From the NCBI RefSeq assembly GCF_028641065.1, contig NC_073397.1, positions 22,196,001-22,260,000 on the forward strand: a stretch of 64,000 bases of DNA. Direction: 5' to 3'. The DNA comes from Leucoraja erinacea (lineage: Eukaryota). Below are positions 1-64,000 of this stretch, one piece after another (position 1 is the stretch's first letter; each line of letters begins with the position of its first letter). Under the pieces are notes generated by a model. The model was not told the origin of the DNA. It saw nothing but the letters and a program-made list of their open reading frames with translations, and did not search any database. The translations under genes and the position numbers were made by a program.

Positions 1-1831
1 ACTGGGACTAGTGTGGGCCTGTGAAAGGTTCCATGCATACTTGTACGGCATTGAATTTGAACTTGTTACAGATCACAAGCCGCTGGAAGTTATCTATTCG
101 ACAAGGTCTAAGCCATGTGCCAGAATAGAACGTTGGGTGCCAAGACTCCAACAGTACAAGTACAAAGTAGCCCACATTGGCGGGAAAGCAAACATCGTGG
201 ACCCGCTGTCGAGACTGTCGAAAGTTGAACAGCTGGAAACAACATCCACGCTAGAGAGGGAAGCAGAGATCTTTGTGCCATTTGTTGCAATTCAGTCAAC
301 CCCAGGAGCTGTGACAACGTAAGAAGTTGAAAGGGAATCAGAACATGATCCTGAACTCAAAGATATCAGAGAGCGTATACAGAGTGGGCAATGGGATCAA
401 TGTCCTTACAAAGCATATGTTCCCATAAAAGATGAACTTTGTGTAATTGGTCAGTGTGTGCTGAGAGGTAGCAGATTGGTGATCCCGCATCATTAGCTCA
501 TGAAGGACATTTAGGCATTGTCGGTACTAAACAGAATTTGCGGTGGCCAGGTTGTGAGAAAGATGCTCAAAAATCTGTTAAGACATGTCATGGATGCCAA
601 ATCACAAGCAGGAGCAACCGACCAGAACCAACTAGAAGTACAAAGTTGCCAACGGGACCATGGGTTGACATAGCTGTTGACTTTCTTGGACCACTTCCAA
701 CAGGTGAATCAATTATGGTAGTGGTAGACTACTATAGTAGGTACTATGAGTATGCAGTGATGGTCAACTACAGCAGAAAAAACTGTACAGGCATTAGCAG
801 AAATTATCGCCAGACATGGATTGCCTGTTAAATTGTATTCCAACAATGGACCACAGTTTGTTTCTGAGACATTTGCTATCATGAGAATCACAGGTATCCA
901 TCATCGCAAGGTGACTCCGAAATGGCCACAAGCTAATGGAGAAGTAGAGAGACAAAACCAATCCATAGAGAAGAGGATCCGAATCGGCCATGCCAAAGGG
1001 AAAAACTGGAAGGAGGCACTGTTAGCATATGTAGCTGTATATCGGGCAATCACTCACTCAACGACAGGGAAAAGTCCAGCAGAAGCTTTGTTTGGAAGGA
1101 AAATTTGCACTAAAATACCAGAGGAGCGAGAGATTATGGAAGACCAAGGGATGAGAGACTGATGCCGAAAAGAAAGGTGCGACAAAATGGTATTCCGACG
1201 AAACGAGGAGCCAGGCACTCTGAAATAATGCCTGGGGATGATGTGCTTGTGAGGCGAGATGATGGTAGTAAGATAGACATTCCTTACCATTGCCAACGAT
1301 ACAATGTTGTACCGAGGAGCCGGAGCATGGTGACAGTCAAGTCTCCAAAAGGTGTTATCTACAAGAGGAATGTATCGAGCATTAAAAAATACGTGTCCGG
1401 GGACTCTCAAAATGAGTTAGCCCAAATTTCACCAAGAGTTACGGATCCAGTGGCAAGACGACATTTCTGAGGTGGTGACCAGAGTTCCAGAGGCTGCACG
1501 CTGCAATGCAGGTGGTGAGCAGAGACTCTGATGCTTCTGTGCCAACTGGTAGACCAAAACGTGAAAGGAGAATTCCCAAGCGATACGACGATTTTGTGTT
1601 GTAGATTATAATACTGTTATTATGAAGCTGTTTATTATAATATTGTTTATTATGAGCAAGGAGGTTATTAAAGGTACGAGACGTGTAAAAAGTTTTGTAG
1701 TTGTAATGCATCCAGTTTATAAGTTATTGGAACACAAATGAAAGCACAAATATGTCTTGTAAGAATTTAATTGGGAAGTATGTTAGGAAGAATACATGTT
1801 AATTTAAAGTTTAGGTCTGGTAAAGGAGGAA
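1..1831 (+). mobile_element. Gypsy/Ty3 LTR retrotransposon, degraded 3' part of pol (RNase H-like + integrase) and 3' UTR with polypurine tract
   Basis: Frameshifted ORFs 11-322 (ELVTDHKPLE..ARIERW, RNase H), 538-831 (CHGC zinc finger; GPWVDIAVDFLGPLP) and 821-1162 (SNNGPQFVS..WPQANGEVERQN..HSTTGKSPAE, integrase core). Purine tract GGTAAAGGAGGAA lies at 1819-1831, directly before the LTR. Confidence 0.9.
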
Positions 1832-2032
1832 TGTCATGACGATGACTCATGATGATGATATGTAAATAAGATGACCTCTGTATCAGATGACCTGGAGATC
1901 AGATCGGGTGGGGCTGTGTAAGCCAAGATGGAATCTGTGACTGTGAGTTAATAAACACAGAGAACAATGAATGTACCTCTTAATAATGTGTCAATATCAG
2001 TATTACTTCACATCTGCGGCCAGGATGTGACA
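1832..2032 (+). mobile_element. 3' LTR of the Gypsy element (~200 bp)
   Basis: Starts TGTCA right after the PPT, ends TGACA (terminal inverted repeat), internal AATAAA near 1950. Confidence 0.8.
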
Positions 2033-2229
2033 AGGGACAACACTACTACAAATATTATTTCACATGTCAGTTGTCTAGCACGTCTGACTTTAATCTGATG
2101 CAAAATTCAGTTTATTCAGTATTCAGAATATAAAAGCTCTGTCTGAACCATAAATGTTTTAATGTTTTCTCATTTAAAATAAAATTCCTCGTACTTTCTA
2201 TGTTGGCTCTGAACATTCCAATTGGTCTT

Positions 2230-2900
2230 GTTCCCCCCCCCTTTTTCCCCTGTATGCTGTTCTCTTTGGTAACCATCAACGCTTCCTTGTATCAATGTTG
2301 GGATGTTATTCGAAGGGATTCTGAGAGATGGGATCCATTTGGATTTGTTTAGGGATAGACTGCATGGCTTTTTGTGTAGGAAATCGTATCTCGCAAATAT
2401 ATGAAAGTTTTTGAAGCATTTGAAGAGCATTGTCTATGGCTTTGACAAGATCCCATATTTGGGCTATTTCCAAACGTTAGAAGATGTGAGATCTTGGGTG
2501 AGCCTGCCAGAATATAAAATCAGCTTGGTAGCAGGTGGTGGAGAGTTGTTTTTCAGTTTCGAGACACTCAAAAATGAATTGTGGCAATCTTGTGCCACAG
2601 AGCATGTGCTGAGTTCTCTATTGCTTGTCATTTATGATAATGAATTCGATGATAATATAGGTGACATAATTAGTAAATTTGCAGATGACATAAAAATTGG
2701 TGTTACTATGGACAGTGAAAAAGATAAATTTAATGTTACAATCATGTTTAATATTACAACAGGACATTGATCAACTAGTAAAGTGGACAAACAAATAGCG
2801 GATGGAATTTAATTCAGAAGTTCAATGTGATACATTTTGCGAAGTCAAACAAGTACAGGGCTTCCACTGTGAATGGCTGGGCCCCGGGGAGTGTGGTGGA
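2230..2900 (+). mobile_element. Old degenerate CR1 LINE RT fragment
   Basis: Residual motif IISKFADDIKIG in ORF 2411-2770; many disruptions; boundaries approximate. Confidence 0.7.
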
Positions 2901-3369
2901 ACAGACACTGAGAAATGCAACTGCAAAGTTTCCTTTGGGAGACATGATGGTTTACATTGGCAACGTGGGCAGAAAGTCCTGTTTCTACACTGTAGAACTA
3001 TATGATATTGATTCTCCTGCATCCTTGTTACAGTATGGACAACTTACAGTAGCCAGTTGGCTCACCAGCAAGTCTTTGAGATTTTGGAAGATGGGAATAC
3101 CTGGGGGAAATCCATGTTGTTACAGGGCAAATGTACAATCAGCACATCAGAATTGGTATGCTGAGGATGTGCAGCAGCAATAGCAACTGTTGTTATTGTG
3201 TCATTAATTACTAGTTTTTGAAAGTTTAATGAAAACCAAAACATATAAAACCTATTTGAATCCAAATTTAAATCCAGCTTTTTATCATCTCTGGATTTTG
3301 AAGCAGGAAATCGGAGGAGGTGTATGTCTGGTAGAGACAGCGGGAATCAAGCAAATCCCTTGGAGTAAA

Positions 3370-4600
3370 AGAAATGTTGAAGTACAGTTCTGAGAGAAAA
3401 CAGGTGGGCAAAAAGATGACATATCATGGACATGGTGGGAAGCTAGGGGAAAAAATTACAGGTGCCCTGGCAGAGATATTTGTATCAGCTTTAGCCATGA
3501 GTGAAGCACCAGAAGGTTATAGAGTGGTTAAAGTTTTGGCTTTTTTTTTTAAGAAGAGAAATTAGAAACCATAGAACTACAGGTTGGAAAATCTAAGATC
3601 AAAGTGAGAAAGTTACTGGTGGGCATTCTGAAGGACAGGATCTACCAGCATTTGGAAAGGCAAGGACTGATTTTGGATTGTCCGCACGCTTTGTGCATGG
3701 GAAATCATATCTCGCAAATTTGATCTTTTTAAAGAGTTTATCATGAGGATTGACGAGGGCAGGGTATTAGATGTTACCGACGTGCACATTAGCAAGGATT
3801 TAATGAGGTTCCACAGGGTATATGATTTATGTTATATGTTAGTACATTTTTAGTTAGTCAGTAAATGTTGGTACATCTTGTGTAAAAAAAAATAAATACA
3901 TAAAATCGAAGGTAAACTATCCAATCAAACACAAACTTGGAGATGCAAGGAGTCAGAGGGTGGTAATGGAGGATTGTTATTCAGATTGGTGGCCTGTGAC
4001 CAGTAGTGCGTCTCATACATTAATACGGGATCCACAGTTTTGTCATCTATATTAACAATTTGGAAGGTAATATTGTTAGAAGGGTAGTAAGTTTGCAGAT
4101 GACTCTGACATTGGTGGTGTAGTGAAGGAGATTAACTGAGATGACAAAATCTCTATGAACTTGCTGGGGAAGTGAGCTAAGAAATGGTAGATAGAATTTA
4201 ACTCTTGACAAATGTGAGGTGTGGTATTATGGTAAGTTAAACCAAGGCAGGTCTTGCACCATAAATGGTAGAACAGAGAAACTCAGGGTTAGGGACACAT
4301 AGTTCTCTGAAAGTAGCGGCGACATGAGTATACCGAGTCGCGAAGTAGCATGTGCACATCATCAAGATACTGAGTAATAACTTGCACAGTTGTAACATGC
4401 TTTCATGTTACAACTGAACAAGTTAGTCATGAGAATACACTTAGAGCGTTCTGTGCGTTTTCGGTCTCTGGCCTCTAATAAGAATGTTAGTAAGCTGGAA
4501 AGGGTGCAGAAAAGATTTGTGTCTCAAGGGTGTGAGGTATAAGTAGAAGCTATATAGACTAGGACTGGTTTCTTGTAGAGTAGGAGGTTGATAGGTTAAC
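3370..4600 (+). mobile_element. Old degenerate CR1 LINE RT fragment
   Basis: CR1-like remnants (GALAEIF..; gtaagtttgcagatgac = KFADD at ~4088; ctggaaagggtgcagaaaagattt); boundaries approximate. Confidence 0.65.
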
Positions 4601-4606
4601 TTATAG

Positions 4607-5896
4607 GCAGGCACGTGCCATGAGTAATTACTCGGGGTAGGCTGTCGGCTTTGAAAGAATCTTAAACCGCGCATGCGCAGATAGTTCTCCTCTCCGTAAG
4701 CTGTCAATCGACTTTTATAAAGTCTTCAATAGCCATATCTCTTAACAAAGTACTGTTTTTCCCGGCAATGAAGACGCACCTGCGTCGAAGACGCACCCTA
4801 GTTTTGAGTCGCTAAATTTTGAAAGAAGGCTGGCGGGCCATGGAATTTCTCAAAGTAACAATTCAATTTGCTCAAGGCTTCCAAGTCTCCTTCATTCTGA
4901 ATTACTGAGTGGGTAGGGGGCGACGGCAGGTGGAGAGATGGTGGGGAAAACGGGAGCACACCAGGACAAGTTGAATCAGTTGTGATCTTATTGAATGACA
5001 ATACTAGTTCAAGGGACCAATATGGGGGAGAGTTACTTTTACAGCGTGTGGGAAGTCTGGTCAGGGGTAAATGACAAGGAGAGCTGAAGACAGCACTTTT
5101 TCCTCACAGAGAGTGGTGAGTCTGGAATTCTCTGCCACACAGGGTGGTGGAGGCAGGTTCTCTGGATGCTTTCAAGGGAGAGCTAGATACGGCTCTTAAA
5201 AGTAGCGGAGTCAGGGGATATGGGGAGAAGGCAGGAATGGGGTACTGATTGGGGATGATCAGCTATTATCACATTGAATGGCATCCTCCTGCACCTATTG
5301 CCTATTGTCTAAAGTTGCGGGGAGGGCAGGAACGTTGAGAAGGAAGGGGTCGGAGATCATACCAGTAACCCACTCACTCATCGCTGCCGCGGCGCATCGG
5401 GCGAGGAACCACCGCATTGTGGCCATGGAGGAAAGTAGCTCGGGTGGCTGCGAGCGGCCGCCGGGACCTCAGCGCTTTCTGCCGGCCCGCTCACCTCTGG
5501 CAGTGCTCTCCGTCTGAACACCTCTCTCCTGCCGCTTGCCGGCCTCGCTCAAGTCAGCCGCTTCCTGCAAATCCTTAAATTCCGACTGCTGCTGGGAGCA
5601 GGACATGGCCTCATTTGCTGCGCTGGGTGACACTGCATGGCATTTACTGCCCGGTCCGTGTCTTTCAATGTAGACCGGACAGTGAGGGGACCAGCTCAAG
5701 AGCAAAGATCTTAGAGCGGGTCAGCGGGCGATGGATAACAGGACAATGGGCGGTGGAGCTTACTCCTGTGTCAGTGCAAACAAGGGACCAATTGAGGTTA
5801 CTCGCGCTGACACAGGAGTAAATCCCACTGCCCGCTGTCCTGTTATTCATTGCCCGCTGACCCTCTAGAGCTGGTTGCTGGCATGATCCCCGACCC
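4607..5896 (+). mobile_element. Composite GC-rich interspersed repeat, copy 1 (same family as 31805-32952); contains a CR1 3'-end insert (~5090-5310) and is truncated on the right
   Basis: Colinear similarity with 31805-32740 (caggcacgtg..gagtaattactc..gcgcatgcgcag..cccggcaatgaag..gttgctggcatgatccccgacccc). Confidence 0.75.
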
Positions 5897-6593
5897 CCAG
5901 AATGAAGAAGCAAAAACAGGTGTTTAGAAATGTTTGCAAAGTAATTAAAAAGAAATAACTGAAATATCACATATACGTAAGTATTCAGTCCCTTCGCTAT
6001 GACACTCAAAATTGAGCTTAGCTTCATCCTGTTTCCATTGATTATCCTTGAGATGTTTCTACAACTTGATTGGAGTCCACCAGTGGTAAATTAAATTGAT
6101 TGGACATGATTTGGAAAGGGACACACTTGTCAATATAAGGTCCCACAGTTGACAGTGCATGTCAGAGCAAAAGGTAAGCCATTAAGACGAAGGAATTGTC
6201 CGTAGACCTCCGAGACAGGATTGTGTCGAGACACAGATCTGGGGAAGGGTATAATTTCTGCAGCAATGCAGGTCCCGAAGAGCACAGTGGCCTCCGTCAT
6301 TCTTAAATGGAAGAAGTTTGGAACCACCAGGACTCTTCATAGAGCTGGCCGCCTGGCCAAACTGAGCAATTGGGGGAGAAGGTCCTTGGTCAGGGAGGTA
6401 ACCAAGAACCCGATGGTCACTCTGACAGAGCTCCAGTGTTCCTCTGTGAAGATGGGAGTATCTTTCAGAAGGACTACTATATCTGCAGCACTCCACCAAT
6501 CAGGCCTTTATGGTCGAGTGGCCAGACGGAAGCTACTCCTCAGTAAAAGTCACATGGCAGCCCGCTTAGAGTTTGCCAAACGGCACCTAAAGG

Positions 6594-8733
6594 CACCAAA
6601 CGCCTCAACTTCTCCACTCCCCTGTCTCACTCCAATCTCACCACATGAACGTTCTGCCATCGACTCACTCCGCAACAACCCAGATTTGGTTATCAAACCC
6701 GCTGACAAGGGAGGTGCCGTGGTAGTCTGGCGCGCCGATCTCTACAAAGCTGAGGCCACGCGCCAACTATCGGACACCTCCTCCTACTTACCCCTGGACC
6801 ATGACCCCACTGACGAGCACCAGGCCACCATCTCCAGCACCATCACCAACTTCATCCACTCCAATGCCCTACCCGACCGAGCCTCCAACCTCATCGTTCC
6901 CCAGCCCCGCACAGCCCGATTTTACCTTCTCCCTAAAATCCACAAACCTGACTGTCCCGGAAGACCCATTGTCTCCGCCTGTTCGTGCCCCACCGAACTC
7001 ATTTCCAAATACCTTGACTCCATCCTATCACCCTTGGTTAAATCCCTCCCTACCTATGTTCAAGACACCTCAGACACTCTCCGTCGTCTCCGCGCATTCA
7101 ATTCTCTAGGCCCTCACCCCCTCATCTTCACCATGGACGTCCAATCACTCTACACCTCCATCCCCCACCACGATGGTCTCATAGCCCTCCGGTTCTTCCT
7201 CGACCAGAGAAGCAACCTATACCCAGCCACTGACACTCTCCTCCGCCTAGCGGAGCTGGTCCTTACCCTCAATAACTTCACGTTCGACTCCTCCCATTTC
7301 CTCCAAATACAAGGCGTAGCTATGGGCACACGCATGGGCCCCAGCTATGCCTGCCTATTTGTAGGTTACGTCGAGCAATCCTTGTTCAATACATACCAGG
7401 ACCCCATCCCCGACCTCTACCTCCGCTACATCGACGACTGCTTTGGTGCCACCTCCTGCACCCGCACACAACTGACTGACTTCATCCACTTCACCACTAA
7501 CTTCCATCCGGCACTCAAATACACCTGGACCATTTCCGACACTTCCCTACCATTCCTTGACCTCACTATCTCCATTGCAGGTGATAGACTTCTGACCGAC
7601 ATACACTATAAACCCACTGACTCCCATGGCTATCTGGACTACACTTCTTCCCACCCTGCTTCCTGTAAGGACTCCATCCCCTACTCCCAATTCCTCCGTC
7701 TACGCCGCATCTGCTCCACGGATGAGGCGTTCCACACCAGGACATCTGAAATGTCCTCATTATTCAGGGAACGGGGGTTCCCCTCCTCCACCATAAATGA
7801 GGCTCGCCCCAGGGTCTCTTCCATACCCCGCAACATTGCTCTCTCTCCCCATCCCCGCACTCGCAACAAGGGCCGAGTCCCCCTAGTCCTCACCTTTCAT
7901 CCCACCAGCCGTCACATATAAAAAGTAATCCTCCGTCAGTTTCGCCACCTCCAACGTGACCCCACCACTCGCCACATCTTCCCATCTCCCCCCATATCTG
8001 CCTTCTGCAAAGACCGCTCCCTCCATAACTCCCTTGTCAATTCTTCCCTTCCCTCTCGGTCCACCCCCTCCCCGGGCACTTTCCCTTGCAACCGCAAGAG
8101 ATGCAACACTTGTCCCTTTACCTCCCCCCTCGACTCCGTTCAAGGACCCAAGCAATCGTTCCAGGTGCGACAGAGGTTTACCTGCAGCTCTTCCAACCTC
8201 ATCTATTGTGTCCGCTGCTCTAGATGTCAGCAGATCTATATCGGTGAGACCAAGCGGAGGTTGGGCGATCGTTTCGCCGAACACCTCCGCTCGGTCCGCA
8301 ATAACCAAGCTGACCTCCCGGTGGCTCAGCACTTCAACTCCCCCTCCCACTCCGTCTCCGACCTCTCTGTCCTGGGTCTCCTCCATGGCCACAGCGAGCA
8401 GCACCGGAAATTGGAGGAACAGCACCTCATATTCCGTTTGGGGAGTCTGCATCCCGGGGGCATGAACATCGAATTCTCCCAATTTTGTTAGTCCTTGCTG
8501 ACTCCTCCCCTTCCTCAGCCCCCCTGCTGTCTCCTCCCATCCCCCAGCCTTCGGGCTCCTCCTCCTTTTCCCTTCCTTGTCCCCACCCACCCCTGCCCCC
8601 GATCAGTCTGAAGAAGGGTTTCGGCCCGAAACGTTGCCTATTTCCTTCGCTCCATAGATGCTGCTGCACCCGCTGAGTTTCTCCAGCTTTTTTGTGTAAC
8701 CTTCGATTCTCCAGCATCTGCAGTTCCCTCTTA
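6594..8733 (+). mobile_element. Penelope-like retroelement (RT + GIY-YIG endonuclease), 5'-truncated and young, with a 12-bp target-site duplication
   Basis: RT motifs IKPADKGGAVVV, FYLLPKIHK, GRPIVS, MDVQSLYTSIP, GVAMGTRMGPSYA, YLRYIDD, LPFLDL. GIY-YIG domain NLIYCVRC..IYIGETKRRLGDRFAEH in the same frame after one TAA (7919-7921). GGCACCTAAAGG is duplicated at 6582-6593 and 8734-8745. Confidence 0.95.
8608..8636 (+). ncRNA. Minimal hammerhead-ribozyme-like motif in the Penelope 3' terminal repeat
   Basis: CTGAAGA-AGGG-TTTCGG-CCC-GAAAC-GTT matches the CUGANGA / stem II / GAAA core with a palindromic AACGTT stem III. Minimal hammerheads are a known feature of Penelope terminal repeats. Confidence 0.6.
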
Positions 8734-9544
8734 GGCACCTAAAGGATTCTGGGATCATGAGAAACAAGTTTCTCTGGTCTGATGAAACCAAGATTGAACT
8801 CTTTGGCCTGAATGCCAAGCATCATGTCTGGAGGAAACCAGACACCGCTCATCACCTGGCCAGTACCATACCTACGGTGAAGCATGGTGGTGGCAGCATC
8901 ATGCTGTGGGGATGTTTTTCAGCGACAGGAACTGGGAGGATAGTCAAGATCGAGGTAAAGATGAACGGAGCTAAATACAGAGAGATCCTTGATGAAAACC
9001 TGCTCCAGAGCGTTCAGGACCTCGGACTGGGGCGGAGGTTCACCTTTGAACAACAACCCGAAGCACACTGCCAAGGCAACGCAGGAGTGGCTTCGCGACA
9101 AGTCTGTGAATGTCCTTGAGTGGCTTAGCCAGAGCCTGGACTTGAACCTGAACGAACATCTCTGGAGGGACCTGAAAATAGTTTTGCATCGACGCTCTCA
9201 ATCCAACCTGACAGAGCTGGAGAGGATCTGCAGAGAAGAATGGGAGAAATTACCCAAATACAGGTGTGCCAAGCCAAGTATCATACCCAAGAAGGCTTGA
9301 GGCTGTAATCGCTGCCAAAGGTGCCTCAACAAAGTACTGAATAAAGGGTCTGAATACTTTTTTTATTTCTTTCTTTTTAATTACTTTGCAAAAATTTCTA
9401 AACACCTATTTTCCCTTTTTTATTATGGGCTATTGTGTGTAGATTGATGATAAAAAAAATCAATTGAATCCATCTCAGAATAAGGCCGTAACTTAATAAA
9501 ATAAGGAAAAAGTGAAGGGGTGTGAATACTTTCTGAATGCACTG

Positions 9545-9549
9545 TACAT

Positions 9550-9601
<52 letters not shown>

Positions 9602-10720
9602 ATTTCACTGCACCATAATGTTTGGGCCACATGGCTTCACAGGTGTTTGTAATTGCTCAGGTGTGATTAATTGACTAATTGACGCAGGTATAAGAGTTCT
9701 CAACACCTAATCTTTCCTCCAGTCTTTCCATCACCTTTGGAAACTTTTATTGCTGTCAACATGAGGACCAAAGTTGTGCCAATGAAAGACGAATAAGCCA
9801 TTATGAGACTGAGAAACAAGAATAAAACTGTTAAGAGACGTCAGCCAGACCTTAGACTTGCCAAAGTCAACTGTTTTGAACATAATTAAGAAGAAAGAGA
9901 GTACTGGAGAGCTTAAGGGGCTGTCCCACGAGCATGCGACTCCATGCGGCAAGCGCGACCTAACGTGGTCGCTTGAGCTGTAGGGCCTCGCGGGGCCGGT
10001 CCTACTTCGATCGCCGGAGCTGTATGGAGTTGTGCGGAGCTGGTCCCAACATCGCTCGGGGCTCCGAAAAAGTGACCGTGATCAAAAATTCCGCGAGGCA
10101 ACGGACTGCCGGCCCGCAGCCGCCTCAATGCCATATGCACCGCCTGGACGGACGTGCGCAGCAGCATCGCGACGTAGTATGCAGCGTCTTGACGCCATAC
10201 GTCACGCGCAAACTTCTCGCGGACTTCCCTCGAACTTCATGTCACTCACTCGACCTCCACGAGGCCCCCGCTTTCGATTTGGTCGCACTCGCCGCATGTA
10301 GGCGCATGCTGGTGGGACCGGCCCTGCACGGGGATCACTCGACCTCCGCGCGGCCCCCATTTCCGGTTTGGTCGCGCTTGCTGCATGCAGGTCGCATGCT
10401 CGTGGGACAGGCCCTTTACCAATCGCAAATGGGCTGGCAGGCCAAGGAAGACCTCAACAGCTGAAGACAGAAAATATATCTCTATAATAAAAATAAATCT
10501 CCAAACATCTGTCTGACAGATCAGAAACACCCTTCAAGAGTCAGGTGTGGATTTGTCAATGACCACTGTCCGCAGAAGAATTCGTGAACAGAAATACAGA
10601 GGCTCGCTGCAAGATGCAAACCATTGGTTTGCTGCAAAAATAGGATGGCCAGGTTCCAGTTTGCCAAGAAGGCAAATAAATAAATGATGGGTCTTTGTCC
10701 CAAACATTATGTAGGGCTCT
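9545..10720 (+). mobile_element. Tc1-like transposon (family B), internally deleted remnant, with a 50-nt poly-C and a Harbinger MITE inside
   Basis: Matches 25318-25870, 43107-44744 and 48188-49836. Right end ..GTCCCAAACATTATGTAGGGCTCTG then TA. C-run at 9552-9601. Confidence 0.85.
9916..10415. mobile_element. PIF/Harbinger-type MITE
   Basis: TIR AGGG(G/C)CTGTCCCACGAGCATGCGAC at both ends; 3-bp TSD TTA at 9913-9915 and 10416-10418. It interrupts the Tc1-B sequence gagctta|ctaatcgc. Confidence 0.85.
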
Positions 10721-10849
10721 GTATATAATCAAATCAGATAATACTCTAAATGAATACAATCATGCCAAACACAAGTACAAAAGGTAGAATGAAGAGAAAG
10801 ATTCCAGTGCAGAATATATTTCTAAGCATTATAACCTACATTTCCAGAT

Positions 10850-13130
10850 ATGAAGTCCAATGTCCACATTAAGGTAGGTTGGAGAAGGGACTTCAACCTA
10901 GCTTATGAATGGGCTGTTCAGAAGATTAATAATAGAGGGGTAGAAGCTGGTCTTGTGTCTAGTGGTTCATGTATTCAAACTTCTGTACATTCTGCCTGAC
11001 AGTAGCTGGGAGAAGAAGGAATATCTGGGGTGGGAGAGGTCCTTAATTATGTTGGCTGTTTTCCTGAAGCAGCGCAAAGTGTATATAGATTCAATGGTGG
11101 GGAGCCTGGTCTGTGTGATGGACTTGACTACATCCACAACTCTGCGATTGCTTGCTGTTTTGGGCAGAGCTGTTTCCAAACCAAGCTATGATGCAACCTA
11201 ACAATATGCTTTCCACGGTTCATCTATAAAAGTTAGTTAGAGTCTTTGGAGACATGCTGATTTTCCTTGGTCTCCTGAAGAAGTAGAGATACTGGTGTAA
11301 TTTTTGGCTGTCGCTTCAGTGTTCCAGAGGTGAGTTGAAGACCAGGGAGATTGGATCTGCTGTGAACCTGTTGCAACAGTAGGCAAAAGCAGTGGATCAA
11401 AACTGTCCGGGAGGCAGGAATGAATGTGCACCATCATCTGCCTCTCAAAGCACTTCATGATGGCGAATGTCGAAGCCACTGGACGGTAGTCATTAAGATC
11501 TTGATTTTCTTTGGCATCTGGATTGTCTTAAAGCAGGTGGAGTCATAAGAATGGTGGGTGGTTAAAGATGGCTCTGAATATCTCTGCCACTGGTCCTGAG
11601 GATGAGGCCAGGGACTCCATCTGGATAGTTGCTTACTGTGTATTCACTCTCAAGAAAGTTGATCTTGCAATCTGCCACAGCGATTGTTAGTACAGGCACA
11701 CCCGAGGCTGACGGGGCAGGTGATGTTATCCCGCCAACCTTCTAGGTATGTTACAAAACCTACCTGAATCGCCATTGGGAATCTGCCCTCAGCCATGTCG
11801 GCGATTTTGGCGCTGTTTGGAGGGGGCGGGTTTAAAACGCGATTTTTACTAGGCTGTACTAATCGCAGATGTTCAGCCTAGTAAATCATTAACGAAAAAT
11901 CGCTGCAAGACCCGGTCGCAAAAGGTATTATTAGTTTTATAGGCCTCGATAATATAGTTTTAATAGTTTAAAATTACTCTCTGATTCCGCAACATCTCGC
12001 AGCCCCAGGGTTTTATAAAGCAAACAATTAAAGGTATGTACCTTATTTTTACATTAAATGGGGCATATATATAACCCTATATATCAAGTTATCTATAGCG
12101 AATAGTTCATTTTGGGCTTTTTATATCCCGCAGTATTTTTCTCGGCATTTGAGGGCACTAATCCAGCGCGCTGTCAACATTCTAAACCAGCGCGTTCCAC
12201 ATGAACCCACTAGAAAGCCGATTTAAATGGGCATTTATTTACAGCAATTGAACACTAAATTCCTTCCATTTGGCCTATAAATTAATGTAAATTAGATATA
12301 AAAATCATGTTATATTGTGAATTATTTGTGAATAATCTTTGGACACTTAGGCTATTTAAAAATGTTAATCTTTCCTTAAGAAATGGGCCTTTGATTATCC
12401 AAGATCACAGCTTTTTTGTAATGTCCATTGAAAATCAATAGGGAACAAGATGCTAATTTCCGAGTATGAAAATGGCCATAACTTTTTTAATACTTGAGAT
12501 ATGAAAGTGAATTTGGTGTCAAATTAAACTTATTGTTATGCTTTATCTGATGGGATAAATTGCAGACTTGATTTTTAAAATCTCAAAATTTTGTAACATT
12601 GCTAAACCTTCTGTTCAGAATGAGCATGGAATGCATTGAGCTTATGTTAGGACCCGTTATTTCAGCAATACTGCCCGACTTTGTAACCGTTATAATATGC
12701 AAGCACTCCCACAATCGACGGGGTCCTTGGCATTGCCTCTGGACTCCCAGTTGACATCCTTAATGGATTTAGATAGATTTAGGTTGTAGATAGATTTCTT
12801 GGATCAAGTTAGATTGGGATTGGATAGATTTTGGGATTGTTTGATTTGAATGTTACAGACTTGGACTTCACCTGAAAGTGGGCTTTGCTGTTGATACATG
12901 GAAAATGCCTTTGGTATATATTCCTCTACACGCTGATGAAGTCTGTGTACTCATCGAGGTTTGCTGCAGAGTCCTTGGATATGGACCAGTTCACTGACTC
13001 AAAGTAGTCACACAGAATCTAATCTGTTTCCTCAGAGCACCACTGCTCAACTCTCTGTACTGGATCCTCATGCCTCAGCTTCTGCTTGTTAGCAGGTAGT
13101 AGAAGCGCAGCCAGGTGGCCAAATTTACCG
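10850..13130 (-). mobile_element. Rex1/Babar-like LINE remnant (split by the element at 11743-12604)
   Basis: Minus-strand peptides (DYRP)[24 protein letters not shown] and RVVDVVKSITQTRLPTIESIY..RKTANIIKDLSHP, typical of Rex1 RT and C-terminus; boundaries approximate. Confidence 0.75.
11743..12604. mobile_element. Non-autonomous TIR DNA transposon (hAT-like)
   Basis: Imperfect TIR TAGGTATGTTACAAAA / TTTTGTAACATTGCTA, flanked by the direct repeat AACCTTC(T) at 11736-11742 and 12605-12611; no ORF. Confidence 0.8.
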
Positions 13131-13697
13131 AAGTCTGATCAGGGGAAGTAGCAATATGCATATTTGGTTGTGTAGCAATGTTCAAAGGTGTTTGGGCCTC
13201 TGTTTGGATAGAAAATGTCCAATAAGTCATCCAATGAGATGTATAAATTACTCTGCAGATAAATTTGAAGTTAATTAACATTTTTGTTCTAACCTGTGCC
13301 CCTAAGTATCACCATTGCAATTCAATATTTTCAAGCTCTGAAGCAGATATCTAGGAACATTTCAACATGTGTTTCCCCCGTAAAAAAAATCACCAGGTTA
13401 ACTGTTATATTTTTAGTTGAAAGTTGGTGACGTCTCATAAATTATTTTGTTTTAGCTATATGGAGTTTTGCATATCTCATGACTGTTATTCTTTTTTTTT
13501 TGCCTCCCTGGTGTATGTTGCATTGTATTAAATTTCATATCTTCTTTTGTCCACATGTTAAACTTCATCCATTCATTGTAATACTGGCAAAATGCTGTTG
13601 GGGCACAGCCAACATGCATCAGATGGTACATTAAACTGAAGCCACCCACATCTGGCTTGCACAGGCTGTTGATATTTTTTATTGATTTAAATTGCAG

Positions 13698-13844
13698 GGA
13701 AATCCCAGACTTGGCTCCAACGAAGCAACTGGAGAAAGGCAAGATGAAAGGTTTGATGTGTCTAAAAACAATGCAGCAAATTCAGTGAATATTGAAATAA
13801 AGGTGGAAGAAGCTCAAGAGGAAGAATTTGACTCTGTGTTCAAG
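13698..13844 (+). CDS. sowah: Sowah gene coding exon (first exon seen; start codon not found in window): GNPRLGSNEATGERQDERFDVSKNNAANSVNIEIKVEEAQEEEFDSVFK
   Basis: ttgcag acceptor, 147 nt open in phase 0, AAG|gtattc donor; joins in frame to 22143. Low-conservation acidic linker, so less certain than the ankyrin exons. Confidence 0.7.
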
Positions 13845-16800
13845 GTATTCTTATAAATCTATGTCCCTCCAATAATTGGGGAAGTTAGAAATCATCCTGA
13901 GGGAATAATGTACTTCATACAAAAATGTAAAGGCTATTTGATAATGTAGAGTTCAACTTGCCAAAAAATGCTAAAACTGGGGGAAAGTATGTACCCGAAT
14001 TACAAGTAGTATGAATTGCCATTAAAAGTTTAGCAAAAAAAGAATAGTAAATTGAAACATAATTTAAGGATGACTTTCCAAATGTATATTTTACATCCAT
14101 TGTATATTGTATTCATTGTATATTTTGTTCATATTTCATTTAGATTGTATATTTCTGGACTACATATTACATGATAGAGAATGGCGACTGTTTTGGGGAG
14201 AGAAGAGATAGGCAGTAAAAGAAAGGTGTTACAATGTTGAAGGTAGTGTTGCGGACAAAGAAACATTCTGTTGACCCTTAATGTTTCTTGAATTTCCCCA
14301 CTATTTGTTTTTGCAGCTGTGGTATGATGGAAAGCAGGTGCCTTCTAGCTGAGTTGCAAAGAATAGCCAAAGATTGTCTTATTGTGAAGTAGATTTAAAT
14401 TGTCATTTTTGAACTGCACTATAAAAGTGACTGGTTAAAGATAGCATCAAGTTCATTATCATCACGGAAGAATATAAATGATTTGGGAAAGATCACAGAA
14501 AAAGTTTTAAATTGGAGTAGGTTTTGAAGAGAAAAACAATTTGTTTGAATTGACAAATTGTATGGTGATGCTGTTTTTCATAAGGATCAGTGGATACACA
14601 TTTCAAAACTGGATCATGGAAACTACTTCAATTTGGTAAAGAATCTGTAATAGTCAAACATTAAATGAAATTGTATAAAATTGCAGCGAATTAGAAGGAA
14701 TGATAATTGCTTCAGGATTTAGCATTTTGGCAGAGGTTTGTTTATGTAGCCCAGAATAATTTCAGATCTGACCACTTTTTTTTCAAAGGTAAGTTATGCT
14801 TGACTGCGGGTCAGAATTATAACATTTGAAGCAAAGTCAATTCTGTCTGATAAAACTGACATGGAAATTGCCATTTATTACAACATAGTTTCAAAGCTAA
14901 TTGCAATCAGATTGTTTTACCTTTGTTACACTATTACAGATACTACTGTATGGAACAACTTAACTATCTCACTTGTCAGAAAGACTAATAGGACAACTAA
15001 TTTTATTTATAAATGTTAATTATTCATTCCTCACCATAAAAGTCTTCCAATTTCTACCATCTGGTTATTTTTGTAATTAACATAAGTTCTCCATGCTTTG
15101 TGAAAATTGCAGTAGTGCGGGTGGGGTGTGGAGAGCCCCTGAATTTCATGAATTGTAATTGTATTTTTGCTTGAACAGTTCCCAGGTTGTAGAAAGCAGA
15201 TAATGCTGAGTTATGGCTTGTTGATGTGAAAATGGTAATTTGTCATTGTCATTCACTATTACTCGTGATAGTTTTTTTTGTTTCATAATTCTCAAAGTAT
15301 ACTGTGAGTTGAACACCACCATTGGTGCCACGATCAATAGTCTATGACATAATGTTGCTCCACACTTTTCAAAATCTGCAATCATTGTATAAAACCTGTA
15401 TATCCCCACCAGATTTGAAGGTTAATCCTTACTGAAGTACGTTTTTTCAAGTGCCTTTTTCCCTCCTCGATCTTGCCAAAATGACCTGTTATTTTGTGAA
15501 CTCAGATAATAAATCTCTACAGCTATGGAGATGGTGACAAGTGGACCTAGTCATGTTTGATACAGATATTCTTTTCTCTAGTTATTCAATGATTACATCT
15601 AGCCAAACAGCACATTTGGAGGTATCTGTCCATTCCAGTTTTAAGGTAGAGCAGTGTTGTTCTTGTGATGGAGAAGACATTGGATTTGAAGCTTGGCATG
15701 GAGTCAAATGTGACATGGTTGTACATAGTCTGCTGCAATCAGAGACTGTGATCAGGGAGCAGAATAGGATTAATGCTAATGAGCAGAATTTATTGTAAGG
15801 GCCCATTATTTGCCTACCCCTAGATGTTTAACTGAGTAAAATTCAGGACTATGATTGTGCGGCAATGAGACAACATGTGAATTGGAGACATATTTGAACT
15901 TGTTGACATTATTAGAAAACATAGGGGACCCGATGTCATATCTTTGGATAACATTGCCAAGGATCAAAGAAGAGGAGAGCAAAATAATTCAACATAAAAG
16001 TTTCAGACACCTGCAGAATACCTGGCTTCTATTTGATTGCCAGGCCATACATCACCTCTGTCTGAAAATAAAGTTAGGGGTATAGTTAGGGGTTCTAATT
16101 GGGGCATCTTCTGTTTGTAAACTTTCCATGTTTTTACATGACCCATCTTACCCCACTATTTCTGTTATTTGTGCTTTCTCTGACTCTGGACCAGCTCTAT
16201 CAGTCATATAACCTGTAGTTTAACAGAAGAAGATGATTAAATCACTACCTTCTCTCATTTATTCTTCTTCATCATTTTGTTCTTTTCTTATTTCATTGTA
16301 ATTCTGTGTTCCTGACAGAGTTCACCTGCAAGTATTAACATTTGCTCTAACAAAGGTGACATCTTTTAATTTTTAAGATTTTGTTTATTTTCAACAAACA
16401 TTTTTCAAAGAGGTTGGGTTATTTTTATACTTCATCCTGCCTGATGAACCACTCAGGGTTGAGTTAGTTACATTTCATGACAAATGAGGACTATATGACA
16501 CAAAAATATCATACCTCAATTCTGAGGAAAAGCTAGCAATGCATTGGCGTTATTACTGTGGTGATTAGAATTTCAGCTCTGAAGTTGGGCACTACACTGG
16601 GAAGTGCTGTTTTGGCGTCATTTTCTGAAGCATTGAGAGTTAAATACAATGCTGATCATCATATGCAATGTTCATGAAAAGTTAATTCCTAAGTTAGTAT
16701 GAGAAGTTTTAAAAATATTCAGTCTACAGTAGGTGGAAGTTTCCTCTTAGTGATTTTTCCCAAAGGAGCATAATATATTAACGACTGATTTACAGTATGT

Positions 16801-18259
16801 GTACTTTGGCTGTAAAGCTAATGTACAAATCTAGCATTGATACCAATCATAGCATTCTACTTGAATTTAAAAGATATACTAAGTTCCTTTCATAAAATTA
16901 CTTTAATTTGGCAGTTCACAAAATAGAACTACAAAACGAAGGAAAAAAAAATTGTACTTAAATAACCAGATATTTTGAGTGACAGTTAATAATGGATATT
17001 AAACCTACTTTCTTTTCACTTGCAAAGGAGTTATAAAACTCGTAAAAATTAATCTGCATTGCATATGGGTAAATAGGTGGGCATCATTGAGCCTGTATGA
17101 AGAATAACACAGCCATTTTGATAATTTCTTGAGTAATTTATATTTAACGTTTTTGATGGAAGAGTTTAATAATGTGATGTTTAGTGATAACTTTAGGAAA
17201 GTCCCAGCAACAGCAACAATAACTTGTACTTACTTGACACAATTAATGTATAATTATAATTTCTAAACATAATTTAGATGATTTAGAATTATGTTTGTGA
17301 AAATGCTTAATCTTTGATATATGATTTTGAGTTTACTTTTTAAATTTATGATATTTTCCCATTTTTAATTTCCCCCAGAATAGGGTTATTGATGCATGGA
17401 GTACTAAATACAAGGTTACAAAATAATGCAAGTCTTTGGCATTTGGTAATCTGATGTTTTCAGTTTGTACAGTAGTATTGTGGTTTAGCAGCAAGATTTT
17501 TGGATCATGCTCCAGCCTAGTTTAAATTACATCATAAGTTGGGGATTTTAAATGTAAGTAATTACATTTTTTAAATCTGGAATTGGTTTTAGAATTACAC
17601 TACAAGATTGTTGTGAAAATCCAGAGAATGTGCCATCATTAATCTGTCCTGTGTGCGATAAGTGACACCAATGTGGCTGATTTACAGCTACCTATGTATG
17701 ATTCAGTGGCAATTAGGGATGGGGAATAAATGCTGGCATTGTGGGTGAAATTTGCATCCCTGAGGCAAGCGATTACAGTATATCATAAAGTATCCCTTGC
17801 TAAATCTATTTTTGTAATGTTCTATTACTGCTTTATCTATTAAAAGAGGCAAAGTGTTTTAATGGAGCAAAATTACAGTGTCATGATGAGTAATGAAAAT
17901 ATCCTTGGCCTTCGCAAAAACAAGGTACAGCTTTTTAAAGTCTTAACATTTTTTGATTGGGTGGCTAGAAAAGGACAGAATTTCTCCGCGAACAGCTTGC
18001 AGACATGCATTTACTTGCTTATGAAATAAGTCACTTGAAAAGAGCAAAAAATTGCTTGCACTGTGAAACTATGTTCCAGCAATGTGGCAGAGTGAAAGGA
18101 GGCAGAAAGAAGGGAATGAGTGATTTCAATTCTTAAAGAATGTTGTTCAGTCCTAAATATTTACAATTAAATACAATTTACTAATCTAACATTTTAGAAT
18201 GTTTCTCTAATTCATTTCACACTCTTTTGGTAAATGTACAAAAATAAATTCAGTTTTAT

Positions 18260-19060
18260 CTGGCAAGCCCATAGTACCCTGAAAGTGTCATCAAAAGTAG
18301 ATAGGGTGGTCAAGAAGGTTATTAGTACATTGGCTTTCATTAATCAGGATATTGAATATAGAAGCTGTAGAAGACTTTGGTGATGCCACATTTGGAATAT
18401 TGCATTTAGTTTTGGTTGCCCTGCTATAAGAAGGATGTCATAAGCTGGAAAGAGTGCAGAGAAGATATACTAGAATGTTGTCAGAACTAGATGGGCTGAA
18501 CTATAGGGAGAGTTTTGACAGTGCCAGAGCAGGAGTTCAGTCATGACCTTGGGTGCTGTCTGTGTGGAGTGTGCACATTCTCCCCATGACTATGTGGGTT
18601 TCCTCTGGGATGCTCTGGTTTCCTCCCACATCACAAAGACATGCAGGTTTGTAGGTTAATAAATTGCCCCGAACGTGTAAGGAGTGGATGGGAAAGTGGG
18701 ATAACAGACCGAGTGTAAATGGTAGTTCGATGGTTGTTGTGGCCGCGGGCCTGTTTACATGCTGTATCTCCAAACTAAACTAAACTAAACCAGACGACAT
18801 AGATTTAAGGTGAAAGGGGAAGGAGAACCTGAGAAGCAGCTTTTTCACTTGGGGTGGTAGGTATATGGAACGAGCTGCCAGAGAAGGTGGTTGAGAAAGG
18901 TACCATTAAGGCAGTGAAAATACATGGATGGATATATGGATCGGAAAAGAGTAGAGGGAGAAGGACCAAAGGTAGGCATCGGGACCAGCTTAGATAGGGC
19001 ATCTTGGTCGGCAAGAACGAGTTGGGCCAAGGGGTCTGTTTCCGTGCTGTATGGCTCTGT
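18260..19060 (+). mobile_element. CR1 LINE 3' remnant interrupted by a V/HE1-type SINE (~18534-18790)
   Basis: CR1 3' motifs (ccacatttggaatattgc..ctggaaagagtgcagagaag); SINE core gtgggtttcctc..gtttcctcccaca with a (CTAAA)n tail. Confidence 0.7.
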
Positions 19061-20109
19061 GATTCAACAGAGGTTAGTAAACTACAAAAGGAATAATTTT
19101 GTGCTTTTCATTGCACTGTAATTTACTATCCAACCCATAAATGAATAATCCCAAATATTAATGGATTGATAGTAACAATTTATTGTTTGAAAATGTAATC
19201 CAAACTCTACTTCCATATGATTCGATCTTTATAGTCGGCAAAAGCCAGTACTGAACACATTTTTGAATTTTAACTTTTAATAACCACATTTTTATTAAGC
19301 TGTTTAAAATATGTGTGAATTTTGTGTGGATTATTTCATGACAGCTTTTAGAGAGGTTTTCATTGAATATATAATATTCCTGTAATTTAAGAGTAAACCT
19401 TTTAAGAGGTCTTTGAATATGAATTTAAACTATAGAGCCTTGTAATTTGAAAGGGAAAGAAAAACTATTAAAGTATTCTGAATTTTTCATTTTTTCTTTC
19501 ATCATATTTGCTTATTCAGTCCAACAAACCTGTGATGGCACTAGGAGTGATGCGATTCCCCCACTTAATTTGCTGCACACTGTTGTCTTACACATGCCCT
19601 CAAACAACTCCTGATTCTTCCATCTCCTAACAATTCACAGTAGCAAAGTTTCATAATAATCCCAGCATGTGTTTGAGAAACAGAATAAAAGTGACACATC
19701 TGGTGGAAACCCAGGCAATCATGGGTGGAATGTGCAAGTCCATGCAGACAGCACCTCTGGTCACGATCAATTGCAAATCCCTGAAGTTGTGAGGCAATAG
19801 TACCAACTGCTGACACTGTGCCACCTCCGAGTAATGTCAATTCCCATCTGACACGTAAATCACATCATTGGAATTGGTGTGATTTGCATCTGGAAGTGGC
19901 TCACTAAATTATTGAAGAGGCACAAATTGCTTTGCAAATACTGTTAATAGAGTTTCACATGTATTGGTAATGAATAAAATTATGTTGCACACTTGAATTT
20001 TTAGATCATTTTGTTTTAAAGCTGGACATGCCTAATATTGATTGTATTGGACATAATTTGAAGGAGAAAAGTAATATTGAAAATTAATCATTTGTAATGT
20101 GTAACCTGC

Positions 20110-22110
20110 AAGCAGCCAGAAGTCATTATGCACATTGGCACAAATGACATGGGTAGGAAAAGGGATGAGATCCTGCAAAGTGAAAATAAGGAGTTCGGTG
20201 AAGATTAAAAAAAAATAGAATCCTGAGAATAGTAATGTGGATTATTCCTGCTGCCACGTGCTAGTGAGGGTAGAGATAGGATAGTCGGACAGATGAATAT
20301 GCCAGGAGTTGGTGCGGGGGGGGGGGCAGGTATTCAGACTTTTAGATTATTGGGATCTCTTCTGGGGCAGGTATACCTAAGAGATACTAGACTAAGGTGG
20401 GACCCGTCGGGGCGTTACCTTCATGGTGACTGCCGGGCGAGAAGACCAATCTGCTGAGCTCACGATTTTTTAAACCTTCATAACTTTTGTAATCTTCCAC
20501 CGATCGGAACAAAACTTGGTGGCTTGGAGCAGAGGAGAATGGTGTGCAAGGTGGTGAGTAATCCTACAGATATAGGGTAGCGTTTTTGCGCAAATTTAAA
20601 TATAATGCAGACCGGAAGTGGTCAAGATGAGAGTTTTGGTAATAGTATAGATAGATGTTGCATCTGAACTGAAGGGGATCCAGTATCGTTCAAGGGAGAT
20701 TTGCTCATGCCACTCAGAAACGTTTAAACTAGAGAAGCATGGGGTGGTAACCAGAGTAGTTGGTCTGAATTTGAAAGGATTATGAGAAGGTAGACATCAG
20801 GACTAGTAAGTCTCAAAAGAAGGATAAGCACAGAGAGGTGAAGGAATAGGGTGACACTGATGGGCTGAAGTAAGTTTATTTGAATGTGCATATTGTGGCG
20901 AAAGTATATGAACTTGGAGCCTGGCTGATGGTTGGAACTATAATGTTGTGGCAATTATGAAAATGTGCTTGCAGTAGGGACATAACTGGCAGTTCGATGT
21001 TCCGGGGTTTTGATGTTTCAAATGTGATTGGGACAGGCAAAGGAGGAGGAGGAGTTGCATTACTGATTGGGTAGACACGGCGGCTCTCAGATAATATAGA
21101 GGAGGGTTCGGCCACTGAGGCAGCATGGTTAGAAATAAGAGCGTAGGCACACTCATGGGATTGTACTATTGAACCCCCCAATAGTAAGTAGGAGATAGAG
21201 GAACAGATATGTAGACAGATTACCGAAAGATGCCGAATCAACAGGGTTGTCTCAGTGGGTGACTTTTAACTTTCCCTGTATTGCCTGGGGCTTGCTCATG
21301 GCAAAGGCTTCGACGAGGTAGAATTTGTGAGGTATAACCAAGAGGGTTTCCTGAAATAATATGTGGATAATCCAACCTGAAAAGGGACCATACTGGACCA
21401 GGTGTTGGGAAATGAGCCTGGCCAGGCAACTGGTGTTTCGTTGGAAATTCATTTTGGGCATAGTGATTACGTTTTAAGATCGTCTTGATTAGAGAGAAGA
21501 CAGGACCTTGAAGGAAGGTGCTAAATTAAAGCAAGGAAAATATATATGATGTGTTTGCATTTGTGGATCGGGGCTTGCTTCAATATTCTCAGGAAGTCAA
21601 AATACCGCTTTATTGGACTTTGGTTAGACCACATTTGGAGTATTATGTGCAGTTCCCGTTGCCTAATTACAGGAAGGATATGGAGGCTTTGGAAAGGGTG
21701 CAGAAGAGGTTTACCAGAATGATGCATGGATTGAAGGGTATTAGCTATTGGAAGAGGTTGTACAGATTGGGATTTTTTCCTCTGCATTGCCTAAGATTGC
21801 AAGAAGACCTGATAGTAGTATATAAAATTGTGACCAGCATAGATAAGATAGATGGTCAGAATCTTTTTCCCAGGATGGAAAAAACAAATACTAAAGGGCA
21901 CAGCTTAAAGGTCGAGCAAGTTTTATTACACAGAGGGTGGCCGGTACCTATAACATGCTGTTGGGGGTGATATAGTCTGATATGATGGTGGTATCTAAGA
22001 GACTTTTGGATGGGAACGTAGATTTACAAGGAATGGTTTACATGCAGGCAGATAAGTGATGGTCATGTCATCGTGGGCGGAAGGGCCTGTTGCTGAACTG
22101 TTCTATGCTT
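20110..22110 (+). mobile_element. Degenerate CR1 LINE (ORF1 esterase-like remnant, APE remnant, RT C-terminus, 3' UTR)
   Basis: HIGTNDMGR-like remnant at ~20130; ORF 21551-21970 LYWTLVRPHLEYYVQF..LERVQKRFTRM. Confidence 0.8.
20387..20651 (-). mobile_element. Non-autonomous Helitron (~265 bp)
   Basis: On the minus strand: A|TCTATACTATT.. 5' end, GC hairpin CCCGACGGG about 12 nt before the terminal CTAG|T; inserted in an AT dinucleotide with no TSD. Confidence 0.75.
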
Positions 22111-22142
22111 TTGTCCATGAAGTATTATGTTTTGTTTTTCAG

Positions 22143-22205
22143 GAGGAACTGGAACAAATTGTATTTGAGGATGGCAGCGGAAGCATGGGATCACCATCTG
22201 TTGCG
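22143..22205 (+). CDS. sowah: Sowah coding exon: EELEQIVFEDGSGSMGSPSVA
   Basis: tgtttttcag acceptor, GCG|gtaagt donor, 63 nt phase 0; ..SVA joins LDPLEKEW to give the SOWAH 'V.LD..E.EW' motif. Confidence 0.9.
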
Positions 22206-23159
22206 GTAAGTATTGAATTTTATACGACATTAGTAATGCTTTTCACTTGAATTCTTTTGCATAATTTTATTTGTCACTGACTTGTATTTTTAGATTTAAA
22301 TCAGAAAACTAAAACTTGTATAACGTAACACGAACAAAATAATATTTGTAGATTAAATTAATGTTAGAATAAGAAGCGCCAAAATATGGCGCCTCCTGCA
22401 AGCAGGATCAACGGACTATTACTGTACAATTTGCTGATTGGGGATATGCTTGGGTATGGCAAATAATACTCTACTAGACTGTTTGTGAGAAAATAATTTC
22501 ACTGTGCATTTGCACTTTGCACATGTGACAATAACACCACCACCAAATAAAAGTTGACGATTTCAAATTGTTGAAAACTTTATAAATTTGATTTTTTTTA
22601 ATTGCAGTTTACTCATCTAGCTTTTATACACTTTCTGTTGAAAGTTTATGGAACAACCAAGGTGCTGAAATGCACAAGAATCCACTCCAATAATTGGAAA
22701 CTAATATCACTGCTCAGTCAGGCTCAAAACAGTAAATGTTGTTGAGGCACCAATTAAGGACTGCTCACTTTTTATATGAGATTTTTATCAGTTGTCATGA
22801 AGTATCAAAATAGGTTAAGTTGTGAAGTGTAAACTGAAATATTCTTAGATTGTTTACCTATGAATGCAAATGGGTGCTTCTCATGATTTTGACTTGCTTC
22901 TCAGGGGATTAAAGGCCATCCTGCTGTATCAAATGACATCTGCTATTAGTTTGGTTCATTGCTACAACATTTAGTGCCTACAAAACTATTGCAAATATGA
23001 ACTGATAATTCTACAGTCATGGTAATAGGTATTTGGGTCCCAAATGAGAAGATGAACTTGTAGGATGTCTCTTTAATTGACTAAAAAGATTGACAAATAA
23101 ACACAGACTGTTGATCTACAAGTTGAAATAAAGAAAATACATTCAGTGTTAAAGCTTTA

Positions 23160-23845
23160 AGGGCCTGTCCCACTTACGTGTCCTTGGCACACAAATTACG
23201 CGACCTCGTGGTCGCGTTGAGACGCACGGGCATCTATGGCCGTGCGGGGCCAGTCCCACTTAGAAGAGTGGAGGGATATTGAGTTGTGCACGATATCGCG
23301 CGGGGCTCCGAACTTTTTGTAGTGAACGAAATCTTCGTGCGCCAATGCCCTGTCATGGAACTGACAGCCAAAGTGGGACAGGCCCAAGACCCTGGTGCGA
23401 CGCAACGTCTCACCTTCAACAGCAGCAGAAGCAGGCACACGATCGCCAAACTCGGCCAGGGGCTCACGGCTGATACGGATCCGTCCCCACTCCTACTCCC
23501 AGAGCGGGGCCAAGAAAATTGAAGATAGACACAAAATGCTGGAGTAACTCAGCAGGACCGGCAGCATCTCTGGAGAGAAGGAATGGGTGATGTTTCCGGT
23601 CAAGACCCTTTTCATACTGAAGAAGAGTCTCGACATGAAACGCCATCCATTGCTTCTCTCCAGAGATGCTGCCGGTCCCGCTGAGTTACTCCAGCTTTGT
23701 GTCCATCTTCAAATGACGTCACACGCTCCAGACGGCTGTGCGTACACATGTAATCGCACCCGACCTTCGCAGGACCGTCTCGGCTCAACGTGACCATGAG
23801 GTCGCGTAATTTGCGTGCCATGGACACGTAAGTGGGACAGGCCCT
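23160..23845. mobile_element. PIF/Harbinger-type MITE carrying an inverted pair of Penelope-tail repeats
   Basis: About 60-bp TIR AGGGCCTGTCCCACTTACGTGTCC..; TSD TTA at 23157-23159 and 23846-23848; internal palindrome ~23518-23712. Confidence 0.85.
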
Positions 23846-25317
23846 TTAGAGAAAAATAAATGGGCAAAATCAAAGCTGGAAAGAAATAGTCAAATTACAA
23901 CAATTTGAACATCCCACCACAGCCCAAAATTCAAATGAATCCAATGTGAGAAAGATTGATTCAGAATATTTAACACATGGCATTGTTAAAAGGATGCTCA
24001 TGCCTTAAATACCTGCAGCCGATTTGATTTGTGCATACTCTGCAAACACAGCTGCTGACCTGTATTTGGTATTTCTCAATGCGACACCAAACATCAGCAA
24101 AACCAGTCGTGGAACTGGTTTATTTTCTTTCATTCTGCTTCGACTCCTCACCTGAAATTGTTTCATTAGTTACAAGTATAAAACAACAAGTGGCATTAGT
24201 CTATAAAATCTGGCCCAATTTGTAATGCTGAATGCAGTTGGCAATTTGATCATATTGCTTATGTTCGTTAATCTGCCAATTAGTGACATCATTTACCAGT
24301 TTTTAATGCTATTTTCATTGCCTTAAACTGCTTAGCTTTGAAACATTGCTGGATATTTCAAATTATATATACATACATTTGGTGTTCTCCAATATTAGAA
24401 CTGTAGGCTATTGCACAATTTGTTTTTTTCAATTAATGTAATTGTCTCTTCTATCAATGATAGACAAAACCAATATTGAAAAACTATGTTACTTCAGTAA
24501 GAATTTGCTATTATGAAGAGGTTTTCAATGAAGTACTCCTATGTCAAGATTTTTTATTTCACATCGGTGATGTAATCTGTTTGAATTTTTCTTTATTCAT
24601 TTTATCTTCATCTGTTAAATACTTTCCATGTTGCTTAGATTTCTTTACTTGGCAGTTGTTGCAATGATATTGTATTTTCATTAATGTTTGTTTCATACTG
24701 TCTCTTCATCTAGCCTTGTTACACTATCCTTCTGTTTTTTACTTTAATTATTTAGTCATTTCAAGGGCATTTGTCGTTTGTCTCCGTCACCCCATTGGAA
24801 GTAAGTTCCAAATTTTAAGTATTCTTTAGATAGTGATGTTTCTCTTGAATTCCTTATTGGGTTTAACTAATGGTTTTGTCTTTTGTGTTTTGTCTTTTCG
24901 CTGCCTTTTCTGATCCTCCAGCCCCACATCTGCTTTTTGTCTTATTTTCTTTTGTGATGCATGTTCTAATCCAATTTTCTCTCATGAGGCTCTCATAATA
25001 TACTTCAAAAAAGTATGAACATTGCAACAGGAGTAAACCACTCAGCATCTCAGATGTCTGCCATTAAATCAAAACTGATCTGCATCTTCATTCCATCATT
25101 TTATGTGGTCTACAATCACCCTCTCATGTCTCAGCAACAGCACAATGCGCTGTGTAATCCTGAACAATTGAGGCCTGCATCACACTTTGATTTAATAATG
25201 CAGCATGGAGTGGGCTAGAGATCCTATTTGGAATATATGCCATGACGCCAATTTAAGCAGGACCTTAGGGGATATAATCACTGGATTATTACCCAACTGG
25301 TGTACAAATTGTGCTAC

Positions 25318-25870
25318 AGTGGCCTCCATAATGTTTGGGACAAAGACCCATCATTTATTTATTTGCCTCTGTACTCCACAATTTAAGATTTGTAATAGAA
25401 AAAAAATCACATATGGTTAAAGTATACATTGTCAGATTTTATTAAAGGCCATTTTTGTACATTTTGATTTCACCGTGTAGAAATTACAGCAGTGTTTATA
25501 CATAGTCCCTCCATTTCAGGGCACCATAATGTGTGGGACACATGGCTTCACAGGTGTTGGTAATTGCTCAGGTGTGTTTGATTGCCTCCATAATGCACGC
25601 ATAAGAGAGTTCTCAGCACCTAGTCTTTCCTCCAATCTTTCCATCACCTTTGGAAACTTTTATTGCTGTTTATCAACATGAGGACCAAAGTTGTGCCAAT
25701 GAAGCTCAGAAGCATGTTATTATGAGTGAGAAACAGGAATAAAACTGTTAGAGGCATCAGCCAAACCTAAGGCTCACCAAAATCAACTGTTTGGAACATT
25801 GTTAAGAAGAAAGAGGGCACTGGTGAGCTTACTAATCGCAAAGGGACTGGCATGCCAAAGAAGCCCACCA
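25318..25870 (+). mobile_element. Tc1 family B 5' fragment
   Basis: TA|CAGTGGCCTCCATAATGTTTGGGACAAAGACCCATC TIR start; transposase N-terminus MRTKVVPMK..; broken by a CR1 piece. Confidence 0.85.
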
Positions 25871-26155
25871 CTAACCAAATGTGCGGCTATTTCATCTTTT
25901 ATAATTGACTCCAGCATCTTCCCCACCACCGATGTAAGGCTAACTGGTCTATAATTCCCTATTTTCTCTCTCCCGCCTTTCTTAAAAAGTGGGATAACAT
26001 TAGCAATCCTCCAATCCACAGGAACTGATCCTGAGTCTATAGAACATTGGAAAATTATCACCAATGCATCCACGATTTCTAGAGCTACTTCCTTAAGTAC
26101 TCTGGGATGCAGACCACCAGGCCCCGGGGATTTATCAACCTTCAGTCCCATCAGG
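25871..26155 (-). mobile_element. Young CR1 RT internal fragment
   Basis: LKVDKSPGPGGLHPRVLKEVA..WRIANVIPLFKKGGREKIGNYRPVSLTSVVGKMLESII. Confidence 0.9.
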
Positions 26156-27779
26156 TAGTAGCCAGCTACATGAAAGTGGCACCACCTGTGATCTCTTCCA
26201 CTTGAAGGATCTGTTGGAGCCTCAACAGACTGCCACCTTTCTGCATTAGCTGGAAATTGTGTGAATATACATGATCTCTGCAAACCCTTTGTCCTCTATA
26301 ATTATCTCTGTTATTAATTTACAATTTTAACACATCTACCCTCAGTATGTTGTGTTAAGTCCACTGAAATATTTAGGTGTAATTTTATTCAGTCTGCAGA
26401 GCTTTATAAATGTAAGAAACTAAGCAAGTGATGTATGCTATATTGTAAACATCTGAGAACACTTAAAAAGGAATGGAAGGAGATATTTCAGTGCAAGTTA
26501 GGGTATGTTGGGATGTTTATTAAAGGTGATCTAGACCATTCACTCAGTTATAGAAGTATGCAGACAGATGGACAGTGGTATCACAAAATTTTGATACAAA
26601 TAATGGACTGCTGTAGTTGCTTTTATTAAGGTAGTTTTGGAAATATTAATTTATTACATCGATTGTGAAGCATATTTCCAACAGTAAATGCCAGATTTGA
26701 GTGATTGCAGTTGTTGAGAGATCATCCATCATGAAAGCTTAAGCCCAGTTAAATAGTCTGTCAGGATCTGTTTTTATTTGCCTTGGGTCACTCTTCATTG
26801 GAAGGGATGCAGTGAATAAGCAGTGCGTAATCCCTTGATACTAAGTGAATTTTATTCTAGGAATGTGTAAAGCCGTCTTATGGATGTGCACTGTGTATTA
26901 TTCCAACAAGTAATTACACTAAAGTGGTGACATTAAAGCAACTGTGATTGCAGAAAATGATCAGCAAATTAGATCTTATTACTGGGCACATCAAAAACTA
27001 GCCTTAATACTTTAACTCTGCCAGTAATAATGTTGTGTAATCATCTATCAGACAGATACAGCCTAGATCTGACTGGGATATTGCCAAAGATCTATATTTT
27101 AATAACTATTATTTTCCAGACTTGTTTTTATCAGTGTTTCAATTTGTTATAATTCAAATGAAATAATTCATATTGACAGATAATAGTTGACAGATTTGAA
27201 TGATTGCAAATGATTTTGTACAAAGATTTGTAATAAACTACAAATGTAATTCTATTTACTATATTCTCCTTCCTGATACAGATATATTATTCAATGAAGA
27301 TTTTTGTTCTGTTAGTTTAAATGTTAAGAATGTTAGTTTAAAAAGGTTTACAATGAACTTGTGGCTGCTCAGCCGTTCACTAAGATCATAGCTGGTCAAA
27401 TCTGTGGGCATCACTCAGTTTTTCAGACAGAAGCCTGCACCCCTTGATTACCCAACTATTAGTTTTTACATAAGAATGCCATTTGGTGCATTGAATTTGT
27501 TCCTGCTTTTAATTTTCTTTCCTGCTCTTTCCCAATAAGTGTCTATTCAGTTTGTTTTTGAAAGTGCCCATTTTGTTTTCACCATCACTATAGGTCTTGA
27601 GTTCCACAAGCTACAACAACCTGGGTGTTTTTTTAAATAATTTTTCCTTGTGTCTTTTGGCAATGATATTGCATCAGTACCTCTGGTCCTTGAAACGTGT
27701 GTTAATGGCCACAACTTCTAAATCTATTTAGGTCAAATCGTTCCTATAAGCCTTTATTTTGAAGAATCAAATTCCAGTC

Positions 27780-28240
27780 TAACCTCGGCATACTGCCTCT
27801 GCAAGGACACCTGCATAATCAAGGATGATTCTCACTTCCTCTTCTCCCCTCTCCCATCAGGCAAGAGGTACAGAAGTGTGAAAACATAGCTCCAGATTCA
27901 GGGACAGTTTCTTCCCGTCAGGCAACTGAGCTAGAGAGCGGTCTTGAGCTACTATCTATCTCATTATAGACCCAAGGTCTATCCTTAATCTGGCTTTACT
28001 GGACTTTATCTTGTGCTAAAAGTTGTGTTAAAAGTGAAATATTCCTCATACAGTCTGCACTGTCATGTTTCCCCCATAAGCTTCTATCTTTAGACTTTAG
28101 AGATACAGCGCGGAAACAGGTCCTCTGGCCCACCAAGACTGCGCCGATGGAAAAGTCTTGATCTGAAACGTCACCCTAGCCATGTTCTCCAGAGATGCTG
28201 CCTGACCTGCTAAGTTATTCCAGCACTCAATGTTGGGTTG
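27780..28240. mobile_element. Cluster of short remnants: Rex1 3' piece, SINE tail, Penelope tail
   Basis: cataatcaaggat..ctcccatcaggcaagaggtacagaag (Rex1); agatacagcgcggaaacagg (SINE/LINE tail); gaaacgtcaccc..agagatgctgcctgacctgct (Penelope tail). Confidence 0.55.
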
Positions 28241-28611
28241 TGGTGATAGCAGCCTGAAGTAAACATGCCCTGGCCACTGTCCATGTTTTCTATCCATCTG
28301 TACTTGTCTGACCTGGAGTAAGTGAGCGGTTGTTCTCCGAGACCCTAATTAAACCTCGGGTAGGGTTGTGAATGTCAAGTGCTCAGAATGCCCCTGATCA
28401 ACTTATCTGAAGGGAAACTTGGAGATGAGCTACTCTCTGTTAAAGCTGTTAAAAGGTTTTTAAGTGTTTAAATGTCCTGGGTCTTCAGAACCATCTAAGG
28501 AATTAATTAAAATATAAACCAAGTTGTGTGACTTTAGACTACCTACCCTTTTGCTTTCTAGTAGACAGATTTTGATCAAAATCAATGGGTCTATAAATAT
28601 ATGCCAAGTAT

Positions 28612-29085
28612 GTCAATAGACAATGGGTGCAGGAGTAGGCCATTTGGCCCTTTGAGCCAGCACCGCCATTCAATGTGATCATGGCTGATCTTCCCCAATC
28701 AGTACCCCGTTCCTGCCTTCTCCCCATATCCCCTGACTCCGCTATTTTTAAGAGCCCTATCTAGCTCTCTCTAGAAAGCATCCAGGGAACTTGCCTCCAC
28801 CGTGCTCCGAGGCAGAGAATTCCACACTCACCACTCTCTGTGAGAAAAAGTGTTTCCTCGTCTCCGTTCTAAATGGCTTACTCCTTATTCTTAAACTGTA
28901 GCCCCTGGTTCTGGACTCCCCCAACATCGGGAACATGTTTCCTGCCTCTAGTGTGCCCAAGCCCTTAACTATCTTGTATGTTTCAATGAGATATCCTCTC
29001 ATCCTTCTAAACTCCAGAGTGTACATGCCCAGCTGCTCCATTCTCTCACCATATGACAGTCCCGCCATCCCTGGAATTAACTTTG
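28612..29085 (-). mobile_element. Young CR1 3' end with 3' UTR
   Basis: GLSYGERM..YTLEFRRMRGYLIETYKI..SRTRGYSLRI; 3' UTR ..ggcctactcctgcacc..(CTATTGT)n. Confidence 0.9.
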
Positions 29086-29164
29086 AATGTTAGATTCAAT
29101 TTAAGATTGAAGAGGTGATATACCTAGTATAGTGTTGGATCCCAGCAAGGTTGCATTTCATTTA

Positions 29165-29287
29165 AGAAAGAACTACAGATGCTGGGAAAATCAAAGGTAG
29201 ACAATAATGTTGGAGGAACTCAACAGGTGAGGCAGCATCTATGGAGAGAAGGAATAGGCGACGTTTCTGGTCGAGACCCTTCTTCAG
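29165..29287 (-). mobile_element. Solo Penelope terminal repeat with hammerhead-like core
   Basis: The reverse complement reads CTGAAGAAGGGTCTCGACCAGAAACGTCGCC..ctccatagatgctgcc..ccagcatctgtagttc, similar to 8608-8732. Confidence 0.75.
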
Positions 29288-30374
29288 GCATTTCTATCTG
29301 TCAATCAGTAATCTCAGATTTCCTCACATGGCAGTGCATAGTTTCAGACTAACTCCAACCAGCAATGTTCATCCCACTAACTTCCATAAAACTGAATTTT
29401 GGAAGCGGAGTACAATTTGTTTAGACTTCAATAGCGCATCTTCCATTAGCGCATGCTAATTTTTTACCAGTGTAATAAATATTTGTTTGCCTCAGAACGT
29501 ACCAAGGGCTCCTTGACATTTCTGTTACTGTTTATAAGGATTCTGTTTATTCTCTGAAGATATCAAACACACATAGAAACCAGTTTATTTTATGTTGTTA
29601 GTAATTGCTTTCAGCCTAGACACATCTCTCCCCCATTCAATCCATATGTCGTAGATGTAATTGAAGCTGGTTTGTGGTGTGGAATTACTGTCATTGTGAA
29701 TTGGATGTAATTGTTTAGATTCATCATAAGGGACTTGCAGATAAAATACAGTGAATACTTCAGATTCAGATTCAATTTTAATTGTCATTGTCAGTGTACA
29801 GTACAGAGACAACAAAATGCATTTAGCATCTCCCTTGAAGAGCGACATAGCAAACGAATACTTAAGTTGAAGTTGTATTTTGTGAACTTTGTGTTGACAT
29901 TGATTATTTGTTTTAATTGTATATTCAAATTTGCACTTATTGGTAGTAATAAAAGATGGGTGTAACTGAACTTGCTTTACATTTACAATGGGAATCAAGA
30001 ATAGACTTTGCAGGATTTCTCTCTACAAAATGTTATGTTTCTGATCAGGTAAGACCAGCTGCAAGAAACTAGGTAATTTATTGTAACATATTAAAAGATG
30101 TGACCTTTTGAAGAGAGGATGATTCTATATATCCTAGTTGTTATTCGATTGCATCCCATAAGATTTTTCATTTGCAAAGTTCTAACTTGTGCTGGAAATG
30201 GAATTATATATGTTTACCACACCATGTTTTTTATCACCATACCTGATAATTGGATGACTCTGACCTATTGTCCCTTAGGACCGAACAATGGAAAACCTGT
30301 ACAGAAAGTAAACCTATTGTTAAATGAAAATGTATTTGTTTAATGGACAACTCTCAATCTTCTGTTTCCTAAAG

Positions 30375-30476
30375 TTGGATCCTTTGGAGAAGGAGTGGCT
30401 GAAGTGTGCTGCCATTGGACATTTAGCCGCTTTGAGTGATCTTCTCAGGCAGGATCCATCTCTGGCAATGAAAAAG
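30375..30476 (+). CDS. sowah: Sowah coding exon: LDPLEKEWLKCAAIGHLAALSDLLRQDPSLAMKK
   Basis: ttcctaaag acceptor, AAG|gtaaca donor, 102 nt phase 0; SOWAH pre-ankyrin motif LD..E.EW...AA.G......LL..DP.LA.K. Confidence 0.93.
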
Positions 30477-31626
30477 GTAACAATTGCCACATGTGATACT
30501 GAAAAATTACATGGAGAAATAAATGCAACCAAAATATAATAGTTTAAAAAAAAGAAGATAAATGCAATAGTTTCTTGGTGCATTAATTTAAAAGAAGCTT
30601 AATTCAAGCATTTTTTTAGCATAGACTTTAAGTTAAAACTGCTGCATTAAGACCTGACCTGGGAGAGTAATATTCTGCCAACTTTTCCAATCAATATTGA
30701 TCAAATAAATTTAAACTGCACACTATGGCCTGCACACTTGAGTTATCTGATTCATATATGCAGAAACTAAATTTTCTTACTGAAGTGTTCAGTCTTCAGT
30801 TATTACTCCACACTTGGAGTTTCTAGTTTCCTGTAATTGCTCTATATTCAGGGCAATTCCCCAGGTATCAGGAATTTAAACCCCTAGTGTGCAGTTGCTT
30901 GTAACTTAAGTAACAGATAGGTAACAACTTATGCCATTGAAAGGGTATGGGTCTCTCAGGCATCACAGTTATATTACAAATATTTCCGAATAATCAAAAA
31001 AAGTTAAAGGCTAAAATTTTGGGCCACTCAAGTAAGTATTGCAAATATTAACAGCAGGCGGGGCTACTTACTCTTAAGAGTTGCACCTATTCGCCACGCA
31101 TATTAGTTTTACTAAGTATTTAATGTAACATTTGGCACAAATATCAATTCTAATCAAGTAATCAGGAACTGTGATTGGAGTTTCCAGTGAGAGCTGTTTA
31201 TCTTGTGCATACCTGAATTATTGCCTTTATAAATAATGAAATAATTTCACTCGAAGTGGTAGATCAGACCGCAACTAATTCATAGCTTACAAAAAAAAAT
31301 TTGCTCCAACTCCTTGGCGGTCAGTTTCTGGTGGAGTCCACCTCCACGGGTTCTAGAGGAGGCCTTTGTGGAAATAAAATGCAGATTTTTTTTTATTGAT
31401 TGAAAGAAAGCATGGAAATTCTGAATTGAAAAAATTCTGAATTTCAAAAGGAAATCTGGCTCATCAGGATTAACATGCAAATTCACCATCTATTGGATGT
31501 ATTATGCAATGTAATTAAGATAATTTCATGTTATTAAAAATCTGTTCTTTGTCGGTTCTGTAAAAGCTCCAAGAAAATGCATTAAAAATGTTTCTCTTCC
31601 ATGTAAACTTCCATGAAATTCTGAAG

Positions 31627-31638
31627 GACTTCACATCT
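31627..31638 (+). CDS. sowah: Sowah 12-nt microexon: DFTS
   Basis: ctgaag|GACTTCACATCT|gtaagt; supplies the KDFxS of the SOWAH KDFxSGFTALHW motif; about 50 nt AG-free upstream. Confidence 0.88.
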
Positions 31639-31804
31639 GTAAGTATGATTCTTGTCACTTCCAGGTTTTATTTTTATCTTTGAATACAATTTAAATGTGC
31701 AGTATTTAAAACTTGTTCAATACATGTTAGGCTCATTCCATATTGGGCTATTCAATATCAATAACATTTGCACAAAAAGTTAGATGATCTGACAATGCTG
31801 ACAA

Positions 31805-32952
31805 CAGGCACGTGCTGTGAGTAATTACTCAGGGTAGGTAGTCAGTCGGCTTTTAAAAAATCTTAAACGGCGCATGCGCAGATTGTTCTCCTCTCCATAA
31901 GCTGTCAGTCGATTTTTATAAAGTCTTCAAAAGCCATATCTCTTAATAAAGTAACGTATTTCCCGGCAATGAAGAGGCACCCCCATTTTGAGTTGCTAAA
32001 TTTTGAAAGAAGGCTGGTGGGACATAGAATTTCTCACACTCAAAAAAATTAAAATAAGGAAAGTAACAATTCAATTTTCCCAAATCTCCTTCATTCTGAA
32101 TTACTGAATGGGTGCGGGGTGGAGGGTGATGGCAGGTGGAGAGATGGTGGGAAAAACGGGAGCACACTGGGACGTTGAATCAGTTGTGATCTTATTGAAT
32201 GACAATACTAGTTCAAGGGACCAATTGGGGGGAGAGTTCCTTTCACAGCGTGTGGTGAGTGTGGCCAGCGGTAAATTTGCGGGGAGGGCAGCAATGTTGA
32301 GAAGGAGGGGGCCGCGGTGCTCCAGGCGTGGAGCCACCGCATTGTGGCCGGGGAGGGAAGCAGCTCGGGTGGCTGTGAGCGGCCGCCAGGACCGGACAGC
32401 GGAACCGTCCGCCGGGTCCTCGGGGCCTGCCGGCCCGCTAACTTCTGGCAGTGCTCAACTCCGGCCCGCTCACCTCTGGCTGAGTAACCACAATTGGTCC
32501 CTTGATCGCGGTGTCGGAATTTAAGGATTTGCGGAAAGCTGCTGACATTGGCGAGGCCGGCGAGCGGCAGGAGAGAGGTTTTCAGCCGGAGAGCACTGCC
32601 AGTAGTGAGCCGGCCAGCAGAAGGCGCTGAGGTGGCGGCCGCTCGCAGCCACCCGGACTACTTCTCCCCCCCGGCCACAATGCGATGGCTCCGCGACCGG
32701 AGCGTCGCGGCAAGTGAGTTGCTGGCATGATCCCCGACCCCCTCCTTCTCAACGCTCCTGCCCTCCCCGCAACTTAACCCCGGGCCAGACTCCCCACACA
32801 CTGTGAAAGGGACTCTTTTCCCACCCCCCAGCGGCGCTGTCCTTTTACAGCCGCTTCCCATCAGCTGCGAGCAATGAAGGATAGACTTGGCTATCCCTCA
32901 GTACAGCAACATCGTTCTTGAAATAGCGTCTTCACTGCAAGGAAATACGGTA
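31805..32952 (+). mobile_element. Composite GC-rich repeat, copy 2; includes a Tc2/pogo-type MITE (~31954-32950)
   Basis: TIR TA|ACGTATTTCCCGGCAATGAAGAGGC at ~31952-31978 pairs with GCGTCTTCACTGCAAGGAAATACGG|TA at ~32926-32952 (CCGTA-type termini, TA TSD); homologous to 4607-5896. Confidence 0.75.
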
Positions 32953-33911
32953 TTTAAAAAAATATAACTCCAATAAATTTACTTACCATATTATTTGTAC
33001 CTGAACCCTATTCTTCTCTTTTTGTTTCCTAAAATGCTGTTAAGATAAGGACAATCCATGTTTGACAAACCCGCCAAGAAACTTGCCCTGCGCATGCGCT
33101 GTAGGCTGCTGTGCATGCGCAGTACCCAGTCCACGCTGCAAAGGCAGAATTTCAGCTACCTTCAGCTCGCCTTGAAATTGACGGCTTTAAGCAGTGTCGA
33201 AGGCACGTCAGCTGCACAGACTTTAGCGTGTTACAAGCATTGCGGATGAAAGGCATGGGAGAATTATGCCAACCTAAGAGATCGATTTCATGGCCCTATT
33301 ACAAAGAAAAACTGAATTTATCCCTGATGTCTATATAATATTTATCTCTCAAACCTAACAGCATATTAAGAAAATAATTAGCCATTATACTATTGCTGTT
33401 TTGGGGATTTTTCTATGTAAACTTCTAAAATACCTAATTGCAAAAACACTTTTGAAGATCCCAAGTTCTTATAAGACTCATGTGGTTTTACTGCATTGAA
33501 ATGTGGGAATTAATTCACAACTGTTGATATGCCTCTGTCTGAACGCTTTGTAAATTACTAAGGATTTTTATAAATATCTGTCACTGACCACTGTTAAAGA
33601 TTGTGTTAATTTCATGTAAACTCTTGCTTTTTTCCAATAACAATGCATATCTCTCTTCTCAGTAATTATAGCCTGTAAAACTGCTTTAATATTAACAATT
33701 ATAATTATTTTAAATATCGAAGAGATACAAATCCAAATTGACCAAATACTATTTTGCACGACATACTATCTGCCAATAGATCTCAGTTCATTTTGCTCAT
33801 ACTTTGGAAGTTTCCATTCATGACTGAAATAATGTTTCTTTTTTCTCCTCAACTCCTTTGTAATTGATACTCCTATTAATTCAATCAACTTGAAACAATC
33901 TGTGATGATAG

Positions 33912-33914
33912 GGG
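33912..33914 (+). CDS. sowah: Sowah 3-nt microexon GGG (Gly)
   Basis: tgatgatag|GGG|gtaagt; about 99 nt AG-free upstream with a distal pyrimidine tract (33835-33860); supplies the G of DFTS-G-F. Confidence 0.8.
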
Positions 33915-34351
33915 GTAAGTACATGACCACAATGAAATAATTTTAGTCATGCGCCAAAGTGTGTTGTTTGTTACTGATCAAGGAAGATCTATGTTTAGTC
34001 CATGATGTATGGTGAGTTAATTAATCCCCCCCACAGCTATTGGAGGCAGAGCATTCCAATTGGCATGTGCTAAAGGGGGGAATAAATTGATGACAACTCT
34101 ATTTATCTCATAATTTTCCAAATGCTGCTAACCCCAGGATTTGTAGGTCAAGAGAATGAGATTTCACCTTTGAGGTTATGTGTGAATTATCATTGGAAGT
34201 TGATGCTTTTTAAAATGTACTATAGAATGCCATTGAGTGGCCCTTTTCAAACAACAGAACTTATTTATAAAAAGTAGCGCTTTGTAGTAATTATACTTTT
34301 ATCCAATCCTGACACTAATACTTGAAGAATATAAGTAAAATTTCTCATTTG

Positions 34352-34637
34352 AGGTGGCACAGTGGCGCAGTGGTTGAGTTGCTGCCTTACAGCGATTACG
34401 GGTTCGATCCCAACTACGGGTACTGTCTTTATGGAGTTTGTTTGGAGTTTCTCCCCGTGACCGCGTGGGTTTTCCCCAAGACCTTCAGTTTCCTCCCACA
34501 CTCCAAAAGTTTGTAGGTTAATTGGCTTGGTAGAAATATAAAATTGTCTAGTGTTAATATGCGGGGATCGCTGGTCGGTGCGGACTCGGTAGGCCGAAGA
34601 GTCTCTTTCCGCACTGTATTTCTAAACTAAACTAAAT
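34352..34637 (+). mobile_element. tRNA-derived SINE (V-SINE/HE1-like), near full length
   Basis: Pol III A box TGGCGCAGTGG, B box GGTTCGATCCC, core ctccccgtgaccgcgtgggttttc..tttcctcccacactccaaa, (CTAAA)n tail. Confidence 0.85.
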
Positions 34638-36904
34638 TTCTAACACTTCAACATCTTGTGAATAACTGGATTTTTAAAGAATAATTCCCTCTGGTCATTA
34701 ACATGTCGCAATTGTTCAATTAATTGTGGTAGCAATGACTTGTTAAAATGCTAGGACAAGAGAAAACTATGAAGAAAACTGCCCACATAGATATCAATTA
34801 GAAAAATCAGGGTGAGATTACTTTGCTTAATTATTATCTGCTAACATCTACCTCTTTGCAACTTCGATTAATAATATTTTAAATAAGTACGCTTGAAGAC
34901 ATACAATACTTATCACCTCCATCGGCACGTAATGGCTATAGTATATACCATTTAAGAAACGTGTCAAATTTACTCCCCATGACTACTCCAGAAGAACCTC
35001 CCAAACCTGAGATCTCTTCCACCAAGGAACATGGTCTGAAATGCATGGGAACATCATCAGCTTTGGACTTGCATAGGCTTCCACTCAAGAAAATAGGTGA
35101 AGAAGTAGACGCATCAAGCCTGCACCACAGCTCAATAAAATCATGCCACATCTGCCTGAAACTCCACCAAACGTCAACTTATTGCAATTTCCATGCGGCC
35201 TTCAGTTCCTCAAACGCACAAAAATATATCTCTCTCTAAATATCTCAAGTATTATAATGTAGCCTCCACAGGCCTCTGAGGTGGAGAACTTCCTTTACCA
35301 GTGTGATACCACCATCTGAGAAATTATTGTGCACCACAGTTTTTCCAATGATGGCCTCCATGTCTTTTGAACTATGATTTCCTCACTCTGTTCAAAACAT
35401 TCCCACCCTTGGAAACATTTAAGCAGCATTCCAGCTGTGGATCCAATGTTTCAGTCGTATCACCCCACTTCTATCGATTGTTTATTATATCGAAGAACTT
35501 GTGCAAATTTCTTAACATGATTTCCATTTCATGAAACCACGACTTGGTTTGATTGCATTAAGCTTTTCCTTAGGACAAGCTGTTTTTTACTTGATTATGT
35601 GCTCCAGCATCTCTCTGACTTTAGATGTTAAACTACTGACCTATAGTTTTTAAATTAGACAGTCATATGCACAGCTTTCCAATCTACATGTACCTTCCTG
35701 TAGGTTGTTTAGTTTTGACATTTTTTAACGAACAGCGCTACTATCTCTGCATCCCCTTTCTTTAAAACCCATGGTTGCCGACCATTGGTTCTTGTGGATT
35801 TGTCTGTCTTTTATCCCATTTTCGAATACATTGAGCCTTGTGATCGGATGTTACAATTTCTTCCCTCTTATTTGAGACAAGTCATCTGTGATCCAGGAGA
35901 TATCTGTGTTGCCTTAATGCAAACTATTGATTTAAATGATCTGCCATACTTTAAACTATTTCTCTTGCTAATTCACCAAACTCTCACTCAAGGGGTGCCA
36001 TGCTTAGCTACCATTTTCCCTTGAATATCCTCAGAAGCCTGTTTGGTTTCTTCTAATAATTACTTGCCAGTTTACTCTTGTAACCAATTTTCCAACTTCT
36101 TATTAGCTTTTAAGGCCTGCATTGCTGGTTCTAGAAAAAAGTACAGTCCTGTGGTCAACCATGTGCATTTTGCCACTGTATGTTTTCAGTTTTTGTTTTG
36201 ATTGTCTTTGATCTTTTGTTAATCAGGGATGATTAATCTCTCTTATTTGGGTATCTCTAATTTACTGCAATAATTGCCATGGCTCATGTGACTTTTCCTT
36301 TAGGTTATTTTCCCTATCTCTTCTAGACTAATCTTTTTTTAATGTTCCTATTTAAGTTAGGACATTGATTTTTGAACCAAAGGTGTTCATCTTTAAACTA
36401 TCTGGAATTTTATTATGTGGGGATCACTATTGCCTTGAAGATCCTTAACAACAAAATCTGTTAAATCCCATTCATTACGTATGACCAATTGTAAAATAGC
36501 TTGATTCTGGTTGGCTTGTGTAGCATAATTATCTAAGAAATAATCCCTGATGCACTCCATAAATTTATCCGTTACAGTATTCTTGCTATTTTGACTAATT
36601 TAATCAAGCATATAAATTAAAATCGTCCAAGATAATTCTGTCCTACATTTTATGTTTCCATATTTATGCTTTATCCTACTATAAAGCAACTCTGGGGCCC
36701 CATAGACTCATCCCCTCCCCCCAACCCCAACCTTTCCTCTGCTATTTCTTATTTGCACTAAATTGATTCCACATCACAAACAACTGCACCGATGTAAATA
36801 CCCATCACTGCAATGATATCTTGATTAATAATGATTCTCCTCCTTTCCATTTTTGCATATTCTTTTGGAACATCAAATAGCAGGAAATATCATTCCCAGT
36901 TCTG

Positions 36905-37717
36905 GTCCCAGTGAGGCTATTTGGGTGGAACTGAGAAGTGGGAAAGGTGTAGCAACACTTATAGGGGTGTATTATAGACCGCCAAATGGGGAACGAGAAT
37001 TGGAAGAGCAAATATGTAAGGAGATAGCAGATATTAGTAGTAAGCACAAGGTAGTGATTGTGGGAGATTTCAACTTTCCACACATAGACTGGGAAACACA
37101 TTCTGTAAATGGGCTGGATGGTTTGGAGTTTGTAAAATGTGTGCAGGATAGTTTTTTGCAGCAATACATAGAGGTACCTACTAGAGGAGGGGCAGTGCTG
37201 GACCTCCTGTTAGGAAATGAGACGGGACAGGTGGCGGAGGTATGCGTTGGGGAGCACTTCGGGTCCAGTTATCACAATACCATTAGTTTCAATATAATTA
37301 TGGAGAAGGTCAGAACTGGACCTAGGGTTGAGATTTTTGATTGGAGAAAGGCTAACTTTGATGAGATGCGAGATGATTTAAAAGGAGTGAACTGGGACAT
37401 TTTGTTTTATGGGAAAGATGTAGAAGAGAAATGGAGGACATTTAAAGGGGAAATTTTAAGAGTACAGAATCTTTATGTTCCTGTTCGGTTGAAAGGAAAC
37501 AGTAAAAATTGGAAAGAGCCCTGGTTTTCAAGGGAAATTGGACATCTTGTTCGGAAAAAGAGAGAGATCTACAATAATTATAGGCAGCATGAAGTAAATG
37601 AGGTGCTTGTGGAGTATAAGGAATGTAAAAAGAATCTTAAGAAAGAAATTAGAAAAGCTAAAAGAAGATATGAGGTTGCTTTGGCAAGTAAGGTGAAAGT
37701 AAATCCAAAGGGTTTCA
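36905..37717 (+). mobile_element. Young CR1 ORF2 internal fragment (APE endonuclease)
   Basis: Open frame EAIWVEL..GVYYRPP..VVIVGDFNFPHIDW..PTRGGAVLDLLL..HFGSSYH; no 3' tail; embedded in older minus-strand LINE debris (~35400-36850). Confidence 0.9.
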
Positions 37718-38751
37718 CTGGTCCTTTATCATGATTGGGTCTGAATCTTGGCAATCTCCATGCGTATGCACTGAGATTACGTTCACCAGAATGGCGTTGG
37801 CATTTCAGAAAGGCGGGATAAACTATAAATACTGTCCTTTTGAACCATACCCAGATTTCCAAGAAATTGTGAATTTTTAAAAGCAATTCTCTGGTCACCA
37901 GCCTCATACCAGTAATGTTTAGGGAGAGGCATGTTTCTGAAAAGTCTGACATCATCTCTGAATCATAATTCTACTCTGGCTATATTATGCAAGTTAATTC
38001 CTTTTTTTAATAAATCTTTCCAGGGTTCATTTCAAAAAGTCTCATTTTATAATTTCAGTATTCTTATGTGAATTTGAATGGCACGAAATGAAAGGCAATT
38101 TCACTTTGCGGATGTCAAGGCAAACCCTAAACTTACTTACTACAAGTACACTTTCCAACAATCAGAAGAAGGCACTTTAGTTGCTCACATAATTCTAGGT
38201 CAACCATGCTGACCCTTGGTTTCCCTTTAACTGGCCTGGCTGAGATTTTGTTGCATTCATTTCATTTTTGAAATAAGTGAGCTTCTTTTGGCTTTTTATT
38301 TTATGTTGATGTTGTCCCTTAGTTTTGTGAGCTGATGATGTGATGCTCAAACCTTGCATTCACTCCGTAGAATCATTGAGTGATGCAGTGTGGAAAAAGG
38401 CCCAACTTGCCCACCCTGGCCAACATGTCCCAGGTGCAGTGGTCCCACCTGTCCGCATTTGGTGCATATCCCTCCAAACCTATCCTATCCATGTACCTAA
38501 CTGCTTCTTAAATGTTGGGATAGACCCTGCCTCAACTACCTCCTCTGATAACTTGTTTCATACATCCACCACCTTTTGTGTGAAAAAGTTATCCCTCAGA
38601 TTCCTATTAAATCTTTTCCGCTTCACCTTAAACCTATATCATCTGATCCTCAATTCACCTACTCTGAGCAAGAGACTGGCATCTACTCCTCATATGCGAA
38701 TACTCAGGAAATGACAATAAAGATTTACAATTACAATTACAATTACAATAA

Positions 38752-39130
38752 AGGGCCTGTCCCACTATCGTGACTTTTCAGCGACTGTCTTTGACCTTCA
38801 AGCTCGAGGGCACTCTCCTGAAAAACCTCGAGCTAGATCGACCGTCAGCGATGAAACCGCGAGCTGGATCGNNNNNNNNNNNNNNNNNNNNNNNNNNNNN
38901 NNNNNNNNNNNNNNNNNNNNNNNNNNNNNNNNNNNNNNNNNNNNNNNNNNNNNNNNNNNNNNNNNNNNNNNNNNNNNNNNNNNNNNNNNNNNNNNNNNNN
39001 NNNNNNNNNNNNNNNNNNNNNNNNNNNNNNNNNNNCAGGGAAAGCGAGGGAGCGGTGTCTGAAATTCACACCTCCGGTGAACAGGAAGGTCAAAGACGGC
39101 TGGCACAGTTACAGTAAGTCCTTTAGAGAG
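38752..39130. mobile_element. Harbinger-type MITE, left end only, spanning an assembly gap
   Basis: TAA|AGGGCCTGTCCCACT start (same TIR as 9916 and 23160); right TIR not visible. Confidence 0.6.
38872..39035. other. Assembly gap (164 N)
   Basis: Run of n characters. Confidence 1.
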
Positions 39131-39888
39131 CGCTTTTATTGTTTCCACATTTTCTGCACAATTGCATCCAAATTTCCCTTCCAACCACTCATTCCTCCTG
39201 CCACTAGCTTAACTCAAATCCCCACCCCAGGATGACCTGTTTTCTTCATCCGTTCAGAATATACAGTTGAAATAAAGTGAAACAAATTCAAAAGGTACAA
39301 ATACAAGTTAGGAAAGAATAGTGTATGTTGAGAATAAAGTCAATCAACCTTGCAGGGAGGCTGAGCAGAAAATGTACAGGCTGATACTGATATGCACAGA
39401 TGGGAGGATGACCTATAGATAAGAAACTACCAAGAAAATGAACATGGAAGGAGAGATAATACTTGAAAATGAATTGAAATAATTAACAAAATATCACCAA
39501 ATATTCTGGGAAAATGAATGGCAATATATATTACAAAAACAAGATGCAAAAGAGATAACGTGCTTTTTTTTTTTAAACTTGCATTAAGAGAAATAAGAAG
39601 TTTTTGTTTGCATAAAATAATGTTTGAAATTATCCCTTACCAAAAATGAAGGTGCATACAAATAACCTTGCCTATGATTGCTCTTTGACTTGGGGTCTGC
39701 ATGCAATTATAAGTTGTGAATTTTCCATGTTTTATGCAGTACAAAACTACCTTCTATAATTTGGAATGTAGAATAGATTTATTGAAAGTTTTTCTCATTG
39801 ACATTTTTCTTTTTATCTCTTCACAATTTGTTTCTTGTCTTTGAATTGTGGATTATCTTTTCAACGTCGGAAATGATCTTCACGATAG

Positions 39889-39891
39889 TTT
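39889..39891 (+). CDS. sowah: Sowah 3-nt microexon TTT (Phe)
   Basis: cacgatag|TTT|gtaagt; about 98 nt AG-free upstream, branch-point-like CATTGAC (~39796-39802) followed by a pyrimidine tract; supplies the F before TALHW. Confidence 0.8.
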
Positions 39892-41039
39892 GTAAGTCGC
39901 TTTTGTATCGTGTTACGAAATATAGCTAAATAATGTTTATTTTTGCTAAATTTGTAAATATTAATTTTATTAGCTTGTCTTTTTGTTTCGACTTAATGAA
40001 GACCGATGATCAGAGGAGAAAAAAATAATATTGTGTTTGGTCTTGCTATTGCATATAGTCGGGAAGCTTTGCTTGCAGTTATTATGGATTGTTGAGGACC
40101 ACTGGGATAACCCCACTCTTGCAAGTACAATACCCCTGCCATCTCTTTAGATTATATATATTTCTAAGGGCTAGTGTGCATTTAACCAATAGGTGGCCCA
40201 TGATAGATCAATTTCATTTTTTAATCACCATCTCACCACTGTCCCTGCTATCATCTTTGGTTAATGGACTGATGAATGTTTGGTTGTAACTGAAAGTCCT
40301 TGGTATGCCTTAAATAATCCACTCAAAAGAGAAGCTTGCTTTCAGATTTGATTACTCCTTTTATGTAGATAATTGAAGTCTATAGAAAGCAAATCTATAC
40401 ATTAGTCAGTGAAATCGCAGAAATGTCTTTGCCACACACATGAAATCTTTGTGCGTGCTGCTATAAATTACACTTTAAAATTAGGTGTGTATTGTCCAAA
40501 TTGAATGTTTAGATTACCAAGAGACGATTGGCAAAGCTGTTCAGTTTTAATGAGTTGGTAATAATACTGTCTCATTAAAATACATCTACTTCTGGAGGAA
40601 GTTTCTTCTCCCAGGTGTCTAATGAGCCTATTGCAATTACTCCGGTTTTCTTTCTTTCACTAAAATTTAACATAAATATTAAGCTTCAGTTGTGACATTC
40701 CCAGTGAGCAGGATGTTGGTGAGAGCATAACTAGGTCCCTGTTCAGCACAGCCAATGGGTTGCAGCAAGCATCATCAATCATCAGTCCTGTCAAGTACTT
40801 ACACCTTGGCTTCATTTGAGGCACGCTTGGTTTGTTGTTTTGTAATTAGCTTGGCCGAGCGGGCAGGAAATGTTGTACATACACTCGTGAGCAGCTGGCA
40901 AATTCAAGGAATTTTCCAGCATGAAACAGACGGTGAACTACAAACACTGGGCCTCCAAAGAGGGAAGATGATCATCAGATAGTAACAGCCTGCCATATTT
41001 CTTTGGCTAATTTAAGAGACATCTTTGATCCATGTTTGA

Positions 41040-42180
41040 AAAACACATTCATTTAAAATTGTTTTTAACTTTTGGCATATTCTAAAATTATACCAATAAA
41101 CATTTAGCAATAAATTTTTGAAGATTGAGGAAATATTGGTTACTGTCCAGTCCTGTGGGAGGTTGTTTGTGACCACAAAATATACAAAGTTCTTTCTCAA
41201 GAACACTATAAACGCCTCTCTTGCCTCTTCATAACCTGGGATCGATTCCATCAGGGCCTGGGAATTTAATACTCCTAGAGTCCCAATATCACCACTGTTT
41301 TAATCTCAAGTAGCCCAAGCACACTGGTATGCCCCTCACTGATCTCACTGTCTTCTATGTTCTTCTTCTTGATGAAATGTATGTGTGTGTATATATATAT
41401 ATATATATATTAGAACTTATTTCGTACCTTCCATATATCCTCTGACTCCAAGCATAAATTCACTCCTTTATTCTTGATTATCTTCTTGTTTATAAAACCT
41501 TTTTTATTTAAAAAAGATATTCAATTAGATTTGCCAGTGGTATTCCCCAGTGTCCCTTCTAATTTCCCACTTGAGTTCTTTAATGCTTACTTTATATTCC
41601 TCAAATGACCTGTTTGATTTCATCTTTCCAAACCTTGCATATGCTTTCTTTTTGACCAAATTTAAAACATTTTTGGTCATGTAACATTCCCTTGCTATTC
41701 TTATCCGTCCTCCTTGCTGGAATATGCCAGCCCTGGACTCTGATCAGCTGGTCTTTAAATGACTCACATGTCAGATATGGACTTGCCCAATATCAACAGC
41801 TCCTAATTTACTCTTCTTGGCTCCTGCCTAATAATGTTGTAAACTGCCTAACCCAATTTAATTCCTTCCCCAATGTCCAGACTTATTCATAACTATCTTG
41901 AAACATATGGAGTTGTGATCACTGTTCCAAATGTACTCTTTCATTGAAACACTAGTCACCTGACCAGGCGCGTTTCCCAGTTATAGGGCCAGTATGATCC
42001 CCTCCTTAAGTTAGACTATCCACATACTGTTTCAGGAAACACTCTTGGATACATCTAACACGTTCTACTCCATCTAATCTTTTGCACTGAGCAAATGCAG
42101 TCAATATTTGTGAAGTTAAAGTTATGTCAATCCTGTTGCTTTTGCATCTGCTATAGTCTCTTTGCCTATCTGTTCCTCTT
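41040..42180 (-). mobile_element. Old CR1 LINE remnant
   Basis: Minus-strand remnant SIPGYEEAREA..LPQDWTVTNISSIFK (CR1 RT N-terminal region) with APE-like debris; boundaries approximate. Confidence 0.6.
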
Positions 42181-42331
42181 TATCCTCTTATCAGAGATGT
42201 CAGGTTTTTACAATGCCTCTATGTTCCCATTTAATAGCATTTTAAAACTTAAAAGATGAAATGCACAACTATTTTTAAAGGTAAAATGTATTATTAAGTT
42301 AATCAAGTTAATTAATTTATTTTGCTTCCAG

Positions 42332-42418
42332 ACTGCTTTACACTGGGCAGCAAAACATGGCAAAGAAAATATGGCAAGAATGTTAATAAATGCAGGAGTG
42401 GACATCAATCTCAGAGCT
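42332..42418 (+). CDS. sowah: Sowah ankyrin-repeat exon: TALHWAAKHGKENMARMLINAGVDINLRA
   Basis: tttgcttccag acceptor, GCT|gtaagt donor, 87 nt phase 0; canonical ankyrin consensus. Confidence 0.95.
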
Positions 42419-43106
42419 GTAAGTTCCATATTTTCCTTTTTAAATTTACTATACTGCAGAAGGAGGTCCAAAATCTCTTAAAATAAATTTCCATTGTTAA
42501 CGATCTGCAGATGATACAATTGGAACAGCAGCCGATAACATGATTTTTTTTGCTGCATTGCTAATTATAATGAAGAGGAGGCATTTTATTTTCCTTTGGA
42601 GTAATTTTGTTTAAAGTTCAGAGAGCCTAACATCAACGGTCGCAAAGTTACTAGAGAGTATTCTGAGGGATAAGATAGATATGCATTTAGATGACATGGG
42701 ATAGTCTGCACGGTTTTGTATGTGAGAGATCGTGTATCACGAATCTGAGGTTATTTTTTTAAAGATGTGTCCAAAAAGGCGGTTCAGTTTTGGTTTGATA
42801 TATGAAGGATGTCATTAAGCTGAAACAAGTGCAGGGAAGATTTACGAGGATGTTGGCATCGTGCATTGTGAAAACGTGTAGTATCCAAAATTTGCTTTTA
42901 TTTCTTAGAGTGCAGGAGGCTGAGAGGTGATCTTATAGAGGCGTTTCAAATCATGAGGGGAATAGATAGGATGAATGCACAGAGTCTTTTACCCAGGGTA
43001 GGGGTAATAAAATAAAAAAAACGAAGACAAAAATTTATGGTGAGAGAGGCACGATTTAATACAAACCTGAGGGGCAACTTTTTCCAATCAGAGGCTGGTG
43101 GGTATA

Positions 43107-44744
43107 TAGTGCCTTCCATAATGTTTGGGACAAAGTCCCATCATTTATTTATTTGCCTCTGTACTCCACAATTTCAGATTTGTAATATAAAAAAAATTAC
43201 ATGTGGTTAAACACATTGTCAGATTTTATTAAAGGCCATTTTTATACATTTTGGTTTCACCATGTAGAAATTACAGCAGGTTTTATACATAGCCCCCCCC
43301 CCCCCCCCCATTTCAGGGCACCATAATGTTTGGGACACAGCAATGTCATGTTTAGTATTTTGTTGCATATCCTTTGTATGCAATGACTGCTTGAAGTCTG
43401 TGATTCATGGACATCACCAGTTGCTGGGTGTCTTCTCTGGTGATGCTCTGCCAGGTCTCTATTGCAGCCATCTTTTGCTTATGCTTGTTTTGGGGACTAG
43501 TCTCCCTCAGTTTTCTCTTGAGCATATAAAAGGCATGCTCAATTGGGTTCAGATCGGGTGATTGACTTGACCACTCACGAATTGATCATTTTTTAGCTTT
43601 AAAAAACTCCTTTGTTGCTTAAGCAGTATGTTTGGGATCATTATCTTACTGTAGAATGAACCACCGGCCAATGAGTTTTGAGGCATTTGTTTGAACTTGA
43701 GCAGATGGGATGTGTCTATACACTTCAGAATTCATTGTGCTACTACCACCAGCAGTTGTATCATCAATGAAGATAAGTGAGTAAGTACTTCAGCAGCCAT
43801 ACATGGCCAGGCCATAACACCCCCACCACTGTGTTTCACAGATGAGATGGTATGCTTTGGATCTTGTGCAGTTCCTTCTCTCCTCCATACATTGCTCTTG
43901 ACATCACTCTGATGTGTTAATCTTCGCCTCATCTGTCCACAAGACGTTTTTTCCAGAACTGTGGTTGCTCTTTTAAGTACTTCTTGGCAAACTGTAACCC
44001 GGCCATCCTATTTTTGCAGCTAACCAGTGGTTAAACCTGTGGCATCGTGTAGTGTAGCCTCTGTAATTCTGTTCATGAAGTCTTCTGCGGTCAGTGGTCA
44101 TTGACAAATCCACACCAGACTCCTGAAGAGTGTTTCTGATCTGTCGGACAGGTGTTTGGGGGGTATTTCTTTATTATAGAGAGAATTTGTCTGTCATCAT
44201 CTGTGGCGGTCTTCCTTGACCTGCCAGTCCCTTTGCGATTAGTAAGCTCACCAGTGCTCTCTTTCTTCTTAATGATGTTCCAAACAGTTGATTTTGGTAA
44301 GCCTAAGGTTTCGCTGATGTCTCTAACAGTTTTATTCGTCTTTCTCAGTCTCATAATGACTTCTTTGACTTTCATTGGCACAACTTTGGCCCTCATGTGA
44401 TAAACAGCAATTAAAGTTTCCAACGGTGATGGAAAGACTGGAGGAAAGACTAGGTGCTGAGAGCTCTCTTATACCTGCATTAAGCAGGCAGTTAAACACA
44501 CCTGAGCTGTGAAGCCATGTGTCCCAAATATTATGGTGCCCTGAAATGGGGGGACTGTGTATAAACACATTGTAATTTCTGCATGGTGAAACCAAAATGT
44601 ATAAAATTGCCCTTTAATAAATTCTGACAATGTGCACTTTAACCACATGTGATTTTTTTTTTTAATTACAAATCTCAAATTGTGGAGTACAGAGGCAAAT
44701 AAATAAATGATGGGCCTTTGTCCCAAACATTATGGAGAGCACTG
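43107..44744 (-). mobile_element. Tc1 family B, full-length but decayed, inserted at a TA inside a CR1 3' remnant (~42620-44940)
   Basis: Long (>200 bp) TIRs and TA TSD. Minus-strand transposase pieces MRAKVVPMKVKEVIMRLRK..LGLPKSTVWNII and SSVKHSGGGVMAW. The CR1 host reads through as gggtata|tggga. Confidence 0.92.
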
Positions 44745-46255
44745 TATGGGACGAGCTGCCAGGGAAGGTAGTTTAAGCAGATACTATAACAGTATTTAAA
44801 AAACATTTGGACAGGTACATGGATAGGAAAGGTTTAGAGGGATATGGACCAAGCATGGAAAAAGGGATATGCTTAGATGGGAGTCATGGTCGACATGGAC
44901 GAGTTGGGCCAAAAGGCCCATTTCCAAGCTGTATGATTTTAGTTTACAACCTTTTGAATCTCTCCATTGTAGAAAACTGCATCTCTTTACTACATTCTTA
45001 ATATTTGAAAAGTTTCAAATTACAATCCTAATAACCTGATTCAGGGAAATAGTATTACTATATATCCCCAACATGACATGATTATTTACATAATATATAA
45101 TTGTGGAATTCATTTTAATCATTTACATATGTTCTGTAGCACAAACACATTATCTGGGAAAAGTTGTCATTTGTAGAATACACAATCATGAAACAACTAA
45201 ATGCACGAGTAGGCACCGGAGTATAAAACCAGCGGTGGAAGTGGATAAAGGTTAACAAATGTACAAAGCTAATTATAGAGGTCACGATTAGGTGGCTGGC
45301 ATGTCATAGTCTGGAGTAATATAGTGGTCCTTTGGGTATTAGATAGCAGTGCACATGACAGGCAGCTGGAGGAAGAGAATGGACAAGGCAAAGAATTCAT
45401 ACTTGGACAATTAGGCAGGTGCGGAAAATAGTTGAGTGCAAGAAAACATCTTGTTAAAACCATAATAGCCCTATGTGATAAATGATGAATCTGCATTTTA
45501 AAACATTATTCCACAATTGTGTATCATACTATATAAACACTAGTAACAAAATGATGAGGAAAATCTCTAGTTTTGATCACAAATTGGCCCGTGCTTTCAC
45601 TGACATTGTACCAGACCACACTGTTGCTCATGGTAGTGCATGGGTAGTGACTCTGAACACTTATGAACATATCTGTTTTGTCTCATTGTTCATGCATTAC
45701 ATAATAGCTGATATATTGCTGCTTAAACTGCTCTGTGGAATAGGAGATCTAAAAGTGAATCCACAGATTAATCTATTTCTTGTATTAAGAAACAATAATT
45801 TCTGTTATTGTTCCTCGTTGTAGAGCACAGTTAAGTTTGCTGAGAACAAAAGGTAAAATTGTGTTTTAGATCATCATTTATTCTGATGAGAATTATCCTT
45901 AATTCTTTTTTCTTACTGCCTAGCAGTATCTGGCTGGTTTGAACCACTGCCTTTGTTTTATAGCTGCTTTGCATGTTCCAAAAAAGAACATTCAAGTGGC
46001 ATGGCAAGCTCAAAGGAGGATGGTTAATTAGTTGAACCATTGCCTCTTTTATGGGGGCTGATACAGAGTGAACAACAGTATTACATACTGAACTCTTGAA
46101 TAAGTGCAACATATAGATCTGATCATCTGACTTTGGATATTCAAACCCCTTATGTTACTTCCATTTTACTATATGAATTTTTAGTGAAATTGTAATTAAA
46201 GCATTTTTTTTGTTTCCTCTTTCACTGTTTTCTGCCAACTGATGGATAAACAAAG

Positions 46256-46258
46256 CAT
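46256..46258 (+). CDS. sowah: Sowah 3-nt microexon CAT (His)
   Basis: acaaag|CAT|gtaagt; pyrimidine tract 46204-46232 and TGC at 46233-46235; supplies the H of RA-H-G-GYTPLH. Confidence 0.8.
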
Positions 46259-47954
46259 GTAAGTTCAAGCTATTTTATCATTTGTTTTGAGCAATTGTGT
46301 TCTGTTAGATGAAACTACATTTCAGATGATGGAGCAAAAAGGCAAGTGGTCACTGGAGATTTGATTACAACTTTGCAGAATTTAGTTAATTCCAAATTTA
46401 AATCTGTTAACCTTGACATGCTATTATTTGAAACTATATTTTTAATTGCCATTTTTCTGTTGGTTTTCCTTCCCTTCCTTAAAAGCATTGAATCCTTGTT
46501 GACCATGACTTTGTCTGTGGTCAACACACTCATCAACTTCATTATTTTATTCTTGCAAGCAGTGTCAAAAACCTTTTTGACAATATTGAATGAGGAACCT
46601 TGCTTATCTACTATTTGTATTAACAAGACTCCCTGGAATTTACAATGATTAACATTGTTTTGTTTTTGGCTCCAAGCAAATTGAGTTAAATTTAGCACTC
46701 AATGACAGCCACTTCAAATTTTACCACAGTTATAGTGCTGGCACGGAATATACCGGTGGCATGGAATATTGTTTAAACAAGCTGATTACTTATTAACTTA
46801 GTAGGCTAAATATGGTTCTGATTTGTTTTAATTGAATCAAACCTCAAATCACTATTTTGGTAATTCTTGAATTTAAAAAATAGGTAAAGGTGCGTTTTCC
46901 ATTATACTCAAGCACCTGTTTGCCTATAAAGCAACACTGACAGTGCTGTGGAGATAATTGTTGGCAGCTACATTTCTCTCTCCCAAGTTTATCCTGTTCT
47001 TAAGTCAAAAAGAATTATCAAAATTCCCCCAAAAATTGCCTCAAATATTTAGGATATTTCAATTTCACATTTTAAGAAAATTAAAATATCAAAAAATCTT
47101 TTTGTATTGTAAAATCATGCAATATTACAATACCTACACGAAAGATTGTAACTTCCTGGTTACTAACAGTCACTTAATATTTCTCGACATCTATGAAAGG
47201 TCTCACAACTAATAAAGCCTTGTGGTCTTCGAAAGCTTTAATATATTTGTGATGCTTTTGATGTTTGGAGACGTTTAAAAATTACAGATTAATATAAATT
47301 AAAAGATTGCTATCTATACAGAATTTTTTTTTTTAATGAAGTACGCATATATTTTTAAAAGTCTTGGATTCCGCAACAAGGACACCGTAGTGGTTGGGCT
47401 CAAGTATAATGCTGAGGAACCCATCCTGGTGTCCCAATGACAGCTCTTTTTATCAGTTGTAACATTAAATCAGTCTAAATTTGGGACTTGCATATTTTAC
47501 ACATCCAGGACACATTGCTGCAGTTTGAGCAGATACATGACAATAGTTTGTTTAGAGACATCAGAAATTAAGTCACATTTTTTTTTTGGGGGGGGGGCAA
47601 GAGTTTGATACTACAGACACTTTTATCCTTAATCTTCACCATTCTTCATTTATTTTTAAAATGGTACCCTACTGTTAAAATTAGTACAACAAATTGTTTA
47701 AATTCAGTTGTGTACATTTTCTCCATCCATCTTCTATCAATATTATTTATCAATTGAGAAACTTTACAGAATTCAAGTAAAGATGAAGATTATCAGTCAG
47801 TACAGTAGGAATAATTCTGATAGCTGGCAAATTCTGAGATTGGGAGGTGGGACAATTAAAAATAATATTTTATGTAAATGAAATCCTTGGATAATCACTG
47901 CTTGATTAAACTTTTTTTTTCCTTTCTGCTTTTGGTGATTGTCTTCTGCAACAG

Positions 47955-47957
47955 GGA
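47955..47957 (+). CDS. sowah: Sowah 3-nt microexon GGA (Gly)
   Basis: tctgcaacag|GGA|gtgagt; about 106 nt AG-free upstream, U-rich tract, TGC at 47927 and 47947; supplies the first G of HGGYTPLH. Confidence 0.82.
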
Positions 47958-48187
47958 GTGAGTATTGCATGTCTTTTTCATTATTTTCCTTTGCCTGATA
48001 AATTATAAGCATTGGTCTGTGGCTTTAATTTGCTTTTCATGATCACTGATCTAATACTGATGATGCTATGTGCAAGTCGCACACTGTCGGTACCCTTAAA
48101 GCTTTATACCTACCTATAAAAATGAGGCTGTACATTGTTCAGGATTTTTTTAAAGTAATTACATTGTTTAGGATAAAAAAGTAGTTA

Positions 48188-49836
48188 CAGCGCCCTCCAT
48201 AATGTTTGAGACTAAGACCCATCATTTATTTATTTGCCTCTGTACTGCACAATTTGAGATTTGTAATAGAAAAAAATCACATGTGGGTAAAGTGCACATT
48301 GTCAGATTTTAATAAAGGCCGTTTTTATACATTTTGGTTTCACCATGTCGAGATTACAGCAGTGTTTGTACATAGTCCCCCCCCCCCCCCCCCCCCCCCC
48401 CATTTCAGGACACCATAATGCTTGGGACACAGTAATGTAATGTAAATGAAAGTAGTCATGTTTAGTATTTTGTTGCAAATTGTTTGCATGCAATGACTGC
48501 TTGAAGTCTGTGATTCATGGACATCACCAGTTGCTGGGTGTCTTCTCTGGTGATGCTCTGCCAGGTCTCTATTGCAGCCATCTTTGGCTTATGCTTGTAT
48601 TGGGGACTAGTTCCCCTTCAGTTTTCTCTTGAGCATATAAAAGGCATGCTCAATTAGGTTCAGATTGGGTGATTGACTTGACCACTCAAGAATTTATCAT
48701 TTTTTAGCTTTAAAAAACTCATTTGTTGCTTTAGCAGTATGTTTGGGATCATTGTCTTGCTGTACAATGAAACGCCGGCCAATGAGTTTTGAGTCATTTG
48801 TTTGAACTTGAGCAGATGGGAGGTGTCTATACACTTCAGAATTCATTATACTATTACCATCAGCAGTTGTATCATCAATGAATATAAGTGAGCCAGTACC
48901 ATCAGCAACCATACATGCCCAGGCCAGAACACCCCCACCACCATGTTTCACAGATGAGGAGGTATGCTTTAGATCTTATGCAGTTCCTTCTCTCCTCCAT
49001 ACTTTGCACTTGCCATCATTCACATATATGTTAATCTTTGTCTCATCTATCCACAAGACCCTTTTCCAGAACTGTAGTTGCTCTTTTAAGTACTTCTTGG
49101 CAAACTGTAACCTGGCCATCCTATTTTTGTGGCTAATCCAGTGGTTTGCATCTTGCAGTGTAGCCTCTGTACTTCTGTTCATGACATCTTCTGCAGACAT
49201 TGACAAATCCACACCTGACACCTGAAGAGTGTTTCTGATCTTTCGGACAGGGATTTTTCTTTATTATAGAGAATTCTTCTGTCATCAGCTGTGGAGGTCT
49301 TCCTTGGCCTGCCAGTCCCTTTGTGATTAGTAAGCTCACCAGTGCTCTCTTTCTTCTTAATGATGTTCCAAACATTTGATTTTGGTAAGCCTAAGTTTGG
49401 CTGATGTCTCTAACAGTTTTAAGCTTGTTTCTCAGTCTCATAATGGCTTAGTTTACTTTCATTGGTACAACTTTTGTCCTCATGTTGATAAACAGCAATA
49501 AAAGTTTCCAAAGGTGATGGAAATACTGGAGGAAAGAATAGGTGCTGAGAGCTCATTTTTACCCAATTGCCTCCTTAATCTAGGTTTATGCCTAGATTAA
49601 GGAGGCAATTAAACACACCTGAGCAATTACAAATGCCTGTGAATCCATGTGTCGAAAACATTATGGTGCGCTGAAATGGGGGTACTATGTACAAACACTG
49701 CTGTAATTTCTACATGGTGAAACCGAAATGTATAAAAATGGCCTTTAATAAAATCTGACAATGTACACTTTAACCACATGTGATTGTTCTATTACAAATC
49801 TCAAATAAATAAATGATTAGTCTTTGACCCAAACAT
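48188..49836 (-). mobile_element. Tc1 family B, near full-length, decayed
   Basis: TA|CAGCGCCCTCCATAATGTTT TIR; minus-strand [33 protein letters not shown]. Confidence 0.92.
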
Positions 49837-50658
49837 GTATTTTCAATCTTTAACTTTATTATTATGCACTGACGTATGTCAGAACTTTGGGGTGGGGGCT
49901 AAAACGGACAAAATATCTAATGTGTTGCTTAAAAGTTAACAGATCAACACTGCTTTGTTGTAACGTAAGCAAATGAGAGGATTACCAAACATCGCAATAA
50001 AGATGATGTATCTTTTGTACAATTAGCACTTCGGTAACAAAATGCAAGCTTTATCCTCAGTTGGTAGAATTGTGTATTCTTCCATCAGTAATCATTTCTC
50101 TAAGAGATAATCTTTAAAATTATTTTGTTACCCCAAATAAATGAACTATTTATTTATTCTTAACTGTTTGTAGAGATATTATGAAAATACGTGCAGATAG
50201 TCTCTTTAATCAGCCTTTTTTTTTTTTTTGCAACAAGAGAGTCTGTTGTCCCACTGAAGAACACGTGAAATAATCCAGATGCTGGAAATCTGAGTTAATT
50301 AGTTAAATATTGTTATTTTGATTTGGCAGCATCTGTGGTTGAAAACTAACAACCCTTAATGGGTTTTAATCTATTTGAAATGGGATGGTATAGAAATTGC
50401 AATATGCTTTTGATTGTGTGATGAAGCAATTGCTTTTGAGAAATTAATATCTCTTAGCTATTTTCTGAACTTTTTGTTAAATGTTGATAAAATAAACATA
50501 ATGCCTTTAGATGGTATAATTATTTTGTTCCTTGATTTATCATTACATTCAATAGAAGAAACAAAAAGATCTGCCTAACAGTTGTATTACGTTTTTGGTA
50601 TTTCTTCCCACAAAGCTTCATCTTATTTTAAAGTAAGACTGGTTAACTGTTTTCTCAG

Positions 50659-50731
50659 GGGTACACACCTTTGCACATAGCAGCACTCCACTCCCACTTG
50701 GACATCATGGATCTTCTTATTCATAACTATG
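50659..50731 (+). CDS. sowah: Sowah ankyrin-repeat exon: GYTPLHIAALHSHLDIMDLLIHNY(G)
   Basis: tttttctcag acceptor, ATG|gtgaga donor, 73 nt (phase 0 to 1); ankyrin TPLH motif. Confidence 0.95.
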
Positions 50732-50966
50732 GTGAGATGCCTGATGAATTGAATGCTTTTGTAGTAATATTTCATTGCCGTATTCATTGATAGATGTTCA
50801 AAAATGTGCATGTATAAACTGTTCATTTTATCCAAAATTCTGAAGTGGAGAAATCTTTAAAGCTGTTAAATAAAAGTTGAAACATTTATTGATTAAGAAC
50901 TGGAATCTTGTAGTATTTAAATTAAAGTATGGACACCTTTTGTTGAACTGTATACGTTTAGTAGTA

Positions 50967-52198
50967 CAGGTGCACAACCTTTTATCCGAAAGCCTTGGGA
51001 CCAGACACTTGTCGGATTTCGGACATTTTCGGATTTCAGAATGGAAGATTTTTAGCGTAGATTAGGTAGGTAGCGCGGGCGGCTTGAAAAGTCTGGAGCT
51101 GCTGCCTCCTCCCCGGTGACTGGCAGAATCATTGCATAAATGTTAGTCAGTTAGTTTGGAGGGATTTTATGTGGTGGTGGTGGAGTCGGGGTGAAGGGGG
51201 AAACTTTAATTCTTAGTCCCCTACCTGGTCGGCGACTCCCAACCTCGCGGAGCTGGGGGCTCCGTCCGGCCGCGGGCGGCGCCGGTTGTAGCTCCGACCC
51301 CGGCAACTCTACCCCTGGCTGCGAGGCGCTCCAAATCCAGCGCCGCCCGCGGTCGGACGTCCCAGCTCCGGGAATGTCGGGAGTCGGCAGCGTCGCAGCG
51401 CTGGGATACCAGCGGGGAGCGAGCAATGCCTTACCGGGTCGCCGTGCGGCAAGCTCCGGAACGCTGTGGCCGCCGACACACAACATCGCGGAGCGTCGCT
51501 GGATTTGAAGCCGCGGAGCTGGGGGCTCCGTCCGGCCGCGGGCGGCGCCGGTTGGAGCTCCAACCCCGGCAACTCTACCCCTGGCTGCGCGGCTCCAAAT
51601 CCAGCGACGCTCCGCGATGTTGTGTGTCGGCGGCCACAGCGCTCCGGAGCTTGCCGCACGGCGACCCGGTAAGGCATTGCCCGCTCCCCGCTGGTATCCC
51701 AGCGCTGCGAAGCCGGCGACTCCCGACATTCGCGGAGCTGGGGCGTCCGGCCGCGGGCCGCGCTGGATTTGGAGCGCCTCGCAGCCAGGGGTAGAGTTGC
51801 TGGGGTCGGAGCTACAACCGGTGTCGCCCACAGCCCCAACGACCACAGTGCTGCGGAGCTTACTGCACAGCGACCCGGTAAGGCATTGACCGCTCCCCGC
51901 CTCTCCGACCAGGTAGGGGACTAAGAATTAAAGTTTACCCCTTCACCCCCCTTCACATAAAAGCCCTCCAAACTAACTGACTAACATTTAAGCAATGATT
52001 TACAGATGTTTAAGCGTCTCCCGGTCTCCAGGGAGGAGGCAGCCGCTACAGTAGTACAGACCTGGGTTGACCGTGGGTCGTTTTGGGTCAAGTTTGGCGC
52101 CAAACGCGAGCTTTGGTGCGCAGACGACATCTGGAAAAAATGGCCGGTTTTCGGAGCTTTTCGGTTTCTGGAACACCGGATAAAAGGTTGTGCACCTG
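50967..52198. mobile_element. pogo/Tigger-like MITE with a large GC-rich internal palindrome
   Basis: TIR TA|CAGGTGCACAACCTTTTATCCG .. CGGATAAAAGGTTGTGCACCTG|TA; nested internal inverted repeats. Confidence 0.88.
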
Positions 52199-52689
52199 TA
52201 GCAAGAATAATGTTCTTAATATATTGTGAACAATGGATGTTTATGAAGGGTTTGAAATTAATTGAGTGTAAATATAAAATGCAAGATTGCATTGGTTTTG
52301 GAAGACTGAAGTCATAATTTTTGTATTCATGTATTTTGCATCATGTGTAACTAAATACCAGCTTTTAACTGGAAGATCCAACCCGTAGGTTTTATGTAGA
52401 CATAATCCAGAAGTGGAGGTATGTATGAGGATTGAGCATATTGTTCAAAGTTAAAATTGAACCCGATTCTAATGTAGTCTGAGATTAACCTCCATGCAAA
52501 GCTTAAAGGATGTAGTTAACAATTGTATTTGTCCATTTTGCCCCTCCTTGAGCTATGGGCTCTACAATCAATTGAAATGCCCCTAATAACAACCAGACAA
52601 TTGGGTAATACAGACCGCTATTATTTGGGAGATGAAGTGCGAGCTGAGGATGGATCCTGTTTTGTACAGCCAGTTGCTTTATTAAAATA

Positions 52690-53125
52690 TAACCACCCCC
52701 TCCCCGGGTACTTTCCCCTGCAACCACAGGAAATGTGGTTTACCTCCCCCCTCGACCCCATCCAAGGATCAAATCATTCTTTCCAGGTGAGGCAGAGGTT
52801 CACCTGGACCTTCTCCAACCTCATCTACTGCATCCGCTGTTCCAGGTCTCAATTTCTCCACATCGGAGAGACCAAGCTCAGGCTTGGCGATCGCTTCACT
52901 GAACGCCTCCGCTCAGTCCGTCTTAACCAACCTGATCGCCCGGTTGCTCAGCACTTCAACTCCCCCTCCCATTCCCACTCTGACCTTTCTGGTCTGGGCC
53001 TCCACCATTGCCAGAGTGAGGCCCAGCTCAAATTGGAGGAACAGCACCTCATATTTCGCTTGGGTAGCTTGGGTATGAACATTCAAATCTCTAATTTTAG
53101 ATAGCTCTTGCTTTCTCCTTCCTTC
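52690..53125 (+). mobile_element. Penelope GIY-YIG 3' fragment followed by duplicated CR1 3' tails (53127-53300, minus)
   Basis: FQVRQRFTWTFSNLIYCIRCSR..HIGETKLRLGDRFTE..LEEQHLIFRLGS, homologous to 8160-8490. Confidence 0.88.
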
Positions 53126-53698
53126 TCATAGAAACATAGAAAATAGGTGCAGGAGGAGGCCATTCGGCCCTTTGAGCCAGCATCGCCATTCATTGTGATC
53201 ATGGCTGATCGTCCCTTATCAATAATCCGTGCCTGTCTTCGCCCCATAACATAGAAAATAGGTGCAGGTGGGGGCCATTCGGCCCTTCGAGCCAGCATCC
53301 CTTCTCCTCCGCTTCCCAGTTCTCCCACAAGTCATATGGCTCCGCCTACTTCCCTTATTTTTCCCGGACAAATTACAACTGAGGCACAACTAAAATATTA
53401 GAACAGTTCCAAATCATTTATACCTGTTAAAATACAACGTCTGAAATATTATACAGTGCCCAGTGTCAGGACATCAGATAAAGGATCTCAGACTTGAAAT
53501 GTTAACTGTTCCTCTTCTTTCAGATGCCATCTGTCCTACTGTTCTGTCATGTCTTGGCTTCTTCCATTATCAGAGGGTTCAAATTTGTTTAGCATGTTAA
53601 AATATGTTGATGCTATAACTATCTACGGCTAGAATCTAATGCAAATATAATCTAGGTCAATTGACCAGTATAATAATTATTTCTTGATTTTTCAACAG

Positions 53699-53794
53699 GT
53701 GCAAAAACAAATGTAAGAGACTATAGTGGACGGTTTGCATCCCACTATCTAAAAGACAACGATGATTCTACAGATTGTTCTAACATATCTTCAA
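53699..53794 (+). CDS. sowah: Sowah coding exon: (G)AKTNVRDYSGRFASHYLKDNDDSTDCSNISS
   Basis: tttttcaacag acceptor, CAA|gtaagc donor, 96 nt phase 1 to 1; SOWAH hallmark GA...RDYSG..A..YL. Confidence 0.95.
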
Positions 53795-54031
53795 GTAAGC
53801 TTTACTTGTAATATTGTTGATAATTACTGGGTCCTTGTGTTTGTTGGGAGTGTGCTTCATTTCATTTGCCTCAGTCAGAAAGCTGGGCGTTCAAATTTCA
53901 CTCAAAAGACTTAAACACAAAAATTTAATTTGATGTGTAATTACAATATTGAGAGGCCACAGTATCGTCAGTAGTGCTAATTTAAGTTCCTGCCTGAACT
54001 CGTAAATGGATGTAAACTTTCAATGGTACTA

Positions 54032-54435
54032 TTTAGAAAAATAGGTGTAGGAGTAGGCCATTCGGCCCTTCGAACCTGCACCGCCATTCAATATGATTGT
54101 GGCTGATCATCCAACTCAGTTGGATGATCAGTACCTGCCTTCTCTCCATACCCCCTGATCCCTTTAGCCACAAGGGCCACATCTAACTCCCTCTTGAAAA
54201 TATAGCCAATGAACTGGCCTCAACTACCTCTTGTGGCAGAGAATTCCAGAGATTCACCACTCTCTGTGTGAAAAATGTTTTCCTCATCTCGGTCCTAAAA
54301 TATTTCCCCCTTATCCTTAAACTGTGACCCTTTGTTCTGGACTTCCCCAACATCGGGAACAATCTTCCTGCATCTAGCCTGTCCAACCCCTTAAGAATTT
54401 TGTAAGTTTCTATAAGATCCCCCCTCAATCTTCTC
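54032..54435 (-). mobile_element. Young CR1 3' end, inserted in an older SINE-like remnant (~53830-54500)
   Basis: RRLRGDLIETYKILKGLDRLDAGRLFPM..FFTQRVVNLWNSLP followed by the CR1 3' UTR. Confidence 0.9.
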
Positions 54436-55158
54436 TTTCTTAGACATTTCTTAGAAACGTGGGGCATTATCCCCAACATTCCAGGCCCAATTGTACTTTT
54501 CAACCAATAACGCTGCAGTGCAACAGATGGTACTGCCTCGTGGCTTTGCATCTTTGCATCTTCTCTAGCCATAGGCGAGGTCCTGGAGGACAGGAAAGTA
54601 GCTGATGTCATTCCTACTACTGGATACTGCTGACCGCGCCTCACTAACTTGTGCTGCCATGAAATACGAGAGTAGCAACTGAAGGGAACACCACCACCTG
54701 CAGCTTCCCCTTCAAGTCGTGCTTCAGCCTCTCTTGGAATCATGTCAGCAATCCTTCATTGGATCTAAACAGGGACACTCACTGCCCAACAGCGTCGTTG
54801 TGAAAGATAAAATAGGAATTAATGTGATAAAATATCTGTACATCATTGATTAACATCTTCCATGGCGGTATAATAAAATCATTTTCCAGATGAAATGTTA
54901 ATCTTAAAGAATTTGATACATTCTGTGCTGGTAATTTTATGTAACTTTATTGTAATTACTGAAGGAATTTTCCCTTTGAAAACAATATCATGTGACCAAT
55001 GTTTAATTTGAGATGCACTAGAATTTGACTGAGCTGTTCAATAATTGAGTTCACAAGCTGACTGAATAAAGGGTTCCATTTAAAAGGCTAATGTGATATG
55101 AGAAGAATTAGTCTATTTGGTCCATCAAGCATACCTTGCCATTCAATCATGGTTGATA

Positions 55159-56716
55159 CAGTGCATTCGGAAGGTATTCAAACCCCTTCACTTTTTCCAC
55201 ATTTTGTTACGTTGCAGCCTTATTTTAAAATTGATTAGATTCATTTATTTTTAATCATCAACCTACACACAATACGCCAGAATGAAGAAGCAAAAAACAG
55301 GTGTTTAGAAACGTTTGCAAAATAATTAAAAATAAATAACTGAAATATCACATTTATGTAAGTATTCAGACCCTTTTGATATGACACTTCAAAATTGAGC
55401 TTTGGTTCATCCTGTTTCCATTGATTATCCTTGAGATGTTTCTACAACTTGATTGGAGTCCACCAGTGGTAAATTAAATTGATTGGACATGATTTGGAAA
55501 GGGACACACCTATCTATACAAGGTCCCACAGTTGACAGTGCATGTCAGAGCAAAACCCAAGCCATGAAGACGAAGGAATTGTCCGTGGACCTCCGAGACA
55601 GGATTGTGTCGAGACACAGATCTGGGGAAGGGTATAAAACAATTTCTGCAGCATTGCAGGTCCCAAAGAGCACAATGGCCTCCGTCATTCTGAAATGGAA
55701 GAACTTTGGAACCACCAGACCCTTCATAGAGCTGGCCGCCTGGCCAAACTGAGCAATCGGGGAAGAAGGGCCTTTATACGGAGGTGATTCTGATGTTCAC
55801 TCTGACAGAGCTCCAGAGATGGGAGAACCTTTCAGAAGGACAACTCCTCAGTAATAGGTGCAGGACAGCCTACTTGGAGTTTGCAAAGGGCACCTAAAAG
55901 ACTCTCAGACCATAAGAAACAAGATTCTCTGGTCTGATGAAACCAAAATTGAACTCTTTGGCCTGAATGCCAAGTGTTACATCTGGAGGAAACCAGGCAC
56001 CGCACATCATCTGGCCAATACCATACCTACAGTGAAGCATGGTGGCGGCAGCATCATGCTGTGGGGATGTTTTTCAGCGGCAGGAACTGGGAGACTAGTC
56101 AGGATCGAGGGAAAGATGAATGGACCAAAGTACAGAGAGATCCTTGATGAAAACCTGCTCGAGAGCGTTCTGGACCTCAGACTGGGGCGGAGGTTTACCT
56201 TCCAACAGGACAACGACCCTAAACACACAGCCAAGACAATGCAGGAGTGGCTTCATGACAAGTCTGTGAATGTCCTTGAGTGGCCCAGGCAGAGTCTGGA
56301 CTTGAACCCGATCGAACATCTCTGGAGAGACCTGAAAATAGCTGTGCATCGACGCTCCCCATCCAACCCGACAGTGCTTGAGAGTATCTGCAGAGAAGAA
56401 TGGTAGAAATTACCTAAATACAGGTGTGCCAAGCTTGCAACATCATACCCAAGAAGACTTGAGGCTATAATCGCTGCCAAAGGTGCCTCAACAAATTATT
56501 GAGTAAAGGGTGTGAATATTTATGTAAATGTGATATTTCAGTTATTTAATTTTAATTACTTTCCAAACATTTCTAAACACCTGTTTTTGCTTTTTTATTA
56601 TGGGGTATTGTGTGTAGATAGATGAATTAAAAAAAAAAAAAAATCAATTCTAGAATAAAGCTATAACGTAACAAAATGTGGAAAAAGTGAAGGGGTCTGA
56701 ATAAAAGAATGCACTG
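55159..56716 (+). mobile_element. Tc1 family A, both TIRs present, transposase frameshifted and internally deleted
   Basis: TA|CAGTGCATTC .. GAATGCACTG|TA, ~200-bp TIRs; [42 protein letters not shown] (DD34E). Confidence 0.95.
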
Positions 56717-57070
56717 TATATCTTTCCCACTCAATCCCATCCTCCTGCCTTTTCCCCAGAATCCCTGACACCCATGCTAATCAAGTTTCTAGCAATCTCT
56801 GCCTTAAAAATATCCATTGACTTGACCTCCACAGCTGCCTGTGGCAATACATTCCACAGATTCACCACCCTCTGATGAAAGAAATTCCTCCCAGTCAGAG
56901 GGCAGTGAATCTGAAGCTCAAAGGTTGGTGAATCTTAAAGAAAGAAAACTGCTTTGGTACTATAATTATTCTTTAGAGCCACTGTGGTTAGATGTATTAA
57001 TATTAGGTAATTACAAATACTATGTGAATTTGATTTTTAGTTGATAACTGTTTGTTCTTTTGTGTTTTAG

Positions 57071-57255
57071 AATTCCAACAGTCTCGGGGAGGACGACGGA
57101 ACCGGAAGCTTGCTGGACTCTTCCTGCCAAAGAGCTATGGAAGCAATAAAAAGAATTGGGGTTCAGTAGAGAACCTGACAACAGATGACAAAGATGGTTC
57201 CATATTCCTGTCTGTACCAACATCATACAAAGCAGTACGCAAGTTTTCAAGATAG
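57071..57255 (+). CDS. sowah: Sowah last coding exon: (K)FQQSRGGRRNRKLAGLFLPKSYGSNKKNWGSVENL..RKFSR-stop
   Basis: Strong tgtgttttag acceptor, phase 1 matching the previous exon, TAG at 57253-57255. Confidence 0.88.
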
Positions 57256-57942
57256 GATGCGTGTGTAAGCGAGAAGTTGTTATTTGAAGTTTGTGGACCC
57301 GTTACAATCTTTTATTCGAAACACGCAGCACATATATTTGTTTATTATATTAATATAAACACTTAATAGCAAGAATAATTGAAGTTGTATTTTAGGCACC
57401 TACTTCACCCACTGTGTAATGTTACTCAAGATACAAACCAGAGGAATCTTCCTTACTAAGTATTATTTAATCTGTTTTGTATTGTTGGTTGGTTCTGGGT
57501 TTTCAATTTTCCATGCCTTGCAAGTTTTGCATTGGACTTGCTGGTGGCTTCGAAGTGGCATTTTTACAACAATTTTTGTTCTTGTATTCTGCCAGGTTTT
57601 AATGCTTAATCATTAACCTTGGAAGTACATGTTTGAAGCTCATTTTGGGTAAACCGGTGAGGTTCACTGTCTACAAGGATAATCATCCATGTAATAAACA
57701 GCCTTGTAAACAAAACAGTAAGATCCAACTGATGTCGATATGCTTATAAGAGGGATAAGTGTTGACTCCACTTGTGCGATATTGTGATTGGGTTCTTTAG
57801 TGCAGATTTCTAGTGCAATCACATGCTTTGTTCAATACATTTTTGGAAGTACGAGAAAGCTGCTTGTATTCACAGAATAGTATCTTGAGTAAAATCAGAC
57901 ACTGGGAAGCGATGCTCTCTGAAGTAAAACCTGGAAGACCAA

Positions 57943-57972
57943 AATAAATTCATTTTTTTGCACACAAATAAA
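57943..57972 (+). terminator. Candidate polyadenylation signals of the Sowah 3' UTR
   Basis: AATAAA at 57943-57948 and 57967-57972, about 0.7 kb after the stop; the hexamer is common in AT-rich DNA. Confidence 0.35.
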
Positions 57973-58329
57973 ATCTGTAGTTATGCAACTTTTTCTATTG
58001 AAAGTGATAGTTATCCCATACAAGCCCTAAATTTGTGAGAATGTTGAGATGAATTCTTGGAATTCCACTCAACTCTCATTCTTGAACACTAATTATTCGA
58101 GCAACCCTGCCATATCATATAATCATAACTAATTTCTCTTTTTGATATCAATATATTTCAGCTATGATATACCTAGTTAATACTATTATTTCTACAGTCA
58201 TGTTAAGGCTGTGAATATTTGCAACTGCAGGTTTCACATGATTTGATGTGAGAAGACTAGTACGATTACTTATTAAAGTTGGTGCAGATACAAGTATGCT
58301 TTGCTGTCTTGTTACTTGTTACATGATGC

Positions 58330-58703
58330 GAAGAGCTCCTGGAGCGGAGCCTTACAGCACCGCCCCGCGCGGCTTGGAATAGCCGCGGGACTCTGCGAGC
58401 GCACGCCGGGGGCTCTAACATCAAGAACCCGGTGTGCGACCTTGCATCACCCGGCGTGGCTTTAATGGCCTCGGGACAATCGCCATCGCCAGCCGGGGGC
58501 TTTGACTGACATCGGGGGGGGGGGGGGGGAGTGCAGTGGAGAGATAAGTTTTTTTGGCCTTCCATCACAGCAATGTGATGGATGTTTATGTAAATTATGT
58601 TGTGTCTTGGGTCTATTTGTTTGTAATGTATGGCTACAGAAACGTCATTTCGTTTGGACCTCAAGGGGTCCAAATGACAAATAAATTGTATCTTGTATCT
58701 TGA
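58330..58703 (+). mobile_element. Short GC-rich retroposon with a LINE-type 3' hairpin and microsatellite tail
   Basis: CpG-rich body, terminal stem TTTGGACC-TCAAG-GGGTCCAAA, AATAAA and (TATCTTG)n tail. Confidence 0.6.
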
Positions 58704-61700
58704 TATTACCATCAGCTCAGGTTCTGAAATTCCAATTCAATACTTCATCGTGAAATTATTTTTCAATTGTGTGAATTCGCAGACTATATAACTGCAGCTT
58801 CACAGGAATGATGCATAACCTTTTGTGCATAACTCCTCCATCTAACATCACAATATATATTTCTTTATTCATGCACTTTATTCATGGACTTAAAACATAT
58901 TGTTACTTAGCTATGACCCCCAATAGTAAGATTCCAGGATTTTTACAGGTTTACAATAATATGAGCATGTACTGGAGGTTAAAATAACTCCTAAAACATT
59001 GCTATGTGGCACAATTTTTCTGGTCAGGCAGCAGTGTGTGATGTGCAAACCTAAATTTAGAAAGAGATCATTTGGGTTGGTCTAAATTTCAAATCTTTTG
59101 TCGAAAATACCTACATAAATTAAGTGCCAGATGACTGAAGTATTTTTTAACTTATGAGGGTGTGACTTGAAACTTTTGAGAATGAATGGGTTAGTGGAGA
59201 AAATCAAACTATTTGGTATCTAGATTAATATTAAAGCACAACTGTTTGTATCATAAAGCACTAAATAGCAAGCTCAACAGGACAAAATAGTACTCTGATT
59301 CTGGCAAACTGCCATTGTTCCATGTAGTTACAAAATATGTAGAAATAAAGTAAATCTGAATTCATTCAAAATATGTTTTAATTTTTGTGTTTATTCAACG
59401 CGTATCTGAAACAGCCTTGAATGCTGATGTGACCTTTTTACTTGAGAGGGTTATGTAGAGAAAGTGTTTCTACTTTATCATTTTCAAATGTTATTATGTG
59501 AAGTAAAGTATCAGGTTTTTACAAAAACAGAGCAATTTCTTGGCCAACAACCAACTTCCCAAGTGAATGTGATATCTTAATCCAAAGACATTGTGCTCTA
59601 GAACCTTGTGACCAATGGCTGGTTGGATAAGACAAACTGAAAAATACCTTGTATAATTAAAATAAAAATAAATATCAATTATCAGCAGGTGGGGAATCTA
59701 AAAATACTGCTATGAAGTAAAATCATGCAAATTGTTACGCACATCTGACAGCACTCTGAAGGAGACAGGATATAACAATTTGTGGAAAGTAAAGCTGCTA
59801 CACGGCTGGCTCTAAACTCTTCACTTAGCACTCTTTTCTTTAATGTTAATAGCAGAGATTTATGTAATTCTAGATGGTCCCCAAAGAGACTCTATTATCA
59901 GTCTGTAAATCCTTTGGAGGACCTGATGTAGATTAAGCAACTTGCACAATGGTTTTATCCAGAATTTGAGGTATATTATGTCTTTACTTGGAAAATCCTG
60001 TGAAATAAAAGATCAAAAATGTGTTTTTTATTGAGTACAAAAACAAGCACCTTAGGTGATTAAAGCTTTGATCAATCTAAAGTATGTTTTTTTTTTAAAT
60101 CAAAACTATAATATGAGTGTTGTTTTCAGAGTATAGTTGTTTGAATAATAATTTAAAGCAACAATTTCACTAAAATGAGAAAATACAAAAACAAAGTATC
60201 GTGGATAATAAATCACTTTTATTAGACAAAAGTATATTTTGAAGTGTTTCTAAGTATGAATGATGGGACAGAATAATTAGAAGCTGTTTCTAAAGATTGA
60301 AGCAAATAAAATGAAGAGGGCATGGCAGTCATGAAACCGAATACAAAACTTTTTTTACAGAAACGTTTGAGACTGCGCATTCCTTGTCAGATTTGTGATT
60401 TAAGCAGAGAGCGGATTAACACTTCAGAAACTATTTAAATGTAGTTAAAATTTATGCAGATAAAAGAATATGGGAATAGTTAAACCACATCGCAATAATA
60501 CTATTGGTTATGTTGAAAACAATACAAAAGCAGTGTGTTTTGGCAAACCTATTACTATTGCCATTTCTGTGTGAAATTGGTTACTGATATGCTGTTTCAA
60601 TTGCAGCTTAAATTATCATGCAGTGACTCCTCAACTAATCAGTATTAAAGACAAAGTAGTATACGTAGTAGAATATATTGCGTTTCATGTTTTCTTAATA
60701 AATGCAAATGGAAAGTCCACGATGAACAAGCAGTGTGCTTCACTGCAGGATAAAAGTCTACCTCATTAACAGCGTGTCTTCAAATGTAATGTAGAGTTTC
60801 CCAATCTGTGTAACTCTACATTATGAATTCCAGTATAGAAACACACCATCTATTTGGGTACTACTGAATACCAGATCTATTTTGTAGGTAAATGTTAAAT
60901 GGGGGATGATGCCTTGCTATGTGTTTGTAAAGATTACAGAAATTGTTGGTGAATACAGAGAAGTGGTTGTCAGGTATCATTCTACAGTAAATTGTTTAAA
61001 GACAGAGCTATTGACACACAGGAAGGTCTTGTCTGTGCAACTTTAGAAATGGTAATTTAATTAATCCAATCCTCCCATTTTCCCCATAGCCCACCTTTTC
61101 CAATATATATCCACTTCCCATAGAAAACTACTTTTGTGTCTGCTTCCATTCTCGAGCAATACATTTCAGAAAATTGCTGCATTAGAACTATCTCTGTCTA
61201 GCCATTTTTCCATTTGCTTCATCTGCTCACTGCCACATCTGCCAACAGAAACACTTCTGCCTTACTCGTTACATCCAAGAGACTCCCATTTTCAATAGCT
61301 CTGCTGCATCTTTTCTTTCCCTTGGTATTTCCCACCAGCATTAACTTTTCCACATAATATCTCTTAGTAAATCAAATTGTTCATTAAGTAAAGCTTTTGC
61401 TCGGCAGCTGGATGGGTGATGTAATGGGTGTACTCTTAAGTTCACAGCTACTGCAATTTGTCCTTTTCAACGGATGATGGATGTTGACTTCAAGCAGAGA
61501 TGTACATGGATGTTTAACAAGCCTTACAAACCTGCTCTTTTCCGTTTTGTTCATCTATATATTGTTAGGTCAGTTTACTTTTCAAACTCCATAACTTTTT
61601 AAAATATGCACATATGCAATTATTTTTATCTAAAACTTTATCTATTTTCAAACGTGAATAAAATTTATTTAATGCATCTTAAAACTTTTTTTATCGTGGC

Positions 61701-61829
61701 GCAATCACTTTGGATTATATTTACTTACAGCACAATATCTGTTTTGCGATAGATCTGCAGATGGGACAGCTCTTTAGCTAATGCCCTAGGTTTCAACAAA
61801 GTAACTAATTTGCCCTCTGAACCAGGTAT

Positions 61830-62590
61830 TGTTTCAAATCTATTTGATTTCAAATCCATTTGCTTCTCCTCGGCTTGTTTGTCCAGCTGAACACGATCCT
61901 GTTGTAATTTTTGATAACCATCTTTGCTGTCTACAATGCCACCTATTTTAGTGTCATCCAAAAATTTACCAATCACACCTTGTACATTCTCATCCAAACT
62001 GTTGACATAGATGATGAATAATGATCAGCCCAGCACCCTGTCCTGAGGCACAACACAAGTCATAGGCCTCCAGTCTAAAAATCAAACCTTCCACCATCAT
62101 CCTGCTTCTTACCATGAAGCCAATTCTGTATCCAGTTAGCTTGTTCTCCCCTGATCCCATGTAATCTAACCTTCCTGAACGACCTTCCGTGTGCAACTTC
62201 ATCAAAGTGTGCTGAAATCAATATAAACTATATAGCCCTGCCCTCATCAATCTTGATTGCTACTTCGAATACCTCGATCAAATTCAGGAGACATAATCTC
62301 CAGCATACAAAACCATGTTGACTATCCCTGTCTTTCCAAATGCATGTTTATCTTACCTATCAGAATCCTCTCCAGAAACTTTCCTACCACTGGTGTCAGG
62401 TTTATTGCTCTTTAGTTCCCAAATTTTTCTTTGCAGCCCTTCTTAAATAGAGGCACAATATGTGCCATCCTCCAGACTACCAGCACCTCATCCACGTCTA
62501 ATGCCAATTCATATTTCTCATCTAGGACTCCTGCATTTTCTTCTCTTGCTTCCCACAGTCCTCTAGTATATTTGATCAGGCCTGGGAGTT
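61830..62590 (-). mobile_element. Degenerate CR1 RT fragment
   Basis: VIGKFLDDTKIGGIVDS..QKLQQD and WRMAHIVPLFKKGCKEKFGN on the minus strand. Confidence 0.85.
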
Positions 62591-64000
62591 TCATCTATGT
62601 CCGTACGTCTTTGGGTGTCCAACACCTCCTTGCATGTAATAAGACTCTCTGTGTTGATGCAAATAGGTTAATTAATAATGTTAGTGATCTGAACATATTG
62701 GTAAAAAAATTAATTCCTTTTCCCTCAATGGATTATAATGGTCATTTGAATCTAGTAGCTTGAATAAGCTGGGGAAGAATAGTTTCCCATTGTCACAGTG
62801 ACAAAGTGAAATCAAATATCACTATCTTAATTGGTACATGTGACAATAAAAGACCTTTGAACTTTTGGACTGGCTTCTACCATTTCAGTCCTCTGTCAGT
62901 CAGAGCCTGAATTTTGAGAGCAGTCAGATCACTGGAAGGCAATCAGGAATGCCTACCTGCGTTTGTCTCAGTCTAATGGTGCTGCCTCATCTTGAATGAG
63001 AATACTTACAGCAACATGCAACATGAAAACTACAAATTGGACTGAACTTAATCTTGCACAAAATTAAGTAATCTCTTAGGAACATTTACAATGTTAAAAC
63101 ATGCACCCATAGCACAAACAGGCATCTAATTCAACGGTCTGCAATAAGCATAGTGTATATCAGAAAACGCCTTGGAGTACTGCAGTCTGAATATTTCATT
63201 GTAGCAATGACTCCTGTTCATGCATGTTGCATGAATTTTCCCCTGTGCCTCCCTCACTTTTGTTTATCTCTTTAAACAGGTTGTACATTTGAGGGTTATT
63301 TTTAATCCCCCCCCCTCCCCCCGGCCATTTTCGTGAAAATGTTATATGGCTGGCAGATGGTGCAAAATTAAACACAATTTGAAAGTGATTACAAGCAGAT
63401 TTTCTCTGAACTCCCCTGGTGGCTCAGCAAGTGTGTCCAGTAAGTCTCGAATCCAAACAGTAGGAAAACTCTGATCCCTGGTCTGATGTGGTTTAGCTGA
63501 TTCAATTGAGCCAATAGGAGAGCTGCAATGGCTTCAGTGCCACTTAGCAATGGGATAGAGATGTCAGCCAAGGTGCCCACTTCTTATTGCTATCCTATGA
63601 CTCCTTCTGGAAGCAGGAGACAACGTTGGGTTAGGTCAGTATTAAGTTCTGTTGAAATGCCCCATACAGTCGCATAACCTGTCAATGCTGTCAGTTATTG
63701 TTTAGATATGCACATCAGTGATAACCCAATAAACGTAGCTACTTTCAAGAGTGATTTGGAAGAGAAAACAGACTTTTAATAATAATTACTAGCTGTTTTG
63801 TTTCTTAACCATTATATGCCGGACAATTTTTATGTAGCTTTACATAAAATGTCTAAGTTGTGCCATTGGACTCTGAAGCAAGCAAAGCAACAGGTAGGAT
63901 AAAATAAGGGGACTGAAAAAAAATCGTTCATTTGAGAAAGAAAAAGGAACAGAATGGAAAATTTCATTTTCAAAATGTGTATCTCTCATCTTTTCTTATA

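What the first reader, a model, noticed from the sequence alone, without database searches (positions are those of the whole stretch)
30375..50731. Ankyrin loops of a Sowah gene are assembled from five microexons, four of them a single codon long
Seen in sequence: the large exons end at ..LAMKK and resume at TALHW, and end at ..NLRA and resume at GYTPLH. SOWAH proteins have KDFxSGFTALHW and xSHGGYTPLH at these positions, so 6 and 2 residues are missing. The missing residues occur in the right genomic order as tiny units bounded by AG and GT(A/G)AGT: DFTS (31627-31638), G (33912-33914), F (39889-39891), then H (46256-46258) and G (47955-47957). Each has a consensus donor and a 50-106 nt AG-free upstream zone. 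Two runs of consecutive microexons place 24 coding nt among about 20 kb of intron. Inference: both runs encode the beta-hairpin loop just before an ankyrin T(A/P)LH helix, part of the ligand-binding face. All are phase 0 and multiples of 3, so any skipping keeps the frame (up to 32 combinations), which could tune binding one residue at a time. Automated annotation would probably miss these exons. I cannot say whether this structure has already been reported for Sowah orthologues.
Basis: partly seen in the sequence, partly recalled or inferred. Interest (0 to 1): 0.95.

Follow-up and report, generated by a model that had tools for sequence, protein, structure and literature searches.

The report
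Four single-codon exons in skate Sowah
A skate gene for an ankyrin-repeat protein really does build two short protein loops from five tiny exons, four of them only three bases long, and most automatic gene models across fishes get this stretch wrong.

Summary
All five islands stand at the stated places as AG|codon(s)|GTRAGT. Only 7 AG-NNN-GTRAGT islands exist on both strands of the window, and four are these. With any GT donor allowed, G1, H and G2 each have one candidate in the right intron and F has four. All four appeared together in 0 of 5000 shuffles.

They are in the mRNA. RNA contigs of a related skate align to exactly 42332-42418. Transcript-derived 433-aa proteins P0169 and P0170 contain every window exon's translation as an exact substring, with DFTS-G-F and H-G in the predicted gaps. 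I saw no mRNA nucleotides, so the codons themselves are unconfirmed.

The design looks old. Sharks, ray-finned fishes, coelacanth, lungfish, amphibians and reptiles keep these residues. All 7 transcript-derived proteins carry both runs, against 5 of 87 genome-annotation models. RefSeq's little-skate models split the gene in two at these exons.

One-residue "tuning" is not shown. Skate transcripts are all-in, while some teleost paralogue transcripts lack all eight residues. I found no paper on this. It is a new, extreme member of a known kind. The scan's other note (s1-910653) covers this same stretch, not other DNA.

The parts
13698..13844 (+). Upstream coding exon of the same gene (residues about 176-224 of the transcript protein). 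The 5' border is approximate.
   Evidence: tblastn of P0046 at 100% over 13695-13844; exact substring of P0169; acceptor cag| and donor AAG|gtattc.
22143..22205 (+). 63-nt coding exon (EELEQIVFEDGSGSMGSPSVA), phase 0 at both ends.
   Evidence: ttttcag|GAGGAA ... GTTGCG|gtaagt.
24756..24800 (+). 45-nt alternative cassette exon (SFQGHLSFVSVTPLE). It is present in RefSeq isoform X3 of little skate and in thorny-skate isoforms X1-X4, and absent from the Logan transcripts.
   Evidence: tttag|TCATTT...TTGGAA|gtaagt.
30375..30476 (+). Exon A, 102 nt: LDPLEKEW...SLAMKK, a degenerate first ankyrin-like repeat. Donor AAG|GTAACA.
   Evidence: exact substring 246-279 of P0169 and P0170; helices 248-259 and 262-271 in the model.
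31589..31602 (+). Pyrimidine-rich tract upstream of the DFTS microexon (14 nt, 22 nt from the AG).
31627..31638 (+). Microexon 1, 12 nt, GACTTCACATCT = DFTS, AG|..|GTAAGT.
   Evidence: residues 280-283 of P0169; RefSeq little-skate models include it and then read through its donor (..DFTSVSMILVTSRFYFYL*).
33833..33861 (+). Long pyrimidine tract (29 nt) lying 48 nt upstream of the acceptor of the G microexon, inside a 99-nt AG-free zone.
33912..33914 (+). Microexon 2, 3 nt, GGG = Gly284, AG|GGG|GTAAGT.
   Evidence: the only AG-GGN-GT in the whole intron stretch 31639-42331; G284 in P0169, P0170 and P0046.
38872..39035 (.). Assembly gap (164 N) inside the intron between the G and F microexons. 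It was not filled.
   Evidence: no residue stands between G284 and F285 in the transcripts.
39789..39822 (+). Long pyrimidine tract (34 nt) lying 64 nt upstream of the acceptor of the F microexon, inside a 98-nt AG-free zone.
39889..39891 (+). Microexon 3, 3 nt, TTT = Phe285, AG|TTT|GTAAGT.
   Evidence: one of 4 AG-TTY-GT candidates and the only one with a consensus donor; F285 in the transcripts.
42332..42418 (+). Exon B, 87 nt: TALHWAAKHGKENMARMLINAGVDINLRA (ankyrin repeat, Pfam Ank positions 4-31). Donor GCT|GTAAGT.
   Evidence: RNA contigs of runs X1, X3 and X4 align to exactly 42332-42418 inside contigs of 1045-3130 nt (table 8).
46202..46236 (+). Pyrimidine tract (35 nt) 17 nt upstream of the acceptor of the H microexon; TGC at -23.
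46256..46258 (+). Microexon 4, 3 nt, CAT = His315, AG|CAT|GTAAGT.
   Evidence: the only AG-CAY-GT in 42419-50658; H315 in the transcripts.
47906..47933 (+). Pyrimidine tract (28 nt) 19 nt upstream of the acceptor of the second G microexon; TGC at -28 and -8.
47955..47957 (+). Microexon 5, 3 nt, GGA = Gly316, AG|GGA|GTGAGT.
   Evidence: the only AG-GGN-GT in 42419-50658; G316 in the transcripts; none of the five thorny-skate RefSeq isoforms seen has it.
50659..50731 (+). Exon C, 73 nt: GYTPLHIAALHSHLDIMDLLIHNY+G (second canonical ankyrin repeat, starts at Pfam Ank position 2).
53699..53794 (+). Next coding exon, 96 nt (..AKTNVRDYSGRFASHYLKDNDDSTDCSNISS..).
57071..57255 (+). Last coding stretch (..FQQSRGGRRNRKLAGLF...YKAVRKFSR, stop TAG 57253-57255).

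Best explanation
The window holds the 3' two-thirds of an intron-rich SOWAH-family gene of a skate. The sequence equals the RefSeq models of little skate, Leucoraja erinacea. Its ankyrin domain is encoded by three ordinary exons (A, B, C) and five microexons. DFTS (12 nt), G (3 nt) and F (3 nt) lie between A and B. H (3 nt) and G (3 nt) lie between B and C. All five are spliced into the main mRNA and restore the two inter-repeat hairpin loops to the canonical 33-residue ankyrin spacing (shown at protein level). The arrangement is inherited: the same residues, and the same pattern of separately missed units in gene models, occur from chimaera and sharks to teleosts, coelacanth, lungfish, amphibians and reptiles, and in a second teleost paralogue. 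The following account of how a 3-nt exon is recognised is inferred. Each one has a consensus U1 site (GTAAGT three times, GTGAGT once) three bases after its AG. Each also has an unusually long pyrimidine tract set back in a 52-106 nt AG-free zone. Branch-point/U2AF assembly and U1 binding are therefore spaced tens of bases apart although the exon is 3 nt, and the two flanking introns are most likely removed one after the other rather than together. The two pairs differ. In G/F the tract lies far away (48-64 nt) and there is no TGC. In H/G it lies close (17-19 nt) and TGC motifs of the SRRM3/4 type are present.
For: In mRNA: contigs of runs X1, X3 and X4 (depth 54-150) match only 42332-42418, while intron contigs of the same runs have depth 3-10. 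The X2 contig is spliced at 42332. P0169 (seen on 10 contigs), P0170 (5 contigs) and P0046 are 433-aa proteins from Logan contigs of about 2.5 kb. They carry exon A at 246-279, DFTS at 280-283, G284, F285, exon B at 286-314, H315, G316 and exon C from 317. All window exon translations are exact substrings of P0169 and P0170. Neither extension of the flanking exons nor any other island can supply these residues. The bases after A, DFTS and B read V-T, V-S and V-S. G1, H and G2 have a single candidate each even when any GT donor is allowed. Conservation: among the 120 listed relatives of P0005, 94 have both landmarks. All 7 Logan proteins carry DFTSGF plus HG. Annotation models show every partial form: DFTSF 31, DFTSGF 17, none 10, DFTSG 7 and DFTS 4 for the first run; HG 30, none 33, H 10, and VS 10 (the donor read as codons) for the second. 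That spread is what separate G, F, H and G exons would produce. The second paralogue shows the same pattern. Structure. Splice anatomy. Literature, passages read: the branch point to 3' splice site region is extended and the pyrimidine tracts are distal and longer upstream of neural microexons (PMC12871342). U1 and U2 clash sterically, and the downstream intron is mostly removed first, at SRRM4-dependent microexons (PMC10250204).
Against: The codons GGG/TTT/CAT/GGA are therefore inferred from the residues. F has a second plausible island at 34510 (AG|TTT|GTAGGT, behind a C/T-rich stretch), and unread DNA in the gap could hide another. The Logan proteins carry no organism or tissue label. Separate G, F, H and G exons in other species are inferred from the error pattern of gene models, not from their DNA. 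The splicing order and the role of the set-back tracts are inference; the only hints are an X2 contig that keeps the intron after exon B and many RefSeq models that read through the DFTS donor. 8 of the 23 members of the skate protein cluster were not listed and could include skipped forms.
Confidence: 0.9

Rival explanations
1. The microexons are real but regulated. In some skate tissues some or all of them are skipped, giving shorter ankyrin hairpins.
For: All units are phase 0, so every combination stays in frame. In a teleost paralogue, transcript-derived proteins exist with all eight residues (P0178) and with none (P0200, P0228, P0251). H and the second G carry TGC motifs of the kind tied to SRRM3/4 control. 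RefSeq lists thorny-skate isoforms that differ by single microexons.
Against: Every transcript-derived protein of this orthologue that I could see is all-in: 7 of 7 cluster representatives, plus P0169, P0170 and P0173. One contig per run was listed over exon B. The RefSeq single-residue isoforms sit beside clear artefacts (VS, VNFVL, GWVSW). Short-read aligners lose exons under 8-10 nt (PMC7821500, passages), so these isoforms cannot be trusted. The teleost forms may reflect lineage-specific loss rather than regulation. Contigs drop rare variants.
Confidence: 0.25
2. Phe285 is encoded at another place than 39889-39891: by the AG|TTT|GT island at 34510, by one at 34437 or 37129, or by an exon hidden in the assembly gap.
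For: One search lists four AG-TTY-GT islands between the G microexon and exon B. 34510 has a C/T-rich stretch before its AG and a GTAGGT donor. The gap 38872-39035 is unread.
Against: 39889 is the only one with a full GTAAGT donor. It shares the design of the G microexon: a ..GATAG acceptor, an AG-free zone of about 98 nt and a distal 34-nt pyrimidine tract. 34437 and 34510 lie in what looks like a SINE-type repeat. That is my recollection only: ARAGORN found no tRNA-like gene there and no second copy is in the window. Chance alone gives a consensus F island in 76 of 5000 shuffles.
Confidence: 0.05
3. The islands are chance matches, and the extra residues come from alternative 5' or 3' splice sites of the large exons, from a paralogous gene, or from assembly artefacts in the transcript contigs.
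For: I saw no junction-level nucleotides. The Logan proteins are unlabelled.
Against: Exon B's borders in RNA contigs are exactly 42332 and 42418. Sequence next to the exon borders does not encode GF or HG. Every other exon translation of the window is an exact substring of P0169 and P0170, which argues against a paralogue. The joint chance is about 2.5e-9, and all four appeared in 0 of 5000 shuffles. The same residues occur in independent transcript-derived proteins of seven clusters.
Confidence: 0.02

Closest known systems
Single 3-nt microexons of vertebrate and fly genes: cytohesin-1 (PMC6314551), the MAP4K5 three-base exon (PMC8632122), Drosophila homothorax (PMC7392893), and the 3-bp exon of RPS24, which stands in a run of 3, 18 and 22 bp microexons (PMC12207440, PMC11162997). 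For these papers I saw search listings and abstract starts only.
   Same: These are 3-nt exons bounded by AG and GT that add one in-frame residue. They are conserved and often missed by aligners and annotation.
   Different: Those cases have a single 3-nt exon per gene as listed, and it is usually alternative. Here four 3-nt exons plus a 12-nt exon stand in two consecutive runs in one domain, and the transcripts I saw include them all. I found no report of two neighbouring 3-nt exons in the searches.
Ultra-short (1-15 nt) plant microexons and their pervasive misannotation (PMC8831610; passages read).
   Same: They are ancient and conserved, with conserved GTRAGT donors. Adjacent microexons occur (5 nt plus 12 nt in rice). 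They are missing from reference annotations, so protein models are wrong. Intronless copies are explained by reverse-transcriptase-mediated intron loss.
   Different: Plants rather than vertebrates. About half of the plant ones are not multiples of 3. The introns here are 1-6 kb.
SRRM3/4 (eMIC)-dependent neural microexons (PMC12871342 and PMC10250204; passages read).
   Same: Strong 5' splice sites, extended and set-back pyrimidine tracts, and a long distance from branch point to 3' splice site. TGC lies close upstream of H and of the second G.
   Different: DFTS, the first G and F have no TGC within 40 nt. Tissue restriction and SRRM3/4 dependence are untested. Inclusion looks constitutive in the contigs seen.
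Recursive splice sites (zero-length exons, AG|GTAAGT). Recalled from general knowledge; I read no paper on them here.
   Same: A 3' splice site is followed almost at once by a consensus 5' splice site deep inside long intronic DNA, which implies stepwise intron removal.
   Different: Three bases stay in the mRNA and encode a conserved residue. A recursive site leaves nothing.
SOWAH (sosondowah ankyrin repeat domain) proteins.
   Same: An N-terminal SOWAHA-C winged-helix domain (PF25877, precomputed), then a degenerate and two canonical ankyrin repeats with KDFxSGFTALHW and HGGYTPLH, then a conserved ..KFSR tail.
   Different: NCBI names the orthologues inconsistently: SOWAHA, B, C or D(-like), HOS4-like, or 'uncharacterized'. 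No real mammal or bird hit is in the 120-row lists; one row (P0073) carries a second source name, Mustela putorius furo, which I take for a mislabel. That the mammalian SOWAHA-D genes are single-exon is my recollection and was not tested.

Membership tests
Microexon (3-nt class) | A short internal exon bounded by a 3' splice site AG and a 5' splice site GT. | tested here: met
   AG|NNN|GTAAGT three times, AG|GGA|GTGAGT once, and AG|12 nt|GTAAGT.
Microexon (3-nt class) | Its letters are present in the mature mRNA between the flanking exons. | tested here: met
   Met at protein level. P0169, P0170 and P0046 carry DFTS-G-F and H-G between exact matches to the window's exons, and the borders of exon B are exact in RNA contigs.
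Microexon (3-nt class) | Conserved in related species. | tested here: met
   The residues are invariant or nearly so in 18 complete proteins from skate to lizard. Models with only G, only F or only H in many lineages imply separate exons. Orthologous DNA was not examined.
SRRM3/4 (eMIC)-dependent neural microexons | A UGC motif close upstream of the 3' splice site, behind an extended pyrimidine tract. | tested here: inconclusive
   TGC at -23 for H and at -28 and -8 for the second G; none within 40 nt for DFTS, the first G or F.
SRRM3/4 (eMIC)-dependent neural microexons | Inclusion restricted to neurons or endocrine cells and dependent on SRRM3/4. | not testable with these tools
Recursive splice site | AG directly abuts GT, so that nothing remains in the mRNA. 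| tested here: not met
   Three bases lie between AG and GT, and their residue is in the protein.
SOWAH protein family | An N-terminal SOWAHA-C winged-helix domain (PF25877). | tested here: inconclusive
   The precomputed Pfam column lists PF25877 for P0046, P0005 and most orthologues. My own hmmscan of P0005 and P0023 listed only Ank families. The exons for residues 1 to about 174 are not in the window.
SOWAH protein family | Ankyrin repeats with the family's TALHWAAKHG and GYTPLH motifs, followed by a conserved C-terminal tail. | tested here: met
   NCBI names the relatives SOWAHA/B/C/D(-like).

The most novel reading that the evidence does not exclude
SOWAH-family genes of jawed vertebrates carry an ancient splicing module (older than the split of cartilaginous and bony fishes). 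Five in-frame microexons, including two pairs of neighbouring single-codon exons, build the two ankyrin finger loops. They are included or skipped as a block, giving long-finger and short-finger isoforms with different partners. The neighbouring 3-nt exons can be joined only by an obligatory order of intron removal, which would make this gene a natural test bed for how the spliceosome defines an exon of three bases.
Probability: 0.25. Interest if true: 0.8.

Novelty: new member of a known kind. Interest (0 to 1): 0.66.

Why it matters
Three-base exons are the smallest coding exons that animal pipelines report, and each published case I found concerns one such exon. Here four sit in one domain, in two neighbouring pairs, each between introns of 1.7-6 kb. 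They appear to be spliced in by default and to have been kept since before sharks and bony fishes split.

This matters in three ways.

- It is a compact natural system for asking how a 3-nt exon is defined. Two different signal designs stand side by side in one gene.
- It gives a concrete measure of annotation failure. Only 5 of 87 genome-annotation models had both loops right, and in little skate, newt and three sharks RefSeq also lists separate 105-133-aa models that begin inside the ankyrin part. Any comparative or structural work on this family inherits those errors.
- Some teleost paralogue mRNAs lack all eight residues. This shows the ankyrin fold tolerates both loop lengths, so a functional switch is testable.

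Tried and rejected
Direct proof from reads did not work. Read laying confirmed the borders of exon B, but the loose-end letters at 42332 and 42418 were not among the rows printed, and the single call was then spent.

There is therefore no nucleotide-level junction and no cross-species DNA alignment.

No run on record as RNA holds the stretch. X1-X4 are 'RNA?' guesses. I take them for RNA because they hold spliced contigs and because exon depth is far above intron depth.

Pfam on exon A alone gave nothing. Rfam on 30000-51000 gave nothing, so no known RNA gene explains the islands. ARAGORN on 34250-34700 gave nothing, and a second copy of the repeat around 34350-34600 is not in the window. 'SINE' for the rival F island therefore stays a recollection.

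The search of earlier findings gave only the sister note on this same stretch and unrelated skate notes.

The first chance simulation timed out. I replaced it with a faster shuffle, which preserves mononucleotide but not dinucleotide content.

I rejected recursive splicing as the label, because three bases stay in the mRNA. I rejected exon extension as the source of the residues, because the flanking bases read V-T and V-S.

I did not build or search a joined spliced model of the window. Exons were translated and compared piece by piece, and the full-length proteins used were those returned by the databases.

I asked for no supplementary files. Microexon tables in the supplements of MicroExonator, VastDB-based papers or zebrafish microexon papers could already list sowah-like events, and I could not see them. 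'Not in print' rests on four searches: SOWAH plus microexon, 0 papers; 52 papers with two or more SOWAH names; none of the 20 listed titles concerns gene structure; 3-nt, consecutive or clustered microexons; microexon plus ankyrin repeat plus hairpin loop, 0 papers.

Full report
WHAT IS THERE. I read the claimed places. The three ordinary exons are A 30375-30476 (LDPLEKEW..SLAMKK), B 42332-42418 (TALHW..INLRA) and C 50659-50731 (GYTPLH..HNY+G). Between A and B lie AG|GACTTCACATCT|GTAAGT (31627-31638), AG|GGG|GTAAGT (33912-33914) and AG|TTT|GTAAGT (39889-39891). Between B and C lie AG|CAT|GTAAGT (46256-46258) and AG|GGA|GTGAGT (47955-47957). All junctions from the end of A to the start of C are phase 0. 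The intron lengths are 1150, 2273, 5974 (includes the estimated gap), 2440, 3837, 1696 and 2701 nt.

THE GAP. The only N run is 38872-39035. It lies in the intron between the G and F microexons. Transcript-derived proteins have G284 directly followed by F285, so no coding residue is lost there and the frame does not depend on it. Continuity of the DNA across the gap and the true intron length are unknown.

MORE THAN CHANCE. The pattern AG-NNN-GTRAGT occurs 6 times on the + strand and once on the - strand of the whole 64-kb window. Four of the six are the claimed islands. The other two are GTG at 20551 and the stop codon TGA at 43778. If any GT donor is allowed, the intron stretch 31639-42331 holds one AG-GGN-GT (the claimed one) and four AG-TTY-GT (34437, 34510, 37129, 39889). 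The stretch 42419-50658 holds one AG-CAY-GT and one AG-GGN-GT, both the claimed ones. In 5000 mononucleotide shuffles, consensus islands for G, F, H and G appeared in 50, 76, 32 and 62 shuffles. G before F appeared in 2, H before G in 0, and all four in 0. The analytic joint expectation is about 2.5e-9. An earlier, slower simulation timed out.

THE ISLANDS ARE IN THE mRNA. The look-up of sequencing runs listed no run on record as RNA. It did list four 'RNA?' runs of a coded organism A that hold 6-13% of the words. Laid on 39100-43090, contigs of X1 (1045 nt), X3 (3130 nt) and X4 (1076 nt) match the window only at 42332-42418, with one synonymous difference, at depth 54-150. Intron contigs of the same runs have depth 3-10. 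A 1302-nt contig of X2 is spliced at 42332 but runs on into the intron after exon B, to 42673 (tables 2, 3 and 8). These are therefore spliced transcripts of a close relative, and exon B's borders are exact. The loose-end letters that would have shown the neighbouring codons were not among the printed rows.

I reached the transcripts through proteins instead. A phmmer search with exon A alone (34 aa) against 1.84 billion representatives gave 42 hits. One of them, P0005 (basking shark), served as query in the search for homologous proteins. The cluster of the Logan-derived protein P0046 holds P0169 (seen on 10 contigs) and P0170 (5 contigs), both 433 aa and from contigs of about 2.5 kb. A gene that spans more than 43 kb here cannot fit a 2.5-kb contig unless it is spliced.

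I translated each window exon separately and looked for it as an exact substring of P0169 and P0170, without joining anything. The results are as follows.
- 13695-13844 matches residues 175-224.
- Exon A matches 246-279.
- DFTS matches 280-283.
- Exon B matches 286-314.
- Exon C matches 317-340.
- 53701-53793 matches 342-372.
- 57073-57252 matches 374-433.

The residues left over are G284-F285 and H315-G316, exactly as the islands predict. The codons are inferred.

WHOSE GENOME, AND WHAT RefSeq SAYS. The same cluster holds RefSeq proteins of little skate (Leucoraja erinacea). XP_055508370-72 (LOC129707394, 'uncharacterized') end in ..LAMKKDFTSVSMILVTSRFYFYL. That is the window read straight through the donor of the DFTS microexon. 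XP_055508373 (133 aa, 'SOWAHB-like') starts inside exon B and reads ..NLRA|GYTPLH without H-G. So the window matches little skate, as earlier notes of this scan also call this genome. Its reference annotation cuts the gene in two at the microexons.

The five thorny-skate isoforms seen carry DFTSGF, DFTSF or DFTSG, and then H or nothing. None has the second G. RefSeq also lists separate short models that begin inside the ankyrin part for the sharks Heterodontus francisci, Chiloscyllium punctatum and C. plagiosum (123-133 aa) and for the newt Lissotriton helveticus (105 aa). For the newt, the matching N-terminal model that reads through the DFTS donor was seen as well.

CONSERVATION AND ANNOTATION. 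Of the 120 proteins listed, 94 have both landmarks: the end of exon A followed by TALHW, and the end of exon B followed by GYTPLH. All 7 Logan (transcript-derived) proteins have DFTSGF and HG. Of the 87 annotation models, 5 have both runs complete.

Counts over all 113 annotation rows are these.
- First run: DFTSF 31, no landmark 23, DFTSGF 17, nothing 10, DFTSG 7, DFTS 4, F alone 2, DFTSVS 2, DFTSVI 2, and 15 singletons such as VNFVL and GWVSW.
- Second run: nothing 33, HG 30, no landmark 22, H 10, VS 10, G 2, DG 2, and four singletons.

'VS' is GTnAGy, the donor read as two codons to keep the frame. Models with only G, only F or only H are what separately missed exons would give. This is my indirect evidence that the four 3-nt exons are separate in chimaera, sharks, sturgeon and paddlefish, gar, teleosts, lungfish and caecilians; coelacanth has HG but a garbled first run. 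Transcript-derived proteins of a newt-like cluster (P0062, P0173) and the Pogona model (P0266) carry both runs. In an alignment of 18 complete proteins, D280, F281, G284, F285, H315 and G316 are invariant and S283 nearly so.

A SECOND PARALOGUE. A search with P0010 found a teleost group without the winged-helix hit. It shows the same pattern: DF(V/I)T, G and F, then H and G, again with all partial forms in the models. Here the transcript-derived proteins differ. P0178 has all eight residues. P0200, P0228 and P0251 (the last close to the Danio models) have none..KK|TALHW and ..R[AS]|GYT.LH. Fathead-minnow models of the same group do carry DFVT(G) and HG. Whether this is alternative splicing or loss in some lineages is open.

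WHERE THE RESIDUES SIT. On the Pfam Ank profile, exon B covers positions 4-31 and exon C starts at position 2. By counting, G-F fill positions 2-3 of repeat 2, and H-G fill position 33 of repeat 2 and position 1 of repeat 3. An AlphaFold model of P0169 built from alignment A1 has mean pLDDT 55, but 61-93 across the ankyrin part. It puts residues 278-283 in a loop, starts a helix at 284, and places H315 and G316 between bridge residues 314 and 318, the hairpin tip. phmmer against PDB sequences aligns ..INAGVDINLRAHGGYTPLH.. without gaps to canonical 33-residue repeats of ankyrin-B (4rlv), and KKDFTSGFTALH to ..TTESGFTPLH. With the microexons the spacing is canonical. Without them the loops would be 6 and 2 residues short. 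That these loops bind a ligand is inference.

HOW A 3-NT EXON MAY BE SEEN (INFERENCE). One search gives the following splice anatomy.
- AG-free zones upstream are 51 (DFTS), 99 (G), 98 (F), 52 (H) and 106 (G) nt, against 18-31 for the ordinary exons; exon A has 64.
- The longest pyrimidine-rich tracts are 14, 29, 34, 35 and 28 nt, against 9-20 for ordinary exons.
- These tracts end 22, 48, 64, 17 and 19 nt before the AG.
- The donors are GTAAGT four times and GTGAGT once.
- TGC within 40 nt occurs only before H (-23) and before the second G (-28, -8), and also before exon B.

So the first pair has a far-set tract and no TGC, and the second pair has a near tract with TGC. This agrees with the title of the scan's sister note s1-910653; I saw only its title.

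Passages in PMC12871342 report longer branch-point-to-3'-splice-site distances (medians 45 against 34 nt in human) and distal, extended pyrimidine tracts upstream of neural microexons, and propose that this buys physical space. [quoted passage not shown]

My reading is that the set-back tract and the consensus donor form a recognition unit of about 60-110 nt around each 3-nt exon, and that the flanking introns go one after the other. There are two weak hints of slow steps. The X2 contig keeps the intron after B. Many RefSeq models in sharks, rays and a newt read through the DFTS donor.

WHAT IS KNOWN. Single 3-nt exons are in print: cytohesin-1, MAP4K5, homothorax, and RPS24 with 3, 18 and 22 bp microexons in a row. 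For those I saw listings and abstract starts. Plant work describes conserved 1-15 nt microexons, adjacent pairs, conserved GTRAGT donors and pervasive misannotation (PMC8831610, passages). Aligners lose sensitivity below 8-10 nt (PMC7821500, passages). I found nothing on SOWAH gene structure or on neighbouring 3-nt exons. I did not see any supplements. A few RefSeq models (5 of 87) already contain both runs, so the exons exist implicitly in databases.

VERDICT. The one-residue 'tuning' idea is not shown. This is a new and extreme member of the known microexon kind, with practical weight for annotation and as a model for exon definition.

Noticed in passing
window 24756-24800: A 45-nt phase-0 cassette exon (SFQGHLSFVSVTPLE, donor GTAAGT) lies between the 63-nt exon and exon A. 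It is present in little-skate RefSeq isoform X3 and thorny-skate isoforms X1-X4, and absent from the Logan transcripts P0046, P0169 and P0170.
   Followed up: partly
proteins P0178, P0200, P0228, P0251 (teleost paralogue, not in the window): Transcript-derived proteins of a second teleost SOWAH-like paralogue come either with all eight microexon residues or with none. Some RefSeq isoforms of that group also skip exon B altogether (KK|GYTPLH).
   Followed up: partly
window 42419-42673: In runs X1 and X2, contigs carry exon B together with the start of the following intron. The X2 contig is spliced at 42332, so it is a partly processed transcript (table 8).
   Followed up: no
window about 43100-44750 and 48200-49800: Two similar copies of a transposon-like element lie in the introns B-H and G-C. 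By eye they look Tc1/mariner-like, with long C runs at 43296 and 48378, and there is a 110-aa ORF on the - strand at 44091-44423. The stop-codon island AG|TGA|GTAAGT at 43778 lies inside the first copy.
   Followed up: no
window 34350-34600: This stretch reminded me of a tRNA-derived SINE, and it holds two of the four AG-TTY-GT islands. ARAGORN found no tRNA, and no second copy is in the window.
   Followed up: partly
window 51100-51900: A G+C-rich block with long overlapping ORFs in several frames on both strands looks like tandemly repeated sequence just after exon C.
   Followed up: no
window 6221-7921 and 36853-37734: Long ORFs with the look of retrotransposon proteins (566 aa and 293 aa) lie upstream of the exons and in the G-F intron.
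   Followed up: no
relatives listed: NCBI names the orthologues of this one gene SOWAHA, SOWAHB, SOWAHC, SOWAHD, HOS4-like, ASB14, ANKRD1/2/54, ACBD6 or 'uncharacterized'. No real mammal or bird hit is among the 120 best rows of either search; one row (P0073) carries a second source name, Mustela putorius furo, which looks like a mislabel.
   Followed up: no
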